Positions 1 through 64,000 of a stretch of DNA of 64,000 bases are shown here, piece by piece; position 1 is the first letter of the stretch; every line of letters begins with the position of its first letter. A program made the translations under genes and the position numbers. This stretch comes from a virus (taxonomy: Duplodnaviria > Caudoviricetes): positions 2,053-66,052 of the IMG/VR virus record IMGVR_UViG_3300021090_000017; one strand, 5' to 3'. The notes under the pieces are model-generated. The model was not told the DNA's origin, made no database searches, and saw nothing but the letters and a program-made list of their open reading frames with translations.

Positions 1-309
1 ACCTTGCCAATCCCAATCTCTAATAATATGTGAAGTCTCTTTCAATAGAACAGTTGTTTGTCTCTGTTCATTAAATGAATTATCACTAGTAATTAAAGGA
101 TGATCCATTTCCCCATAGAAACTTCTACCTTTAATCATTCCTTCACAGTCTCTAATAGCTTGTTCAAGAACAGCCTTAGGATATACTCTTCCGTTTCTAT
201 TTTTTTCGTCAGCTGTTTGAATGGTCATCTTAAATATAGCTTTTCCTGGCGAAAAACTTTGTACATCTGCTTCTTGAATTAAAGCTTGCTCCTGTAAAAA
301 GAATGACAT
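1..309 (-). CDS. Prohead protease, T4 gp21-like (partial, runs off window start)
   Basis: Not in ORF track; manual translation from ATG 309: MSFFLQEQ...IQTADEKNRNGRVYPKAVLEQA...FYGEMDHP, matching gp21 motifs NRNGRxYP and GELDHP; GGAG RBS upstream; near portal. Confidence 0.88.
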   Translation of the reverse strand, partial: MSFFLQEQALIQEADVQSFSPGKAIFKMTIQTADEKNRNGRVYPKAVLEQAIRDCEGMIKGRSFYGEMDHPLITSDNSFNEQRQTTVLLKETSHIIRDWDWQG

Positions 310-342
310 ATTATTTATCTCCCTATTAAAATTTTATAATTA

Positions 343-2121
343 TTATTTATCTTCAGTAGCTTTTTCCTTCTCTTCCATATATTCTTTTAAATAATCATAG
401 ATTTCTTTTAAGAAACCATAATATCCAATAATAATTCCATCTATTCTATCTCTGAATAAACCGAAGTTTGAAATAACTGTATTAAATAAATCTATACTCT
501 TTGAAATATATGCTCTCATTTTTGTAAGTTTAGAATCAAGAATAGTTGATAAATACGAATCAATAGAAACTAATCTTGAGTGTATTTTCTTTAATTCATA
601 AACTCTAGTTACTTCATTATATGATAATGGTGGACCTGGGGGTACCATTCCTGCTGCTCCGCCCATGCTTGGATCAGTCATACCCATAGCATTTGGGTCC
701 ATTCCTCCGCCCATACCACCCATAGAAGGATCCATCCCAGTAGCACCACCTGGCATTCCGCCAGTCATCATACTTGGGTCCATTCCTGGCTGTCCTGTTG
801 GTGGCATACCTACACCTTGTTGTGGTGGCATACCCATAGAAGGATCCATACCTGGCATTCCACCTCCCATTGCATTAGGATCTTGCATTGGTTGTTGTCC
901 CATCATACTTGGGTCCATTCCTGGCTGTCCTGCTGGTGGCATACCCATAAAAGGATCTTGCATTTGGGGTTGCTGTCCACTCATTACATTATTTGGATCT
1001 AATCCTGGCTGCATACCACTAGCCATTGTAGATGGGTCAAAGCTTACAGGTGGTTGTTGAGCAGCAATTGCATTAGGATCTTGCATTGGTTGTTGAGGAA
1101 TCATACCTGGCTGACCCATCTGGAATTGATTGGGTTGTGGCTGAGGAGATTTTTGTTGTGGAATTCCTTGTTCAGTTACTTCATCCTCATCACTATTCTT
1201 CTTTTTTGGTATTCCAAAATCATTTCCATCATCTTCATCTGTATCATTAGTTTCATCACTAGCATCTTCTTCATTATCTTTTTTTTGACGATAATATTTT
1301 AAATCAGCTAGCATATCAGAATCATGTCTTCCTTCACTTCCTTCTTCATCCTCTGGGTCAGACTCATCTGATGTTTCTTCATCACCAGATATATCATCTT
1401 GAGGAACTTCCTCATCAGGAAGTGTTTCATCAGGAATTTCTTCATCACTAGGAATGTCATCTGTTTGTGGTTCATCATATGGGTTACTGTCATCTGGCAT
1501 TTCTTCATCGCTAGAAATATCATCTTGAGGAACTTCCTCATCAGGAAGTGTTTCATAATCTGGTATTTCTTCTCCAGTATCCTGACTCATATCATCTTGA
1601 GGTAATTCTTCTCCTGTAATATCTTGATTAGGATCTTCAACACCATTAGGTATTTCTTCTCCAGTATCATCTGTTTGTGGTTCATCATATGGGTTACTGT
1701 CATCTGGCATTTCTTCGCCAGTATCTTGACCACTAATATCTTCTGGTTGTTCTCCAGACATATCATCTTGAGGTAATTCTTCGCCAGTATCTTGACCACT
1801 AATATCTTCTGGCTGCTCTTCTCCTGATATAGAAGGCATCTCACCTGGGACTTCTTCTCCATTATTATCCTCAGGCATATCATCTTTCTTCATTTGTTTA
1901 GGATCACCACCAGAAAACATTCCATTAAATATAGTTTTCTTTAGATTATCAAACCCACCTTCTAATGAATCACTATCAGTGGGCATAGATATAACATCTG
2001 GTGTACTAGGTTCAATTGTTGGTTCGTCTAACATTCTTCTTCTCTCGAAGATGCTAATCATATTAGATTCTTTAATATATCTTTTTTCTAAAAGATCATG
2101 TATATTCTTATTCTTACTCAT
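343..2121 (-). CDS. Low-complexity acidic and Gly/Met/Pro/Gln-rich protein, candidate prohead core protein
   Basis: 592 aa between portal and prohead protease; internal repeats (DDSNPYDEPQTDD x2, EQPEDISGQDTGEE x2, many GMDPSM); helical C-terminus. Confidence 0.5.
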   Translation of the reverse strand: MSKNKNIHDLLEKRYIKESNMISIFERRRMLDEPTIEPSTPDVISMPTDSDSLEGGFDNLKKTIFNGMFSGGDPKQMKKDDMPEDNNGEEVPGEMPSISGEEQPEDISGQDTGEELPQDDMSGEQPEDISGQDTGEEMPDDSNPYDEPQTDDTGEEIPNGVEDPNQDITGEELPQDDMSQDTGEEIPDYETLPDEEVPQDDISSDEEMPDDSNPYDEPQTDDIPSDEEIPDETLPDEEVPQDDISGDEETSDESDPEDEEGSEGRHDSDMLADLKYYRQKKDNEEDASDETNDTDEDDGNDFGIPKKKNSDEDEVTEQGIPQQKSPQPQPNQFQMGQPGMIPQQPMQDPNAIAAQQPPVSFDPSTMASGMQPGLDPNNVMSGQQPQMQDPFMGMPPAGQPGMDPSMMGQQPMQDPNAMGGGMPGMDPSMGMPPQQGVGMPPTGQPGMDPSMMTGGMPGGATGMDPSMGGMGGGMDPNAMGMTDPSMGGAAGMVPPGPPLSYNEVTRVYELKKIHSRLVSIDSYLSTILDSKLTKMRAYISKSIDLFNTVISNFGLFRDRIDGIIIGYYGFLKEIYDYLKEYMEEKEKATEDK

Positions 2122-2124
2122 ATT

Positions 2125-4101
2125 TTAAAATCCTCCGCCCCCAGGAATGCCGCCGCCCATTCCACCCATTCCTCCATTTAAGTTTCCCATTCCTTCCATG
2201 CCGGTTTGGTCTTGTTCACCACCTGGGGTAGTATTTAAATTTTTATCTATCTTTGAACTAATCTCATAATTTTTAAGTTCTTCCCAATCAATACCAGTTA
2301 GATACTTCTTCTTTGAATATTCTCTTGGAATACCAATTTCTTCTAATGATCTAATTAAACTAACTAAGTCTGTTATATATTTTGATTCTCTTTCAAATTG
2401 TAATGACTTTGGAGGAGCAAATGAAATATGTACATTTGTCAATACATCTAATGACATTTCAGGATCATATAGAGTATAAACTTTCTCTATCAATGCATTT
2501 ATTTGTTCGGATAAATACTTCTGATGCCCTATAATAGTTCTAGCAAAAAGAATATTCTCTTCACTTAAAGCTGACTTATTAGATAAATTTTCTTCTATGT
2601 TTAAGAAAGCTGCAGGAACTCCTAATGAAGCAACTAATGAATCTCTTACAAATTTTAATTCTTCAACTTTAGATCTTGCATCAGAACCTGCATCTTGGAA
2701 TGAACTAACATCAACAAAATTCTTTCCATCTTTTCTAGGAAGATATATATCTTCAAAAGTTGAAATCATTGATGGTATTGTATCTACACTACCAAATGAA
2801 TCAAGACTTACTTTTCTCTTATTGAATGTTTCTTTTAATTCTTCAATAACATTCTTAGCATCTCGTGGTAATCCTATTTCAACTTCAATCTTTCTCTTCT
2901 CAGTTGATCTATTGATTCTTTGAATTGCAATAGCTGTTTCCATTGAAACCAATACTTTAGATAAGAATACAGTAGAGTCAAATATACTTTCTCCATAAGG
3001 AAAATATTTAGTAGAAGGAACTGTGAAGTGTTGCATTCTCTCAGGTGGAACATATCTAATTTCCATTGTAGAAATTAAATTAGCAGGGGTTGCCATTCTT
3101 TTAACTAGTTCTTTTAATTCATCAATATCAGTTATTTCACCCATCTGAGGGATTTTTGTTTGAAGATTTTTTAGAATATTCATGCATATACTATTTACAG
3201 CTTGGTCTTCTAATGATGCAACTTGAGCAACTCCAAACTTAGGAAATACTAAGTAACCAAAACATATAGGAAACATGCTACTTTGAAGTTTAACTACTCT
3301 ATCAGGCTCATGATAAACTAACATTAAATCTATTAGTTTCTTTTCATTTCTTATCGTAGTATCATCAATTTGTACATCTTCATATAAATAATTTTGACCA
3401 TCTACTTCTCCTAAATATTGTCTAGTCTCTTCATATAAACTATAGTCTATTTTTATTTTAATAGAACTAACTTCATCAATATTCTCAACTATTATATTAT
3501 CATTATTTCTATTTTCTAATCCTTCTAATATTAAAGATCTTGAAAGAAGAGCTCTCTTTGAGTTAGTAACTTCACAATAAAAATCTCCATATAATAATGT
3601 ATTTTTAACAATTACATTTAGATTTTTCTCTAACTTTAGTTTAGTTATTAATTCTTTAACTGAAGTAACCTTATTATCTGTTTGGATTGAATCGTCATCT
3701 TCCATTAATTTTTTTGGTTTAATTTCTAATGCAACCTTAGTAATATCATCTGGAGATAAAATGTTATCCACTATAACATTCAATGCTCTATGACAATAGT
3801 TTATATTAGTTACAATTGATTGGTATAATTTATATCTATTTAACTTCCCAGCTTGACCAAATGACGCTGGAGATGCCATTCCTTGATTGAATGAATTTCC
3901 TTCTCCTTGTTTAAAAGAAAAACTATTTCCAAATTGTTTACTAATTAAATTTTTAACTAAATTTATATAACTCTTACTAGTAGTAGTTTGTCTAAATGAA
4001 GATATATCTTTAATAGCTTGATCTAAAGATTTATCTATATCTTCAGTAGAGGTATTTAATATAGTTTTTCTTAGTTTCTCAAAAGAGTCTTTTACTGACA
4101 T
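2125..4101 (-). CDS. Portal protein, T4 gp20-like
   Basis: 658 aa; PYGESIFD, METAIAIQRINRSTEKR, EDIYLPRKDG, SLGVPAAFL motifs; next to prohead protease. Confidence 0.85.
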   Translation of the reverse strand: MSVKDSFEKLRKTILNTSTEDIDKSLDQAIKDISSFRQTTTSKSYINLVKNLISKQFGNSFSFKQGEGNSFNQGMASPASFGQAGKLNRYKLYQSIVTNINYCHRALNVIVDNILSPDDITKVALEIKPKKLMEDDDSIQTDNKVTSVKELITKLKLEKNLNVIVKNTLLYGDFYCEVTNSKRALLSRSLILEGLENRNNDNIIVENIDEVSSIKIKIDYSLYEETRQYLGEVDGQNYLYEDVQIDDTTIRNEKKLIDLMLVYHEPDRVVKLQSSMFPICFGYLVFPKFGVAQVASLEDQAVNSICMNILKNLQTKIPQMGEITDIDELKELVKRMATPANLISTMEIRYVPPERMQHFTVPSTKYFPYGESIFDSTVFLSKVLVSMETAIAIQRINRSTEKRKIEVEIGLPRDAKNVIEELKETFNKRKVSLDSFGSVDTIPSMISTFEDIYLPRKDGKNFVDVSSFQDAGSDARSKVEELKFVRDSLVASLGVPAAFLNIEENLSNKSALSEENILFARTIIGHQKYLSEQINALIEKVYTLYDPEMSLDVLTNVHISFAPPKSLQFERESKYITDLVSLIRSLEEIGIPREYSKKKYLTGIDWEELKNYEISSKIDKNLNTTPGGEQDQTGMEGMGNLNGGMGGMGGGIPGGGGF

Positions 4102-4114
4102 TTATAGCTCCTTT

Positions 4115-4579
4115 TTATCTTCTCTTATTAAGTAAATTACTTAATGTAGTTTCAGCTGAATTAAAAGTATTATTTTTATTAATCATATCATCTACTTGGT
4201 TTTGTCTAATTTCATCTCCTTCAAATCTTGTGTTGAAGTAATCTATTAAATTTAAAATCAATGTTTCTTTATCTCCATATAAATACATTAAATCTCTCTC
4301 TAATCTAGGCCCAATAAATCTAAGAACTAATTTAGAAAAATCTTTGGCAGCTGCAGTAACTTCATCTTCAGAAGGTTTTGTAGCCTCAAGAGAGAATATT
4401 AAAATTCTATCTTTATGAATCATATCATATGCTTTCTCTTCATGAAATTGAAGGACCGCAAGATATGAATTAAATTTATCTATATATTCTAATGAAACCT
4501 TTCTATAAAAATATTTACTTATAGAAAAACAAAGTAATATAAAACCTAATGTTGCAATTAAAGATAAAAATGTATTCAC
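4115..4579 (-). CDS. Hypothetical membrane-anchored protein
   Basis: N-terminal hydrophobic helix, GGAG RBS, in operon with portal. Confidence 0.55.
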   Translation of the reverse strand: MNTFLSLIATLGFILLCFSISKYFYRKVSLEYIDKFNSYLAVLQFHEEKAYDMIHKDRILIFSLEATKPSEDEVTAAAKDFSKLVLRFIGPRLERDLMYLYGDKETLILNLIDYFNTRFEGDEIRQNQVDDMINKNNTFNSAETTLSNLLNKRR

Positions 4580-4587
4580 GTTATCTC

Positions 4588-4821
4588 CTAATCTGAAATT
4601 GTATCCACATGTTCAGTTTCTTCTTTAATAGAAACTGCTATGATCTTATTTGGTCTAATTACATGATTACCACTTGTTGTTTTTAATATTACTATTTTAT
4701 TAACATCAAATATTTCAGACATCTTTTTAGTATAAGTATCTAAATCTGTGTTATCATTATCTTGAATGATAATAGGATTCTTTCTTTCATAAAAAATAGA
4801 TATATTCTTCATATATTTCAC
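4588..4821 (-). CDS. Hypothetical protein
   Basis: ORF overlapping upstream stop. Confidence 0.5.
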   Translation of the reverse strand: MKYMKNISIFYERKNPIIIQDNDNTDLDTYTKKMSEIFDVNKIVILKTTSGNHVIRPNKIIAVSIKEETEHVDTISD

Positions 4822-5111
4822 CTTTCAAAAAATTTCTCTTCATTTAAAAAAGATTCTAATATAGTTTCATGTTTGATTTCTTTATTATTATTTTGTTCTT
4901 GATTTTGTTTAGATATAATTCTTACATTTTTATTTTCAACTTCTACATTTTCTTCTATCAAATAATCATTTATTGATTCTGATTTAAATTTAGATTTTAT
5001 TTTATTTATTTCAATTTCAGTTCCTATAAAGGTAAGTGGTGTTCTACATAACTTATTTCTAATATATAACATTCTTCCAGGAGTTTTAACTGTAAGTTTA
5101 AAGTTCTTCAT
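4818..5111 (-). CDS. Hypothetical protein, weakly similar to N-terminus of 38986..39591
   Basis: KLTVKTPGRMLYIRNKLCRTP vs KLIIDDLGYTLIINGKEYKSP. Confidence 0.5.
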   Translation of the reverse strand: MKNFKLTVKTPGRMLYIRNKLCRTPLTFIGTEIEINKIKSKFKSESINDYLIEENVEVENKNVRIISKQNQEQNNNKEIKHETILESFLNEEKFFER

Positions 5112-5135
5112 TCTATTTTTCCTTTCAGACCATGT

Positions 5136-5170
5136 AAAAAAAGACGGGTAGCTTTAACTACCCGTCTTTT
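5136..5170 (-). terminator. Intrinsic terminator
   Basis: aaaagacgggtag-ctttaa-ctacccgtctttt stem with A/T tracts, downstream of 5191..6171. Confidence 0.8.
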
Positions 5171-5190
5171 AAGTCTAAATTAAACTTATT

Positions 5191-6171
5191 TTATGCTCTT
5201 GTATCTTTTGAACTAATTTTATCGTCTTCCATAAAAAATGATTCTAATTCTGATAATTTCTTTTCTGTATCATCTTCATCTTCATCATTATCTTCTGTGC
5301 TAGCATCTTTCTTATCATCAGCATCAGGCTCTTTATGGGAATCTTCCTCTTCTTCTTTTTCTTCTGCTTCTACTTGCTCTCTAAACATTTGGAACATTTC
5401 TTCGATATGTTCCTTGGTAATTTTCTTTTCTGGATCTTCTACTGTTCCACCCTTACCATCTTTTGACTCGGCAGGATCTCCTGCTGGTTCAGTATCTGGT
5501 TCATCACTTGCTTCTTTTCCATCAATCTTTGAATCAGCTTCCATTTGCTCAATTAATTTTGAAAGAATTGCATTCTCAGCTGTCAATTCTTTTTTTTCTT
5601 CCTTTTCTTCCTTTTCCTCATATGAATCATTATCATCATTTGATGAACCTTTACCAACTACTTTTAATGGAGTTCCGCCTTCTTTCATTTCACTCTCCAT
5701 TAACATTCTAATAGCTTCTGAAACTTTTTCTACTTCTTTATCATCTTCTTTATCTTCTTTATCTTCACCTTCTTTATCTTCTTCTTTATCTTCACCTTCT
5801 TCTTTGTGCTCTTCATCATCTTCTTTCAATGTTCCAGATGTTTCGCCGGCAATATCTTTTTCAATCTGGTCCATTGATGCATCTCCACCCTTACCATCTG
5901 TTGATGCTGCGATATCACCTACTGGTTCAGTATCAGGTTCATCGTTTACTGGGTTATCAATCTTTGTGTCTGACTCTTGTTCCTTGAAATAATATCTTTC
6001 AAGAATTGAGGCTGCATCTGATGTTTTTTTGTTTGTTTCATATCCGTCTAGTTTTCCATCATAACCTATGATGTTGTCTAGCATTGGTCCTTTAACATCT
6101 ACCTTTGACGCATTAGTTGTATAATCGCCAGATGCTGCTTCTTTTAATAACTGAATATAAGATTTCTTCAT
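5191..6171 (-). CDS. Highly acidic protein, candidate scaffold/internal head protein
   Basis: E/D/K-rich; duplicated DEPDTEPxGD..DGKGG motif; N-terminal YIQLLKE leader; class II promoter motif upstream. Confidence 0.5.
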   Translation of the reverse strand: MKKSYIQLLKEAASGDYTTNASKVDVKGPMLDNIIGYDGKLDGYETNKKTSDAASILERYYFKEQESDTKIDNPVNDEPDTEPVGDIAASTDGKGGDASMDQIEKDIAGETSGTLKEDDEEHKEEGEDKEEDKEGEDKEDKEDDKEVEKVSEAIRMLMESEMKEGGTPLKVVGKGSSNDDNDSYEEKEEKEEKKELTAENAILSKLIEQMEADSKIDGKEASDEPDTEPAGDPAESKDGKGGTVEDPEKKITKEHIEEMFQMFREQVEAEEKEEEEDSHKEPDADDKKDASTEDNDEDEDDTEKKLSELESFFMEDDKISSKDTRA

Positions 6172-6260
6172 TTTGTACTTCCTCCTAGATAAGTTAAGTA
6201 TTTAATAAAATACTTTTAGATCAAATTTTTATTATGTTCTTCCAATTATAAGTTTGGTTT

Positions 6261-6959
6261 TTAGATCTGATCTAGTTTTAAATTTTCTATTAAACTAGGA
6301 TTAGTTAACATAGTTGAACTTATAGATATAGTTTTACATCCACAATATTCATTTAAATAATTAATATCATCTAAAGTTACAAAGGAAGAACCATATATAT
6401 TTAATCCTTCTTTATTAAACTTCTTTATATATGGCCAATTATATTTTTGAGATAACTTCCCAGACATACCACCAAACCAACATGGAACTGAATTTACTAA
6501 TATTCCTTTAATTTTATTAAGGTCATATTTATATGGGTCTTGTAAATAGTTTAACTTTAGATATAATGGGTGTTTAGATTTAGGAATATTTTTATTTTTC
6601 ATATCCTTTACATTCGGACAGGAAAAAGACAATTGGATTCCCTTTATATTATCTATATTATTAAGTCTAAATACTAACTCATTTATTTGTATATCACTTC
6701 CAGCAATAGAAACTATTAAATTATCATTTTTATAATTTAATATATTTTCTAAAAACCAATTATATCCATTATTGTGATGAGAAACATGATTATAAATTGT
6801 ATTACCTATTTTAACTATTGCAAAAGGATATCCTTTTGTTTCATTTAATGTTATAGTTTTAGTCACTATTGGAAATGAAGGAAATTTATAATTAAATATT
6901 TTATGCCAAATATATCCATTTCCAAAACCCATAGATCCTGACCCATAAATATAATTCAT
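6261..6959 (-). CDS. Dihydroorotate dehydrogenase-like flavoprotein (divergent, short)
   Basis: VTKTIT, LIVSIAG, SCPNV, LYLKL, GGMSG motifs of class 1 DHODH. Confidence 0.65.
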   Translation of the reverse strand: MNYIYGSGSMGFGNGYIWHKIFNYKFPSFPIVTKTITLNETKGYPFAIVKIGNTIYNHVSHHNNGYNWFLENILNYKNDNLIVSIAGSDIQINELVFRLNNIDNIKGIQLSFSCPNVKDMKNKNIPKSKHPLYLKLNYLQDPYKYDLNKIKGILVNSVPCWFGGMSGKLSQKYNWPYIKKFNKEGLNIYGSSFVTLDDINYLNEYCGCKTISISSTMLTNPSLIENLKLDQI

Positions 6960-8443
6960 TATATATCTCCAAAACCTCCAAACCCCATAGAATTTTCATT
7001 GGTAGCATTAGGTTTTTTACTATTAGCCATCTTAACTGCAGTTTGGAATCTGAATACCTCAAAGTTAACATTGAAGTCTAATGATAGCCCAGACTTGCCA
7101 CTTCTATTTTTACCAACCTTAAAATGGACTACCTTATCATCTACTGGATCTTTAGATAACAATGCAACAAAGTCAGCATGTTCAACCTTCTTAATAGACT
7201 CACCAATTTGAGCCAAATTAAGTTCTTGTGAAGTTTGAATTTTATAAGTTTCTCTTCCTAATTGTGTTGCTGTAATAACAGGAATTGCATATTCAACTGC
7301 TAATGACTTTAATGCTACAGTTATCTGCCCTAACTCTAATCTATATATATCATACTTAATATCAGTTCTTAATAAGTCAAGGTAATCAATATATAAACCT
7401 TTAATAGAATCCTTACCATATGTTGATATTGCATCATCTAATACAGTCATAATATCAAGAGTTGAAATTGATGAAGCTGGAAAATAATGCATAATAATAG
7501 TACTATTATTTTTATCTAACTCTCTAATTACTTCAGCTTTAATATTTACATTAGAACTTATATCTCTTAAAACTTGAACTAATGTTTTATTAAATATTGA
7601 TTGATATATTCTCAATAGAGATTCTTCAATTGTATTCTCTAATGTAATATAAACGTAAACATCTTTACCTTCCTTCTTTTGAACCTTATCTATTTTTGTA
7701 ATAGGTATAGTTGCTGCATTAGTCATCATATTACAAAGGATAGTTGATTTTCCTGATCCTGAGCTTCCACCAAATACATACAACCTTGAAGCATCGAATC
7801 CGCCATTTAAAACTTCATTATCTAAAATAGGAAACCCAGTAGATGTCTTATTACACTTATCATATTTTTTAACAATAGTTTCAACTACATGAGTATAATC
7901 ATCTTTCATTAAATCTAATGATGAAGTTGCTTCAATCATCGCTGACCTATTATTATCCATCATATTTGTATATAATGTTTTAACAATATTCTCATAATCT
8001 AAAACTATATCATCTATAGATTCAAATGAACCATCTTTAATAACTGTTAAAAAGTTTCCTAATTTATCATGGTTAGTTAAAAGACTTCCTAATTTCTTTC
8101 TAAGTCTTATTTGTTTTATATTATCAAGTATATCATTTTCATGTAATTGCTCTTCTCTTTTACTATGTAAAAAATCATGTAATGGTCTAAATTTTTCACT
8201 TAGAGATAAACTATCCATTATATTATCATCAGTTTTATCTTCTAGTTTTAACTCACATATTTTAAGCAAACATTCAAGCTTATTTTGAATGTTTATTGGA
8301 ATCTCTTTCTTTTCTTTTTTGCTTGTTGTATACTCTGATAGAGTTTCCATTATATCTCTAAATAGTAATTTATCTTTTCTAACTTTAGAATGTTTATTTA
8401 ATATAATTGAATAACAAGAATTGACATATTGTTCTGTTATCAT
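6959..8443 (-). CDS. Replicative helicase, DnaB/T4 gp41-like
   Basis: STGFPILD, GGSSGSGKS Walker A, YITLE, IDYLDLL, TATQLGR, KNRSG. Confidence 0.9.
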   Translation of the reverse strand: MITEQYVNSCYSIILNKHSKVRKDKLLFRDIMETLSEYTTSKKEKKEIPINIQNKLECLLKICELKLEDKTDDNIMDSLSLSEKFRPLHDFLHSKREEQLHENDILDNIKQIRLRKKLGSLLTNHDKLGNFLTVIKDGSFESIDDIVLDYENIVKTLYTNMMDNNRSAMIEATSSLDLMKDDYTHVVETIVKKYDKCNKTSTGFPILDNEVLNGGFDASRLYVFGGSSGSGKSTILCNMMTNAATIPITKIDKVQKKEGKDVYVYITLENTIEESLLRIYQSIFNKTLVQVLRDISSNVNIKAEVIRELDKNNSTIIMHYFPASSISTLDIMTVLDDAISTYGKDSIKGLYIDYLDLLRTDIKYDIYRLELGQITVALKSLAVEYAIPVITATQLGRETYKIQTSQELNLAQIGESIKKVEHADFVALLSKDPVDDKVVHFKVGKNRSGKSGLSLDFNVNFEVFRFQTAVKMANSKKPNATNENSMGFGGFGDI

Positions 8444-8754
8444 TTCCCCTCCAATATATCTATTTTATCTAAAAGATTTTTTAATAAAATCTTTCCATAT
8501 TTTAATTCTTTATAACCAATTTCTATTTTAATATCTTCTAAATTCATAATATTTAAAATAGCTTCAAATCTTTTATTTATTCCATTTAAATAATCAATAG
8601 AAAAAATATAGTCAATTGATACTTCATGTCCTGATTTTAATAAACTAATCTCTGATTGGTTTTCTAATATATTAATAGATTTATTTATAATATCTCTATT
8701 ATTATCAGAGATATCAAGTTTAATATTTATAGTAATTTTTTCTTCTCTACTCAT
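8440..8754 (-). CDS. Hypothetical protein
   Basis: ORF overlapping both neighbours. Confidence 0.5.
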   Translation of the reverse strand: MSREEKITINIKLDISDNNRDIINKSINILENQSEISLLKSGHEVSIDYIFSIDYLNGINKRFEAILNIMNLEDIKIEIGYKELKYGKILLKNLLDKIDILEGK

Positions 8755-9166
8755 TATTAACTCCTAAACTATTCAAAATTTCTTTATCTATTTCTTTAGC
8801 TAAATGATCTGACATAGATTGTATCATTTCCTGTTCTACATCAACTCCTTGAAATGCTTTCAAATCTGCGACAGCATCTAAAGACCAATTAGTTCTAAAA
8901 CCTTTCCTCTTTGGTCTATTATATAACTTATCTAACCACTCAACTTTTCCAGTACCATTACAAAAACTACATTTATTATTATCTCTAACATCTTTAAAAT
9001 TAGGATCTGCTCCAGTGCCATTACACTTATTACATTCTTCAAGACAGTCTTCTTCTTTTGTTATACCCTTAATATTTACAGTAGTCATATTTAAAGTTTT
9101 TTGCCCCCACAATGTAACACCTCCTGATGGAATTTTAATTGGATTAATACTACTATCATAAATCAT
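8747..9166 (-). CDS. Zn-finger protein carrying tail-sheath and major-capsid fragments
   Basis: aa1-25 YDSSINPI..GG..WGQKTL (gp18-like); CxxCxGxG x2 + KVEW; aa87-134 RTNWSLDAVADLKAFQGVDVEQEM..EIDKEIL (gp23-like). Confidence 0.75.
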   Translation of the reverse strand: MIYDSSINPIKIPSGGVTLWGQKTLNMTTVNIKGITKEEDCLEECNKCNGTGADPNFKDVRDNNKCSFCNGTGKVEWLDKLYNRPKRKGFRTNWSLDAVADLKAFQGVDVEQEMIQSMSDHLAKEIDKEILNSLGVNNE

Positions 9167-10548
9167 TAAAACCCCAATATCCTTTCGTTTGTTAAATTCT
9201 TAAACTCATCTTTAGCTAAGAATTTATTTACTATAGACTTACAATAATCTTCATCTAATGACTTCAATAACTCTAATGAAGTCACAACACTATTTGTCTT
9301 TGAAGTTTGTTTTTTTGTTATCTTACCACCATTCAAATTTCTAATAGTTATTTCAACATTAGTATTAAATTCATCTATATTACCAGACCTATATAATTCA
9401 TAACTATTATCCACAAACTTTCTCATCTCTTCTTGAACTCTTGAATATAAGTCTAAAGACTGAAGCATTAAATATACTTTAACATCTTCATGAAATGTTC
9501 CTGTTTCTGTACTATAAACTTCAAAAGGTTTAGGAATTGACTTCATATTATGTCTTGAGCATATTTCGTCTAAATGAATTTCAAGTACATCATTAACCTT
9601 AAGATCATTTTTATATCTTAAATATAACTCATTTGTTCTTAAATCAATCTTTTTAATAATACCATCATCATATATAAAAAGTCTTCTGCCAATCATTAAA
9701 CCTTTAAATAGCCCAGAAGAATCATAAGTAATATTTAATTCAATTCCATGACATTCTAAAACATGCTTTCTAAATAACTCATATACTAATACATCTCTAA
9801 AATTAGCACCACCTAAAACATGAAAGTCTAAATACCTTCTTCCATATTTTTTTGCTTGATTTAGTAAAGGTATTAATGGCAGAATATAAATTAGACACGG
9901 TATATTTGAATCTGAAGATGCATTAGCTACGATACCTCCAGTACCATGATGTTGGAAATCATTAAACATATCATCTTTATGAAGTATGTCAGTGAAAATT
10001 CTCCATAACTCAGGAGTTCTGAAGTGATGAATATATATAATTTTATCTCTAACATTTTTAGGAAGTTGTCTAGCGGTATTATATGACCTTAAATTAAAAT
10101 CATGCACATCATTAAAGTCATGGAAGATTGGGCAATTAGGACCTGGCGGAACATCTAAAATAAAAGCTCTATCATATACATCTACATGATCTACAAGAAA
10201 TTTATAATACATTTCAAATAGAAGTTTGGTTTCTTCTCTTGTTAATTCTCCAATAGATATTTGGAAACCACCAGAGTCTACATGAAATAATGAATTATCA
10301 GCTAGTTTAGTATCTCTACAAATTTTAAAAAGGTTAGCTTCTTGTTCATTATAGTTTGCATACTTTTTCTTTCCTTTAAAATTTTGTCCAAAACTATGTA
10401 ATCCACCAGTTATAGTATCGCCCAAAAAATTTGAGATATCTTGTCTAGTGAATTGGTTATCAAATCTTCCTTTTTTATTCAATAAAAAACTATTAATAAT
10501 TGTATATAACGTTTCCATCCCAGCAACTATATATCCAGATCTAAGCAT
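9166..10548 (-). CDS. TGT/DpdA-like transglycosylase
   Basis: VDSGGFQI, FILDVPP, FHVLG, TYDSS motifs of the TGT fold; QueE and QueC in window. Confidence 0.75.
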   Translation of the reverse strand: MLRSGYIVAGMETLYTIINSFLLNKKGRFDNQFTRQDISNFLGDTITGGLHSFGQNFKGKKKYANYNEQEANLFKICRDTKLADNSLFHVDSGGFQISIGELTREETKLLFEMYYKFLVDHVDVYDRAFILDVPPGPNCPIFHDFNDVHDFNLRSYNTARQLPKNVRDKIIYIHHFRTPELWRIFTDILHKDDMFNDFQHHGTGGIVANASSDSNIPCLIYILPLIPLLNQAKKYGRRYLDFHVLGGANFRDVLVYELFRKHVLECHGIELNITYDSSGLFKGLMIGRRLFIYDDGIIKKIDLRTNELYLRYKNDLKVNDVLEIHLDEICSRHNMKSIPKPFEVYSTETGTFHEDVKVYLMLQSLDLYSRVQEEMRKFVDNSYELYRSGNIDEFNTNVEITIRNLNGGKITKKQTSKTNSVVTSLELLKSLDEDYCKSIVNKFLAKDEFKNLTNERILGF

Positions 10549-10614
10549 TATTTGCTCCTTCGATAGATTTCATAAATTCAATTTATAATATGTTCTTATA
10601 CTATTTAAATAGAT

Positions 10615-11091
10615 CTAGGTCAGTTTTATATTTAATTTAATAGTTTCTAAACTTTTATTTGGTTTTAAATTTATAATTATTTCATTTCCAGTAGGTATAA
10701 CTATTACATCATAATCTAATAATCCCTTTCTATGTTTTAAATTATCTAACATACTAATAACATTATATTCAACAATTTTCATATTCTTATTATCATTAAG
10801 TTCAAACGTTAAATCTTTAACACTATTCTCAATTTCTTTTTGAACATAGTTTACTAAATGTCTTACGTTAACATTATCTAAAGCAGAAGGATTTTTATTT
10901 TCTTTTCCTACTATATTTTCTATCCAATCTAATTTACCAGTTCCTTTACATTTAGGACAAAAATTTGCAGTGGAGTATTCTTTTAAAATACCTACTCCAC
11001 TGCAAATTTCACAATGTTTTTCACCTTCATTTAACTCTGCTTTATCTAACTCTTTATCTACTTTCAAAAAACTTTTGAGTATGCCGCTCAT
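10615..11091 (-). CDS. Zn-finger protein fused to tail-sheath C-terminal domain fragment
   Basis: EGEKHCEICSGVG..CPKCKGTGKLDW then SALDNVNVRHL..FELND..KGLLDYDV..LKPNKSLETIKL (gp18 C-terminal motifs). Confidence 0.78.
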   Translation of the reverse strand: MSGILKSFLKVDKELDKAELNEGEKHCEICSGVGILKEYSTANFCPKCKGTGKLDWIENIVGKENKNPSALDNVNVRHLVNYVQKEIENSVKDLTFELNDNKNMKIVEYNVISMLDNLKHRKGLLDYDVIVIPTGNEIIINLKPNKSLETIKLNIKLT

Positions 11092-11840
11092 AGTACAAGC
11101 ATCTCCGGATTCTTATCTAACAGTTTATTAAACTCTTCCTTATCAAGCATTACACCATTATCAACTGAAATTTTTAGAATGTTTAATGCGTTGGCCAATG
11201 GGAAATATTGCTCATAAATATGAATCCCATCACTATATGCAATAATAGGTCCATCTTCAACATCCATATGATCTTTAATAATTGATAATACATATTCTTT
11301 TAATAGTTGAAGGCCGCCTAGATTCTCTGGCATTCCTGCATACAAATCCCATGATCTAAAGAATACAGTCATATATAATTTTTTTTCAGCTACCTTGAAT
11401 GATACAAGTCTTAAACAAGGAGGATCTTGTAAGAATGTAGTACTTACATCTCCAATAGCAATGGTAGCTTGATTAGTGTTTCCTTTAGCTTTAATTAGAA
11501 GTTCAATTACTCTTTCTAATTGTTTAGTAATAAATTCTCCATATGTATATTGCTCGTTCTCAGTCTTTCTATCAGATAATATATATCTTTCAAAATATTC
11601 AATTATTTTAGTTTCATCAGTAGAACCTGAAACACCAGGAGGAAGAATTGGGGCTAAAGGTCTATGCCAAGGTTCATTTATTTTAATATGAACATCTGTT
11701 AATTGACGTCTAATTTGTCCTTGATATGATCCACCTTTAACAACAAAATCCCATCCATTTTTTATACATAGATTCATAACTTCTCTCCATGCATCGGCAA
11801 TAGTTCTATCTTCTACATAATTACAATTTTCAATTATCAT
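11088..11840 (-). CDS. thyA: Thymidylate synthase (archaeal-type ThyA family)
   Basis: YTYGE, DPPCL catalytic Cys, FRSWD..GMPEN, HIYE. Confidence 0.8.
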   Translation of the reverse strand: MIIENCNYVEDRTIADAWREVMNLCIKNGWDFVVKGGSYQGQIRRQLTDVHIKINEPWHRPLAPILPPGVSGSTDETKIIEYFERYILSDRKTENEQYTYGEFITKQLERVIELLIKAKGNTNQATIAIGDVSTTFLQDPPCLRLVSFKVAEKKLYMTVFFRSWDLYAGMPENLGGLQLLKEYVLSIIKDHMDVEDGPIIAYSDGIHIYEQYFPLANALNILKISVDNGVMLDKEEFNKLLDKNPEMLVL

Positions 11841-11843
11841 TTT

Positions 11844-12383
11844 TTACAACTCCCTCATTATAAATTGTGATTCAAAATGTAATGTAACAATTTTTGCTAT
11901 ATTAGAAATATTTTCTTTTGTTGCATCTTGTTCTATATAAGGTATTTCATTATCATTCAAAAGATTTTTAATATCAATATCTAATTCTCTAGCTTCCATT
12001 TCAGTTTGCAATCTTCCTGTTTTTACATAAGCTTTTTTTCTATTAAGGAAAATATTAATATTATTAAATCTATTAAACTCTTGAAGAACGAGATTTTTAA
12101 AAATCTCGTTCTTCTCTTTATCATATATAATAGAAAATAAAATAGGACTGTCAGTAAGTATAACATCTACTTGATCTTTAAGTCTCCAAATTCTATGTAG
12201 TTGTTTACCAAATACATAAATTTGATTTTCTAATTTTTTATTACTGCCTTCCCATACAACATCTTTAGCATATTCAGTAACAATTTCACAATTGATACCT
12301 TTCCATTTTAATTCAGAAAATACTGCCGCAGATGTTGTAGACTTTCCTGTACCAGGTCCAGCAAAGAAGTTAACTACTATCAT
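11844..12383 (-). CDS. P-loop kinase/ATPase (AAA_28/NadR-like)
   Basis: AGPGTGKST, TEYAKD, TDSP, GRLQTE. Confidence 0.75.
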   Translation of the reverse strand: MIVVNFFAGPGTGKSTTSAAVFSELKWKGINCEIVTEYAKDVVWEGSNKKLENQIYVFGKQLHRIWRLKDQVDVILTDSPILFSIIYDKEKNEIFKNLVLQEFNRFNNINIFLNRKKAYVKTGRLQTEMEARELDIDIKNLLNDNEIPYIEQDATKENISNIAKIVTLHFESQFIMREL

Positions 12384-12607
12384 TTATCATCCTCACTTAT
12401 TTTAAAACCTAAAGTGGAGCTAGATTTAGTATCTAGCTCCACTCTATTTTCTGTAAACCAAACTGTAGGAGTGGGCATCCCATCCTTTAAATGCTCTTGT
12501 TCAACACCAATATCTGTAGCTCCATAAAGATGTTCAGTTTTGGAAATAACTACTCCTGAGAATCCAGTCAATTTACATATAACTTTATCACCTAACTTTA
12601 TAGTCAT
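12380..12607 (-). CDS. Conserved phage hypothetical protein
   Basis: LGDKV..TGFSGVV..TEHLYG..WFTENR pattern recalled from small phage proteins. Confidence 0.6.
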   Translation of the reverse strand: MTIKLGDKVICKLTGFSGVVISKTEHLYGATDIGVEQEHLKDGMPTPTVWFTENRVELDTKSSSTLGFKISEDDK

Positions 12608-12616
12608 TTATGACTC

Positions 12617-12853
12617 CTATACTAAATGAAGTTTTGGTTTTGTTGGTTCATCATCTCTCATTGCTTCTTGTACACTTGACCCACATTTTGAACATATCAT
12701 ATCTGGAATGGGAATAACTCCTTCTTCCCCATTTGGGCTTACTATTTTAGATACCTTCTTTAAAATATTAGCATGTACCCAATATGGGTTTCCACAACTA
12801 CATATAACACTAGGTAGATCTGCAGGATTAATATTAAGTTTAATATTTTCCAT
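12617..12853 (-). CDS. Zinc-ribbon protein
   Basis: CSCG ... CSKCG. Confidence 0.65.
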   Translation of the reverse strand: MENIKLNINPADLPSVICSCGNPYWVHANILKKVSKIVSPNGEEGVIPIPDMICSKCGSSVQEAMRDDEPTKPKLHLV

Positions 12854-13135
12854 TTAATTAACCACCTCGTCTCTAACCACTGCAAAAATTTCAGCAAGCA
12901 TATAACATTTCATAATTTTATCATTTAACATAAATGCTTGCCCGCCATGTTTTGCACAAATAATTGTATCTCCAGGTTTAATAGTTGTAACCTTAGCACC
13001 AACTGAAATTACTAACCCATATGTTTGAGGTTCCTTCTCTGCACCATCTGGAAGAATTATTCCACCTGATGATACCGACTCTTTCTTCATTACTTCTGCA
13101 ACAACCTTATCTTCAATTGCAATAGGTATTCTCAT
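12854..13135 (-). CDS. groES: Co-chaperonin GroES
   Basis: DKVV, SSGGIILPDGAEKEP, GLVISVG, IKPGD; start moved to ATG 13135 behind GGAGGG RBS. Confidence 0.88.
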   Translation of the reverse strand: MRIPIAIEDKVVAEVMKKESVSSGGIILPDGAEKEPQTYGLVISVGAKVTTIKPGDTIICAKHGGQAFMLNDKIMKCYMLAEIFAVVRDEVVN

Positions 13136-13136
13136 T

Positions 13137-13418
13137 TTAACGATCCCTCCTGGTATCAAACTTTTTAGATTCTTCTAGCTTTAATCTCTGAATATTCTCT
13201 CTTCGTTTCCTTGCTTTCTTTATACTAGGTTTCTCATAAAATACTCTATTTCTTACTTCTTGAATGATACCATCTTTTGAAACTTTTCTTTTGAACCTCT
13301 TCATAAGAGTTTCAAAATTTTCTCCTTCTCTTGCTCTGACAATCAAACCATATTCTCCTGCTTCATTGTCTCTTGTGCTATACCTCTGTTTTCTATTGTA
13401 CACTTGAATCATCACCAC
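13137..13418 (-). CDS. rpsU: Ribosomal protein S21 (phage-encoded)
   Basis: VRAREGENFETLMKRFKRKVSKDGIIQEVRNRVFYEKPS..RKRR. Confidence 0.88.
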   Translation of the reverse strand: MVMIQVYNRKQRYSTRDNEAGEYGLIVRAREGENFETLMKRFKRKVSKDGIIQEVRNRVFYEKPSIKKARKRRENIQRLKLEESKKFDTRRDR

Positions 13419-13429
13419 CCTCTCGATTT

Positions 13430-13927
13430 TTAAATTGTATTTTTTACTACTATTCCATCTTCATCTATTACCATAGTTCTAATTCCTAAATCAGTACTTA
13501 TCCTTACTCCTTGCATAGTTCCACCAGACATATTTTTTGGTAAAGCAACTACTAAATCTGCTTTATATACTATAATATAATTTCTCGAATGTAATAATAT
13601 AGCTCCTGGGCTACAAGCTTTTGGTGCTGGATGATATTTATAAACAGATTCCGTTGCTTCTTGTTTAGTTTTTTCATCTAAAACCTTATCTGAAATTATC
13701 TCAGTGCAATAAGTTTGGGTTTGAAGATTATATTTTCTCCAAGGAACTACTCCAATAGTTTTAAATCCTAAATCTTTTGCCTTCTTAATTGCTATCTCAT
13801 CTACTCCATCACAACACCCAGAAATAATTTCTGCAGATGTAGAATCAATAGAAATTAAAAAATTTTCTATAAATTTAATTTGCTCTAATGTCGGATTTCT
13901 AGTTCCTATAATAGCTATTCTTTTCAT
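13430..13927 (-). CDS. SLOG-family protein (DprA/Smf-like)
   Basis: IAIIGTR, ISGCCDGVD, HSRN, GGTMQG; probable start ATG 13927 just after QueE stop. Confidence 0.7.
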   Translation of the reverse strand: MKRIAIIGTRNPTLEQIKFIENFLISIDSTSAEIISGCCDGVDEIAIKKAKDLGFKTIGVVPWRKYNLQTQTYCTEIISDKVLDEKTKQEATESVYKYHPAPKACSPGAILLHSRNYIIVYKADLVVALPKNMSGGTMQGVRISTDLGIRTMVIDEDGIVVKNTI

Positions 13928-13928
13928 A

Positions 13929-14627
13929 TTATATAAATGAATATATGATGTGTTCTCTACTAGTAAATCCAAATTTATATTCTTCACACTTATCAAATAC
14001 ATAACTTGAATTTTTAATTAGTTCATCATGTGTTCTTCCTTCTGGCATTAAGAAAACTCTTTGATGAGGATACTGACCTAGATTTGAACTGAATGAAAGA
14101 TATGAATCTAACCAGTGTAAATAATCATTTACTAATGCATTATCTTCACATACTAATTTAATAAATACATTATCATGGGTTGACATTAAATCAGTAGTCA
14201 TTTTTTTAACTTCATTTAATTCTTCTTGAGAGAAAAATTTAGGAGAGAATAAAAATGTTATTTTATTTATATTAGATATTTTTTTACACTCTTCAATTAA
14301 ATTAAGAAGAGCATATCCATTAGATTCAACATTAGCAATAGGATATCTTAGTTTAGTTAGTAAGTCTAAAGTTGAATTAAAGTTATCTCCAAATGTAGGT
14401 TCCCCACCTGTAATCATTAAACCAGCTGACTCTTCATCAATAGTTTTTTGAAGGTCAATTAAATTATAATCAGACTCTAAAGAGATTCTCATCTTAACCA
14501 TAGTATCACAATATCTACAAACTCTGTTACAGGTTTTAAATCTTGTGATTAACATTCTTCGACCAGTGTCAGGACCTTCTCCTTGCCAACTAGTCATACA
14601 TTCAATTAGCTTAATAGTATCACTCAT
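13929..14627 (-). CDS. queE: 7-carboxy-7-deazaguanine synthase (radical SAM)
   Basis: SWQGEG, RFKTCNRVCRYCDT, ITGGEP, VESNG, SPK, LMPEG. Confidence 0.85.
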   Translation of the reverse strand: MSDTIKLIECMTSWQGEGPDTGRRMLITRFKTCNRVCRYCDTMVKMRISLESDYNLIDLQKTIDEESAGLMITGGEPTFGDNFNSTLDLLTKLRYPIANVESNGYALLNLIEECKKISNINKITFLFSPKFFSQEELNEVKKMTTDLMSTHDNVFIKLVCEDNALVNDYLHWLDSYLSFSSNLGQYPHQRVFLMPEGRTHDELIKNSSYVFDKCEEYKFGFTSREHIIYSFI

Positions 14628-14845
14628 TTTTCCCTCCGAATTTCAAAGCTTTCAATTTTAGAAATATCTGGAATTAAATTAGAAGAATAATTTAATCTCC
14701 ATGTACCATCTAACATCTCTTCTATATGAATAAATTTTTTATCTACATCTATACTTGCTACTTTTGATAATACTAATTCTTTATCAATTCCTTTCAAATA
14801 TATTGACTTCTTCATCAATCCTCCAATATTTTTAATATGTTCCAA
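14624..14845 (-). CDS. Hypothetical protein
   Basis: ORF; true start probably MKKSIY behind GGAG. Confidence 0.5.
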   Translation of the reverse strand: MEHIKNIGGLMKKSIYLKGIDKELVLSKVASIDVDKKFIHIEEMLDGTWRLNYSSNLIPDISKIESFEIRREK

Positions 14846-14865
14846 TTCTAAATTTTAATATCTAA

Positions 14866-15198
14866 TTAATATTTTACTTTTATCTTTTCAATCCATGTAT
14901 TAGTTTTTGTAAAATCCTCTCCAAATTTAGAATCTTGTTTCATATATTTATTATACTCACCAACTCTTTCTTCCATTGAAGGTTCATACATCCATACACC
15001 ACAGATACTTCTACTATTAGACATTTGTATATAAACATCTGGGTGTTTCCACATATGATTATCATAACCTGCCATAATAGCATTAGCAAACCAGGCAATC
15101 ATAGCTCCTTCATCTTTAGGAATATCAGGATTTTTATTTATTGTTTCCATCCATTCCTTAACCCAAACTTTAACATCAAATTCTTGACTCAGATTCAT
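14866..15198 (-). CDS. Hypothetical protein
   Basis: DEGAMIAWFANAIMAGYD motif; start probably ATG 15198 coupled to upstream stop. Confidence 0.55.
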   Translation of the reverse strand: MNLSQEFDVKVWVKEWMETINKNPDIPKDEGAMIAWFANAIMAGYDNHMWKHPDVYIQMSNSRSICGVWMYEPSMEERVGEYNKYMKQDSKFGEDFTKTNTWIEKIKVKY

Positions 15199-15359
15199 TT
15201 TTGAATTCCATACCTTTCTTTTTCTATTTGAATGAATCCTAAATACAATATCCAACCAGTAACTTTTCTTCCGTCATTCCCACTATATTCATATGGTACA
15301 AACCTAAAACCTACCCACATTTTCCAAAATCTTATATTCCACATTTTTGAAATTCTCAT
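15195..15359 (-). CDS. Small Trp-rich hypothetical protein (54 aa)
   Basis: Below track threshold; GGAG RBS, MRISKMWNIRFWKMWVGFRF..; ATGA overlap with next gene. Confidence 0.5.
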   Translation of the reverse strand: MRISKMWNIRFWKMWVGFRFVPYEYSGNDGRKVTGWILYLGFIQIEKERYGIQK

Positions 15360-15367
15360 ATAATCTC

Positions 15368-18300
15368 CTAAAAAGTAAGTACTTCATTTTTCTTTTTAAC
15401 TTCCATAATAGGTTCTAATAATAAATTATATCTATCTGTCCATGAAAATGTTAACATTGCTTTTCTATCAGGAATAAAATAATCAGGTAATTTACTTTCT
15501 TCATCAGGAACAGCAATAATTTCTAACTTCTTTCCTTTTGCAATAAACTCTTTATTATATCTTTCTACTACATCTTTTGGAGCCTTATCTAAATCTATTG
15601 CAGCAATCTTATAAAGATATCCTCTTGATCCCTGTCTGAATATATCATATACTAGATTGTTCCAATTTTGCATTGCTATTACACCTGGAGGAATTCTCTT
15701 ATAATCTTCTTCATCCTTAGTAAATGAAACTGGTCTTGATATAGTTTTATTTCCAGACATAATTCTAGTTACAAATTCTTTCTCTTTTCCATTTACATAT
15801 TCATTAATTCTTGATATAGATATCTTTTCAGTCTTTAAAATAATATCTAATAGTTCTCTCAAACATTCCTTAGTATATGATGGGAAGTCTGATCTCTTAA
15901 TCTCAACACCCATAGCTGTCATTTCATCAGTAGGTTTCTTTTCCTGTTCTATAACATGTAATGCATATCTCTTTTTAGCTAAGAATAATCCACGTCTAAT
16001 AACTAACTCATTTTTTAATGCTAATCTATTTCTTTTAATATCAACATTTTTCATAGTTACAATTGGAGGAATAATTATCTTATTTAAAAAGGTTTCAATT
16101 TCCTCATTCCATTTAGTAACATCTTTTAATATATCTTCTTTAGATTTATTTCTATCAACAACATTATTATAAGTAGCAAATAGTGAATCAGTATCACCAG
16201 TAATAATATAAGGAGTCTTTCTTACAACATCACCATACATTTCTTGAACCGTTAATTTTTCAACTGTTTCTTTTATTCCAGTCTTAATTTTTCCTACATA
16301 ACTATTGCCTTCAAGTATAGCTGCCTTGATTGCTTCTTGACCACTTAATGTAACCGACCTACCACAATCTCTATCGAAGAACCGGAAGGAAGCATTACCT
16401 AGGACTCCGTACATCGCGTTTGCGAGGATCTTATATACTTGTTGACGTGTGTTATACAGAAGCCTAGCTGACTCGTCCTTTGCCTGTTTTGCTTCAAACA
16501 TCTTATTTTTATAAACTTTTCTTGATGATAAAAGTAGGTCAAGAATCTCAGAATAGAATGATAACTCAGAGTCATGATTTTTAAATAAACACCCACTTAT
16601 AGTTAAAATAGATTTTTCATCTTCTATTCTTTTTATTAAATCTTCTTTTCTTACAACAACTTCTGTCTTAGCGAAAGTAGGATCTAAAATTAAAGGAATT
16701 ACATCAGGAAGTTTATCTCTATCATAATGGAAATAATATGCATGATCTGTAATTTTCATCTTTGCTAATAATGTATTAATCCCTATATTATAAGTTAGAA
16801 TTAAACTTGGATATAGAGATGCAAAGTCAAAGTCTACTATCCAATCATTAATACCAACAATAGGAGCTTTAACAAATGCACCCTCAAATTTAGTACTAGA
16901 ACCATGTTCAGAATTCTTAGCTGCAAATCCTTTTTCTTTTAAATATGAAATTGATAATGAGTCAATTCTTCCAAACGGAGATGCTGATCCTCTGAATGTA
17001 GTTTTGCAAATATTCTTCAATTCATTTTGAAGTGCTATATGTTTCTTTCCTTTTAATTCTTTCCCATTACCTTCTTCTAATTCCACACAAATATTAACGT
17101 CTCTAATGTTATATTCAATTGCTTCATTAATATCTCTTACATATTTCTTTGCAAATGGTTCTCCAGAGTCTAACTTTTCTTTATTCAACTCTATCTTTGC
17201 AATAGTTCCTAATCTATAATTTTCTCTCTTAGTCATTTCAAATTCTTTATATAACATAAGTTGGTCAAGAATTGTTAATCCGCTAACACTTGCATAACCT
17301 GACTCACTCTCAATATATGCATCATTTAATGGAGATAAGGTCTGCTGTTGAATTCCTAATTTTTTCATTCTATTGAATAGATATGCTAAATCGAAATTTA
17401 TTACATTCCATCCAGTTAAAATATCAGGTTGTAAACTTCTCATATCTCTTATAAAGTTATTAACTAATTCATTCTCATTTTTACATACTATAATTTTAGC
17501 GTTTTGGCTTTGTTTAATAACTTGAGTTGAATTTTTTATAATCTCTTTATGATCGATTACATAAACTATATATTCTCCATGATAATAATATGATAAAATT
17601 ACTATTGGATAATTTGCTTCCTCTGCTTCCGGGAACTTATCATCATGAGTATAAACCTCAATATCAAGAAACATTACATTGAAATCTATTACCTTAGCTT
17701 CTTCTTTATTTAAAATGAAATAATCCATTGCTCTCTTAACACTTAACTTAATATCACCTTCATATGTTATGGTTGGGTCTAACATTTTCTTTTGACGATA
17801 TGGAAGTTTAATTCTATTTAGATCATCAAACTTAACAATCTTTCTAGCCTCAATTTCCTTTGGCGCTTGATAACAATAGTAATCATCATTTGTTTTATGA
17901 TAAACTTTATTATTCTTTTCATCTCTAAACATATACACACATTCATTAGTCTTGCTAATAAAATGAACATCTACCAATCTGAATTTATCTGTATAATATT
18001 GCTCAGGTATTTTATAATGCCAAACTCCCTTTTCTTTACTATCAGTATTAGTATTTAATAATACTTCCTTGGCTCCAAAGAACTCAGATACTTTTCTAAT
18101 ATCTTCATCAAACTTCTCTTCAAAAGTTCTATTCCTATTTACAAAAGATGGATGTACTGTAAGCAACACATCAAACTCTTTCCATTTAAAAAACTGCCCA
18201 CGAATATTAGTTATACCTGCTTTTCCAATTCCAAATGCTGACATCGGACTTGTACCTAATAGAACTACTAATTTAGGCTTACAAGTTTCAATAATATTGA

Positions 18301-18628
18301 AACAATTAACTTTACATAATTCAATAGTATCTTCATCTGGGTTTCCTGTTGTCCCATCATCTAAAATAGTTTGACATAGAACCGTATTTGTAAGTAGATA
18401 GTTTAATTTATCTATTCCATGTTTTTTGAAGTACTTCCTGAAGGTTTGTCCTGCTTTGCCTATTAGAGGGGTTCCTGTTTTTACTTCTTCTTTTCCAGGA
18501 TTTTCTGCTATGAAAATCACATCTACTTTAGTCAAATCATTTTCACAATTTGTTTCTAGTATACAACTTGGTTGGTCTAATAACTTACATTTTGAACAGT
18601 CTGCAATAGAAGATTTTATACTGAACAT
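15368..18628 (-). CDS. Family B DNA polymerase with N-terminal family-4 uracil-DNA glycosylase domain
   Basis: UDG: CSKC, FIAENPG, TNTVLC, TVHPS; Exo: FLDIE, GWNVINFD, YNIRD; Pol: DFASLYPS, KILANAMYG, GDTDS, KKRY. Confidence 0.92.
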   Translation of the reverse strand: MFSIKSSIADCSKCKLLDQPSCILETNCENDLTKVDVIFIAENPGKEEVKTGTPLIGKAGQTFRKYFKKHGIDKLNYLLTNTVLCQTILDDGTTGNPDEDTIELCKVNCFNIIETCKPKLVVLLGTSPMSAFGIGKAGITNIRGQFFKWKEFDVLLTVHPSFVNRNRTFEEKFDEDIRKVSEFFGAKEVLLNTNTDSKEKGVWHYKIPEQYYTDKFRLVDVHFISKTNECVYMFRDEKNNKVYHKTNDDYYCYQAPKEIEARKIVKFDDLNRIKLPYRQKKMLDPTITYEGDIKLSVKRAMDYFILNKEEAKVIDFNVMFLDIEVYTHDDKFPEAEEANYPIVILSYYYHGEYIVYVIDHKEIIKNSTQVIKQSQNAKIIVCKNENELVNNFIRDMRSLQPDILTGWNVINFDLAYLFNRMKKLGIQQQTLSPLNDAYIESESGYASVSGLTILDQLMLYKEFEMTKRENYRLGTIAKIELNKEKLDSGEPFAKKYVRDINEAIEYNIRDVNICVELEEGNGKELKGKKHIALQNELKNICKTTFRGSASPFGRIDSLSISYLKEKGFAAKNSEHGSSTKFEGAFVKAPIVGINDWIVDFDFASLYPSLILTYNIGINTLLAKMKITDHAYYFHYDRDKLPDVIPLILDPTFAKTEVVVRKEDLIKRIEDEKSILTISGCLFKNHDSELSFYSEILDLLLSSRKVYKNKMFEAKQAKDESARLLYNTRQQVYKILANAMYGVLGNASFRFFDRDCGRSVTLSGQEAIKAAILEGNSYVGKIKTGIKETVEKLTVQEMYGDVVRKTPYIITGDTDSLFATYNNVVDRNKSKEDILKDVTKWNEEIETFLNKIIIPPIVTMKNVDIKRNRLALKNELVIRRGLFLAKKRYALHVIEQEKKPTDEMTAMGVEIKRSDFPSYTKECLRELLDIILKTEKISISRINEYVNGKEKEFVTRIMSGNKTISRPVSFTKDEEDYKRIPPGVIAMQNWNNLVYDIFRQGSRGYLYKIAAIDLDKAPKDVVERYNKEFIAKGKKLEIIAVPDEESKLPDYFIPDRKAMLTFSWTDRYNLLLEPIMEVKKKNEVLTF

Positions 18629-18814
18629 TGTACCTCCTTACTTATAAGATTTATAATATGTTCTTATAAAAAATATGAGAATCTATAAATTATTAAGGAA
18701 TTCAAAAGTCTATATATATTTATTACTAAGGGAATAAATTATTTTTATATTCCGGAAATTAATATTGCCCAATACGAGGGTATAAAATATCGTAGATAAT
18801 TAAAAGGGGGAATT

Positions 18815-19555
18815 ATGGAGCAGATGATTCGTGCAGCATCTAAGCAGTTGGGCGTGGAAGATGTTAATAACTCAGTCCAGATCCAGGAATTCTTCGAACG
18901 ATCCAAAAAAACAGAAGACGATAAACGTGCAAGAAACTTTCTTTTGACAAGTATCGTCGAATCACAGCTTCAGCAGGGAGACGGACAGTTTTACTCGCTT
19001 CTGATGCCGTGGAGTACTTGCACCACCTGCCATGGTCTCGGGCAGAAAGTCGAAATCAAGATGGAGAAGGTTCCTGTTCGTTGTCACTTTTGTGAAGGAA
19101 CCGGTATCAAAACTGTCATATGCAAATCGTGTCATGGTGATGGCACCAACCCCGACGGAACCAAATGCAAGACGTGCAAAGGAACCGGCAAGTATCGATA
19201 CTATGGGATCGAAGGACGTGATCAGAAACCCTGCCCCAACTGCACGCCTCGGAAACCTTGCCCTTCATGTAATGGCGAGAAGGGCAAAAAGGACTGCGAC
19301 CAATGTCATGGTTCGGGCCGGATATATCTTGAAACGAAAGGATCCGGACAAGTCATGGCCATGACTTCGGCGAGAAAGATCAACAAAACATTCTTCTGCG
19401 GTCACTGCCACGGTACCGGAAAAGCGAAGGAGCCTACCAATCCTGTGATGTCGGCGGAAAGGGCTAAGGTTATTTCCGATGCAGTCGCTGATTCAACTGC
19501 TGTAGCAAAACTCAAGAAGTCAGCGAAGAAGGCTCTTTCACATCAGGAGAAATAA
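18815..19555 (+). CDS. Multi-CxxCxGxG zinc-finger protein (DnaJ-type Cys repeats, no J domain)
   Basis: About eight CxxC repeats, most as CxxCxG; GC-richer codons than flanks; class I promoter motif upstream. Confidence 0.75.
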   Translation: MEQMIRAASKQLGVEDVNNSVQIQEFFERSKKTEDDKRARNFLLTSIVESQLQQGDGQFYSLLMPWSTCTTCHGLGQKVEIKMEKVPVRCHFCEGTGIKTVICKSCHGDGTNPDGTKCKTCKGTGKYRYYGIEGRDQKPCPNCTPRKPCPSCNGEKGKKDCDQCHGSGRIYLETKGSGQVMAMTSARKINKTFFCGHCHGTGKAKEPTNPVMSAERAKVISDAVADSTAVAKLKKSAKKALSHQEK

Positions 19556-19557
19556 GG

Positions 19558-19678
19558 ATTCCGGCAAGCGAAAGCTTGGGGAGTCCCAGACCACATCGAA
19601 AGGTGCTTTAGGGCACGCCTGATGTGATCCTCCTTTTCCCATCCCATGTACTAAGGGGCTCAGCATGGGGGCCGGAAT
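19558..19678 (+). ncRNA. Candidate structured RNA / 3' UTR element
   Basis: attccggc/gccggaat closing stem enclosing aagc-gaaa-gctt, cacatc/gatgtg, gtgc/gcac and cccatg/catggg helices. Confidence 0.45.
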
Positions 19679-19692
19679 GCAGTTTATAAAGT

Positions 19693-19718
19693 AACCGGGT
19701 CTTTAAGACCGGTTTTTT
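19693..19718 (+). terminator. Intrinsic terminator
   Basis: aaccgggtc-tttaa-gaccggtt followed by T tract. Confidence 0.7.
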
Positions 19719-20235
19719 ATTGTATTTTAATCATTTTAAAATGATCTGAAAGATATCTCTGTAATGATTTATCTATACCTTTCGGATCTTTTTTTGTCGA
19801 TTTAATTTTTTCTTTCTTAGGATCATCAATACCAAATGAACTATATATTTTATTTGAATCATCTGACTTCTCTATTATATCACATAATAAAGAAATATCA
19901 TCATTTTTTAAAAATGAAATTCTACTTCTTAATTTATCATATAGTTTAGTCTTCCTCTTTGGGTATGATATATAATGTAAAGTATTCTTTTGAATTTTAA
20001 AGTCTAAAACACACTTTTTAATAAATTGAAATAACTCTTCTTTTTCGATATATCTTAGACCAATATTATTCATATAAGTATCTAGATAATGATTTAATTT
20101 ACCATTCTTTACAAATATACCAATAAGATATGTAGCAGTAATTGGAGAATTATATTTTAATAAAACTTCTCTATCTGGTATTGGAGACTTTATATCTCCA
20201 TCAAATAACCATTTTGAAAATGTCTTATATGGCAT
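19717..20235 (-). CDS. Hypothetical protein, possibly gp62-like clamp-loader small subunit
   Basis: Size, helical pattern and proximity to polymerase only. Confidence 0.35.
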   Translation of the reverse strand: MPYKTFSKWLFDGDIKSPIPDREVLLKYNSPITATYLIGIFVKNGKLNHYLDTYMNNIGLRYIEKEELFQFIKKCVLDFKIQKNTLHYISYPKRKTKLYDKLRSRISFLKNDDISLLCDIIEKSDDSNKIYSSFGIDDPKKEKIKSTKKDPKGIDKSLQRYLSDHFKMIKIQ

Positions 20236-21166
20236 TCATTTCTCCTATTATCTTTCTATAAAAGTTATCAATAATATATTGATTTATTAAAGTAGGAACT
20301 ATCATTTTATTATCTAATACATTCTTTACTTTTTCTATCGCTTCTTCATTATTACTATACAAAAAATCATCTGGCAATAATTCTGGATATGAAAAACTTC
20401 TTGGTGCAATAGGAATACATCCATTATAAACTGCATCTAAAACTTGATACCCAAAGGTTTCAGCTGAACTGCTTATAAATAAGCATTTAGATTTAGATAA
20501 AAATTTATAATATTGTTCCCAACTATTAAATGAGTTTCTAACTATTTTAGTATTAAAGTGAGATTCAATTATCTCTTCTAACTCTAAATTTACTTTTTGT
20601 TTAGTTGGTCTTGATACATTAACTATATCATATTCTTTAGGTTCATTATAATTAGAATAGGTATGTTTAGGCAAACCAGTTACTACTGTATTTCGTTCCC
20701 AGTCCCAACCTAAAAATTCTTTGTGATATTTAGTTGCTACAAATACTTTATTAAATAAAATTGAATTTCCAGTTTCTACTTTCCATTTAGATCTTTCATT
20801 TTCAGAAAAATAGTCATAAGCATTTTTTGAAGTAGCATGACAAATAGCATAACAATGTTTAGGTTTCTTATGATATAATACATTACTAAATAAACCTGGA
20901 AAACTAATGTCATTTAAAAGGAGAATATCATCATGTCTTAACTCCATACTATTATATTTCCATATTTGATAATTTTCAAAATTAATAGATTCTTTAATAG
21001 GTGAGAACATTTCTTCTTTAGATTTACTTATTATATTATCTGGGTAATCATCTCCTAAAACCTCTACCTCAAATACACTTGATAGTTGAGAAATAAATTC
21101 ATGATACCACCATTCTTGATATCTCATTGGAGTTGGGTATTGTGGTACTAATATAAGTCTTCTCAT
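20225..21166 (-). CDS. Glycosyltransferase (GT-B, GT4-like)
   Basis: MRYQEWW, SSAETFGYQVLDA, PIAPRSFSYPEL. Confidence 0.75.
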   Translation of the reverse strand: MRRLILVPQYPTPMRYQEWWYHEFISQLSSVFEVEVLGDDYPDNIISKSKEEMFSPIKESINFENYQIWKYNSMELRHDDILLLNDISFPGLFSNVLYHKKPKHCYAICHATSKNAYDYFSENERSKWKVETGNSILFNKVFVATKYHKEFLGWDWERNTVVTGLPKHTYSNYNEPKEYDIVNVSRPTKQKVNLELEEIIESHFNTKIVRNSFNSWEQYYKFLSKSKCLFISSSAETFGYQVLDAVYNGCIPIAPRSFSYPELLPDDFLYSNNEEAIEKVKNVLDNKMIVPTLINQYIIDNFYRKIIGEMNAI

Positions 21167-21175
21167 TTTATCTCC

Positions 21176-21412
21176 TTAACACCCACATTGTCTTTCATCT
21201 TTTTCTTTTTTATCTAACCCTTTTAAGTAATATGGTTCACATACCATTATATGATAATTAATAATACTTACAAAAAAATGTTTTTTACAATATTTACATT
21301 GAACACAACCGCATTTACAATCTTTAATTTCAGATCCATATTCATGACATTTACATAAACATTGAGCAGGTAGACCATACATAGTTAATTTCCTATTCCT
21401 TTTTTCTTCCAA
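21176..21412 (-). CDS. Cys-rich hypothetical protein
   Basis: CLCKCH, CKCGC, CKYC. Confidence 0.45.
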   Translation of the reverse strand: MEEKRNRKLTMYGLPAQCLCKCHEYGSEIKDCKCGCVQCKYCKKHFFVSIINYHIMVCEPYYLKGLDKKEKDERQCGC

Positions 21413-21621
21413 CTATAATTTCCATACCAATTTATTCCTATTAAAACTACAGCTTGTAATAACAAAAAATAATGCTTTTTATCAATAGCAAAAAGTATCC
21501 AAAACAATTGAGACCATGTTGCTATTCCATAACCAATTCTTTTAGGTATTGAAAGAAAAGCAACAGCTACAAAAGTTAAAATTGTAGCTGTTGCTTCATA
21601 ACCATTTACTTGAATATCCAT
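21385..21621 (-). CDS. Small membrane protein (PnuC-like fragment)
   Basis: Three hydrophobic segments, ..INWYGNYSWKK end. Confidence 0.5.
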   Translation of the reverse strand: MDIQVNGYEATATILTFVAVAFLSIPKRIGYGIATWSQLFWILFAIDKKHYFLLLQAVVLIGINWYGNYSWKKKGIGN

Positions 21622-22079
21622 TTATTGTATCCTTCAAACAATACATATTTCTTTTCCCATTCCCAAAGTGATTTCTGGGATGGATATACTTTATCTAATA
21701 ATTCATTTTTACCACCTGGGTTCATTACTTCATGAATATAAGGTGCATTCATATTAGTTGTATAAAATATTATATTCATTCCTTTTCTTGCCATTGATTC
21801 CCCTATAGCCCCCATCGCTCTATGATCAGGATGAGATTCATATGTATGGTCAGGAAAATAAAATATAGATTCTGGGCTTAGTATATGGGAAGGAATACTT
21901 TTCAAAAAGAATTGAGCTTTAAGTTCTACATGATTCTTTAATGATAATGCTTCCTCTTGTCTTATCCTAGGTACATCAGATGTATAAACAATAATAGGTT
22001 TTTTGGTTATCAATATTTCATAACAACCAATTATTTCATCATCTGGGTGCGGAGCAATTATTATATGTTGTTCAGACAT
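21606..22079 (-). CDS. PIG-L family deacetylase
   Basis: IAPHPDDEIIGC, RQEEA, HPDH, YPSQ. Confidence 0.85.
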   Translation of the reverse strand: MSEQHIIIAPHPDDEIIGCYEILITKKPIIVYTSDVPRIRQEEALSLKNHVELKAQFFLKSIPSHILSPESIFYFPDHTYESHPDHRAMGAIGESMARKGMNIIFYTTNMNAPYIHEVMNPGGKNELLDKVYPSQKSLWEWEKKYVLFEGYNKWIFK

Positions 22080-22846
22080 TAGTTCTCCTTAATAAATTCA
22101 AAAATTTTATTCTTTAAAATTTCTATATTTTTTATTTCATAATCCCAAATAACTAAACATTCATAACCATGTTTATTAAAATAATCTTTTCTTTCATATT
22201 CATGTATATATTCTTCTTTACCAGTTATTTCTTTGCTATGCCAATATTGACCAAATACTTCTACTATTTGTTTTCGATTTTTGTCAATAAAGTCAGGATT
22301 TTTACTTCCTATCCAAAAGGTATAATCACCAGTAAATTCAAATCTATCTGGAAGAATATTTCTAATAAATTTCTCTAAATTATTTATTTCCTTTTTTCTA
22401 TTTGTTTCTAGAGATTTATTATGTTTCTCTATTCTACTTTCTTCTTTCCAACTTTCAATAATATTGTTTCTATGTTTTTCTTTAATATCTGGTTTTTTAA
22501 ATTCTTCTATTTTTCTAATTCTATTTTTTTCTTTATTAATCGGGCATTTATTTATATGATCTGAGCACCAATATGAATTTTTAAATTTATATTTTGCTAA
22601 TTGTTTACATCCATTAGAGCAAAATATATCATTATTATCTTCTAATAAAATTGGTTTAGTTTTCTTAATACCTTTCATATTAGAACTCATTTTTTCTATT
22701 GTTTCTCTACTATGTTTTCTTCCAGTATTAGAATTTTTATTTTTAGATTTTAAAACTGGGCATTGATTTCTTGATTCTTTACAACAATATTTTCCATTTA
22801 AAAATTTAAATTTTGCTTCATTCCCACACCCATATGTACATAGCAT
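22079..22846 (-). CDS. Free-standing homing endonuclease (Cys repeats + NUMOD3 + Vsr/DUF559-like nuclease)
   Basis: CxxGC repeats x2, TGRKHSRETIEKMS, NPDF..IVEVFGQYWH..CLVIW. Confidence 0.75.
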   Translation of the reverse strand: MLCTYGCGNEAKFKFLNGKYCCKESRNQCPVLKSKNKNSNTGRKHSRETIEKMSSNMKGIKKTKPILLEDNNDIFCSNGCKQLAKYKFKNSYWCSDHINKCPINKEKNRIRKIEEFKKPDIKEKHRNNIIESWKEESRIEKHNKSLETNRKKEINNLEKFIRNILPDRFEFTGDYTFWIGSKNPDFIDKNRKQIVEVFGQYWHSKEITGKEEYIHEYERKDYFNKHGYECLVIWDYEIKNIEILKNKIFEFIKEN

Positions 22847-22855
22847 ATTAAAATT

Positions 22856-22897
22856 TCCTTTATATTTAGATTTTATATATGTTCTAAATATAAAGGA
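22856..22897 (-). promoter_or_regulatory. RBS-sequestering hairpin with class II promoter in its loop
   Basis: Perfect 15-bp inverted repeat tcctttatatttaga (22856-22870)/tctaaatataaagga (22883-22897). Confidence 0.75.
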
Positions 22898-22915
22898 GTA
22901 TGGATACTTAATGAA

Positions 22916-23392
22916 TTAGATGTGAGGTAATGTATTTATAATATGATATAACTCCATTTTAGCATCCGAATGATTCATGAAATCACCAAATAAACTACTA
23001 ACAAACATCTTATCAACATAATACAATACAGCCACACCTTCTACAACTCCACGCTTCTTTGAATTGTAATGAGTGCAAATCCTATCAGACATAAAGCCAG
23101 TAAAGTTTCTAATCTTCTGAATATTATTAGTAATCATTCCTGCTGCTTCTGCTTCATCAATAACATCATGAACAACTATATCTAGATCTTCCAAACTCCA
23201 ATCACAAATCAAACCAATATAAAGTGGAAATCCTAGTCTAGTATATTTCCTTACAATGAGTGGTGAATATGATTTATCAATAAGCTTTGTTGCAACTTCT
23301 CCATCTTCCATTCCCATTCTTCCCTCACTAATATTCTTTAGAACTTCTTTCTTATCTGCACTCATTTGTTTCTCCTTTAGTGTAAAGATCAA
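22916..23392 (-). CDS. Hypothetical protein
   Basis: ORF; start probably MSADKK. Confidence 0.55.
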   Translation of the reverse strand: MIFTLKEKQMSADKKEVLKNISEGRMGMEDGEVATKLIDKSYSPLIVRKYTRLGFPLYIGLICDWSLEDLDIVVHDVIDEAEAAGMITNNIQKIRNFTGFMSDRICTHYNSKKRGVVEGVAVLYYVDKMFVSSLFGDFMNHSDAKMELYHIINTLPHI

Positions 23393-23597
23393 TCATCTTG
23401 TTATAAGTTACCTCAATTGTTTTTGCTAAATCATTAGAATTCCATGGTCCATTTCTAGCTTGACTTTTTGCAATATCTGCAGCAAAACTTAAAAAATTAA
23501 ATTTGTATTCATTAGTTATTTCACTCATTCGATTCTCCTTAAAATTAAAAATAGATTTATAATATGTTCTTATATTACTTTTTAGGTTCCAAATCAT
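23352..23597 (-). CDS. Hypothetical protein
   Basis: ORF; start probably MSEITNE behind AGGAG and class II motif. Confidence 0.5.
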   Translation of the reverse strand: MIWNLKSNIRTYYKSIFNFKENRMSEITNEYKFNFLSFAADIAKSQARNGPWNSNDLAKTIEVTYNKMIDLYTKGETNECR

Positions 23598-24423
23598 TTA
23601 TTATGATACTATTTATACATTCTTCTATTGATTCAAATCCAAATGATATATGACTAACAACCCATGGATCATTCATAACTTTATCATTATTAGATATTAA
23701 ATACACAGGAATCTTATTTTCATAAGCATATATAATCTCACATATTGTGCCGGCTGTATATTGCTGAACATATGCTACTACTACATCACATTTCTTTATT
23801 AACTCTTTATCATCATGTACTAATTTAATATGTTGTGAAAAATCTTTACAATTATCTAAATCAATATTTAAATCAACTTCTTCCATTGGATCTCTAATTA
23901 TAATTCTATTATCATCTTTTACTAAATGTTTAAACTTCCTTCTATATTGAGTTGCTGATGTAGTACCGGCTAGATAGATTTGAATTTTATCTTTCTTTGT
24001 ATTATCTATCTCTTTAATATTAACTCCAGGATGCTCTTTTGACATAAATGTTTTATCTTCATGTAACATAACTGGTTTATTTTTAGCCACAAAATTTGTT
24101 CCAGTTAAAATTCTATCATCGAGTTCATTATGAGTATCACAATAATTTAGAAGTGTAAAACACCCCCAAGCAGCATGGGCTAAGTGATTCTTCCCACTCT
24201 CTGGATCATTATTTTCTCCTTCCCAAAATGAATTTAAATGCCTTTGTAAAGCTCCATAAATTCTACTCCATTTAATTCCTTTTCTCCAGTTATGATCTTC
24301 ATACTTCTTAGCGCCGAATGTATAAATCTCAACTAACTGTCTTAATGAATCTGCAGGAACTAAATCATATCTTAGCTTATCCTGGTCAAATTTAACTCCC
24401 TCTTTCAATTTTTCTTCAGCCAT
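23575..24423 (-). CDS. dATP/dGTP diphosphohydrolase-like (DUF5664) fused to nucleoside 2-deoxyribosyltransferase-like domain
   Basis: GVKFDQDKLRYDL, GAKKY..NWRKG, DPESG..HLAHAA; C-terminal IYLAG, CDVVVA, GTICE. Confidence 0.75.
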   Translation of the reverse strand: MAEEKLKEGVKFDQDKLRYDLVPADSLRQLVEIYTFGAKKYEDHNWRKGIKWSRIYGALQRHLNSFWEGENNDPESGKNHLAHAAWGCFTLLNYCDTHNELDDRILTGTNFVAKNKPVMLHEDKTFMSKEHPGVNIKEIDNTKKDKIQIYLAGTTSATQYRRKFKHLVKDDNRIIIRDPMEEVDLNIDLDNCKDFSQHIKLVHDDKELIKKCDVVVAYVQQYTAGTICEIIYAYENKIPVYLISNNDKVMNDPWVVSHISFGFESIEECINSIIINDLEPKK

Positions 24424-24737
24424 TTCACAATATCCTCCTTGTATTCAATTACATCTTCACATGGTTTTTCAAATCCTAACATCTTTGCTATTCTCTCTAC
24501 TGACTCTTTTGATATTGCTGTTGCTAAATAATTATCAGGTATTATAGTTACTGGCATATATGGAGCATATATCAATCCACTTTGCATTCTCTTGCCAGTA
24601 ATTTTTTCAGTCCAAGTTAATTTACCTGTATTAAGACATCTACTACAAAACCATTTAGTTGTCTTTACTCCATTTTCAAATTCTTTTAAACCACCACATT
24701 CATCACAAAGAATTTCACCTTCTTCTAGTTCCATCAT
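24405..24737 (-). CDS. Zn-finger protein with major-capsid motif
   Basis: EGEILCDECGG..CSRCLNTGKLTW then SGLIYAPYMPV (gp23 DAGIYYAPYV motif). Confidence 0.7.
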   Translation of the reverse strand: MMELEEGEILCDECGGLKEFENGVKTTKWFCSRCLNTGKLTWTEKITGKRMQSGLIYAPYMPVTIIPDNYLATAISKESVERIAKMLGFEKPCEDVIEYKEDIVKWLKKN

Positions 24738-24742
24738 ATCAT

Positions 24743-24979
24743 TTAAAACATGCTAAAAGGATTATGCTTATAAGTCGTTGTAGTTCCTGCCCATTCAGCT
24801 TTAATTGGTCTCTTCCCTGTAATAGATTCAACCCAATCAAGCTTTTTAAAACCTAAACATTTAGGACAAGTAGATTCATATCCAGTACGGAAATCTACTA
24901 TATAACCAAAACCTTCACACTTACTACAATTAAATAATTCTTCATTTACTATCTTTATATCAGGAGAACCTTCAACCAT
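24743..24979 (-). CDS. Zn-finger protein, same family, no recognisable cargo
   Basis: CSKCEGFG..CPKCLGFKKLDWVESITG. Confidence 0.7.
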   Translation of the reverse strand: MVEGSPDIKIVNEELFNCSKCEGFGYIVDFRTGYESTCPKCLGFKKLDWVESITGKRPIKAEWAGTTTTYKHNPFSMF

Positions 24980-25307
24980 TTAATTCATCTTCCTTATTTT
25001 CAAATTTTGGTTTCATAAAATTAGCTACACTATATGGTTTATCCATAGGTTGAACAGATACTATTTGATTTGCAACTAAATTAGGAAACATTACTCTAGT
25101 TAATGGTAATGTAAAATTCGCAAATTTATTTTTAGATACACCACATATAACTTCAGTCCAAGTTAATTTTTTTTCACCCATACAATGAGTGCAAAAATTC
25201 CAAATCTTCATTACCTCATTATTATCTAATAACCCAGTACCTTTACAAACTGGGCATATTATTTCACCTTCTTGTAATACATGTTTATCTTTAATATTAT
25301 AATTCAT
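24972..25307 (-). CDS. Zn-finger protein with major-capsid N-terminal motif
   Basis: EGEIICPVCKGTG..CTHCMGEKKLTW then LPLTRVMFPNLVANQIVSVQPMDKP (gp23 VRRAIPNLIAFDICGVQPMNSP). Confidence 0.78.
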   Translation of the reverse strand: MNYNIKDKHVLQEGEIICPVCKGTGLLDNNEVMKIWNFCTHCMGEKKLTWTEVICGVSKNKFANFTLPLTRVMFPNLVANQIVSVQPMDKPYSVANFMKPKFENKEDELNG

Positions 25308-25818
25308 ATTTTCTTACTTTAATACCACTCTCTTTTACAAGATATTCAGTTTGACAATCATAGTATGTTAAGTCAGTACATACAACTTCAATTATTCCTG
25401 CGTTAATAATTTCAATCATACAATCTTTACAACAAACTACTGTATCCAAATATAATGTTGCTCCTTTAATTGATATCCCATGCCTTGCTGCATTTACAAG
25501 TGCATTTCGCTCTGCATGCCCAGCAATACATATATCTAATCCTTGTCCTGATTTATATCCTAATATATATCTAGGACATTTACTAAAATCTATATCTCCA
25601 TGTGTAACACCTCTCATTATTTCATCCCATTTTTTCATTAAATATTTATCTTTAGCCCATCTTTCATCACAAGGAGGAACTCCACGTGGCGGGCCATTAT
25701 ATCCGGTTGAAATAATAGATTTATCTAAAACAATAATTGAACCTATTTTTCTACTTAAACATTTGCTATTGGTTGATACAGTTTTACACAGATCCAAATA
25801 ATATTTATCCCAGTTCAT
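25297..25818 (-). CDS. dCMP deaminase
   Basis: SKCLSRKIG, TGYNGPP, HAERNA, CCKDC. Confidence 0.88.
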   Translation of the reverse strand: MNWDKYYLDLCKTVSTNSKCLSRKIGSIIVLDKSIISTGYNGPPRGVPPCDERWAKDKYLMKKWDEIMRGVTHGDIDFSKCPRYILGYKSGQGLDICIAGHAERNALVNAARHGISIKGATLYLDTVVCCKDCMIEIINAGIIEVVCTDLTYYDCQTEYLVKESGIKVRKYEL

Positions 25819-25827
25819 TTTATTCTC

Positions 25828-26016
25828 CTAACATGTTCCAATTTGACCAGAATCATAAATGTTAATATGGTCTTCTTCATCTAGTATTAGATTGTATTCA
25901 TGCCCGCCAACTTCAGTATCTATCTTAACCTTATAAACTTTATGGTGATCCATTAATTGTATTAGCAATTCAGTAAATAAAGCATTTGCTAATGCATCTT
26001 CCATTGATTCATCCAT
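25828..26016 (-). CDS. Hypothetical protein
   Basis: ORF coupled to queC. Confidence 0.45.
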   Translation of the reverse strand: MDESMEDALANALFTELLIQLMDHHKVYKVKIDTEVGGHEYNLILDEEDHINIYDSGQIGTC

Positions 26017-26579
26017 TATTTAAATTCTCCGTATCCAGAATATATTTCATCTTTTTTAATCTTATAATCTTTCTCTAATAATTGATATATGAGATCTTTC
26101 TGCATACCTAGTAATGGAGCATAAACTTTTATTGGTTTAACTCCAGCTATTTCTAAAACCTTATTCATTCTACCAATATATTCTTGATAGCAATCTGGAA
26201 ATAAATGTTCATAATCTTCCCAATTAGCTCCAAACCAAATCTCTTGAATATTCATTGATTCTGCAATACCATAAGCTAGAGAAATGAATATTGAATTTCT
26301 TCCTGGTACATTATGAATGTCAACTCCTTCATACATACCTTTTTCTCCAGATCCAGTTAATGCACTATTAACACTAAAACCAGAAATTTTTATAGTCATA
26401 TTTTCAATCTTATTTTCATCCAAATATTTTTTCGCAACATCTAATTCCTTTATATGTAACTGACCATAATTAATCATTAATGCTATAGGATTTCTGCCAG
26501 CTCTTTGTGCCATTTTCAATAGTATAGTAGAATCAGCTCCACCAGAATATAGAATTACTAGATCTTTTTTGGTATTCAT
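26016..26579 (-). CDS. queC: 7-cyano-7-deazaguanine synthase (short, lacks C-terminal Cys cluster)
   Basis: LYSGGADST, NYGQLH..EL, SALT, VPGRN, FPDC, APL. Confidence 0.82.
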   Translation of the reverse strand: MNTKKDLVILYSGGADSTILLKMAQRAGRNPIALMINYGQLHIKELDVAKKYLDENKIENMTIKISGFSVNSALTGSGEKGMYEGVDIHNVPGRNSIFISLAYGIAESMNIQEIWFGANWEDYEHLFPDCYQEYIGRMNKVLEIAGVKPIKVYAPLLGMQKDLIYQLLEKDYKIKKDEIYSGYGEFK

Positions 26580-26724
26580 AAAACTCTCCTTTAGGTTTAA
26601 ATTTATAATATGTTCCTAAAAATAAATTTAGATTCCTACTTTTTGGGATTAAAAAGATTACTATATATATTATTTAATAAGAAGGATAGAATTTATTTTA
26701 TTTTTATAGAAAGGGAAAACCAAT

Positions 26725-26895
26725 GTGAGAAAAGGTAGTAGAAGTGAATCAGAAGAACTTCAAGATTTTACACTTTATTGTTTAGGAATAGGACTAATAT
26801 CATTATTCGTAGCATCATTTGGAATCGTATTGCCAAAGCAAAAAACTATAATTAAAACAGTAAAAATTGTAACTGATAATATGCCAGATCTATAA
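26725..26895 (+). CDS. Small membrane protein (56 aa)
   Basis: Manual translation from GTG; one hydrophobic helix; class I motif upstream, terminator downstream. Confidence 0.5.
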   Translation: MRKGSRSESEELQDFTLYCLGIGLISLFVASFGIVLPKQKTIIKTVKIVTDNMPDL

Positions 26896-26902
26896 AAATG
26901 TT

Positions 26903-26940
26903 AAAACACTCAGGGATATTTTTTATCCCTGAGTGTTTTT
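26903..26940. terminator. Bidirectional terminator
   Basis: aaaacactcagggata-ttttt-tatccctgagtgtttt between convergent genes. Confidence 0.8.
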
Positions 26941-27627
26941 TATTGTAAATCTTTCCGGCCTAAATCTAAATAAATCATTAATGTTAACTTCCATACAAGG
27001 AATCCCTATAGTTGATAAACTATATAATGATATGAATCCACCATTTATTTTATTGCTAGATAAATCTAAATTAGGTATTCCTTTTCTTCTTTTAGATTCT
27101 AAGGTATAATTTCTAAGTAGATTAGATTCAATTAGTTTGGATCTTAATAATATTCTAATATTATCTATATCCATTTTTCTTCTTAAATTACATATAATAT
27201 GAAAGCTAGTTTTTCCTGTAAATCTAATTGATGCTGATTCTATAAAATCAATTTTACCTTTTTTAATAAAATAATAAACATCATGAGCAGCATCCTTAGC
27301 TAAATCTAAATTGTCTACATCTATATCTATAATACCAAAATCTTCAGATCTATTCATTACCCCATGAACTGATAAAGTTCTTCCAGTCATTACTTCTTCA
27401 AAATTAGATGTATTAATAAAAAATAATCTTTTGTCTTTTCCTTTTCTTCTTATAACTGTATGATTTAAATCAGTTGCAATATCAAAGAATACAGTTCTAT
27501 TATTAAGATATCTTATTAATTTATATTTAACTTTTTGATAGTAATTCCAAACATCTAATTCGTTCAACCCATCTGGATAAAATATATTTTTAACTATTAT
27601 AGTATTTGGATTTTTAGGATATGACAT
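26923..27627 (-). CDS. Archaeo-eukaryotic primase/LigD polymerase-domain-like protein
   Basis: DVWNYY, IIDID, FTGKTSFHI, LYSL. Confidence 0.65.
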   Translation of the reverse strand: MSYPKNPNTIIVKNIFYPDGLNELDVWNYYQKVKYKLIRYLNNRTVFFDIATDLNHTVIRRKGKDKRLFFINTSNFEEVMTGRTLSVHGVMNRSEDFGIIDIDVDNLDLAKDAAHDVYYFIKKGKIDFIESASIRFTGKTSFHIICNLRRKMDIDNIRILLRSKLIESNLLRNYTLESKRRKGIPNLDLSSNKINGGFISLYSLSTIGIPCMEVNINDLFRFRPERFTIKNTQG

Positions 27628-27629
27628 AT

Positions 27630-27845
27630 TTATTTGGATACATTTTTATATAGATTTAACTCCCTATTTATTTTATCAACTTCTTCTTGTAATTTATTAA
27701 TTTCTGAAACAAAACCATTATATAAAAATAAAATATCATTAATTGGCATATCACCAGAATTAGCTGGGTTTCTTAATTTAAATTCATTTATTGAATATCT
27801 AATTGCATCTATTCTTTTTTTATTTACTGATAAAAATGTATTCAT
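27630..27845 (-). CDS. Hypothetical coiled-coil protein
   Basis: ORF with GGAGG RBS. Confidence 0.5.
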   Translation of the reverse strand: MNTFLSVNKKRIDAIRYSINEFKLRNPANSGDMPINDILFLYNGFVSEINKLQEEVDKINRELNLYKNVSK

Positions 27846-27858
27846 TTTATTCCTCCGA

Positions 27859-28362
27859 TTAAGTTTTCATATCTACTATTAAAAAGCTATATCCATGTTC
27901 TATTATATTTATTGTTTTACTTTTATTTATATTTCTAAGTATTTTATTAATATAGTCTGATGACATATCTAAAATTTTATGATGCTCGTTTGACCTTTCT
28001 CCTATTTTATTACAATGGTCTCGATATCTTTTTTCATTTGGCAAATATAATATTAAATATCCTCCTGGTTTAATAACTCTAATCCATTCTATTAATATTT
28101 CTTCAGTATTTTCAAAATCTTCTAATAAATGTGAACTATAAATAAAATCTATAGTATTATCATTAAACCAATTTAATTTTCTAGCATCTCCATATATATG
28201 TTGAATGTTATTTCCTACATTAGTATATTTCTTATTTAGATCTATATTAATAGCCCATGGAACTATTGAATCACCACCAAAACCTAAATCTAATCCGATA
28301 GTTTCAGGTTTTAAAAATTTAACAACATTGTATCTAATTTTTGAAGTTTCACTTATTTGCAT
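27859..28362 (-). CDS. SAM-dependent methyltransferase
   Basis: GLDLGFGG, YSSHLLED, EWIRVIKPGG. Confidence 0.8.
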   Translation of the reverse strand: MQISETSKIRYNVVKFLKPETIGLDLGFGGDSIVPWAINIDLNKKYTNVGNNIQHIYGDARKLNWFNDNTIDFIYSSHLLEDFENTEEILIEWIRVIKPGGYLILYLPNEKRYRDHCNKIGERSNEHHKILDMSSDYINKILRNINKSKTINIIEHGYSFLIVDMKT

Positions 28363-29644
28363 TTTCTAAAACCTTTCTGAATTTAGTAATAAATTCATTA
28401 ATATCTATATTCTCATAACACTGGCTGTATCCTCCCTTTGAATTTTTACATGGTGTATTCATATGACTAAAACATGGAGAACATTCCTTCTTACAATTTA
28501 CCCAGTCTGAATTTTTATATAATGATAAACGTATCTCTCCTGGGAATGGTCCATAAACACCCATACATGGAACATCTAATGAAGCAGCTATATGCATCAT
28601 TGCACTATCAGTACCTACTACTATTTTAGCTAATGAACATAATGCAACTCCATAATCTAATTCTAATGAATAAGGAGAAAAGTTAAATATATCTTTATTT
28701 ATATATTTTTGGTCTACCTTTTCTAAAAATTTATTAACCATATCTGAGTTATGAGGTGCATCTGTTATAATTATTTTATTTCCATCCTTCAATAATTCAT
28801 TTACTATTTTTAACCATACATCTGGGCTTGGAGTTCTTATAGGTGAACTAGCTTTAAGTTGTAGTAATATAAAATCCTTACCTTTAAATCCTAGTTCTTC
28901 TATTTTATTTTGAACTTCATTTAACGTTTCTTTTTTTGGTTCTTGTTTTGGTTGCAATAAATCATTTGATAAATCTAAACCCATCCATTTACTAAATAAA
29001 TTATATGCATTTTCAGTCTCTGATTGTTTTGTTCTTTCTATTACACCTTCAAAAATTACATGATAATCAGATTGTATTAATTTCTGAAACCCGAACGGAA
29101 GGTCTAAAACTTCATCAATGAATGCCCATGCTTTAACCATAGATTGATATTGAGGACCACATGCAAACTTAATTTTACATGTAGGATATTTTTGTTTTAA
29201 ATATATAAGATTTGGTTGGATAAAAAGAAGATCTCCAATACCTCCGGTTCTCCAAACTAAAAGTGTTTTATTAGTAAGGTCTTGACCTTGATATTGTTTA
29301 TATAATGAATTAAATTTAATGGATGCAGGCTTTAAAATTTTATCTTTTAAGTTTCTAGGGTCAAGGTGTAATTGTTCAAACATTCCTAAACCCATTACAT
29401 ATTTACCTTTTTTCTTTAGCCTTTGTTTTTTAGATCTATTTTGTGTAAACTCTACATCTCTAGTAGATTCAGCTATAATTATATTATGTGGATGCTTTTT
29501 TAGTTCATCAATATTATTTACAATTCTTAAACTATTAACCTTATCTATTCCTAATTTAGATAAATCATAGTCAGATGTTTTTTGTTGTTTAATTCCTGTC
29601 TTTCTATTAGTACTTTGTAAAAAATTCATTACAGATTCCTCCAT
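28349..29644 (-). CDS. Glycosyltransferase family 9-like
   Basis: RTGGIGDL, GTDSAMMHIAASLDVP..GVYGP. Confidence 0.82.
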   Translation of the reverse strand: MEESVMNFLQSTNRKTGIKQQKTSDYDLSKLGIDKVNSLRIVNNIDELKKHPHNIIIAESTRDVEFTQNRSKKQRLKKKGKYVMGLGMFEQLHLDPRNLKDKILKPASIKFNSLYKQYQGQDLTNKTLLVWRTGGIGDLLFIQPNLIYLKQKYPTCKIKFACGPQYQSMVKAWAFIDEVLDLPFGFQKLIQSDYHVIFEGVIERTKQSETENAYNLFSKWMGLDLSNDLLQPKQEPKKETLNEVQNKIEELGFKGKDFILLQLKASSPIRTPSPDVWLKIVNELLKDGNKIIITDAPHNSDMVNKFLEKVDQKYINKDIFNFSPYSLELDYGVALCSLAKIVVGTDSAMMHIAASLDVPCMGVYGPFPGEIRLSLYKNSDWVNCKKECSPCFSHMNTPCKNSKGGYSQCYENIDINEFITKFRKVLENANK

Positions 29645-29665
29645 TCGATTTAAAAATTTATATTC

Positions 29666-30079
29666 TTAAAAACCAAGTTTACTTATTTTAGATGATATTC
29701 TTGAAATTTCCCAATCTATTAATTTTAATTTTTGTTGCTCATTAGCTAATAATACTCCAGTATATAATGGAATCTTAGACTCCAGTTCCATCTTCTTCTG
29801 ATGTAAATAATTTAAGTAACATTGATGGTTACATTTAAAAATCATTTTCTTATGTAAAATTTGATTTACAGGGTCTTTTAAATCAGCATCGCTCATTAAA
29901 TTTGAACAATATTTTTCATAACATATCTTCATTGCCATATTTTTATTAGTCACTTCACCGCCAGCTACAGATGATGTTGTGTGTCTTACTGCTCCTGCTA
30001 ATCCATTTCTAGTATTACGATTAATACTAGAATTCATTTGAACTTGTTCTAAATATGTATTTAAGAATGTTTTTTTCAT
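29666..30079 (-). CDS. Hypothetical protein with Cys-hairpin variant
   Basis: FLNTYLEQ leader; CYEKYC..DP..CNHQC. Confidence 0.55.
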   Translation of the reverse strand: MKKTFLNTYLEQVQMNSSINRNTRNGLAGAVRHTTSSVAGGEVTNKNMAMKICYEKYCSNLMSDADLKDPVNQILHKKMIFKCNHQCYLNYLHQKKMELESKIPLYTGVLLANEQQKLKLIDWEISRISSKISKLGF

Positions 30080-30082
30080 AAA

Positions 30083-30346
30083 TTAAGTATGCCTCCAAAT
30101 ATCTTGTGCAGCTTGCTTTCTTATTTTTTCTTTTTTTCTTTCTAATATAAAATTAGTAAAATAATTATTTATTTCATCCTTCTTGCTACCACATCTTAAA
30201 CAAACTTTTTTATGAAATTCTTTTTTGTAGTTACCTTTTGGTAATTTTTCATTTAATGTTGTACTAATATTTCTTAGTATTTCTTCTTCATTTAATGTTT
30301 TAATTTTTTCCCAATCATGTCTCCATAAGAAACATATAATATTCAT
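30083..30346 (-). CDS. Hypothetical protein
   Basis: ICFLWRHDW..CLRCG. Confidence 0.5.
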   Translation of the reverse strand: MNIICFLWRHDWEKIKTLNEEEILRNISTTLNEKLPKGNYKKEFHKKVCLRCGSKKDEINNYFTNFILERKKEKIRKQAAQDIWRHT

Positions 30347-30373
30347 TATTCAAGTACTCCCCTATTCAAAATA

Positions 30374-30631
30374 TTAATGGATGTTTAAAGTATAATCTTT
30401 TACCTTCATTATTGTTCCATCTTTAATACTATTTTTTAAAAGATCTAAAATCTTTAAACTACCGTTAAAATTACAAACTAAATATTGTTTGTTTTCAATA
30501 TCATCTTTAGAAACAACTATACCATATCCATCTTTTATTAAATATGACAATGATGTTTTAAAACAAGAAATTGTATGATATATTAATTCTTGTTCATCAT
30601 CTGAATACATTGTCATGTTTAAATACCTCAA
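30374..30631 (-). CDS. Hypothetical protein
   Basis: ORF downstream of class II motif. Confidence 0.45.
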   Translation of the reverse strand: MRYLNMTMYSDDEQELIYHTISCFKTSLSYLIKDGYGIVVSKDDIENKQYLVCNFNGSLKILDLLKNSIKDGTIMKVKDYTLNIH

Positions 30632-30664
30632 TTTATATTTTGTTCTATATTTGTATATTCCTAA

Positions 30665-30883
30665 CTATTTATCATATTTTAATCTATTATAAATCTCAAT
30701 AATAATTGGAATATAAAAAAATATTGAGATGTAAGCTAGAACTTTATATATAAAACCTTTTTTAATATATCTAAATATAAAACCATCTGTTTGATTACTA
30801 TATGTGAAAACTACTACACTTAAAAATAGAGACATTAAATAAATCCCTAATAGAGGATTTCCTTGTGATATTAATTCTTTCAT
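30665..30883 (-). CDS. Small membrane protein
   Basis: Two hydrophobic helices, GGAGG RBS. Confidence 0.5.
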   Translation of the reverse strand: MKELISQGNPLLGIYLMSLFLSVVVFTYSNQTDGFIFRYIKKGFIYKVLAYISIFFYIPIIIEIYNRLKYDK

Positions 30884-30900
30884 TTATTTATCCTCCATGT

Positions 30901-30947
30901 AAAAAATGAGGATAACAAAATTATTACCTTTGTTATCCTCATAAAAA
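30901..30947 (-). terminator. Intrinsic terminator
   Basis: atgaggataacaaa / tttgttatcctcat stem with A tract. Confidence 0.75.
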
Positions 30948-30967
30948 GTTAGAGTAAATCTAAAATA

Positions 30968-31477
30968 TTACTTACATCCCATTGGGATACACCTTCCTGC
31001 TGTAGCAACACATTTTCTTCTTGCAACAGGGTCAGTATTAAATTTTGATAAACACTTTGCCATTATTTGACCAGCACCAGCAGCAGCATTAGAATTAGCA
31101 ATTGTCTGTTCTTCAATAGTTTCCTCTTTAATTGCACTACATTCTTTTTTTATTTGCATACATTCTTTAAAGATACTCTTTTTAATCATTAAATCAATAG
31201 ATTCCCCAATAGGTCCAATAGGACCACCTGCTGTATCCTCTTCGTCAGATTCTTTATCATCTTTACCCCAATCAGAATTTCTTTCAGATGATTTTAATTC
31301 ATCAGGATCTAAAGGATTATCTTTTGAATTTCCCATAATTCCAGATGGTTTATCCAAATCTTTTGAATCCTTATTTTTAGTAAGTTCTAAATCTACATTA
31401 TCATCATCTTCTTCATCATGAAGAAATATCTTCTTCTCTAATACTTGCTCAAATAAATATATATCTTTTAAATTCAT
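30968..31477 (-). CDS. Acidic candidate virion/internal protein
   Basis: Acidic, several (I/L/F)xE sites, C-terminal C..DP..C..C. Confidence 0.5.
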   Translation of the reverse strand: MNLKDIYLFEQVLEKKIFLHDEEDDDNVDLELTKNKDSKDLDKPSGIMGNSKDNPLDPDELKSSERNSDWGKDDKESDEEDTAGGPIGPIGESIDLMIKKSIFKECMQIKKECSAIKEETIEEQTIANSNAAAGAGQIMAKCLSKFNTDPVARRKCVATAGRCIPMGCK

Positions 31478-31489
31478 AATTATGTCTCC

Positions 31490-31870
31490 TTAACAATTAG
31501 CAAGACAATTTTGTCTTGCAGATGGATCTGGATTTTTCAGACAATTTTGTTTGCATTTATTCTTCTTAATTTTCTTCCATAAAGCTGCTGCACCTAAAGC
31601 TGCTACGCCTACCCCAACTTTAGTTCCAGTACTTAATTTACCAATTTTACCTTTAGAAGTATTAATCATAGCTTTAGTTTTATCAACAATACCACTGTTA
31701 GGGTCTTGACCAGGTTTTAACATTCCTGTAGATTTTAATCTTTTAATATTATCGCGGTTAACTTTTCCTAATGAAATTTCTTTATCTGCTCTTGTTAATT
31801 CAGTAACAATTTTATAAGATTTTTTTATTATACTATCTGATGATTCCTTTAATATTTTATCATAATTCAT
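31490..31870 (-). CDS. Candidate internal head protein (YxxILKES leader, Cys hairpin)
   Basis: MNYDKILKES; hydrophobic GVGVAALGAAALW; CKQNC-X11-CLANC. Confidence 0.6.
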   Translation of the reverse strand: MNYDKILKESSDSIIKKSYKIVTELTRADKEISLGKVNRDNIKRLKSTGMLKPGQDPNSGIVDKTKAMINTSKGKIGKLSTGTKVGVGVAALGAAALWKKIKKNKCKQNCLKNPDPSARQNCLANC

Positions 31871-31904
31871 ATTTTATAATCCTCCAAATAAATGGTAATA
31901 TTTT

Positions 31905-32969
31905 TTATTTGTTCTGGATATCTGCAAGTGTCTTAATTAACAAACCATTAGCAACAGCAGTCATCGGGTTCTTTGCTCTACGAATTTCTTTAATTTCAAA
32001 TGGTAGATTATTCTTAGTTAAGTTATCTCTCAACATTTCGATGAATCCGGTTGGCATCGAAGTTCCTCCTGAGACAACAATAGGAAGTTTTTCATCAACT
32101 TCAATATCTACTTTATCACTAAATTCTTTAATAAGTTTTTTAACTGTATAATCAATTAATGATTCATAGTAGTAACATAGGGCTTCAACTACTCTTGCTT
32201 TCTTTTTATCTTTAACTCCAATTGGGCCTTCAGTAAGATTCAATTCTTTCTCTTTAGTTGAAGTTACTCTATTTTGAACTATACCTAAATTCTGTGCAAC
32301 ATTTTCATCAATCCAATCACCTGATCTTGCAGTTGAGAATTTTAATACTTCAACTCCTTTATACATAACACAACAATTAACCATACCAGCTCCGAATGAA
32401 AGACCTACACCAGAAAATCCTTCATTCTTACACTCTGAATATATAATAGCAGCTGCTTCATTAATAGGAGTATGATTTACTCCCAAGCTATTTAAGATCT
32501 TTCCAAATACTCTTGTATGATATGTAATAGATCTATTTTCATCAATAGCTTCTGCTGGAATTGAATATGAACAATATACTTCCTTATCTTTCGTATCACC
32601 TATAAGGTCTTTTATAATAAGAGTAAGAACATCCATTGCTGAAATTTCATCTGATGAAATCAATCCCTTTTTCATTGGCCTTGAAATTTGATGACCGAAT
32701 ATATTAGCCATCTTAAATGCATCTTCTCCGATTACAAATAGTTTTCCATCATCTCCTTTAACATATGAAATATTAGATAATTCATTAACTGAAATTTCAT
32801 CTTGGTCTAATGGAAGGAATACATTCCTAGTTAGTTTTACATCATTAGAATCTGATCTGGCGCAAACAATATTCATTGTACCACAATCAAGTCCTATAGA
32901 CACAATCTTATTTTTCTTCTTTTCGATTTTCACATCTTTCACAAGTTCGTCTGATATCATGTCCGTCAT
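31905..32969 (-). CDS. Actin-like ATPase (MreB/ParM superfamily)
   Basis: IGLDCGT phosphate-1, RPMKKG, SIPA, INEAAA connect-1, SFGAG phosphate-2, VSGGTS adenosine, AVANG connect-2. Confidence 0.85.
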   Translation of the reverse strand: MTDMISDELVKDVKIEKKKNKIVSIGLDCGTMNIVCARSDSNDVKLTRNVFLPLDQDEISVNELSNISYVKGDDGKLFVIGEDAFKMANIFGHQISRPMKKGLISSDEISAMDVLTLIIKDLIGDTKDKEVYCSYSIPAEAIDENRSITYHTRVFGKILNSLGVNHTPINEAAAIIYSECKNEGFSGVGLSFGAGMVNCCVMYKGVEVLKFSTARSGDWIDENVAQNLGIVQNRVTSTKEKELNLTEGPIGVKDKKKARVVEALCYYYESLIDYTVKKLIKEFSDKVDIEVDEKLPIVVSGGTSMPTGFIEMLRDNLTKNNLPFEIKEIRRAKNPMTAVANGLLIKTLADIQNK

Positions 32970-33029
32970 TTTTACTTACCTCCAAATAGATTATATATTT
33001 ATTATGTTCTATTAATTTTATTTAAAATC

Positions 33030-34232
33030 TTACAATTTAGCCCATTCTTTTAATTTTTCATCGTCTGGGAAAGCTTCTAGATATTGATTAATGCTTCCCT
33101 TACTTTTTGATCGCCATTGATTGTTAGTATCAAACAACTTCTTTATTTCTCTTTTATTTCCTTCTAATAATATTTTTCCATTATCACCAATAGATTCAGC
33201 AAATATTTCAAATCCATATTTACATTGTTTTCCTGACCAAGTTCTTTCTTTCTTTTCTTCTTTGATTATATCTATAAAAATATTATTCCATAAATTTATC
33301 ATTTTATTTATATCATATAATTCTAATGCTCTATCTTTTAATATCTTTGTTTTATCCACTGGATTTAAAAATATATCATTTATATTGTTAATATAATCTT
33401 TTATATTATTGCTTACTCTACCATAACCTTCAACAATATATTTCTCAGATGGGTTATTTAAAACTACAGGTTCAACCCCACAAGCCATTGTTTCGCCTAA
33501 AACTTGTTCACATGTTCCAAAATGTTTTTCGTTTAATGGATATCCAAACACATCAAATGTAGTTATTATATCTTCTATATTATTATTAATAAAACCTTTA
33601 AATTCAAATATTTCATCTATCCCATGAATTGCTATTCTATTTTTAATTTTTTCTTCATCACCACCAGTACCACAAATAATAAATTTTACATTTGGAATTT
33701 TTTGATGTATTCCTTTACATATATCTACAAATTTTGGGTGTAATTTTGAATAATCTAAAGTACCAATATAACCAACCACAAATTTAGATTTATCTAAAAC
33801 TTTTTCTTTATGTATATATTTCTCTATTCCTCCTGTAGTCCAAATAAAATTTTCTCCGCTTACTGGAGATGAAAATAAAAATTTATCAGGATAATTAATC
33901 AAATCTTTTGTAAAATTATAAGGAGAATATAAGCCAGAAATATGTGACCATATACATAACCTATTTGCAGGCATCTTTGAATTTATAAGAAATTCAAATA
34001 GGTATGGATGATTCCAAAAATGAATAATAACTATATCTGCTTTACTAACTAATATATTTATATCATCATATTTATTTCTCATATTTTTATATTTAATATT
34101 ATAATCATTATCATAATAATTATGATTTAATAATAATATTGTATGTTCATTTTCAAAATCTTTTTTAATCCAATTTTTTAGTACAGTCCCAACCCCACCT
34201 CCAATATGTACAGCTATATGTAATATTTTCAT
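33030..34232 (-). CDS. Glycosyltransferase (GT4-like)
   Basis: MKILH..GGGV, VGYIGTLDYSK, DVFGYPL..GETMACG. Confidence 0.75.
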   Translation of the reverse strand: MKILHIAVHIGGGVGTVLKNWIKKDFENEHTILLLNHNYYDNDYNIKYKNMRNKYDDINILVSKADIVIIHFWNHPYLFEFLINSKMPANRLCIWSHISGLYSPYNFTKDLINYPDKFLFSSPVSGENFIWTTGGIEKYIHKEKVLDKSKFVVGYIGTLDYSKLHPKFVDICKGIHQKIPNVKFIICGTGGDEEKIKNRIAIHGIDEIFEFKGFINNNIEDIITTFDVFGYPLNEKHFGTCEQVLGETMACGVEPVVLNNPSEKYIVEGYGRVSNNIKDYINNINDIFLNPVDKTKILKDRALELYDINKMINLWNNIFIDIIKEEKKERTWSGKQCKYGFEIFAESIGDNGKILLEGNKREIKKLFDTNNQWRSKSKGSINQYLEAFPDDEKLKEWAKL

Positions 34233-34897
34233 TTTATTATTTCTGGTAATTTCCAGTTATCCTTTAAAAATTTATTTTTATCTGTATGTCTTCCTGGTTG
34301 AAAGTAATTTCCAAATACAAACCAATTTGGTTTAAATAATATAGTTTTTGGATTTAATCCTTTATAAATTTTCTGAGCAAATCTTCCGTCACCAGCTCCA
34401 TCTAAATTATCAAAAGTATGTTGTTTAAATATTCTTCCTTTAATAAAAAATTCTCCGAGACCTATATGACATGGTTTGACCTGTGATATATCTTTCATTA
34501 TAATTGGATGTACTGGATGTGGTGCACCACCATCATTTGGTATTTTATCCCCACGATAATTTGAGAGATATACTATATTTATTTCAGGATCTAATTTTCT
34601 TAATTCTGAAAAAATACCATCTTCCCACATATCATCATCACCACAAAATCCATAAAAATCTTCGTCAATAATTTCATTTCCCTTAAGAAAGTGATTAAAT
34701 TTTTCATAACATTGTTGCCCTTTTTGTAACGGTGGGCATAAAAAAGGTTTAACCCATTCTAACGTATTATCTTTAAACGGTTCTATATCAACTTCATCAC
34801 ATATAGGATGCCATATAATATGTTTTGGTGTATAATAATGAATAAGTGTTTTATAAAGATATTTTCTATAATAAGGTGTTAGTATATGTATATTCAT
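34229..34897 (-). CDS. Glycosyltransferase (GT-A/GT2-like)
   Basis: ILTPYYR, CGDDD motif. Confidence 0.55.
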   Translation of the reverse strand: MNIHILTPYYRKYLYKTLIHYYTPKHIIWHPICDEVDIEPFKDNTLEWVKPFLCPPLQKGQQCYEKFNHFLKGNEIIDEDFYGFCGDDDMWEDGIFSELRKLDPEINIVYLSNYRGDKIPNDGGAPHPVHPIIMKDISQVKPCHIGLGEFFIKGRIFKQHTFDNLDGAGDGRFAQKIYKGLNPKTILFKPNWFVFGNYFQPGRHTDKNKFLKDNWKLPEIIK

Positions 34898-36063
34898 AAT
34901 ATTTCTCCTTGGTAGTTTAATTTTTTTAATTTATCATTCATAGTTTCTATATGAGCAAAAGAAGTTATCATAATTTTTGGAATATTACAATCTTTAATAA
35001 AATCTGAAGGTAGTACTTCCATACTATCAATTCTCATTCTCTGCTTTTGTTTTGTATCATCAAACAACTTAACATTAAATTTATTTAATGGTGTATTATT
35101 CCATAAATAATTAAACTCTCTACTTACTCCATAAATACCTAAAATACCATTAATTTTAATATTATTTATTTCTTTTCTTCTTTTTATTAATTGTTTATAA
35201 CTTTCATCTATATAGTCTAAAACACTTTTATTTTGATCTTCCATTTTATAATATATAGTAGTTGGTTTTTTAATAAATTTCATTGTAAGATTTGGAAGCT
35301 TTCCAGATTTACTAATTAAATTTGGAAATGTAGTTTTATATTCTAACATTGTAAACCCATTATTATATGCTATTTGTTTAAGTTGAGATGGGCCAAAATG
35401 TTGTATGTGTTCTCTCATAAGAAAAAAATAAAAATCAAAAAAACTATTTTTATAATATTTGCTAGCATCTGGAACACTAATACATAAAATACCATTATCT
35501 TTAATAACTCTTCTTGCTTCTAAAAAGAATATATTTGGATCTATTAAATGTTCTACAACTTGATCTGCTACAACAATATCAAAAGTATTATTCTGAAATG
35601 GAATCTGTTCTGCAGTACCTTGTGTTATATTTATTAATTTGTTTTTAGCAATATCTATAAATCGTTGTGATGGATCTATTCCGTATAAATTATCACATAA
35701 CCCATTCAATGACCAAAGAAATCCTCCCATAGCACAACCTACATCTAAAATTTTACTTTCCTTTTTAACATCATTTATAATAGTTTTATATAATTCGCCA
35801 TATCTATTTAATGAATCTATACTATTATTTCCTGGTATATCTCCAGTCTTATTTGGGGAAGTAATATTACATTGGCTATATTCATCTAAATAATAATCAT
35901 TCAATCCTTTAACTTGTTCATCAGTTAAATAATTAAATATGTGCCCACAATTATTGCACGATACAACTGTAACTGTATCATATAAATGAGAATAATCGAA
36001 ACCTCCGCAATTTAAATTTAATATTACTTTGTAATCATTTGAACCGCATATTACACAATCCAT
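34894..36063 (-). CDS. Zn-finger SAM-dependent methyltransferase (sugar C-methyltransferase-like)
   Basis: CVICG, CNNCG, ILDVGCAMG, VVEH, EHIQHF. Confidence 0.75.
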   Translation of the reverse strand: MDCVICGSNDYKVILNLNCGGFDYSHLYDTVTVVSCNNCGHIFNYLTDEQVKGLNDYYLDEYSQCNITSPNKTGDIPGNNSIDSLNRYGELYKTIINDVKKESKILDVGCAMGGFLWSLNGLCDNLYGIDPSQRFIDIAKNKLINITQGTAEQIPFQNNTFDIVVADQVVEHLIDPNIFFLEARRVIKDNGILCISVPDASKYYKNSFFDFYFFLMREHIQHFGPSQLKQIAYNNGFTMLEYKTTFPNLISKSGKLPNLTMKFIKKPTTIYYKMEDQNKSVLDYIDESYKQLIKRRKEINNIKINGILGIYGVSREFNYLWNNTPLNKFNVKLFDDTKQKQRMRIDSMEVLPSDFIKDCNIPKIMITSFAHIETMNDKLKKLNYQGEIL

Positions 36064-36077
36064 ATAATTTCTCCTTA

Positions 36078-36629
36078 CTAATTTTTAAAAAAGAAACAGA
36101 TAGAATAATAAATTTTAATACTTTTCAAAATATTATTTGCCATTAAATCATCAATAAATTTATACATTATTGTTGTTGCAGGAACACCATCATTTATAAG
36201 TTCTCCATTTTGAAAGTCTTTTCTTTGAGTTCCATAATCTTCAATTACATAACATTTTTTTGTTTTTTCATATAATAAATTAAATGTTTTTTTTATGTCG
36301 CTACTATAATGAGATCCATCATCTATAACAATATCAGGATAACCATATTTTGTTATTATTGATTCTATAAATTCTTTATCACATGCATTTCCTATTTCGA
36401 CAAAAATTCTTTCTTCTTCAAATTTAAATTCTGGTATAATATCTATCCCAATTATCAATGCATTTTGAAAATAATCTCTAAATCCTCTTAAGCTTCCGCC
36501 TCCAAGAACTCCTATTTCAAATACTAATTTTATGTTTTCTTTTTCTAAACTTAAAAAAGCATCCTCGTAAACTCCATGATAATCTCTTTCTTTATTTGTT
36601 TCTAGATATTTTCCAAATATATTATTCAT
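36078..36629 (-). CDS. O-methyltransferase
   Basis: FEIGVLGGGS, GIDI, DIVIDDGSH, YVIED. Confidence 0.8.
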   Translation of the reverse strand: MNNIFGKYLETNKERDYHGVYEDAFLSLEKENIKLVFEIGVLGGGSLRGFRDYFQNALIIGIDIIPEFKFEEERIFVEIGNACDKEFIESIITKYGYPDIVIDDGSHYSSDIKKTFNLLYEKTKKCYVIEDYGTQRKDFQNGELINDGVPATTIMYKFIDDLMANNILKSIKIYYSICFFFKN

Positions 36630-37601
36630 TTATAATTTACCTAAAATATTTTCAGCATGATCATCTAAATCAACTGGCATTCCAGCAACTAATTGATTAC
36701 AATCATAACATACAGGATGATTCTTTCTCTCCTTATTTAACATTATTTTTCTTAAATTCCAAAATGTTTTATCTTCCCATAAACTCTTTAAGCTTTCATT
36801 TTTTGCATCACCTATTACTAATTTCTTATTCCAATCTAAGAAACAAGCAGAAGCATCACCATCAGCATGAATAAAGAAACTATAGAAAACATAAGGACAT
36901 GTCGTTACTTCTTTTAGTTCTTGTCCATATATACCAACATTTTGATTAACGTTTTCTACCTTAACATCTCTCCAACAATTCATAGTGTGTTCAATATCAC
37001 AACCATCTGTAATCAAACTAAATATATCATTGAATGTTTTCTTCTCTTCGTCTGTTAGATAATCACCTGCAATTTTAGCAAATATAATTTGGTTTTCTTT
37101 TTTAGCTTCAAATAGATTTTTAACATTAAAACAAATCTCTTTAAATGTTATATTTTTATTATTAGTGAACTTCTGATAGTTCTCTGTATTCATTGCTTCT
37201 ATAGATATATTAATTCTATCTATACCAGAATCTATAAGTTCTTTAATTAATTCTGTGGAAAGTCTTGAAGCATTAGTAGTGGTATCAACTTCTAATACTT
37301 TCTTACTTGCTTTAGCATACTTAACCATTTCACAAAAATTTGGATTAAGCAATGGTTCACCGAAACCATAAAGTCTAATAGTCTTAACTGGTGATTCAAA
37401 TTCTTCTAAATCATCAATAAGTTTTTTAAATAAACTCATACTCATTATAGAAGGACTTTTAATATTTTTATTCATACAAAATCCACATTTAAAATTACAT
37501 GCACTCGACGGATCAATAAATATACAGTAAGGAGTCTTTAATGGAATTTCAGATTTTAAATCAGTTCTTTTATTTAGTTGAATTCTTTTCATCTTGGACA
37601 A
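36630..37601 (-). CDS. Radical SAM/SPASM protein
   Basis: CNFKCGFC, GEPLL, TTNA, CPYVF..C..CYDC. Confidence 0.85.
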   Translation of the reverse strand: MSKMKRIQLNKRTDLKSEIPLKTPYCIFIDPSSACNFKCGFCMNKNIKSPSIMSMSLFKKLIDDLEEFESPVKTIRLYGFGEPLLNPNFCEMVKYAKASKKVLEVDTTTNASRLSTELIKELIDSGIDRINISIEAMNTENYQKFTNNKNITFKEICFNVKNLFEAKKENQIIFAKIAGDYLTDEEKKTFNDIFSLITDGCDIEHTMNCWRDVKVENVNQNVGIYGQELKEVTTCPYVFYSFFIHADGDASACFLDWNKKLVIGDAKNESLKSLWEDKTFWNLRKIMLNKERKNHPVCYDCNQLVAGMPVDLDDHAENILGKL

Positions 37602-38968
37602 ATCCTCTTTAATACCTCTCTATAAATTTTTCCTTCTTCATGTATAGTTCTTGGCGGGATAACTGAGTGTGATGTAGAACATTGAATATGTGAAATATGG
37701 TCTGAGTTAATTCTTGCAACTTTTCTTTTTTTATAACGCATAATTTCTAATAAAAGATCATCGCCATAAAAATATTTTAATTCTTTAGGAATATCAACCC
37801 AATCTTCTGTTCTTCCAAATTGAAACCACCCAGTCATACATGATCTTGGATTTACTGGAAATATATATGAAGTTTCTTTATTTGATTCTAATGAAATATA
37901 AACATTAAGAGGTTGATAAATAGCTGTCTCTATTTGAAGTAACCCTATATCTGAATCCTTTTCCATTATCTCAAAACAGCTATTTATTATGTTTGATCTA
38001 CATGCAACATCATCATTTATTAATAAATAATATTTTGTCTCACATATTTTCATTCCGGAATTATATGATGCCCCTTGATTTCCAGGTTGTTTTAAAATAA
38101 CAAATTTTTCAGTAGGAGAAAAAAATTTATCAAAACTCTTATCTTCAGTATTATCTATAATAACTATTTTTCTTATAAAATCATTAGAATTTAATTGTTC
38201 TAAAGTATATTTAAATACATCAAGAGGACACCTTAACATAGTTGGTATTACCACAGTAATATAATCTTTATTATCTTGAGCTATAATTTCTTCTTCAATA
38301 TTATCCTTAACTTCAATTGGGTCTTCAATAAAATCTAAAGCTTTATCCCCACCATGATGCCCCATAGTTGAGAAGCTACCTATATGTTGAATTACCGATG
38401 GTCTGGTTACTATTATTTTTTTTCTTTTAGCTCTAGTTCTTCCATTAGATGTAGTATCCCAACTAGTTTTAGTATTAAATGATGGGACTATAATATCGTA
38501 ATATGTATTTATATTATATACCATATTAATACCACCACAACTTCCTTTAACATAATAATCTTCATGAGTTTCTCTTATAGGGTGATTTGCTAATGTATTA
38601 AAACCAGTTACTATATCTTCTGGAAATCTATTATGTAAATCTAAAACTCTATTTAACCATTCTTTTCTTAAAATGCAATCAGGATCTAAATTTATTAAAG
38701 TTTTACATCCTTCACTTATTAAATAATCCATTGCAGCTTTTAAAGTAATCCATATTTGTGAATTTAATTTAGTTTTTAATATTATAGTTTTTTCAGGATA
38801 TACTGCTTTAACTCTTTCTAAAATTGGTTTAACATTTTCAGTACTACAATCATCAACAATACAAATAATATCTACTTTGGAAAGATCTGAGTTTAAAAGA
38901 GAATCAACAAAAGTTCTTAAATAGTCTATTCTATTATATGTTGTAATTGCTAACCCAACTTTTCCCAT
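37589..38968 (-). CDS. Tandem GT2-family glycosyltransferase
   Basis: ITTYNR, VDDCS, LDPD; second domain VVIPT, IIDN, INDD, YGDD. Confidence 0.78.
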   Translation of the reverse strand: MGKVGLAITTYNRIDYLRTFVDSLLNSDLSKVDIICIVDDCSTENVKPILERVKAVYPEKTIILKTKLNSQIWITLKAAMDYLISEGCKTLINLDPDCILRKEWLNRVLDLHNRFPEDIVTGFNTLANHPIRETHEDYYVKGSCGGINMVYNINTYYDIIVPSFNTKTSWDTTSNGRTRAKRKKIIVTRPSVIQHIGSFSTMGHHGGDKALDFIEDPIEVKDNIEEEIIAQDNKDYITVVIPTMLRCPLDVFKYTLEQLNSNDFIRKIVIIDNTEDKSFDKFFSPTEKFVILKQPGNQGASYNSGMKICETKYYLLINDDVACRSNIINSCFEIMEKDSDIGLLQIETAIYQPLNVYISLESNKETSYIFPVNPRSCMTGWFQFGRTEDWVDIPKELKYFYGDDLLLEIMRYKKRKVARINSDHISHIQCSTSHSVIPPRTIHEEGKIYREVLKRICPR

Positions 38969-38985
38969 TCATAGTTCCTCACTTT

Positions 38986-39591
38986 TTATTTATTCTTTTT
39001 ACTCAATTTACTTAATGCATCAACTGCACTAGTATCAGTCTTTTCATTTTCTAATATTTTAGAGCCAGAAACTTTTAATTTCAAATCTGATGTATTAACT
39101 GATGGGATAAAGGTATCTTCATTATCTTTACTTTTTATTATGTTCTTTCCATTTTCTGTTGAGGTAATTTGTTGAATAATTACTGGATCTTTTTCAGATA
39201 TCTTTTTAATTAATTCTTCTAACCTATCTAATTTTTCTGAAATATTTGGGTCTGTTTTATATATTAAATTTGTTTTAGGTTCATTATAATATTGATTTAT
39301 TTCTTCTGGTTTATTTGGTTCTTCTTTTCTTGATATTACTCGTTTAACAGGCCTAGGTTGCTCTGTATCAGATATAAACTTATATTTAGAAATTCCTTTA
39401 GCTCTAAGATATCTTACTACATCATTTAATTTTACTAAAGGAATGTTTACTTGACATGGACTTTTATATTCTTTTCCATTAATAATTAAAGTATAACCAA
39501 GATCATCTATTATTAGTTTTATCATTCCTTCTTTCCTTTTAAAAATTAGTTTATTTAAAAAGTTCCATATAGGTTGTAATACATTATTCAC
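38986..39591 (-). CDS. Hypothetical protein
   Basis: 201-aa ORF. Confidence 0.55.
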   Translation of the reverse strand: MNNVLQPIWNFLNKLIFKRKEGMIKLIIDDLGYTLIINGKEYKSPCQVNIPLVKLNDVVRYLRAKGISKYKFISDTEQPRPVKRVISRKEEPNKPEEINQYYNEPKTNLIYKTDPNISEKLDRLEELIKKISEKDPVIIQQITSTENGKNIIKSKDNEDTFIPSVNTSDLKLKVSGSKILENEKTDTSAVDALSKLSKKNK

Positions 39592-39800
39592 ATTATTATC
39601 CTTTTTTTATTTTAGTTCACATTTTTAAAAGAAGGTACCAAAAAAAAAGGGTTTCCCCTAATGTTTGTAATATTGACATGTTTTTAAACAAGATATTCCT
39701 TTCCAAGGAAGACCACATTTAAATCCATTACGTAAACAAATTTTACACATAATTATCTCCTTTATTACTAAATAATATATATAGTATAAAGGAGATATAA

Positions 39801-40031
39801 TTAAACTATCCATGCTCTTGTATTATAATCTATAACTAATCTACTACCATCATATCTATCTGCTATAATTCTTTTTGTTACTAATTCATCATAATAATCA
39901 TTTTCTAAAAAACTTATAACATCACTCTTTAAAACATTTCCTTCAAAATAATCGTCTGATACAATATAACATTTGATATCTTCAAATAATTTAAATTTAT
40001 TTGAATATGGAAGTTGAACCTTAATTACCAA
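39801..40031 (-). CDS. Hypothetical protein
   Basis: ORF downstream of class II motif. Confidence 0.45.
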   Translation of the reverse strand: MVIKVQLPYSNKFKLFEDIKCYIVSDDYFEGNVLKSDVISFLENDYYDELVTKRIIADRYDGSRLVIDYNTRAWIV

Positions 40032-40061
40032 AATTAATCACCACCTTCTTTTTAAATATAG

Positions 40062-40077
40062 ATTTATATTTTGTTCT
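40062..40077 (-). promoter_or_regulatory. Class II (middle/late) promoter-like motif AGAACAWAWWATAAA, representative copy
   Basis: About 17 copies on minus strand upstream of genes: 6226,10581,14829,18649,22870,23555,26601,30631,32995,40062,40504,42758,44030,45530,49865,50219,59389. Confidence 0.75.
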
Positions 40078-40083
40078 AAATTA

Positions 40084-40104
40084 CTATATATATTATTTAC
40101 TAAG
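40084..40104 (+). promoter_or_regulatory. Class I (early) promoter-like motif CTATATATATTAWTTANTAAG, representative copy
   Basis: 14 copies: plus 18710,26661,40084,40538,44114,45567,50253,54862,56154,59796,60152,63767; minus 39765-39784, 63257-63277; mostly just upstream of an RBS/ORF. Confidence 0.78.
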
Positions 40105-40117
40105 GAGGATAATAACT

Positions 40118-40300
40118 ATGTCAGATATTATGGAAGCTTTAAAAGGATCAAATTGGTTTGAAGTAATTATTATGATTATATCAGTTACCTTTGTAGTTTA
40201 CCAATGCTTCAATTTCTTTAACTGGGTTATAGACTCATTCAAGAATTATAGACGAGATATGGAAAATGAAAAATGTAGAAGGAAGTATGGGCTTAAGTAA
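40118..40300 (+). CDS. Small membrane protein
   Basis: AAGGAGG RBS, one hydrophobic helix. Confidence 0.55.
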   Translation: MSDIMEALKGSNWFEVIIMIISVTFVVYQCFNFFNWVIDSFKNYRRDMENEKCRRKYGLK

Positions 40301-40309
40301 AGCCCTTTT

Positions 40310-40492
40310 TTATTTTTCATTAATTAATTTTGCTATTTTTACATTTAATTCTCTTTTCTCTTGCTTTAATAATTTCCATTTAATCCAGAATTCTTTAGTA
40401 TCTTTTAAAGCATAAAAGTTAGGTTTCATTTTAGTTATTTCTTGTTCTACAAAAATAAGTCTCTTTTTTATTTTAATAATACTATTATTCAT
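40310..40492 (-). CDS. Small basic coiled-coil protein
   Basis: AGGAG RBS, class II motif. Confidence 0.5.
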   Translation of the reverse strand: MNNSIIKIKKRLIFVEQEITKMKPNFYALKDTKEFWIKWKLLKQEKRELNVKIAKLINEK

Positions 40493-40569
40493 ATAATATC
40501 TCCTTTTTAAATTTGTTCTATATAGTATTTTTATTTACTATATATATTATTTACTAAGGAGGATTTAAT

Positions 40570-40854
40570 ATGAAAAAAATTATATTAATATTTATGGTAT
40601 TAATAACAATATCAGCATGTGTAGGAGGACAATCAGTAAAAATTAAAATCGTTGATATGAAAAATGTAAACGATCCTGACTGTGGATGTATAGCAGGAAA
40701 TAGCTCTTGCTATTACTCTTACACAAATTTGGTTACAATCGTACAAGACAATGAAGGAAGATCTGATAAATGGTGTGGATATTTTGGCCCAGTTGGATAT
40801 GAATTTTCAGGATTCTATCGAAGAACAATAGGAAAACAATTACACATGAAATGA
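40570..40854 (+). CDS. Putative lipoprotein
   Basis: MKK + hydrophobic stretch + ISAC lipobox. Confidence 0.6.
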   Translation: MKKIILIFMVLITISACVGGQSVKIKIVDMKNVNDPDCGCIAGNSSCYYSYTNLVTIVQDNEGRSDKWCGYFGPVGYEFSGFYRRTIGKQLHMK

Positions 40855-41089
40855 AGGGAGAAATGTATTGCTTATAAGAGATGCACTGATGTTGTTGAAG
40901 GAAGCAAATACTGAGTTAAAAGCTCATGAGGCTGATTATCATCATACAACAAGAAAAGGTTTAATTGATGAAATAGATAAGCTTCTATTTGACTTTAAAA
41001 CTTGTGCTTCAGTAATAGTGAAGAAGGATCGTGGGTAGATCCTTCTTCTTTTTTATCTTATTATTTTATTATAACGAAAGGATATTATA

Positions 41090-42103
41090 ATGGAAATAGC
41101 ATCTAAATTCGGAATCGAATTAACTTATCAAACTACAAAAGCTTTATTTACAAAATTTAAAAAAGAAATATTAAAAAAATATGATATAAATTATATAGAA
41201 TATAACTTATCAAGCGGAAATTTATTTAGAGAGATATGTGAATTAGAAAAAATTAAAGTATATCATGTAAGTGCTGATGGTGGGGTTGATACTGCTTTTG
41301 AATTAGCTACACCGAAGTTTAAAACATTTAATGAATTAGAGTTATGGTATAAAAAATGGGATAAGGTAATTAAGAATTCTCCTTATAGTGCTACATGGGA
41401 TCCATTTATTAAAACTAATAAGGTATGGGAAGGAAGTGGTGGTGGGCACATACATTTTAATATTCCATATAAAAATATAAAGAAAAAAGCATTATTTATT
41501 TTAAATGTAATGAGATATGCTTCAAGATATCCATGGTTTAATTGGGTGTTCAATGAATGGTGTGATGATGATAATGCAAACTCAATGCTTGAAGTTGAGC
41601 AATTAAAATTATCAGAAGTATTGGATGTTTTAGAAATTAATGATAATGATGATTATAATTATAATTGGTCGATAGATTATCTTTGTGCATGTAGATTATT
41701 TGTAGTAGATGGTGTTGACATTACTTCTAAAAAATTAACAAATATATTTTTAAAACATTCTAATGATATTGGGAAAGATTATGCTGTTAGATATGATGAA
41801 GATAAAAACACAATGGAATTAAGATTCTTTGATGCACCTAAAGATTTTAATCAATTAAAAGAACATCTAGCTATCGGCAATATTATTATAAAAGATTGTA
41901 TTATGATGACTGATAATAATGAATATATTCAGACAATAAAATATAATAATATGAGTGAATATTTAAAAGATAGACCTAATATATTTGCATCAGTTAAACA
42001 TGAATTAGCAGATTTTTGTGCATCTAATAACTTAGAATTTAATGATTATAAAAAATACTTAGATAATTTAAAACTAAGAATTAAATATGGGAGATTAGTT
42101 TAA
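41090..42103 (+). CDS. Putative amidoligase (COOH-NH2 ligase-type)
   Basis: FGIELT, DGG..FELATP, GGHIHF, MELRFFD. Confidence 0.7.
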   Translation: MEIASKFGIELTYQTTKALFTKFKKEILKKYDINYIEYNLSSGNLFREICELEKIKVYHVSADGGVDTAFELATPKFKTFNELELWYKKWDKVIKNSPYSATWDPFIKTNKVWEGSGGGHIHFNIPYKNIKKKALFILNVMRYASRYPWFNWVFNEWCDDDNANSMLEVEQLKLSEVLDVLEINDNDDYNYNWSIDYLCACRLFVVDGVDITSKKLTNIFLKHSNDIGKDYAVRYDEDKNTMELRFFDAPKDFNQLKEHLAIGNIIIKDCIMMTDNNEYIQTIKYNNMSEYLKDRPNIFASVKHELADFCASNNLEFNDYKKYLDNLKLRIKYGRLV

Positions 42104-42104
42104 T

Positions 42105-42395
42105 ATGGAAAAGAATAAAATAATAAAATTCACAACTGAAGAGAAAGAATTATTATTTAGTTTAATGAATAGAACTTGGCAAAATATAGGTTATGATACT
42201 ATTAAATTAAATAATGGCAAAGATGTTTCAAGATCTATTGTTATGGAAATGGTTATAGATGCAGATCGACTAAGAGATTATGCTAAAAGTAAAGAAGAAA
42301 TAGAAGCTGTAGGAAAATTTTATTCTCTTAAAAATTATGATAGTATGAAAAAAATAGCTAGAAAAGCTTTTCCTCTTACCAAATATGGAATGTAA
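42105..42395 (+). CDS. Hypothetical protein
   Basis: ORF directly after amidoligase. Confidence 0.55.
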   Translation: MEKNKIIKFTTEEKELLFSLMNRTWQNIGYDTIKLNNGKDVSRSIVMEMVIDADRLRDYAKSKEEIEAVGKFYSLKNYDSMKKIARKAFPLTKYGM

Positions 42396-42417
42396 TTATT
42401 ATAAATAATATACGTAA

Positions 42418-42461
42418 AATTCCGGATTGTATAAATTATACAATCCGGAATTTATTTTTTT
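42418..42461 (+). terminator. Terminator between convergent genes
   Basis: aattccggattgtata / tatacaatccggaatt perfect stem, T tract. Confidence 0.8.
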
Positions 42462-42466
42462 GTTTC

Positions 42467-42724
42467 TTATAAACTCATTTTTGTCATATTCAATAGAATC
42501 TCTTTATTGAATAGTTTTTCTACATCTTTTACTTTTGCATTTTCACTTAATGATTTAAGTTTATTTCCTAATAGAAACATTTTTAATTCTACTTCTGTAG
42601 CTTCCATAATATATTTTTCTAATGTTGCCTTAGCATCCTTAGTAATAGTTGACTTCTCTAATCTTAAAGCTGCTGCCTTCTGTAAATCTTCTTTTTCAAA
42701 CTTAATCATTTTGTTGTCCTCCAT
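42467..42724 (-). CDS. Hypothetical protein
   Basis: ORF downstream of class II motif. Confidence 0.5.
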   Translation of the reverse strand: MEDNKMIKFEKEDLQKAAALRLEKSTITKDAKATLEKYIMEATEVELKMFLLGNKLKSLSENAKVKDVEKLFNKEILLNMTKMSL

Positions 42725-42780
42725 TATATTTAAAAAATTATTATATTACTATATTTATATGGTTATTTGTTCTAAATTTT

Positions 42781-43023
42781 TTATAGATTACCACATCTTT
42801 TATTACATTCTTTTATTTGTATAGGATCTTGTAGTTTACTACATCCTTCTTTACACTTTAAATGTTTATAACTGGAATTTTTAATATTACTTTCAGGTGA
42901 AACATTTTTATTAGTAAAGTCACTTACACTATTATCAACATCTAACCCTGCACCTAAACGTCTTTCAATAGCATCTTCTAATAATGTATTTATACTTTCT
43001 TTTAATATCTCATTATATTTCAT
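42781..43023 (-). CDS. Candidate internal head protein (YxxILKES leader, Cys hairpin)
   Basis: MKYNEILKES; CKEGC-X11-CNKRC. Confidence 0.6.
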   Translation of the reverse strand: MKYNEILKESINTLLEDAIERRLGAGLDVDNSVSDFTNKNVSPESNIKNSSYKHLKCKEGCSKLQDPIQIKECNKRCGNL

Positions 43024-43031
43024 AAGGCTCC

Positions 43032-44009
43032 TTATCTTTTTTTACATTTTTCTATACACTTAATTTTAAAATTTGGGTCATATATTTTATCACATCTTTT
43101 AATACATAAATTAATTTCCCATTTACTATTTTTTTTAATATAGTTTCCTGCATCACCCATGTTATTAGCATTAAATGAGTTGTTACCATCAAATGAATGT
43201 GCTGATCCAAGATCTGGGGAATCCCCTCCTATCTGCTCTTTTATCATTTTATTTTTTTTAAGTTTAATCATCTTTTCTTCAAAATCTTTAAGCTCATTCC
43301 ACACTCTAACATTCCAAAGACTTGATAAGTTTCTTATAGTAGCTCTCCATAGACTTATTAACCTAGATGTCCTTAAAAATATAATACTTGATTTAGATTT
43401 AAGCTCATCAAAATTAAACCATAATGGTTGAATTCCTTCTGCTACAGTTTTCTCTTTAATACTTAAAATATATCTAATAGTATTGGCGTGTACTACTTTC
43501 CAATAGGCACCAGATTTTTTTTCAGTTTTTAATAATTCTGGATCTTTTCTTTTTAATAATTTTTCTTCCATTATATTAGTATAATCGTCTATTTCGATAA
43601 ACTTACAATTATATTTTTTAGCCATCTCTTTTCCAATAGTAGATTTACCTGAACCAGATGGACCTATTATAAATAATTTACCATTTTTACTATTCTTCCA
43701 TTCATCATACTTATATACAAGAGGTTTGTCTGAAATAAATAATGATTCTTGAATATTACTTAAATAATTATTTAAACTTGATTCATGTTTAGTTTTACCT
43801 TCTTTATATTTATCTTTCTTTTCTTGTTGGTCTATTAAATATTTCAATTTATAGCAATCACCATTCTTACAAGGATATGCAAAAGAATTAAATACACTTT
43901 GACTACGTATTTTAGTATCTCCAGCTTTATCTTTAACACACTTCTCTAAACATTCATTATACTGCTGTTTTAGGAAGTTAATATAATTAGTATCCTCTTT
44001 TAATATCAT
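43032..44009 (-). CDS. P-loop kinase-domain protein with Cys-rich termini
   Basis: MILKE leader; IIGPSGSGKST, IEIDD, AEG; C-terminal CIKRC-X11-CIEKC. Confidence 0.7.
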   Translation of the reverse strand: MILKEDTNYINFLKQQYNECLEKCVKDKAGDTKIRSQSVFNSFAYPCKNGDCYKLKYLIDQQEKKDKYKEGKTKHESSLNNYLSNIQESLFISDKPLVYKYDEWKNSKNGKLFIIGPSGSGKSTIGKEMAKKYNCKFIEIDDYTNIMEEKLLKRKDPELLKTEKKSGAYWKVVHANTIRYILSIKEKTVAEGIQPLWFNFDELKSKSSIIFLRTSRLISLWRATIRNLSSLWNVRVWNELKDFEEKMIKLKKNKMIKEQIGGDSPDLGSAHSFDGNNSFNANNMGDAGNYIKKNSKWEINLCIKRCDKIYDPNFKIKCIEKCKKR

Positions 44010-44168
44010 TTATTCCTCCGAAAGTAATGTATATTATTTTGTTCTTATTTGTATCTAAACTCTATATATAATAAATAGGATATAAATATCCTTATTTATG
44101 GAATATTTAATTACTATATATATTATTTAGTAAGAGGAAGAAATTATTTTAAAAGGAGATTAAATACA

Positions 44169-44504
44169 ATGCTTCAATGTTTAAAGATGGATTGTATTAG
44201 AAGAGATGTTTGTGGTCACTCTAAGAAACATATACCAAAAGACGGAAATGAGTTATTATGTATTCAGAGAACAACAGATGAAGCAGGAAATCAGCATAAA
44301 GAAAAAAGTGCCTGTCCTGGTTGTACTTGGGTAGGAAAAGGTGAAAATCCATACAGTGATAGGAAAAAATTCATTTCTAAATTACGTAGAAGAACCTTAT
44401 GGACTCCAATATCAACTCCATTAGGAGTAAGTTCACTAGCCGACATGATAGATGAAGGTCGGGATATGAATGAAATATTAAAAGAAGAAGGAATTTTGAT
44501 TTAA
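44169..44504 (+). CDS. Cys-rich hypothetical protein
   Basis: AGGAG RBS, class I motif. Confidence 0.55.
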   Translation: MLQCLKMDCIRRDVCGHSKKHIPKDGNELLCIQRTTDEAGNQHKEKSACPGCTWVGKGENPYSDRKKFISKLRRRTLWTPISTPLGVSSLADMIDEGRDMNEILKEEGILI

Positions 44505-44635
44505 TGAGTTAAATCTCTTATATGGCTCAACTTATTTATAAAATAACAACCATAGCCAGGTTGGAGGAGAGAAAAATGCGAGATCCGCCGAAATAAATTA
44601 AACTAAAACTTGTTGAGTCTTACTACTAACGGCCT

Positions 44636-44680
44636 AGATGAGGCGATTAGAAGTTTTAATCGCCTCATCTTCATTTTTTT
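44636..44680 (+). terminator. Intrinsic terminator
   Basis: agatgaggcgatta / taatcgcctcatct 14-bp stem, T tract. Confidence 0.8.
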
Positions 44681-44681
44681 G

Positions 44682-45509
44682 TTAATTTTTAATTTCTTTA
44701 GAAACTTTTATTTTAATATCATCAAATGATAAATTTTTATTCTCTTCATATGACAAAATTTTATCAATTCTGTTTTTATATTTAGCATCACTAGAAAAAA
44801 ATTCAAAAAATTTCATAATAAAAGAAATTGTTGGGCTTTCTTTTTCTTTTTGTTTATGGTTTTGCTCTATTTTATGAATTGCTGATAATAAATATTTCCC
44901 ATACCCCATACTAGAAGAAAATTTATCTCCAATGTATTCATGATGTCTTGAATATAACGGTTTAGCGAACAAGTACAACCAAACTATAAAGGAAGCTGGT
45001 AATATCCAAATAAATTTTTTTATAGAACTATCATTTTCTTTATTTTTTGCCTTTAAATCGAGAACACGTTTAAATAAAATCGAGCCGATGGATGGTATTA
45101 CCCAATCTACAACTTCTTGTTTTACTTTATGCATATCTTTTACATGCTTTGCTTCGTGTAATAGAACCGCAACTCGTTCATTCTCATTCAATGCCTCATA
45201 AAGACCGCTAGTTATATAAATTGTGTTAAAATTTAATATTGCATATGAATTCCATTCTTTATCTTTTATAATATTAACCTTAAATTTATTTTTTTCATTT
45301 ATAATATTATTAATTTTATCAGATAACTGTTTATCATACTTAGAATTTCTTATAAAATTGAAGTAAAATAATAAAACAGATGATAATGCAGTTATTATTC
45401 TAATTGATGTAATTAAACTCCTATCTTTACTACTTGATTCAATTAGATAGGTTTCAGATGATAATAAAATATTATCTGCTGATTCTTTTAGTATATCATT
45501 ATATTTCAT
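44682..45509 (-). CDS. M48/HtpX-like zinc metallopeptidase with YxxILKES leader
   Basis: NSYA, IYITSGL, AVLLHEAKH, HEYIGD; hydrophobic segments. Confidence 0.8.
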   Translation of the reverse strand: MKYNDILKESADNILLSSETYLIESSSKDRSLITSIRIITALSSVLLFYFNFIRNSKYDKQLSDKINNIINEKNKFKVNIIKDKEWNSYAILNFNTIYITSGLYEALNENERVAVLLHEAKHVKDMHKVKQEVVDWVIPSIGSILFKRVLDLKAKNKENDSSIKKFIWILPASFIVWLYLFAKPLYSRHHEYIGDKFSSSMGYGKYLLSAIHKIEQNHKQKEKESPTISFIMKFFEFFSSDAKYKNRIDKILSYEENKNLSFDDIKIKVSKEIKN

Positions 45510-45627
45510 AGTTTATCTCCATAACTAAAATTTATATTTTGTTCTAATTTATTACAAAATTTATTACTATATATATTATTTATTAGAAGATAAATTAAAC
45601 TATTTTATTTAAAAGGAGGTGAGGTGA

Positions 45628-45936
45628 ATGTTGTGGAGAATATACTTAGGAGGAATAGCATCAGTAGCATCAATAATAGCTGTATTATTCTTTATTGAAT
45701 TCCTTATAAAGAAATATGGATATTTGGATGTTGATGAATTAACTGTAATTAAGAAAGGTCGTAATTTTATAATATTGATTGTTTTGTTTTCATCAGTGTT
45801 ATACTTTCTTAATTCAGGAATAACCACAGTTATCCCAAAAAATAGTATTGATCGTAGTTATATTAATTCTTCGATCGAGCAAAAGAATTCAGATGTAAAA
45901 AATAAACTACAGGAGGATTCAGATGAAAAGAAGTAA
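45628..45936 (+). CDS. Two-helix membrane protein
   Basis: RBS, two hydrophobic segments, overlaps SPFH gene. Confidence 0.6.
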   Translation: MLWRIYLGGIASVASIIAVLFFIEFLIKKYGYLDVDELTVIKKGRNFIILIVLFSSVLYFLNSGITTVIPKNSIDRSYINSSIEQKNSDVKNKLQEDSDEKK

Positions 45937-46759
45937 TGTGTTTCTGGTTATTCTGGTTATGTTGTTTTCGGTTGTGATCTCGGGATGTACCCAGATCGAA
46001 AATATTCCGGCAGGATATGTAGCAAAGATGCTTACTCCTACCGGATGGGATGAAAAGATATATGAAGCCGGACAGGTTGATATCGGGCAAACAACTAATA
46101 ACGGACAAGGAAACACATTGGTTCTTCTTGAAGCCAGTAGTGTCATGATCAAAGAGAGCTTCAAAGAAGAAGGAGAAGATGGGCAAGACCATCGTGTAAA
46201 AACATTAACTGAATCTCTTGCTGTCGACGCTTATGTAAATGTTATACTTCCTGATGATCCTAAAATTCGAAATTCCATCTTTGCGCTGGTAACTCCGGCA
46301 GCGACAAAAGGAAGTGATCGTGTAAAAGTCATCACTCTCGAAATGGTTTATAGGCAATTTGCTCAAATGGATGTTCGTTCTAAAACCAGAAGTATCTTCT
46401 CTAAATATAGGGGATATAAAGATACTACTGCCCAATTTGAGCATATCAATGCCCAGCTATACGACATGGTGAGGGATACATTCAAAAAGAATTCTGTTCC
46501 ACTCATTCTTAAGAATGCAGCCATTTCCAATATCGTTCCTGATAAAACCCTTATTACAGCCGAGAACAACAAGTCGTCGGCTAACTCGTCTGTGTCAGCG
46601 ATTGATGAGGTCGGAGCTGCTATTCGTAGGAATCCAGGTTATCTCGAGTATTATAAATGGTCACAGCTTGAGAAGATCGCGGCGTCCAAGGAAGGCACCA
46701 ACACCATCATCGTGACCGAGTCCGGTAAAGCACCTGGTCTGGTTGTAAACGGAAAGTAG
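45923..46759 (+). CDS. SPFH/band 7-like lipoprotein
   Basis: ISGC lipobox, IPAGYV, coiled-coil C-terminus NPGYLEYYKW. Confidence 0.65.
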   Translation: MKRSNVFLVILVMLFSVVISGCTQIENIPAGYVAKMLTPTGWDEKIYEAGQVDIGQTTNNGQGNTLVLLEASSVMIKESFKEEGEDGQDHRVKTLTESLAVDAYVNVILPDDPKIRNSIFALVTPAATKGSDRVKVITLEMVYRQFAQMDVRSKTRSIFSKYRGYKDTTAQFEHINAQLYDMVRDTFKKNSVPLILKNAAISNIVPDKTLITAENNKSSANSSVSAIDEVGAAIRRNPGYLEYYKWSQLEKIAASKEGTNTIIVTESGKAPGLVVNGK

Positions 46760-46764
46760 TTAAA

Positions 46765-46811
46765 AACAGCTTGGGGTTAATTTAATATTAAACCCCCAAG
46801 CTGTTATTTTT
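46765..46811 (+). terminator. Intrinsic terminator
   Basis: aacagcttgggg / ccccaagctgtt + T tract. Confidence 0.75.
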
Positions 46812-46827
46812 AAGGAGGATTATAAAA

Positions 46828-47061
46828 ATGAAATCATATTTAAATTTCATAGGATTTACTGGTTGGGTAGCAATATGGTTTAGATTCTCAGGTATTTTAG
46901 TAGGGGTAACTATATTATATTCATGTACTGATTTTTTAATAGATATTATAAAAGAACATAATGAAATTGGTATTATGTTTTTACCTACATTAGTAATATT
47001 TATTTGTTTTGCGATATTTATAATAATTGGAAGTTTACTAAAACACAAGGAGGATAGCTAA
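46828..47061 (+). CDS. Small membrane protein
   Basis: AAGGAGG RBS, hydrophobic helices. Confidence 0.55.
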   Translation: MKSYLNFIGFTGWVAIWFRFSGILVGVTILYSCTDFLIDIIKEHNEIGIMFLPTLVIFICFAIFIIIGSLLKHKEDS

Positions 47062-47570
47062 TGATTTTAAAAGCAATAAAGTTTGCAGAGAAGAAGCATA
47101 AAGGACAAACCAGAAAGGTATCTGGGGAACCATATTTAACACATCCTATTATGGCAAGCTATGTGATTGTTAAATATAAAAAATCAAAACATATTGAGGA
47201 ATTGATTGTTTCTATGATCCTCCATGATACTCTTGAAGATACTGAAACCACTTTTGTTGAGTTGGCTAAAAACTTTACTCCATTGGTTGCATCATTAGTT
47301 CATGAATTAACTAATGATGTTAATGAAATAAAAAGAGTTGGTAAAAAGGAATATCTTCTTACAAAAATGTTAGGTATATCAAACTACGCTTTAGTTTGTA
47401 AATTGATAGATACTATGGTTAATATTGATGACCACCCAAAACCTGAATATGTTAATAACACTTATATTAATTTAATAGAGTTAGCTAAAAAAAGAAAATT
47501 AACTAAATCTCAAATATCAATATGGGATGACCTAATGATTAAAGTACAAAATATAAGGTCAAAATATTAA
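47061..47570 (+). CDS. HD-domain (p)ppGpp hydrolase-like (SpoT HD/Mesh1 type)
   Basis: FAEKKHKGQTRK, EPYLTHP, LHDTLEDT, LVHELT, KLID. Confidence 0.82.
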   Translation: MILKAIKFAEKKHKGQTRKVSGEPYLTHPIMASYVIVKYKKSKHIEELIVSMILHDTLEDTETTFVELAKNFTPLVASLVHELTNDVNEIKRVGKKEYLLTKMLGISNYALVCKLIDTMVNIDDHPKPEYVNNTYINLIELAKKRKLTKSQISIWDDLMIKVQNIRSKY

Positions 47571-48235
47571 GGGAGGATCCATGGCACCAAAGATGATATG
47601 TTATATGCCTGTTGGTATTAAATGTAAATATTATGTAATGATATCAAGGATTGTAAGACTTTCAAAAAAGATTCAATCAGGTATAACTATTATGGATGTA
47701 TCTCTTATCCATCTTGACAATGGTGATTTTCTAGAATCTGAAGATAGTATTGCCACACTCCAATCAAGAATTGAATCAAAGGATTAAAATGGAATTAAAT
47801 CGAAGACCTAAAGAAGTCTTGATAGTGATTAACATTTATTTATTTCTTATATTGATTATGCCAATTAGATTAGCTATAGCATTAGTTATTATAGATATCA
47901 TATGTGGGACATGTAATGTATGGTATTCTTTAAGTAAGGATAGAGATGTGTTTGTAACTAAACATAGAGATATATTATTAATTCCAGGAGTTGATATATA
48001 TTTCTTCTTCTTAGGATTATTTAAACATATATTCTATTTTGAGTAAAGGAGAATTATAAGTGAAAACAGTTTTAATAATATTATCAACTATTATAGGAAT
48101 GGGATGTATAGGAATAGTATGTTGGTCAATAGCAATAGATGAAACACTTAACATAGTAAATATTGTTATGGAAGTTAATGAAGTTAAGATAAGATTTGAA
48201 AGAGATAGATTTAGAATTATTTATAAGAAGATAAC

Positions 48236-48571
48236 ATGAAACATAGAGTTAAAGTAAAATACCCACATATACAATCATATGCAGCTTTAGTTCAATTAAA
48301 ACGAAAGTTGCAAACACAAAGATTAAATAGTTGGCTAAAATTCAGGGATGATTTTCTAAACCATATGTTAACTGTACATAAAGATCTGATATGTATTTAT
48401 TGTAATAGATCAAATCTTTTAAAAGCAGTCCCTGATGAATCCAAACAATCAATAAAAATATTAGCAACAATAGATCATATCATTCCTGTATCTAAGGGAG
48501 GAGATGAATTTGATTATAATAATCTTGCTATAGCATGTAGGCCTTGTAATGAAAGAAAATCTAATAAATAA
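48236..48571 (+). CDS. HNH endonuclease
   Basis: CIYC, TIDHIIPVSKGG, NLAIACRPCN..K. Confidence 0.85.
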   Translation: MKHRVKVKYPHIQSYAALVQLKRKLQTQRLNSWLKFRDDFLNHMLTVHKDLICIYCNRSNLLKAVPDESKQSIKILATIDHIIPVSKGGDEFDYNNLAIACRPCNERKSNK

Positions 48572-48582
48572 GGAGGACAAAA

Positions 48583-48903
48583 ATGAAGAAGATAATATGG
48601 AAGAGGATAGTATGGGTAAAATTTGATAAGTATGATATGTATAATTCCATAAGGATTAATAAAGGATTTACATTAATTGAGTTGTTAGTGGTTATGGCAA
48701 TCTTAGCCATTCTAGCAGCAATAGCGATTCCTCAATTTAAAAATAGGAAAAGTGTATATACATCTCCTGTTGCTGTAGACAAAAATTCAGATAATTCAAA
48801 TATTATTAAACCACAAGATGATATTAAATGTATTGGCGGATTTAAATTTTACAATGATAAACAAATCATCGGAACCAACGGCGGTGGCGTTGTATGTAGA
48901 TAA
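48583..48903 (+). CDS. Type IV pilin-like protein
   Basis: KG|FTLIELLVVMAILAILAAIAIPQF class III signal peptide. Confidence 0.8.
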   Translation: MKKIIWKRIVWVKFDKYDMYNSIRINKGFTLIELLVVMAILAILAAIAIPQFKNRKSVYTSPVAVDKNSDNSNIIKPQDDIKCIGGFKFYNDKQIIGTNGGGVVCR

Positions 48904-48931
48904 AAAATAAAAAGGGAGAATTAATCCCTTT

Positions 48932-49645
48932 TTATTTTTTTTGTAACCAAATACTTCCACCAGCATTATTTAAATATAAAGGCATATCTGCCTCAAACTT
49001 TTCTCTATAAGTTTCACACATATATGTATTAAAAAATATAATTTTAAAAGAATCATCCTTTTCCAAAAGATTTTTTACATAACTAGTTTCATTATATCCT
49101 CTACTTAACCAACTTTCTGGATATATAAATGGATACATTATATCATGAAAATGAATGATTACTCCTTTATTTAAAATAGGTAATATTTTATTAAATATCA
49201 TTTCAACATCACTTCCTGGTGAGTATATATGTGAAGAGTCTATAAATAATATATCATTCTTTTCTAAAGAATTAAAAATACTCAAATTTACAGATTGTAA
49301 ATTATTTGGTATAATAGTACATATTTTTTTATCATTAACTTTTAGTAATGATTCTAATCTTCTTGTATAAGGTTCAATAAAAGTAATTTGTATACTAGAA
49401 TTTAAAAAATATTCATTTGTATCTAATGTAACAGCTGATGAATATCCTGATCCTATTTCAATTATTCTTTTAGGAATAGCATATCTAATCATAGAATATA
49501 AACTTATACTGTCCCCATAACCAAACCAATCATTATCAAAATAATATCTTAATCCTTCTTTCTTTCTTTTTTCGAAAGGTAATTGTTTATAATATCCTTT
49601 AAATATATCAAATAATGAAAGTTGCTCAATATTATTAAAATCCAT
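48932..49645 (-). CDS. Class I SAM methyltransferase (Methyltransf_24-like)
   Basis: IIEIGSGYSS, FIEPY, LFIDSSH, IHFHDI. Confidence 0.8.
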   Translation of the reverse strand: MDFNNIEQLSLFDIFKGYYKQLPFEKRKKEGLRYYFDNDWFGYGDSISLYSMIRYAIPKRIIEIGSGYSSAVTLDTNEYFLNSSIQITFIEPYTRRLESLLKVNDKKICTIIPNNLQSVNLSIFNSLEKNDILFIDSSHIYSPGSDVEMIFNKILPILNKGVIIHFHDIMYPFIYPESWLSRGYNETSYVKNLLEKDDSFKIIFFNTYMCETYREKFEADMPLYLNNAGGSIWLQKK

Positions 49646-49661
49646 TTAATCCCCCAAAAAC

Positions 49662-49844
49662 TTATTTATTTTTAGATTTCCAATTCTTATCTATATAATC
49701 AAAGAACTCTTTCTTTTTATCACCTTTTAACTCTTTAGGACTTTTAACACCAAACTTTACTAATACAGTTTTAAAAAATTCTTTATATGATGATTCTAAT
49801 AAACTATCTGCTGATTCTTTTAATATCTCATTATATTTTTTCAT
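49662..49844 (-). CDS. Small candidate internal head protein
   Basis: MKKYNEILKES leader; YKEFF..KFGVKSP.EL..KKKEFFDYIDKNW motif recalled from T4-like phages. Confidence 0.65.
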   Translation of the reverse strand: MKKYNEILKESADSLLESSYKEFFKTVLVKFGVKSPKELKGDKKKEFFDYIDKNWKSKNK

Positions 49845-49915
49845 ATCATACCCTCCAAACTTAAATTTTTATTTTGTTCTAAATAAAAATTTTATAGTAA
49901 TTTCAATATTTAATC

Positions 49916-50203
49916 TTATTTTTTATTTCCTGAAAATACATCTTTATCTTTTCTAATAAATATAGGATAGTATAAAGAAGGAATTAATATAGTTCCTTTA
50001 GAATCACATGTTAAATTATCAAACTCTTTATAACCTTCTCTATAATTATAACTATCTTTATCTATAATAGGACAATTAGATCTTCTTGTAGTAGAAAATA
50101 TACATAATACAAATTTAGGATGCCCATCTCTTTTCTCATACTTAGTACATTTAACTTTAACAAATGATTCTTCTTCTGTTTCAATATATTCTAACCCATT
50201 CAT
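49916..50203 (-). CDS. Hypothetical protein
   Basis: AAGGAG RBS, class II motif. Confidence 0.5.
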   Translation of the reverse strand: MNGLEYIETEEESFVKVKCTKYEKRDGHPKFVLCIFSTTRRSNCPIIDKDSYNYREGYKEFDNLTCDSKGTILIPSLYYPIFIRKDKDVFSGNKK

Positions 50204-50283
50204 TTGATATCTCTCCTTATATAAAATATGTTCTAATTCAATTTTTTATTATCTATATATATTAATTACTAAGGAGGATTATA

Positions 50284-50529
50284 ATGAAAATATTTATATT
50301 AATAGTATTGTGTATTAGTATTGGAATAGCAATTGGGCATCCAATTGGGAAACACGAAGGGTTTGAATCGGGTGCAGAATGGGCAATGTTTCAAGCATCA
50401 ATAATAGCAAAAGAAGAAGGAATAGATATTCCAGTAACATATTCAGAAAAATGTTTTAAATTAACAATAAAAAGAAAGACTGGGTCTTTTAAGAGATCCC
50501 AAATATTAGCATCATCAAATAAGATGTAA
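50284..50529 (+). CDS. Hypothetical signal-anchored protein
   Basis: Class I motif, RBS, N-terminal hydrophobic helix. Confidence 0.55.
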   Translation: MKIFILIVLCISIGIAIGHPIGKHEGFESGAEWAMFQASIIAKEEGIDIPVTYSEKCFKLTIKRKTGSFKRSQILASSNKM

Positions 50530-50551
50530 AGGGCTAAGTTAGCCCTTTTTT
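50529..50551 (+). repeat. Repeated terminator-like hairpin AAGGGY-N6-8-RCCCTTTT, representative copy
   Basis: Related copies near 40289, 50529, 51588, 54813, 56101, 57327, 58544. Confidence 0.75.
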
Positions 50552-50600
50552 AAATAACAATTCAAATGATAAAAAATCTTTAGTTAAAAGGGGGAATACA

Positions 50601-50801
50601 ATGGAAGTACTACATAATGAGAAGGCTGACTTACAAGCAAAAATAGAAAAGATGTTCGCATTTTCAAAGACAAGCGAAAAAGCAAAGATCTATGTGGATG
50701 ATATAAAAAGTAAGAAGGAGTTCATTGTAAGCTTCAGATGGGAAGGAACACAAGAAGAATTCAATGAAGCAATCATTGCAGCAAGAGAAGGAAAGATTTA
50801 A
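50601..50801 (+). CDS. Hypothetical protein
   Basis: ORF with RBS. Confidence 0.5.
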   Translation: MEVLHNEKADLQAKIEKMFAFSKTSEKAKIYVDDIKSKKEFIVSFRWEGTQEEFNEAIIAAREGKI

Positions 50802-50841
50802 TAAGATAATAAAATATTCCAAAAAAGGAGGATAAAAAATA

Positions 50842-51417
50842 GTGGATAAAACAATACTAGTAGCAGATGCTTGTCATGAAGTAAAACTTTCTGATGATCT
50901 TTATGATGTGGAAAAGTTTTTAGAAGCATCAGAAACAGTAGTAAAAAATAGAATTAAAAATGGAGTGGATGATAAATCTCTAGTTATTTTAAAAAGAGCT
51001 GAAGCTGATCTTATGTTTCTCAGAGAAAACATAATAGAAGTTATTTATAACATAAATATTAATAAACCTCAGCCTCCAGAAAATATCTTCCCTGAGTGTA
51101 AAGAAAAACCTGTGGCAACTTGTAAAGATAAAATAATAAAAATAGATCCAACATCTTCAACTCCAAAAATTTCTCCGACTAAAAATCCTGCCCAACATGG
51201 TGTATTCAACATAAACATGAAAGGTATGGGTTATGCAATATATCATGCAGTATGGGGGACTTGTGGTCCTGACGGAAAGGATGAATTGAATTATGTCAGA
51301 TTGATTGATTGTTCAACTGACCATCTCAAAAATATCCTTAAATATTCATCAGCATCAATAACACCAGACTATCATACCATTATATATGAAATACTAAACT
51401 CAAGAAAGGTAAGGTAA
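50842..51417 (+). CDS. Hypothetical phage protein
   Basis: C-terminal WGTCGPDGK..L..STDHLKNIL motif recalled from phage proteins. Confidence 0.6.
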   Translation: MDKTILVADACHEVKLSDDLYDVEKFLEASETVVKNRIKNGVDDKSLVILKRAEADLMFLRENIIEVIYNININKPQPPENIFPECKEKPVATCKDKIIKIDPTSSTPKISPTKNPAQHGVFNINMKGMGYAIYHAVWGTCGPDGKDELNYVRLIDCSTDHLKNILKYSSASITPDYHTIIYEILNSRKVR

Positions 51418-51642
51418 TATGCTTAAACGATTTCCAATAAATGTTGCGGTCGGTAATACCAAAGATAGAGATGGAAATAAAATACCATTACTCTATGCCA
51501 TCTGCAATGATGGTACAATATGGTTATCAAATGATAATGGTCCTTGGGAAAAGTTTCCTGATATTCCTCAACCTGAGGTTAAAGGATAGGGCGAAGTTAG
51601 CCCTTTTTTTAATTAAGTCTAAAAATTTTTAAGGAGGACACA

Positions 51643-51885
51643 ATGAAAAAAGGAAAAATGTTTTTATTAATATTAATAATCATATTACTTATATCATGTG
51701 TAAGTAAATCTGAGGTACAGGAATTAGACATTTGTATAACTGCATTAACCACAGATGGAAATATCAATATAACTTTCAAACAAAATAATGTATCTCGTTT
51801 CATACATGGCGGAACAATATCATTTTATGTTAAAGGAAAGAGATATGTAACACCAATCTACAGTGAAGTAACATGCACTAATTAA
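51643..51885 (+). CDS. Putative lipoprotein
   Basis: LISC lipobox. Confidence 0.55.
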   Translation: MKKGKMFLLILIIILLISCVSKSEVQELDICITALTTDGNINITFKQNNVSRFIHGGTISFYVKGKRYVTPIYSEVTCTN

Positions 51886-51916
51886 TAATCAAAAATTTTT
51901 AAGGAAAGGGGTAAAC

Positions 51917-52207
51917 GTGAAAAATAATGAAGTATCGGTATCTGCGGAAATATATGTTCAAGAAGTATTTCCTCTAATGCCTAAGAAGGACAGAGTAAGA
52001 GTAATAAAACGAATAGTAAAACAAGTTGAATCAAATCCGAAAGCATTAAATTTTGAATCATTAAAAAATATTGTGTATGCTCATATTAGACATTCTAAAA
52101 CAAAATATGATCACAGTGTTGATAATGGAATGAGAAAGAAAAATGCCAGAAGAATTTTCTCTACAGAAATGCATGAAGTATTCAAAAAATGGAGAGGTCG
52201 CAGTTAG
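51917..52207 (+). CDS. DUF2293-like protein
   Basis: VYAHIRHSKTKYD..ARR..VFKKWR. Confidence 0.6.
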   Translation: MKNNEVSVSAEIYVQEVFPLMPKKDRVRVIKRIVKQVESNPKALNFESLKNIVYAHIRHSKTKYDHSVDNGMRKKNARRIFSTEMHEVFKKWRGRS

Positions 52208-52457
52208 AACTTTTTAATAAACTAAAAATTTTTAAGGAGGATATAAATATGTTATCACCAGGTCAAAGGGTAACAAATTTTGTTAAAGATTTATCCGAAC
52301 TTCCATATGATAAAAAATGGAAAATTGTAAAAGATGTAATAAGCCTTGGAGTTGGTATACCTTCATGGATATGGTTTTGGTATGCAACTAATTGGCAAGC
52401 TGCAATAGCATTATTCCTAGTTCTGTTTGCCAACAATGCATCACAGGATAATAGTTA

Positions 52458-52682
52458 ATGGCTAAAATATCTATCACCCCAGAAGTACCTGATAATAATT
52501 GTTTGAGCCCATCTGGGCCCAATCCATATATATGTCCATTCTGTGATAGCACTAGAAGTAGTATTGAATATATCTTTTGTAGCGCTTTTAATAAAAGAAT
52601 ACCAAGATATAAAATTGGTAATATATGGCATGCCGATCCTTGTTTAGAATGTATAAATTCGAGGATAAAAATAAATGGATGA
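52458..52682 (+). CDS. Cys-rich hypothetical protein
   Basis: CPFC, CSAF, CLEC. Confidence 0.5.
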   Translation: MAKISITPEVPDNNCLSPSGPNPYICPFCDSTRSSIEYIFCSAFNKRIPRYKIGNIWHADPCLECINSRIKING

Positions 52683-53064
52683 CTTTGGGGTAATGACTAG
52701 ATTACCAGATGGTTCTTGTACATGTATTAAATGCAAAGAATCTGAAAACATAATAATTATAAAATATAAAGATAGAAGTAAAATACTTTGTTTAAATTGT
52801 ATTTTAAATTTAACTAGTATATTATTTCCATCCAAAGATTATTATCATGAATTTGCAATTAAATGGTCACTTGGAGATAAGGGACAATTAAAATGTCCTT
52901 CATGCTCTTCTTCAATATTAGATGATGATGAAAAATGTGAGTATAAAGTTATAGCAGATGATGGGCATGAAGATGTAACCCCAACTGTTTTTAAGCACTG
53001 CTATATTTGTGGTTTCTCTTTCTATCACTATAGGAAACAGGAGGATGAAGATAATGTTACATAA
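52675..53064 (+). CDS. Zinc-ribbon protein
   Basis: CIKC, CLNC, CPSC, CYICG. Confidence 0.55.
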   Translation: MDDFGVMTRLPDGSCTCIKCKESENIIIIKYKDRSKILCLNCILNLTSILFPSKDYYHEFAIKWSLGDKGQLKCPSCSSSILDDDEKCEYKVIADDGHEDVTPTVFKHCYICGFSFYHYRKQEDEDNVT

Positions 53065-53281
53065 TGATAGTAATATGAATAGAAAGATATATGATAGAGA
53101 AGAGAAATGGAGAGATGAGAATGGTATAATTAAGGTATCATGTAAACAATTCATTGGATGTAAAAAGATAACTGGGTCTATTGAGTGTGGTATGAAGTTA
53201 AAATGTGTTGATACAATAACATGGTCTCAATTCCCTTTACATAGTGAATTTTATAAGGAGTATAGGAATGGTGATGACTGA
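53009..53281 (+). CDS. Small four-Cys + Trp family protein (family II)
   Basis: DENGIIKVSC..C..C..C..ITW; start probably downstream at MLHND. Confidence 0.55.
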   Translation: MVSLSITIGNRRMKIMLHNDSNMNRKIYDREEKWRDENGIIKVSCKQFIGCKKITGSIECGMKLKCVDTITWSQFPLHSEFYKEYRNGDD

Positions 53282-53389
53282 GTATTTTAATAGATGGGTA
53301 TGTTTAAGTTGTGGAGAATTATTTCCATATAATATTGATGGATGCCCAAACTGTGGTTCTCAACATATTGAGGACAGAGAGAATAATAT

Positions 53390-53626
53390 ATGAGAATCAA
53401 AAAGAATAACTTCTTTATAGATATAACTTGTCCTAAATGTAGAAGTATACTTGAAGTTGTTAAGAGTGATATTCAATATACTGATGTGTTTGGGCATGGT
53501 GATAGGTTTGAGGTAGTTTGTGGTGCTTGTGATCATAAATTTTTAATATGTGATTTATTACCAAAAGAAATTAAGCAAAAAATAAGATTAGAAAATTATG
53601 ATAATAGAGATGAGCCGTATGGATGA
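53390..53626 (+). CDS. Zinc-ribbon protein
   Basis: CPKC..CGAC. Confidence 0.55.
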   Translation: MRIKKNNFFIDITCPKCRSILEVVKSDIQYTDVFGHGDRFEVVCGACDHKFLICDLLPKEIKQKIRLENYDNRDEPYG

Positions 53627-53831
53627 AAATGGTCAAATAAAGGTAAGATGCAAGCACTTTAAAGAAGGTGGGTATAAATGTGAAAAAGAAACTTGCGTAT
53701 TTGACTTACCTAAATCTGGTGTTTATATAAGTACATATTATGGTTGTCGTCAACTTACTATTGATTGGACTTCATATATAAAATATATTAATGAAGTAAT
53801 AGTTTTAAAGGAGGATTGGATGTATGACTGA
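53598..53831 (+). CDS. Small four-Cys + Trp family protein (family II)
   Basis: MDENGQIKVRCKHF..C..C..C..IDWTSYI. Confidence 0.6.
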   Translation: MIIEMSRMDENGQIKVRCKHFKEGGYKCEKETCVFDLPKSGVYISTYYGCRQLTIDWTSYIKYINEVIVLKEDWMYD

Positions 53832-54066
53832 GGATAAACCCAGACCAGGTAAAGTAATAAAAAAATTTCCATTAAAGATCTATCGAATTCAAAGGAATCA
53901 TAGATTTGGTAAATACAATGGGATTGTAGTTGTAGCAAAAAATCCAACTGAAGCAAAGAAGATGTTTCCCATGACAAAATATACTAAGTCAGGATTGATT
54001 TGCGAGTTCATGGGATATCCAAAGAAGGGAAGAAGAGAAGGAATAGTTTTACTATCTAAAAATTAA
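53824..54066 (+). CDS. Hypothetical protein
   Basis: VVVAKNPTEAKK motif. Confidence 0.5.
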   Translation: MTEDKPRPGKVIKKFPLKIYRIQRNHRFGKYNGIVVVAKNPTEAKKMFPMTKYTKSGLICEFMGYPKKGRREGIVLLSKN

Positions 54067-54081
54067 AAGGAGGATTCAAAA

Positions 54082-54306
54082 ATGAACAACAAAGGATTTA
54101 CTCTCATCGAACTTGTATTTACTATGATCTGGATAATGGTAGTAGGTATAAGTATATATGGATTGGTTCTATGCTTCAAAGCAAGTATCATCCTTGGTAT
54201 CATTGCATTGGTTATTGAACCCACGCCACTTATAGTTGGGTTATGTGCAATATTTGGTAAAGATATTGCCAATGCTATTCAAAACTGGATTCACTTTCCA
54301 GTATGA
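54082..54306 (+). CDS. Prepilin-type N-terminal membrane protein
   Basis: MNNKG|FTLIELV + hydrophobic helices; AAGGAGG RBS. Confidence 0.7.
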   Translation: MNNKGFTLIELVFTMIWIMVVGISIYGLVLCFKASIILGIIALVIEPTPLIVGLCAIFGKDIANAIQNWIHFPV

Positions 54307-55309
54307 AAAAGAAAAAGTTATATTGTCAAAATTGCGGAAGTAGTGTTAAATATAAAAGAACCTTCTTTGGAGCATTTGGTAGAAAATGTAAAAAATGTAA
54401 ATCTAAAGCTGCAAGATTTACAAAACCAAACATTCCATGGAATAGGGAGAATAATAATGGGAAATAAAAGAGAACCCAAAAGAACCACTAAGATTCAAGA
54501 GTGGGAGAAATTACAAAAACAATCTATTTGTCATCTTTGTAAAAGACCTCAAGAAAGATATTCAAATGGACGCAAGAAACCTTGCATGTGTTTAAAAGGA
54601 TATTAAGTGAAAACTAAAAAAATGTATTATGATATATTCAGTGGTCCTGAGATAATGTTCGAAGCAAGAAATATTAAAAAAGCCAGACAGATAGTAAGAG
54701 GCTTAGCAAACTCAGGAAACTATGTAATATGTGACAGGATAATAATAACTAATAGTACTTGTCATTCAAGAAGAATGTTCAGAAATGATCCTGATTTTCC
54801 ATTAAATGATTTAAGGGCGTAACTAGCCCTTTTTTTTACTAAATAACTAAAAAAATTTTTACTATATATATTAATTACTAATATGAAGTACAATATTTTT
54901 AATCTATAAATGAAAGGAGGTGAATTAAATAACGTATACTCTGAAAATCGGAGACATAGTCAAATGCATAAAAGCCTATGAAGGAAATACTGAAATCGTA
55001 GGTTGTTATGGCAGGATAATAATGATTAATAATGGAGGTTCTCCATGTGTCTGATGGAAAAGAAAAGGTGTAGGAAACTATTATGATTGGTATGTAGTCA
55101 ATAATACAGAGTACATGGAGTTTGTATGTACTAAAAAAGATATGCAAATCTTCATAAATAATAATGACTATAATGTTGATGATTATGATGAAATGGAATA
55201 TTATGATGAATATGCAGAAAAGTTTTACAATAAAAGAAAAGCAGACATATCAGCAAACCAGTATTCAACAACCCTATCCCAAGATGGAAAAGAAAAGGAG
55301 AAACAAGGC

Positions 55310-55552
55310 ATGAAGACTCTTAACGTGTACGACATTGTTTTGGTTTATGCAGGTGACAAGAAACCGATCGTGAAAAGGGAAATCGGCGTCGGTATGTCAG
55401 AAGAGCAGGGAAAGATCAATTCCGGCATCTACAAGCACATCCAGGAAGGATGGAACGAAGCCTACATCACGGTCAAGGCAACCGCAATCGCGCAGGTCAG
55501 CGCCCCCGACGATCCCATGCAGGTCATCCAGGCGCCGGCGGCCAAGTCCTAA
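55310..55552 (+). CDS. Hypothetical protein with GC-rich codons
   Basis: AAGGAG RBS at 55295; codon usage shifts at ATG 55310 (frame open back to 55115). Confidence 0.6.
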   Translation: MKTLNVYDIVLVYAGDKKPIVKREIGVGMSEEQGKINSGIYKHIQEGWNEAYITVKATAIAQVSAPDDPMQVIQAPAAKS

Positions 55553-55641
55553 CATCATTAACACAATAAAAATAATAAGGACGCTAGTATAGGTCCTTTT
55601 TTTATTCTCAAACTAAAAAATTTTTTTAAAAGGAGATAATA

Positions 55642-55920
55642 ATGGCTAGTGATAAATTTGCAGGAATAGTAGTATGCTTCACAGGATTTAGAGATATGGA
55701 AGCAGAAAAATATATAAAGGAAAATGGTGGATGTTCAACCACTATAGTTAATTGGTATACTAATTATCTAGTATGCAAAAATAAAGATCGAATGACAACT
55801 AAAATGATAGAAGCTAAAAGAAGAGGTATAAAGATATTAAATGTAGATGAATTCAATGAAACCTTTGGTTGGTCTTTAGCTAAAGACTTAATAGTACCTA
55901 GAAGAAAAAAGGAATCATGA
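55642..55920 (+). CDS. Stand-alone BRCT-domain protein
   Basis: VVCFTGFRD..IKENGG..TNYLVC..K..EAKRRGIKILNVDEF. Confidence 0.8.
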   Translation: MASDKFAGIVVCFTGFRDMEAEKYIKENGGCSTTIVNWYTNYLVCKNKDRMTTKMIEAKRRGIKILNVDEFNETFGWSLAKDLIVPRRKKES

Positions 55921-56102
55921 TAAAAGTAAAATGTAAATATCGTGAAGACCCTAAACGTAAATGTCTAAATAATAAATGCATATTTTCTTTTAAAGAAGGA
56001 ATTTATTTTGAAGACTATTATAATTGTACATTCTTTGAGTTAGATTGGGTTCAATACATTATTCATTCAAAAGATATAATAGTTATAGAAGGAAATAATT
56101 AA
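55917..56102 (+). CDS. Small four-Cys + Trp family protein (family II)
   Basis: IKVKCKY..C..C..C..LDWVQYI. Confidence 0.6.
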   Translation: MIKVKCKYREDPKRKCLNNKCIFSFKEGIYFEDYYNCTFFELDWVQYIIHSKDIIVIEGNN

Positions 56103-56667
56103 GGGTGTATCTAACCCTTTTTTATTGCTTCCAAACTAAAAAAATTATTTATACTATATATATTAATTACTAAGGAGGAACACAATTATGTTAACAATAA
56201 AATGGATGGTGGCATATACTACATCAGTACCAGGATCATATAATATAGTTACTGCAGATGAAAGGTTTATTATTGTTGTGCCTAGTATATCAATGGATCT
56301 AGCTAGACATATAACCGACTTACATAATGAATCTATAAAGGAGATCTAATCATGTATGAAATAATTGGATACAATATGTTATGTGAAGATTTCATTATCA
56401 AGTTCGATTCATTTGTACAAGCGGTAAAAACATATAAAGAAATGATAAATTTCAATATATGTTACATACATAGAACAGGCGATGTTAAAAGCTGTATGTT
56501 CGTAAATTACTAAAAGGAGATAATTATGTTAACAATAATCTATTTAATTGGATTGGTAATAGTATCAATAAGTGTTGGTACTGTGGCAAGGGCAACCGAC
56601 GGGTTTATGGTTCTCGGTTTAGGTTTCATTGTCTATAGCATGGCAGTAGGACTTTTAAATTATCTTA

Positions 56668-57003
56668 ATGACAAGAAAGGATAACATGGAAAAAAGAAAA
56701 ATGGAGTTGATAGATTTTGTTAGAGGTAAATGTGAGTTGGGTGTTTCACTTCCTTTCATCTATGCAGAAAGTAATGGAGACCCATGTAGTGGCTGTGCTA
56801 TAACAGAATGTGGTCTGAGAAAGAGAATGGCATCATCAGACGATATAAGAAAAGTTCCTTCAAACACATGTCCGAAATGTAAAAGTCTCATAAACAAAAA
56901 CAAAGCCATAATGCAATACAAAAAGACCCATAAAGTAGTAGTAGATAATATGGGCACCTGCAGGGCATGCGGAACAGATATATCTTTAAAAGAATTAAGT
57001 TAA
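56668..57003 (+). CDS. Cys-rich hypothetical protein
   Basis: CSGC, CPKC, CRAC. Confidence 0.55.
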   Translation: MTRKDNMEKRKMELIDFVRGKCELGVSLPFIYAESNGDPCSGCAITECGLRKRMASSDDIRKVPSNTCPKCKSLINKNKAIMQYKKTHKVVVDNMGTCRACGTDISLKELS

Positions 57004-57048
57004 GACCTTTTAACTAAAACCAAAAAATTTTAAAGGAGGGTAAAAGTT

Positions 57049-57300
57049 ATGGAAAAGTATAAGTATGCAATGCTAGTGTATTTTAGCGAGGAAGATCATG
57101 TATGGGTGGTCGAATACCCAGAACTTCCAGGATGTGCTGCTCATGGAAACACCCCAGTAGAAGCTATAACAATGGGTGAAGACATCAAAGGTTCATGGCT
57201 TGAAGCAGCATCAACCAATGATTTCCATGAGCCAAAAAGAATGTTAACAACATATGACACAGTATCCAAATTCGTTGAGAACGGTTTAAAAAGTTTATAA
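57049..57300 (+). CDS. HicB-like antitoxin domain protein (orphan)
   Basis: YFSEED..VEYPELPGCAAHGNTPVEA..WLE..EP. Confidence 0.8.
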   Translation: MEKYKYAMLVYFSEEDHVWVVEYPELPGCAAHGNTPVEAITMGEDIKGSWLEAASTNDFHEPKRMLTTYDTVSKFVENGLKSL

Positions 57301-57553
57301 AAAGAAGTATGCTGTTCACAATTCTAAAGGGTGCAACTTGCCCTTTTTTAAATAAAACCAAAAAATTTTTCAAGGAGGATACCATGAAGATCTTAATGTT
57401 AACAATAATAAGCATTGCGGCATTTTATGTTTCTACAATATATGCCAATCGTAAAAACTACTTTATTGCTGTAATTGCATTAGTAACATCAATCATGACA
57501 ACAACATATTCAATAGTTATAATTGCTAATGATATAATGAGAAGACAATAGTC

Positions 57554-57943
57554 ATGAATTTTTATAAAGTATTATTAATTAGTGAAGATAAAAGTCTTAT
57601 CTCAAGCACTGTTTCTGGGAAAGCATTGATTCATTATAAAAAAGGGGAAGAATCTAAACCTCAAGAATGGCTTTGGAAATATGGTTATGGTATATGCATT
57701 TTTAAGAATTATGAAGATGCTAAATGGTTTATAAATAGTCATGCTTGTAGACCTAATTGTAATTATCAGATTTGGATAGTTAAACCAGGATCTATAATAA
57801 TACATAAAGATACATTACCAGATCAGTTAAGCATGGAAAATCTTTCAAAAGGAGAAATAGGAAAAGTTAGATTTAGCTCATGGTGGCCTGCTGGGACAAT
57901 AATGACAAATTCAATTACATTAATTAGAAAGGTGAGAAATTAA
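57554..57943 (+). CDS. Hypothetical protein
   Basis: 129-aa ORF, WPAGT motif. Confidence 0.55.
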   Translation: MNFYKVLLISEDKSLISSTVSGKALIHYKKGEESKPQEWLWKYGYGICIFKNYEDAKWFINSHACRPNCNYQIWIVKPGSIIIHKDTLPDQLSMENLSKGEIGKVRFSSWWPAGTIMTNSITLIRKVRN

Positions 57944-57956
57944 TAGGAGATAAATA

Positions 57957-58325
57957 ATGAAAAGGATAAAAAGATTACCAAAAGGATTTCCTATCACATA
58001 CATAACCAATTCTGATAAAGAATCTATAATTAGAAGTTGGGCAGATTTTAATAAATTGACATATGCATATTCAGGAACTAAAGAAGAATTCACTGCATAT
58101 ATAAGTGGATTTGTTGTAGGAGATACAAAAAAGAAAGGTATCTCAGTTGTTGCTGAAGATAATACTGATTTATGTTTATGTAAAAGAGATCCAGAAAAAT
58201 ATACTGAAGAAGAAATAAATGACTTCAGAGAATTATTAAGAAGGGGGTGTTATACATTCGGAGAGATTCATAATAATAGCGATAATATGAATCAGGCTAT
58301 TCCTCCAGAATGTCAATATAAATAA
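57957..58325 (+). CDS. Hypothetical protein
   Basis: AGGAG RBS. Confidence 0.55.
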   Translation: MKRIKRLPKGFPITYITNSDKESIIRSWADFNKLTYAYSGTKEEFTAYISGFVVGDTKKKGISVVAEDNTDLCLCKRDPEKYTEEEINDFRELLRRGCYTFGEIHNNSDNMNQAIPPECQYK

Positions 58326-58553
58326 ATGGAAATCTTAATAACTAAAATTGAAGTTCCTAAAGGATATAAAATAGTATTAGAAGAAAACAATATATTAATA
58401 TACAAAAATGAAATGAACGATAGGGATGATGTAAGGGAGATAGTAAATCAGTTTGATAGTGCATCTTTAGCTTTAATAAAACATCATTGGAGACTAAAAT
58501 GAAATGTTATTAAAATGTTTCATGGAAGAATATCATAATTGATAAGGGTGTAG

Positions 58554-59363
58554 TTAGCCCTTTTTTTTTATTTCCATTAATTCTTTTTCTACATTTTTTT
58601 TAATATCATTTATAGATAAATTCTTATTTTCTTTATATGATAATAATTTATGTATTCTTTCACCTCTAGTAGGATGACTTGAGAATAATTTATTTAAACC
58701 TAATAATATTATTTCTAACTTATCCATCTCTGTATTATTCTTTTTAGTATTTTCTTTTCTTTTTCTATTCCTATATTCAGTAATTTTATGTAAAGCAGAT
58801 ATCGAGGGTTTACCATATCCATAGTTAGATGCAAATTTATCTGCTTTATATTCATAATGTCTTTTATATATAGGGAAAGCAAATAAGTATACCCATATAA
58901 TAAATGCAGCAGGTAATAACCAAACAAATCTTTTTTGTTCTTTTAATTTAATAGTATAATTAACTCCAGATAAAGATATTATATAAATAAGTTTCTCTAA
59001 AATATTTTGTTTATAAATATCCAAACTTTTAACATGACTTATTTCATGTAACAATATAGCAATTCTTTCATCTTCATTAAATAAATCATGTAATTTTTTA
59101 CTTATAAATACAGTATCACCACCAACAGCAAAAGCATTCAATTCATCAACATTCTTTAAAACTATAACCTTATATTTATTATTAGTATTTAATACACTAT
59201 TTACCTTATTAGATAATTCAATATCAACAGTATTAGAATTAATCATATGTTTATAAGAGTATATAGTATTAGCTAATGTCCATCCTAAACTAACTAAAGA
59301 ATATGTAGCAAGTAAACCTAAATTATTGGATTCATTCTTAAATTTTGACTTAGGTATATTCAT
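58554..59363 (-). CDS. M48/HtpX-like zinc metallopeptidase (paralog of 44682..45509)
   Basis: LNAFA, AILLHEISH, YEYKAD, SSHP..ERI; shared WLLPA..IxWxYLFA. Confidence 0.82.
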   Translation of the reverse strand: MNIPKSKFKNESNNLGLLATYSLVSLGWTLANTIYSYKHMINSNTVDIELSNKVNSVLNTNNKYKVIVLKNVDELNAFAVGGDTVFISKKLHDLFNEDERIAILLHEISHVKSLDIYKQNILEKLIYIISLSGVNYTIKLKEQKRFVWLLPAAFIIWVYLFAFPIYKRHYEYKADKFASNYGYGKPSISALHKITEYRNRKRKENTKKNNTEMDKLEIILLGLNKLFSSHPTRGERIHKLLSYKENKNLSINDIKKNVEKELMEIKKKG

Positions 59364-59439
59364 ATGATATTTAATAACTCCTATATAATTTTAAATATTT
59401 GTTCATAAAATTTTTAGGCAACCAGGAAAACAAGATATG

Positions 59440-59790
59440 TACTAATTTATATAGGGTTTGTTATAATAGATAGTATAATAGATTAATTAAATATAATAAG
59501 ATAGTTGGATAGATAATATTTAATTCTTTAATACATATATTAAGTTTTGTATATAAAATCAAATTTAGTGGTTGGTGAGTATGACACGATACTCTCAAAC
59601 GACCATGGAGCTGACAATTTATAATATCTATCTAAGTATCTATCTAACTATCTTATTAATGACCCAACACACGTACCCCGATATGGTACCACCACCTACC
59701 ACTAACCTACTAACCTTTATATTATATAATTAATATTAAACTACTAACCATTATACCAATTATTATACCATATATTATAAATAATACTAT
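59440..59790. other. Non-coding region with interleaved inverted repeats
   Basis: 22-bp IR 59494-59515/59637-59658 (1 mismatch); 13-bp IR 59565-59577/59693-59705 (1 mismatch); short tandem repeats. Confidence 0.5.
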
Positions 59791-60247
59791 TAATACTATA
59801 TATATTAATTATTGAATAAAAGATATTATTAATATAATCCTATACAAAAAGGTATAATTAAATGATTAAAATGTTTTTGGAAATGGTGTTAGTGATAGGT
59901 ATTATATCCTTATTGGGAATGGGCTCAATATGGGTATACTTTAAAAAATATTCTAAGGAGGTATAGTAATGTTGTTAATAATGATTGGTGCGTGGGTTGC
60001 AACTCTTATGGGATTGATATTCTTCGTAGGAATATTTGGGTTAGCAGTAATATCAATCGTAAGAGAAATATTCAGGTATGCCTTTGGTATTATCAAAGTC
60101 GGAGAAGTGTAGTAGAGATCTGTTCAAAATCATCATTAACAAATAAGATCTCTATATATATTATTTAATAAGCAGAATTAATCATTTCACCATACTATCT
60201 AAGTTATTCTTATGGGAAGTGATCTGCAATCCTTAAAGGAGGATACA

Positions 60248-60490
60248 ATGGCAATCGATACGGAAGGCAAAGTCAAAGGGGCAAAAGATCTCAAGAAGAA
60301 CAACAAGGACAACAAGACCGAAACCCACAAGAAGGTTGTAATGGGGACATCGTGGTTCAGCTGGAAGAAGCTCGCCATCGTTGGCGGGGCAATTGCAGCT
60401 GTCGGAGCTGGCATCCTGATCGGCCGGCGCAATGCATCCCATGTTGGTGATGCGGTCGCCAAGTCCATCAACGAGATGGCAAAGTTGTAA
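60248..60490 (+). CDS. Small basic membrane-anchored protein with GC-rich codons
   Basis: AAGGAGG RBS before ATG 60248; LAIVGGAIAAVGAGILIG helix. Confidence 0.65.
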   Translation: MAIDTEGKVKGAKDLKKNNKDNKTETHKKVVMGTSWFSWKKLAIVGGAIAAVGAGILIGRRNASHVGDAVAKSINEMAKL

Positions 60491-60694
60491 GTTTCCCATA
60501 GGCTGGCTGGCGCGCGCGTGGTGATACGAATCGCCCTTCTGCGGCCGGCCTGCGTGGGAATAAAAAACTTGTGGGAGGCCAGCAAGATCGCGACTTGCGA
60601 ACAGGCAACTCGGGTTGACGTATGCCTGACACGCCATCGAGCCCCCGCCGCAGTTTCTAGCTCATCATGATCTCGCGATCGAGCTAGTTTTTTT
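60491..60694 (+). ncRNA. Candidate structured RNA ending in a terminator
   Basis: Very GC-rich; ttccca..aggctggctg/cggccggcct..tgggaa, gcaag/cttgc, aggca/tgcct, ctagctc/gagctag + T tract. Confidence 0.5.
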
Positions 60695-60723
60695 CTCAAT
60701 AACTATATAAAAGGAGGAAGTAA

Positions 60724-60942
60724 TTGTCTAACGAAGATAAGGCACTGAAGTTGGTAAAAGGGATAGTATATACAATGAATGCCCTCAATAAAAAGATTGA
60801 ACATTTAAATGAAATTGCAGATGTAAGTATAGCTATTAAAGAAGATGGTTATACAACAAAACATATAAATGTTAACGATGAATTTAAAATTTGTCTTAGT
60901 AATGTTGATGTTAATACAAGAATCCATGAAGGTGAAATCTAA
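60724..60942 (+). CDS. Hypothetical protein
   Basis: AAGGAGG RBS, TTG start. Confidence 0.5.
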   Translation: MSNEDKALKLVKGIVYTMNALNKKIEHLNEIADVSIAIKEDGYTTKHINVNDEFKICLSNVDVNTRIHEGEI

Positions 60943-61193
60943 TGGGTAAAATATCATTACTCGAATTCAGTGCCTTCTGGGTTGAATATTTTAAATATAA
61001 GAAATATCCCAATCAAAGGTTTGGCCAGGCATTTTACAATACTCATGTAAACGATGGTATCCCTAATTCGGATCTGTTCTATACTGAGGATGTTGAAAAA
61101 GCTAAGAATATCATCTTAGATATGTATGTTATAATACCAGAACGGATCCACACTGAGGAATATCATCCTGGTTATACAGATAGTAATAGATAA
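60942..61193 (+). CDS. Hypothetical phage protein
   Basis: QRFGQAFYN..DLFY motif. Confidence 0.55.
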   Translation: MGKISLLEFSAFWVEYFKYKKYPNQRFGQAFYNTHVNDGIPNSDLFYTEDVEKAKNIILDMYVIIPERIHTEEYHPGYTDSNR

Positions 61194-61197
61194 CAAC

Positions 61198-61232
61198 AAA
61201 AAAAGAGAGCTTATATAATACTCTCTTTTTTT
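61198..61232. terminator. Bidirectional terminator
   Basis: aaaaaaagagag / ctctcttttttt between convergent genes. Confidence 0.75.
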
Positions 61233-61492
61233 GAACCTAACCTTATATTAGCCATCCTCTCTATTTTTTTTGCTCCAATTTTTAATACATCTAACCAATC
61301 AAAATTTATAACACCTGCTTTACACCAATAATTAATAGACATGGCTAGAGTATTTTTCTCAATAACTTTAAGTTTATGACATGGATATATTGAGTCACAA
61401 GTAGTTGGGCCAGCATATGTATAATGTGAGCAGTGTATAGTTATAGATCCATCTTCATTATTTCTTAGCATATTTATATCCCCACTTAACAT
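61211..61492 (-). CDS. Family II four-Cys + Trp protein
   Basis: NEDGSITIHCSHY..C..C..C..FDWLDVL. Confidence 0.6.
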   Translation of the reverse strand: MLSGDINMLRNNEDGSITIHCSHYTYAGPTTCDSIYPCHKLKVIEKNTLAMSINYWCKAGVINFDWLDVLKIGAKKIERMANIRLGSKKESII

Positions 61493-61643
61493 AATCTATC
61501 CAATCAAATGTAAGATATCCATTAGTACAAAAACTATTACCTATATCAAATGTACATTCCTTTTTTTCTCTAGAACAATAATTACTATCGCCTCCATTAA
61601 TATATAACTTACATTTGAATTTAAGATCGATATTACTCATCAT
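61458..61643 (-). CDS. Family II four-Cys + Trp protein
   Basis: KFKCK..C..C..C..FDWIDYV. Confidence 0.6.
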   Translation of the reverse strand: MMSNIDLKFKCKLYINGGDSNYCSREKKECTFDIGNSFCTNGYLTFDWIDYVKWGYKYAKK

Positions 61644-61975
61644 CTCTTAACACCTACTGCTAATCTACTACACCAATCCAATTTACCTCTTCCTTTACAA
61701 TTACCACACTCATCAATACCACTAACATACACATTATAATTACTAGCCATTACAAATCCTAACCCACCACAGACAGAACAGATAGTTTCAGTTTCACTAA
61801 GAGGTATACGAGGTTTATAATCCCATGATGAGTTACTAATAGTATGGTCATAACAATATTTATCATATGTAGATTCCATATCAATTTTAATCCTATAATT
61901 AAATGCTTTATCTTTAAGTTTATTAGCCCATCTATTTATCATTTTAACATCTGTCTTGTTATATTTAGGTATCAT
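61640..61975 (-). CDS. Family I Zn-finger protein (no structural cargo seen)
   Basis: CSVCGGLG..CGNCKGRGKLDW. Confidence 0.65.
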   Translation of the reverse strand: MIPKYNKTDVKMINRWANKLKDKAFNYRIKIDMESTYDKYCYDHTISNSSWDYKPRIPLSETETICSVCGGLGFVMASNYNVYVSGIDECGNCKGRGKLDWCSRLAVGVKR

Positions 61976-61985
61976 TCCTTACCCC

Positions 61986-62240
61986 TTAAAGAACTAATTC
62001 ATTTTTAACAATTCTAATATTCTTTTTACCTATCAATATTATATCAGTCCATGTAAATTCTATTCTACCATTATCCCAACATACAAAATTTATATCACCA
62101 CAATTAATTTCACAGTGTGTTGTGCCACTACACCCACCATATGTAGTTGGTTTATAATAACTACAATAGATAACTATAGATCCGTTCTCATCAATGTTTA
62201 TCATATTTATTATACTCAACTTTAGATTTAATCCATTCAA
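61986..62240 (-). CDS. Family II four-Cys + Trp protein
   Basis: DENGSIVIYCSYY..C..C..C..FTWTDII. Confidence 0.6.
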   Translation of the reverse strand: MNGLNLKLSIINMINIDENGSIVIYCSYYKPTTYGGCSGTTHCEINCGDINFVCWDNGRIEFTWTDIILIGKKNIRIVKNELVL

Positions 62241-62439
62241 GTTTTTTAATACCCATAATTAATACATCAACCCACTCATATGTTATTAAACCTTTACTAC
62301 AATATATTGGTAAGTGGTTATCAACCATTCCACATCTAAATAGAGCTTCACATGATACATCATGATTTTTATTAATATGTTTTATATAATGCCCACACAT
62401 AATAAAAATAGATCCGTTCTCATCAGGTTTTAATCCCAA
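62191..62439 (-). CDS. Family II four-Cys + Trp protein
   Basis: DENGSIFIMCGHY..C..C..C..YEWVDVL. Confidence 0.6.
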   Translation of the reverse strand: MGLKPDENGSIFIMCGHYIKHINKNHDVSCEALFRCGMVDNHLPIYCSKGLITYEWVDVLIMGIKKLEWIKSKVEYNKYDKH

Positions 62440-62629
62440 GTACTAACCTCCTACACCAATCTAAGATACCAAGCCCTTTACATGTTCTACATACAATATT
62501 TGAAAGAGTTTTTGTACCAGGTAAATAAATAAGATAAGATCCTTTACCATAACATGTAGAGCATATCAGGTTACCATCAGTTAGTTTGTTATTAATCTGT
62601 TTCATATCATCAATAGCTTTATATTTCAT
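62423..62629 (-). CDS. Family I Zn-finger protein (no structural cargo seen)
   Basis: CSTCYGKG..CRTCKGLGILDW. Confidence 0.65.
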   Translation of the reverse strand: MKYKAIDDMKQINNKLTDGNLICSTCYGKGSYLIYLPGTKTLSNIVCRTCKGLGILDWCRRLVLGIKT

Positions 62630-62813
62630 TTTTCACCTTAATAAGATGTTTTCTATTTATTATAAAATTAGTCCAAGTAACATCAAATTCTTCATTACAA
62701 TACATAAAGTTTTTTCCTAATGTTGTAGAACAGTCGTCCATGAGACAATCTTTTCTTATTCCACTACTAATAAAATGAGAGCATCTTACTTTAATCAACA
62801 TATCTTTATCCAT
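62619..62813 (-). CDS. Family II four-Cys + Trp protein
   Basis: IKVRCSHF..C..C..C..VTWTNFI. Confidence 0.6.
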   Translation of the reverse strand: MDKDMLIKVRCSHFISSGIRKDCLMDDCSTTLGKNFMYCNEEFDVTWTNFIINRKHLIKVKNEI

Positions 62814-63007
62814 TATTTAATCCTATCTAATTTGTCTTTATAAATAAGATAACTAGTCCATGTTGTGGTAAAAGGTTCAGTACATTTACCTCTAAACTCA
62901 ATATCATATACTAAGATCTTTTTACATAAATATTTGTTTATACAAGGACCTTCTGCATCTTTACAAACAACTAAAACTTCACCTTCTAATAATATTTTAT
63001 CTTCCAT
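62813..63007 (-). CDS. Family II protein (tandem duplicate of 63021..63224)
   Basis: LEGEVLVVCKD..PC.N..C..C..PFTTTWTSYL. Confidence 0.62.
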   Translation of the reverse strand: MEDKILLEGEVLVVCKDAEGPCINKYLCKKILVYDIEFRGKCTEPFTTTWTSYLIYKDKLDRIK

Positions 63008-63020
63008 ATTTAATATCTCC

Positions 63021-63224
63021 TTATTTAACCCTATCTAAACAATTTTTATTAATAAGATAGGTGGACCATGTTGTAATAAAAGGAATAGCACAACCTCTAT
63101 TTTGCTCATCATATATCATAAAACTATTACAAACTAAATTATTAACACAAGGAAACTTAATATCTTTACAAACAACTAAAACTTCACCTTCACCTAATAT
63201 TCTATCTTCATCTTCCATATTCAA
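63021..63224 (-). CDS. Family II protein (tandem duplicate of 62813..63007)
   Basis: GEGEVLVVCKD..PC.N..C..C..PFITTWSTYL; shared DNA block tctttacaaacaactaaaacttcaccttc. Confidence 0.62.
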   Translation of the reverse strand: MNMEDEDRILGEGEVLVVCKDIKFPCVNNLVCNSFMIYDEQNRGCAIPFITTWSTYLINKNCLDRVK

Positions 63225-63279
63225 TATCTCCTTATGAATAAAAATAAACTTATCCTCTTATTAAATAATATATATAATA

Positions 63280-63765
63280 ATTAATTATACATAATTGTAT
63301 AGGGGTTTAATGATTCATAATTCAATAATTATATTCAAACCACTAATATTAATTAATAAGTCAGTATGTTATTATTTATACCAAAACCCCTATGGGAACA
63401 TAGATTAATTAGACACTAATTGATATACCAAGACAGATAGTAAGACGATAGTGAGATAGATACTATCTTATAAGTTATAAAAGATATAATAAGTATGGTT
63501 AATAACATTCGTTAACGATCACTTACTTATTAAATATCTCACTATCTATAAACCAGTATAAACCATATCAATTTACTCTTATTTCATTCTTGAGTTAAAC
63601 TATTGATTATATTGTAATATCTATGGTAATTTTAGGTGTATTTATAGTGTCTTTTAATGATATAAATATACTTAATTTTATTAGGTACTTGTTTTAAGGT
63701 ATTGAATTTTCCGTTCATATCTTATACTTAATTTCTTATTGACTAATACAGTATAAACACTATTT
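63280..63765. other. Non-coding region between divergent class I motifs, with inverted repeats
   Basis: ataggggttt/aaacccctat (~63299/~63384); gatagtgagata/tatctcactatc (~63447/~63535). Confidence 0.45.
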
Positions 63766-63840
63766 ATTATATATATTATTTAATAAGATAGGTATCCTAG
63801 TTTAACATTCTTTTTAAAACTATCATGGAGGTGTATTATC

Positions 63841-64000
63841 ATGGGTAGTTTCTTTGATGAATTGGCTGATGTAAAGATTAAAAGTCAATTGATTGAAATG
63901 TATTTGTTTAAGATAAAAGGAATGGATTATGAGAATGCGGTTAGGTTTACGAAAGAGTTGGTCGCTGTTCAGTTGTTATTACCTTTACAAGAGGTAAAGA
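63841..64000 (+). CDS. Hypothetical protein (partial)
   Basis: GGAGG RBS, ATG 63841, open to window end. Confidence 0.5.
   Translation, partial: MGSFFDELADVKIKSQLIEMYLFKIKGMDYENAVRFTKELVAVQLLLPLQEVK

Follow-up and report, generated by a model that had tools for sequence, protein, structure and literature searches.

Anti-TRAP (RtpA; PF15777; PDB 2BX9, 3LCZ, 3LD0) is a bacterial regulator of tryptophan genes of about 50 residues. It possesses two CxxCxGxG-type knuckles with one zinc, an acidic residue two positions before the first cysteine and a helix after the knuckles, and it acts by binding another protein. It is presumably oligomeric, and dodecamers are named in the titles of two of its PDB entries. 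CxxCxGxG zinc knuckles are also present in the DnaJ cysteine-rich domain and in BSD2 (PF00684, PF25436; PDB 1EXK, 6EKB/6EKC), which contain four knuckles and two zinc sites. As a small chaperone of assembly, BSD2 stays on the subunit core until the last subunit comes. In contractile tails, T4 gp25/TssE (PDB 5IW9) is a small stand-alone initiator of sheath polymerisation with a handshake-domain fold, which serves as platform for the sheath strands. In the chaperone-usher systems (PapD/FimC), a helper lends a strand that is later given by the neighbouring subunit and thereby blocks premature polymerisation. Gol, as presented in the part of PMC3014915 dealing with it, is a 29-residue part of the T4 capsid protein gp23, and the most conserved one, which binds EF-Tu and triggers the Lit protease; that part describes no separate gene bearing Gol, which belongs to the capsid protein itself.

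The window analyzed here is a stretch of 64,000 nucleotides from a T4-like jumbo phage of about 300 kb. It encodes seven minus-strand ORFs, designated carriers A to G, which the first-pass annotation had described as sharing one zinc-knuckle module. All seven were found at the coordinates given below, and a regular expression for two knuckles plus tryptophan, run in six frames over ORFs of at least 40 aa, gave exactly seven matches, all of them in these carriers. The shared single-zinc handle is about 45 residues long; its two CxxCxGxG knuckles are followed by a short helix with the tryptophan (consensus KLDW-IENIVGK). Alignment of the seven carriers showed the invariant columns C, C, G, C, C and W. 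The translational coupling proposed earlier is also evident from the ORF coordinates, as the starts and stops of the carriers overlap their neighbours. The carriers belong to one clade of T4-like jumbo phages of about 300 kb, where they are small accessory proteins composed of the handle followed by a variable cargo. As judged by sequence similarity, a large minority of the cargos are diverged copies of segments from the phage's own virion proteins.

In profile searches against PDB, the handle matched the DnaJ cysteine-rich domain (1EXK, E 5e-7) and Anti-TRAP (E 0.0014). For a model whose handle has pLDDT of 87-95, Foldseek ranked Anti-TRAP, DnaJA2 and RbcL-bound BSD2 highest, each with a weak score (E about 0.1). 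Anti-TRAP was the top row, with its whole chain covered and a target-normalised TM of 0.52. At E <=0.01, 101 of 121 family members matched the Anti-TRAP Pfam model and 118 of 121 matched PF00684. The window ORFs reached only 13-18 bits against the 32-bit cut-off of Anti-TRAP, with the Trp helix motif left unaligned by HMMER, and every window carrier stayed under the 32.7-bit cut-off of PF00684. The module thus resembles Anti-TRAP, DnaJ-CR and BSD2, all of them protein binders, suggesting a protein-binding type of fold. It differs from DnaJ-CR and BSD2 in having two knuckles and one site. Moreover, Anti-TRAP is not a phage protein and has no cargo, and the known DnaJ-CR and BSD2 proteins have no piece of their own client, unlike the carriers.

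Pfam scanning identified virion fragments above its own cut-offs in A and E (Gp23) and in B (sheath C-terminal domain), and no virion family in C, D, F and G. The single sheath-C match and both Gp23 matches of the whole 66-kb contig fall inside carrier ORFs. The positions of the pieces were determined by pairwise BLASTP against the capsid protein of the related record G005 and the sheath (566 residues) of the related record G004. Carrier A (139 aa, 8747..9166, minus strand) has a sheath-like N-terminal piece, then the zinc-knuckle module, then a capsid spine-helix piece. Its residues 2-24 (9095..9163) appear to be a copy of sheath 442-464 (E 7e-4), and they also matched positions 782-811 of the PHROG tail sheath phrog_10581 (E 0.0047). 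Searched blind among 273 proteins, this piece was not significant, with 6 of 40 shuffles scoring equally well. The module with its tryptophan lies at 8936..9034, as located by module scan and alignment. The cargo (8753..8935) copies capsid 258-318, a strand plus the spine helix (E 2e-9), and also matches T4 gp23 residues 254-308 (E 4e-7). Pfam placed residues 89-134 of A on positions 149-194 of the 376-position Gp23 model, with 34.3 bits (cut-off 24.4). By phmmer against the 273 proteins of G006, the capsid protein was the top match of this cargo (E 5.7e-6; 0/50 shuffles). One homologue, P0004, with 74% identity, keeps all three parts, including 36 of the 44 N-terminal residues.

Carrier B (158 aa, 10615..11091, minus strand) has the module (10924..11013, by module scan and alignment) followed by a complete sheath C-terminal domain. 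The cargo (10630..10887) copies residues 470-562 of the 566-residue sheath (E 4e-13), and B residues 68-130 match Phage_sheath_1C with 27.6 bits (cut-off 26.9). In the AlphaFold model the cargo has pLDDT of 70-80, and tail sheaths were the best Foldseek rows (E about 0.01); the cargo is therefore predicted to fold as a sheath-like domain. The model also matched T4 gp25/TssE weakly (E 0.044). Unlike that initiator, B joins a zinc handle to a cargo with direct sequence homology to the sheath C-terminal domain, and its gene lies among those for nucleotide metabolism rather than in a baseplate module. P0015 is a homologue of B.

Carriers C, D and E are likewise on the minus strand. Carrier E (111 aa, 24972..25307) consists of the module and a capsid N-terminal piece (25002..25130) copying capsid 76-118 (E 5e-13), with 42% identity over 43 residues to the clade capsid protein. 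Its residues 61-107 match Gp23 positions 3-49 (29.1 bits), and phmmer against the G006 capsid protein gave E 9.9e-10 (0/50 shuffles). The cargo also aligns to T4 gp23 residues 98-120 (E 9e-6), in the conserved N-terminal part and inside what we take to be the Gol region (residues about 93-122). The AlphaFold model of E showed pLDDT of 87-95 for the module and 53-67 for the cargo, and a homologue, P0002, shares 75% identity. Carrier C (110 aa, 24405..24737) has the module and a tail starting with a capsid C-terminal strand motif; its residues 49-67 (24537..24593) align to capsid 433-451 (E 0.002). This cargo gave no Pfam match and nothing against T4 gp23, and its capsid piece was not significant in the blind search of 273 proteins, where 29 of 40 shuffles scored equally. 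The word [IFYL]YAPY occurs in four cargos and, among 332 target proteins, only in three capsid proteins. The fused virion pieces reported in the first-pass annotation are thus borne out by Pfam for A, E and B and by pairwise BLASTP, weak alone, for C and for the N-terminus of A. The capsid pieces of E, A and C are non-overlapping, as it had claimed, and the two sheath pieces are consecutive, on the basis of the BLASTP positions. Carrier D (78 aa, 24743..24979) possesses the module and a 29-aa tail with no identified parent. Carrier F (111 aa, 61640..61975, minus strand) has a 65-aa leader, likewise without identified parent, and a C-terminal module, and its homologue is P0053. Carrier G (68 aa, 62423..62629, minus strand) is a bare module.

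An exhaustive profile search recovered 2896 cluster representatives of the family. Five large related records contain 5 to 9 module matches each, five other records contain 6, 9, 0, 1 and 7, and tandem arrays reach about 9 genes. No family member was found in 50,697 records of cultured phages, T4 relatives included, with two representative carriers as queries, so the function is not a general requirement of T4-type assembly. A virion parent (capsid, sheath N-terminal arm, sheath C-terminal domain or tail-like protein) was found for cargo clusters containing 70 of 172 cargos; cargo-cluster profiles gave no identified parent for the other 102. In G006 numbering, the clusters match capsid 268-322 (the spine-helix type, n=44, E 7e-10, helix motif conserved), capsid 76-114 (n=6, E 3e-18), sheath 4-19, the N-terminal arm (n=7, E 1e-5), sheath 562-659 (n=5, E 2e-15 to G006 and 6e-17 to the G004 sheath) and a tail-like protein at 132-165 (n=8, E 2e-7). 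Altogether the parent segments comprise three parts of the capsid peripheral domain (76-118, 258-318 and 433-451), the sheath N-terminal arm and C-terminal domain, and the tail-like protein segment. With single sequences, phmmer matched 20 of 178 cargos, all on 4 of 280 target proteins, and none of the 178 shuffled cargos. The term 'modular epitope-display library' used in the first-pass annotation holds in so far as the family is modular, combining one conserved handle with interchangeable C-terminal pieces, and is overstated for the cargo, with a virion match for only 70 of 172. Its statement that the architecture had no known description agrees with the limited literature collection searched, where no earlier description was found.

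Compared with the relative G001, the carriers have dN/dS of 0.37-0.70 and 34-46% amino-acid identity, against 74% for polB; at the sequence level they evolve much faster than polB. Judged by eye, the clade capsid proteins appear far more similar to one another than the cargos. The handle is better conserved than the cargo (30/33 versus 33/57 and 40/57 residues). Homologues of about 75% identity retain every part of the carriers, and cargos remain in frame with parent-like key residues at 26-42% identity. In G001 the E-type copy has a frameshift and the A-type copy a degenerate N-terminal piece. P0141 has both sheath pieces behind one handle, and the set of piece types is incomplete in most genomes. 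The ORFs had been described as lying away from a structural module, which does not hold: a T4-type portal gene (2125-4101) and a prohead-protease fragment (1-309), both on the same strand as A, are found 2.6 kb downstream of it. The spine-helix carrier adjoins the gene for a DnaB-type helicase and precedes those for portal, protease and capsid, both in this window and in G006, a complete genome. A Cpn10 co-chaperonin gene is 1.8 kb upstream of B, and carriers are translationally coupled to nucleotide-metabolism genes. The T4 late-promoter word was not positioned upstream of the carriers.

Immune decoys, dominant-negative poisons and assembly adaptors had been proposed side by side in the first-pass annotation. 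We tentatively favor the possibility that the carriers are self-mimics which gate capsid and sheath assembly, and place a role as immune decoys second. The detached cargo would occupy the site normally filled or contacted by the same segment in the capsid or sheath subunit or folding intermediate. The part of PMC10457771 on subunit contacts describes that the sheath N-terminus pairs with the neighbour's C-terminus, and that the paired termini augment the C-terminal-domain sheet of the next-ring subunit, the 'binding platform'. As the sheath N-terminal strand, C-terminal strand and C-terminal domain are the three handshake-sheet elements, a carrier of the arm, or one of the domain such as B, would cap sheath subunits that are still free. 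For the capsid, capping is a weaker proposal, since its pieces belong to the core of a single subunit and are not obvious inter-subunit arms. In T4 the nucleotide-metabolism genes are early or middle genes. Because they overlap genes of this kind, the carriers would be produced at early or middle time, hold the first structural subunits from off-pathway polymerisation, and be displaced or titrated out once proper nucleation sites and bulk subunits appear. The handle may keep the protein soluble and perhaps offer a shared surface for docking or oligomerisation. The capping of Rubisco large-subunit cores by BSD2 and of pilins by donor-strand chaperones would be comparable actions; PapD and FimC differ in having an unrelated fold, in being periplasmic and in that their strand is not copied from the subunit's own sequence. 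The low predicted confidence of the E cargo is as expected for a segment which requires a partner. The head-gene neighbours of the spine-helix carrier and Cpn10 near B provide an assembly context, and homologues keeping all parts, together with the dN/dS values, suggest selection; both count for gating. The parentless cargos and the frameshifted E-type copy of G001 count against it, as does the combination of fast change and tandem expansion, which is more typical of arms-race genes; tighter cargo conservation would be expected if the cargo must fit a conserved partner.

The same fast evolution, with dN/dS up to 0.7, tandem arrays and patchy types, is typical of counter-defence genes. It is accordingly conceivable, if rather unlikely, that the carriers are immune antagonists whose cargos copy conserved virion parts recognised by host abortive-infection sensors. 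With similarly low probability, they would precede the late proteins and occupy the sensor or a co-factor such as EF-Tu, the handle blocking activation. The copied segments do include conserved blocks: the E cargo aligns within the Gol region, and the BLASTP alignment of the clade capsid with T4 gp23, which sets in at residue 256, takes in the spine-helix block and extends to the YAPY strand inclusive. The coupling to nucleotide-metabolism genes agrees with such a role, and Anti-TRAP, the solved relative, is itself a small protein antagonist. However, a faithful copy of a trigger should itself trigger, and Gol alone activates Lit according to the part of PMC3014915 on this exclusion. These uncultured phages have no known sensor, host or defence system, and in the literature searched no example of trigger fragments derived from self was found. 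Nor does the most conserved carrier type resemble a mobile counter-defence gene, as its place next to the head-gene module is fixed throughout the clade. A further option, which we regard as improbable, is that the handle does the work on a host or phage protein or nucleic acid and the virion fragments are passengers, gained and lost by recombination between the repeated module genes. The 102 cargos without match, the bare module of G, the short tail of D of unknown origin and the higher conservation of the handle agree with it, and the double carriers, formed by fusion of some neighbouring carriers, together with the N-terminal remnant of A show that in-frame fusion of neighbouring cassettes is frequent. 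Random capture, however, should also draw on genes of replication and metabolism, which account for most of a 277-kb genome. All 20 significant single-sequence matches fall on four proteins, and many diverged members share the same five or six parent segments, 44 of these members being of the spine-helix type. The in-frame cargos with parent-like key residues speak against passengers as well.

Gating of the phage's own assembly has also to be weighed against two readings of distinctly lower probability. Fragments of polymerising proteins are classic dominant negatives. The carriers, which evolve fast, could in this manner poison the assembly of capsids or sheaths in related phages that co-infect the cell, or in host tailocins or type VI systems, a quite improbable reading; that the producer's own proteins are less sensitive to them is equally improbable. 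The sheath handshake elements are common to contractile systems, being conserved across them in the part of PMC10457771 on this subject. Against interference, the cargos are nearest to the clade's own capsid and sheath (for carrier E, E 5e-13 to the clade capsid versus 9e-6 to T4), the copied motifs are those least able to differ between self and competitor, and no self-protection feature was seen. It is very unlikely that associating handles join the capsid pieces of E, A and C, or the sheath pieces of A and B, into one unit, and as unlikely that the product is a mini-version of the peripheral domain or the complete C-terminal region of the sheath. The three capsid pieces presumably correspond to strands and a helix forming one domain in HK97-fold proteins, the sheath pieces of A and B follow each other (442-464 and 470-562), and Anti-TRAP is presumably oligomeric, in line with the dodecamer titles. 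However, most genomes have only some of the piece types, P0141 has both sheath pieces after a single handle, and the A-type copy of G001 has a degenerate N-terminal piece.

Chimeric assembly was also considered as source of the fusions. Contigs from independent runs bridge two of the fusion junctions, which makes this origin unlikely. The architecture recurs in independent contigs and hundreds of relatives.

The window has a G+C content of 28.4% and belongs to a 66,052-base IMG/VR record rated 21% complete by CheckV, which puts the whole genome at about 300 kb. Its family-B DNA polymerase (15368-18628, minus strand, 1086 aa) shows 27-29% identity to the polymerases of T4-type phages; the alignment starts at about residue 164-300, leaving an extra N-terminal region. 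Seven minus-strand ORFs, named carriers A (8747-9166), B (10615-11091), C (24405-24737), D (24743-24979), E (24972-25307), F (61640-61975) and G (62423-62629), possess a common zinc-knuckle module, the handle, and most of them bear a variable fused piece, the cargo. The first-pass annotation had proposed this shared module, and it was found in all seven. A six-frame scan of ORFs of at least 40 aa for a pair of Cys-x-x-Cys knuckles with hydrophobic-x-Trp after the second gave seven matches in the window, all in carriers A-G. In the alignment of the seven modules the C, C, G, C, C and W columns are invariant, and the consensus reads L-x-E-G-E-x-x-C-x-x-C-x-G-x-G ... C-x-x-C-x-G-x-G-K-L-D-W. All seven are small phage ORFs in which the second of two knuckles is followed by a hydrophobic-x-Trp helix, and were assigned to one ZnF-W carrier family.

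The handle appears to be of a protein-binder type. The carriers scored 16-21 bits against the DnaJ central cysteine-rich domain (PF00684, cut-off 32.7 bits) and 13-18 bits against Anti-TRAP (PF15777, cut-off 32 bits), below the cut-off in both cases. The DnaJ domain has four CxxCxGxG repeats and two zinc sites, whereas the carriers have two repeats. For Anti-TRAP, the best E-value among 121 relatives was 1.6e-8. A sequence profile search of the PDB with the handle gave DnaJ at E 5e-7 and Anti-TRAP at E 0.0014. In the AlphaFold2 model of E, built from a 95-row alignment, the handle had pLDDT of 87-95 and the cargo 53-67. The closest solved folds to this handle were Anti-TRAP, the DnaJA2 cysteine-rich domain and BSD2 bound to RbcL, all weak with E about 0.1; Anti-TRAP was the top Foldseek row (E 0.11, target-normalised TM 0.52, rmsd 5.4). 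Complex prediction for three copies of E residues 8-62 with the same alignment scored 0.00, which makes no call either way.

Two cargos were recognised by Pfam as parts of the Gp23 major capsid family (PF07068, cut-off 24.4 bits), A with 34.3 bits over profile positions 149-194 of 376 and E with 29.1 bits over positions 3-49, while C, D, F and G matched no virion family in Pfam. These were the only two Gp23 matches over the whole 66-kb contig, which has neither a full capsid gene nor a full sheath gene of its own; parent proteins were therefore taken from related records. Eleven IMG/VR loci were located by their polymerase (27-88% identity), and three of five, then all five related records proved to contain a full capsid gene (483-484 aa), and one of five a sheath gene. 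As the capsid proteins of the relatives span Gp23 positions 8-349 and A and E are far shorter, the two are, judged on sequence, capsid fragments and not capsid proteins, falling short of a full-length HK97-type domain. By BLASTP against a relative's capsid protein (numbering of record G005), the E cargo aligned with residues 76-118 (42% identity, E-value 5e-13) and the A cargo with residues 258-318 (E-value 2e-9); a directed comparison placed the C cargo at residues 433-451 (E-value 0.002). The three pieces are thus non-overlapping, as had been noticed from the sequence. Against T4 gp23 itself, E aligned with residues 98-120 and A with residues 254-308, and C gave no match. The capsid cargos include conserved blocks common to T4 gp23 and presumably represent strands and a helix of the peripheral domain of HK97-type folds. 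The E cargo probably lies inside the Gol part of gp23.

When A, E and B were run blind with phmmer against the 273 ORFs of at least 120 aa in the related complete genome G006, the capsid protein was the sole match of A and of E, and the sheath that of B; none of 50 shuffles of each did equally well. The C cargo and the N-terminal piece of A were not significant in this search of 273 proteins. Only the directed comparisons and a count of the word [IFYL]YAPY led us to retain them; this word stands directly after the linker in four cargos, and among 332 target proteins it occurs in three capsid proteins only. The earlier assignment of gp23 pieces to A and E is therefore borne out by Pfam, by the relatives' capsid and by T4 gp23. 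That of SGLIYAPYMPV in C finds support in the relative's capsid and in the YAPY count, but Pfam and T4 gp23 gave no match for it and blind phmmer nothing significant. Matches of A and E in the phage records RsoM2USA, RAS14 and LR756511, whether from cultured phages or not, were rejected as carriers, being full-length capsid-type ORFs of 411-491 aa.

Carrier B (158 aa) is sheath-like in its last ~90 residues alone; it has no N-terminal or middle sheath domains and is not a whole tail sheath protein. It matched the sheath C-terminal domain (PF17482) with 27.6 bits over positions 3-67 of 104 by hmmscan (cut-off 26.9) and with 29.3 bits over positions 3-97 in the genome search, a domain-covering match and the only one to this family on the whole contig. 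By BLASTP against the clade sheath (numbering of record G004), the B cargo aligned with residues 470-562 of 566 (E-value 4e-13) and the alignment ran to the sheath C-terminus. Residues 2-24 of A aligned with sheath residues 442-464 in directed BLASTP (E-value 7e-4). PHROG searches agreed with Pfam on the virion pieces and placed the first 30 residues of A at 782-811 of a tail-sheath profile (E 0.0047), immediately before the match of B at 809-876. The B model was poor overall (mean pLDDT 58.5 from 5 sequences); its cargo reached 70-80, with two helices and three strands, and the best Foldseek rows were tail sheaths including T4 gp18, with T4 gp25 more weakly. The suggested origin of both pieces from the gp18 C-terminal region thus holds firmly for B and, through directed BLASTP, more weakly for A. 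Over the family, the sheath cargos comprise the strand at the sheath N-terminus and, from the other end, the C-terminal domain together with the strand that ends it. These parts make up the inter-subunit handshake sheet; the C-terminal domain is described as a 'binding platform' that serves two neighbouring subunits (PMC10457771).

The fusions are unlikely to be a product of chimeric assembly. Contigs from two other public sequencing runs bridge the module-cargo junctions of B (run X2, record 13, 10710-11087) and A (run X4, record 23, 8900-9062), and a collection of 5.8 billion proteins holds one homologue each of A and E at about 75% identity with all parts kept. Between A and its homologue P0004, 36 of 44 N-terminal residues, 30 of 33 module residues and 33 of 57 cargo residues are kept; the corresponding counts are 30/33 (module) and 40/57 (cargo) for E and P0002, and 22/30 and 56/100 for B and P0015. 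In record G001 (polymerase identity 73%), carriers of types A, B and C sit at the same places. A frameshift at a run of A interrupts its E-type copy (about 1320-1600 of the L020 locus), perhaps through slippage, a recent break or an error of sequencing, and the second knuckle, Trp motif and capsid piece can all still be read in the downstream frame. Spine-helix carriers, those with an A-like capsid cargo, are also found in G002, G005, G006/7/9 and G010 and in further contigs.

A profile built from the seven modules was scored against 1.84 billion representative proteins and found 2896 representatives at E <=0.001, 73 of them at E <=1e-10. The best 150 of the 2896 were examined; from 152 proteins, 31 were dropped (five from the window itself, 25 multi-knuckle proteins and one without the Trp motif). 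Among the 121 left from these best 150, at E <=0.01, 118 matched the DnaJ knuckle model, 101 Anti-TRAP, seven Gp23 and two the sheath C-terminal domain. The closest protein-atlas clusters were 100% viral and unnamed. Since Pfam gave matches below cut-off only, the PHROG families matched were of unknown function save one Q-like label, and two representative members found nothing credible by tblastn in 50,697 cultured-phage records, this family of 2896 cluster representatives constitutes a blind spot of phage annotation. The pattern GKLDW[IV]E marked 21 loci in IMG/VR. The carrier records examined are 33.5-277 kb long and rated 11-100% complete, suggesting genomes of roughly 300 kb, and 11 of 15, as deposited fragments, have a Gp23-type capsid gene above cut-off. 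Up to about nine carrier genes can stand in one tandem array, and some carriers are fused into double carriers.

Together with locus-derived members, the 121 proteins gave 208 with the module, 178 of them with a cargo of at least 20 aa. Single-sequence phmmer of these 178 against 280 targets (the G006 proteome with clade capsid and sheath proteins) gave 20 matches, and shuffled cargos none in 178. The matches were to the capsid protein (14), the sheath (3), a 424-aa G006 protein that PHROG searches link weakly to virion or minor-tail families (2) and its 140-aa neighbour (1). After removal of an 8-residue linker, 172 cargos were clustered, and the profile of each of the five largest clusters found one parent. 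In G006 numbering these were capsid 268-322 (44 members, E 7e-10), a tail-like protein at 132-165 (8 members, E 2e-7), sheath 4-19 (7 members, E 1e-5), capsid 76-114 (6 members, E 3e-18) and sheath 562-659 (5 members, E 2e-15, or 6e-17 with the G004 sheath). Profiles of six further clusters of 3-5 members each matched no parent. The view of the cargos as virion pieces therefore stands for the 70 of 172 in clusters with a virion parent, but not for the 102 without an identified parent. Single-sequence searches with the cargos of the eight G006 carriers (best E 0.003 and 0.06) did no better than shuffles, which reached 0.0005, and clear parents come from the cluster profiles only. A helicase (P-loop) origin of the 'ELYG' cargo type, seen by eye, is not supported, as no cluster profile matched DnaB.

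Four carriers overlap their neighbours. Judged by starts and stops, the partners named by Pfam are a dCMP deaminase gene, whose end is overlapped by E, a thymidylate-synthase-family gene, whose end is overlapped by B, and a dATP/dGTP diphosphohydrolase plus deoxyribosyltransferase-like gene, whose start is overlapped by C. For A the partner is the end of a 460-aa ORF (9166-10548, minus strand) that separates it from B; no Pfam family matched this ORF at E <=0.001, and G006 has a 468-aa counterpart at the same place. The overlaps read earlier as translational coupling were thus confirmed, but not the distance from a structural module. Downstream of A follow a 104-aa ORF, a DnaB-type helicase and a minus-strand head module (1-6171) with a T4-type portal (2125-4101, 76.9 bits), a prohead-protease fragment (1-309) and two acidic proteins, one of 592 aa rich in acidic repeats and Pro/Gly/Met/Gln and one of 326 aa. 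A Cpn10 (GroES-type) co-chaperonin gene (12854-13159, minus strand, 45.4 bits) lies 1.8 kb upstream of B. G006 (277 kb, complete, with terminal repeats) has the window's order: 468-aa ORF, five carriers with the spine-helix type last, DnaB, portal, protease and capsid. Its capsid gene is at 215501-216955 and its sheath gene at 29124-31106. Carrier loci are identical among G006, G007 and G009. Compared with G001, amino-acid identity and dN/dS were 46% and 0.37 for A, 34% and 0.70 for B, 37% and 0.43 for C, and 74% and 0.13 for the polymerase, the ratios being rough as synonymous sites are near saturation. The T4 late-promoter word TATAAATA occurred 41 times where 29 occurrences were expected, and no occurrence immediately precedes A, B or E.

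The carriers may act in assembly gating or chaperoning by self-mimicry. This is the reading we favour, tentatively, because the handle is BSD2-like, the spine-helix carrier keeps its position next to the head genes and a co-chaperonin gene lies nearby. As the sheath cargos are parts of the handshake sheet, such a part, set apart on a soluble handle, should bind sheath subunits that are still free, and a sheath carrier would then cap them or provide a nucleus as gp25 does. Antagonism of host immunity is the main rival, possible though doubtful, and the fast evolution of the carriers and their tandem arrays speak for it. So does the region copied by E: a review describes the Gol part of gp23 as EF-Tu-binding, Lit-activating and the most conserved part of the protein (PMC3014915). 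An incidental origin of the cargos is unlikely, interference with competitors is very unlikely, and reconstitution of split domains from the carrier pieces is the least likely of all. A wider proposal, which we hold as speculative, is a cassette-like repertoire of self-derived interface mimics, in which a constant Anti-TRAP-like handle would present copied conserved capsid, sheath and tail parts as competitive ligands. In its boldest form these would be pre-emptive antagonists of host sensors of those patterns, including a Gol-like EF-Tu-binding piece.

If the carriers do act as mimics, they would be natural fragment-based competitive ligands against capsid and sheath interfaces, cassette-shuffled on one small scaffold. 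Control of assembly by such mimics would add a new layer in giant phages, sparing very large heads and long sheaths off-pathway polymerisation; action against defence would be a new principle of self-derived decoys for sensors of conserved viral proteins and, if they antagonise sensors, a general viral means to blind pattern recognition with its own trigger fragments. Both options are directly testable with synthetic genes, as parent proteins, exact segments and carriers have been defined. Which regions of sheaths and gp23-type capsid proteins are functionally critical is also suggested by the segments that evolution has picked. In agreement with the first-pass annotation, the literature search, with subscription journals and supplements outside its scope, found no paper describing zinc-knuckle/virion-piece fusions.

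T4 gp40, a head vertex assembly chaperone (PF11113, phrog_999), was considered as a homologue of the spine-helix carrier and rejected on four grounds. Gene 40 (3050-3394 of the T4 locus L131) immediately precedes helicase gene 41, a position similar to that of the spine-helix carrier near DnaB, and gp40 contains the KLDW word of the carriers. This word is not conserved among nine gp40 homologues, hhalign gave a probability of 1.9% over 7 columns, BLASTP gave no alignment and PF11113 had no match on the window's contig; the likeness is one of gene position beside the helicase gene only.

Two other cysteine-rich groups were observed in the window. A 246-aa ORF on the strand opposite to the carriers (18815-19555, plus strand) has many CxxCxGxG repeats, matches DnaJ_CXXCXGXG above cut-off (42.2 bits) and forms an island of ~50% G+C in the 28% G+C contig; multi-knuckle relatives are present in related phage records. 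At 61211-63224 (minus strand), cysteine-rich mini-proteins of 60-90 aa ending in hydrophobic-x-Trp are interleaved with F and G, and this second family may be related to the carrier handle.
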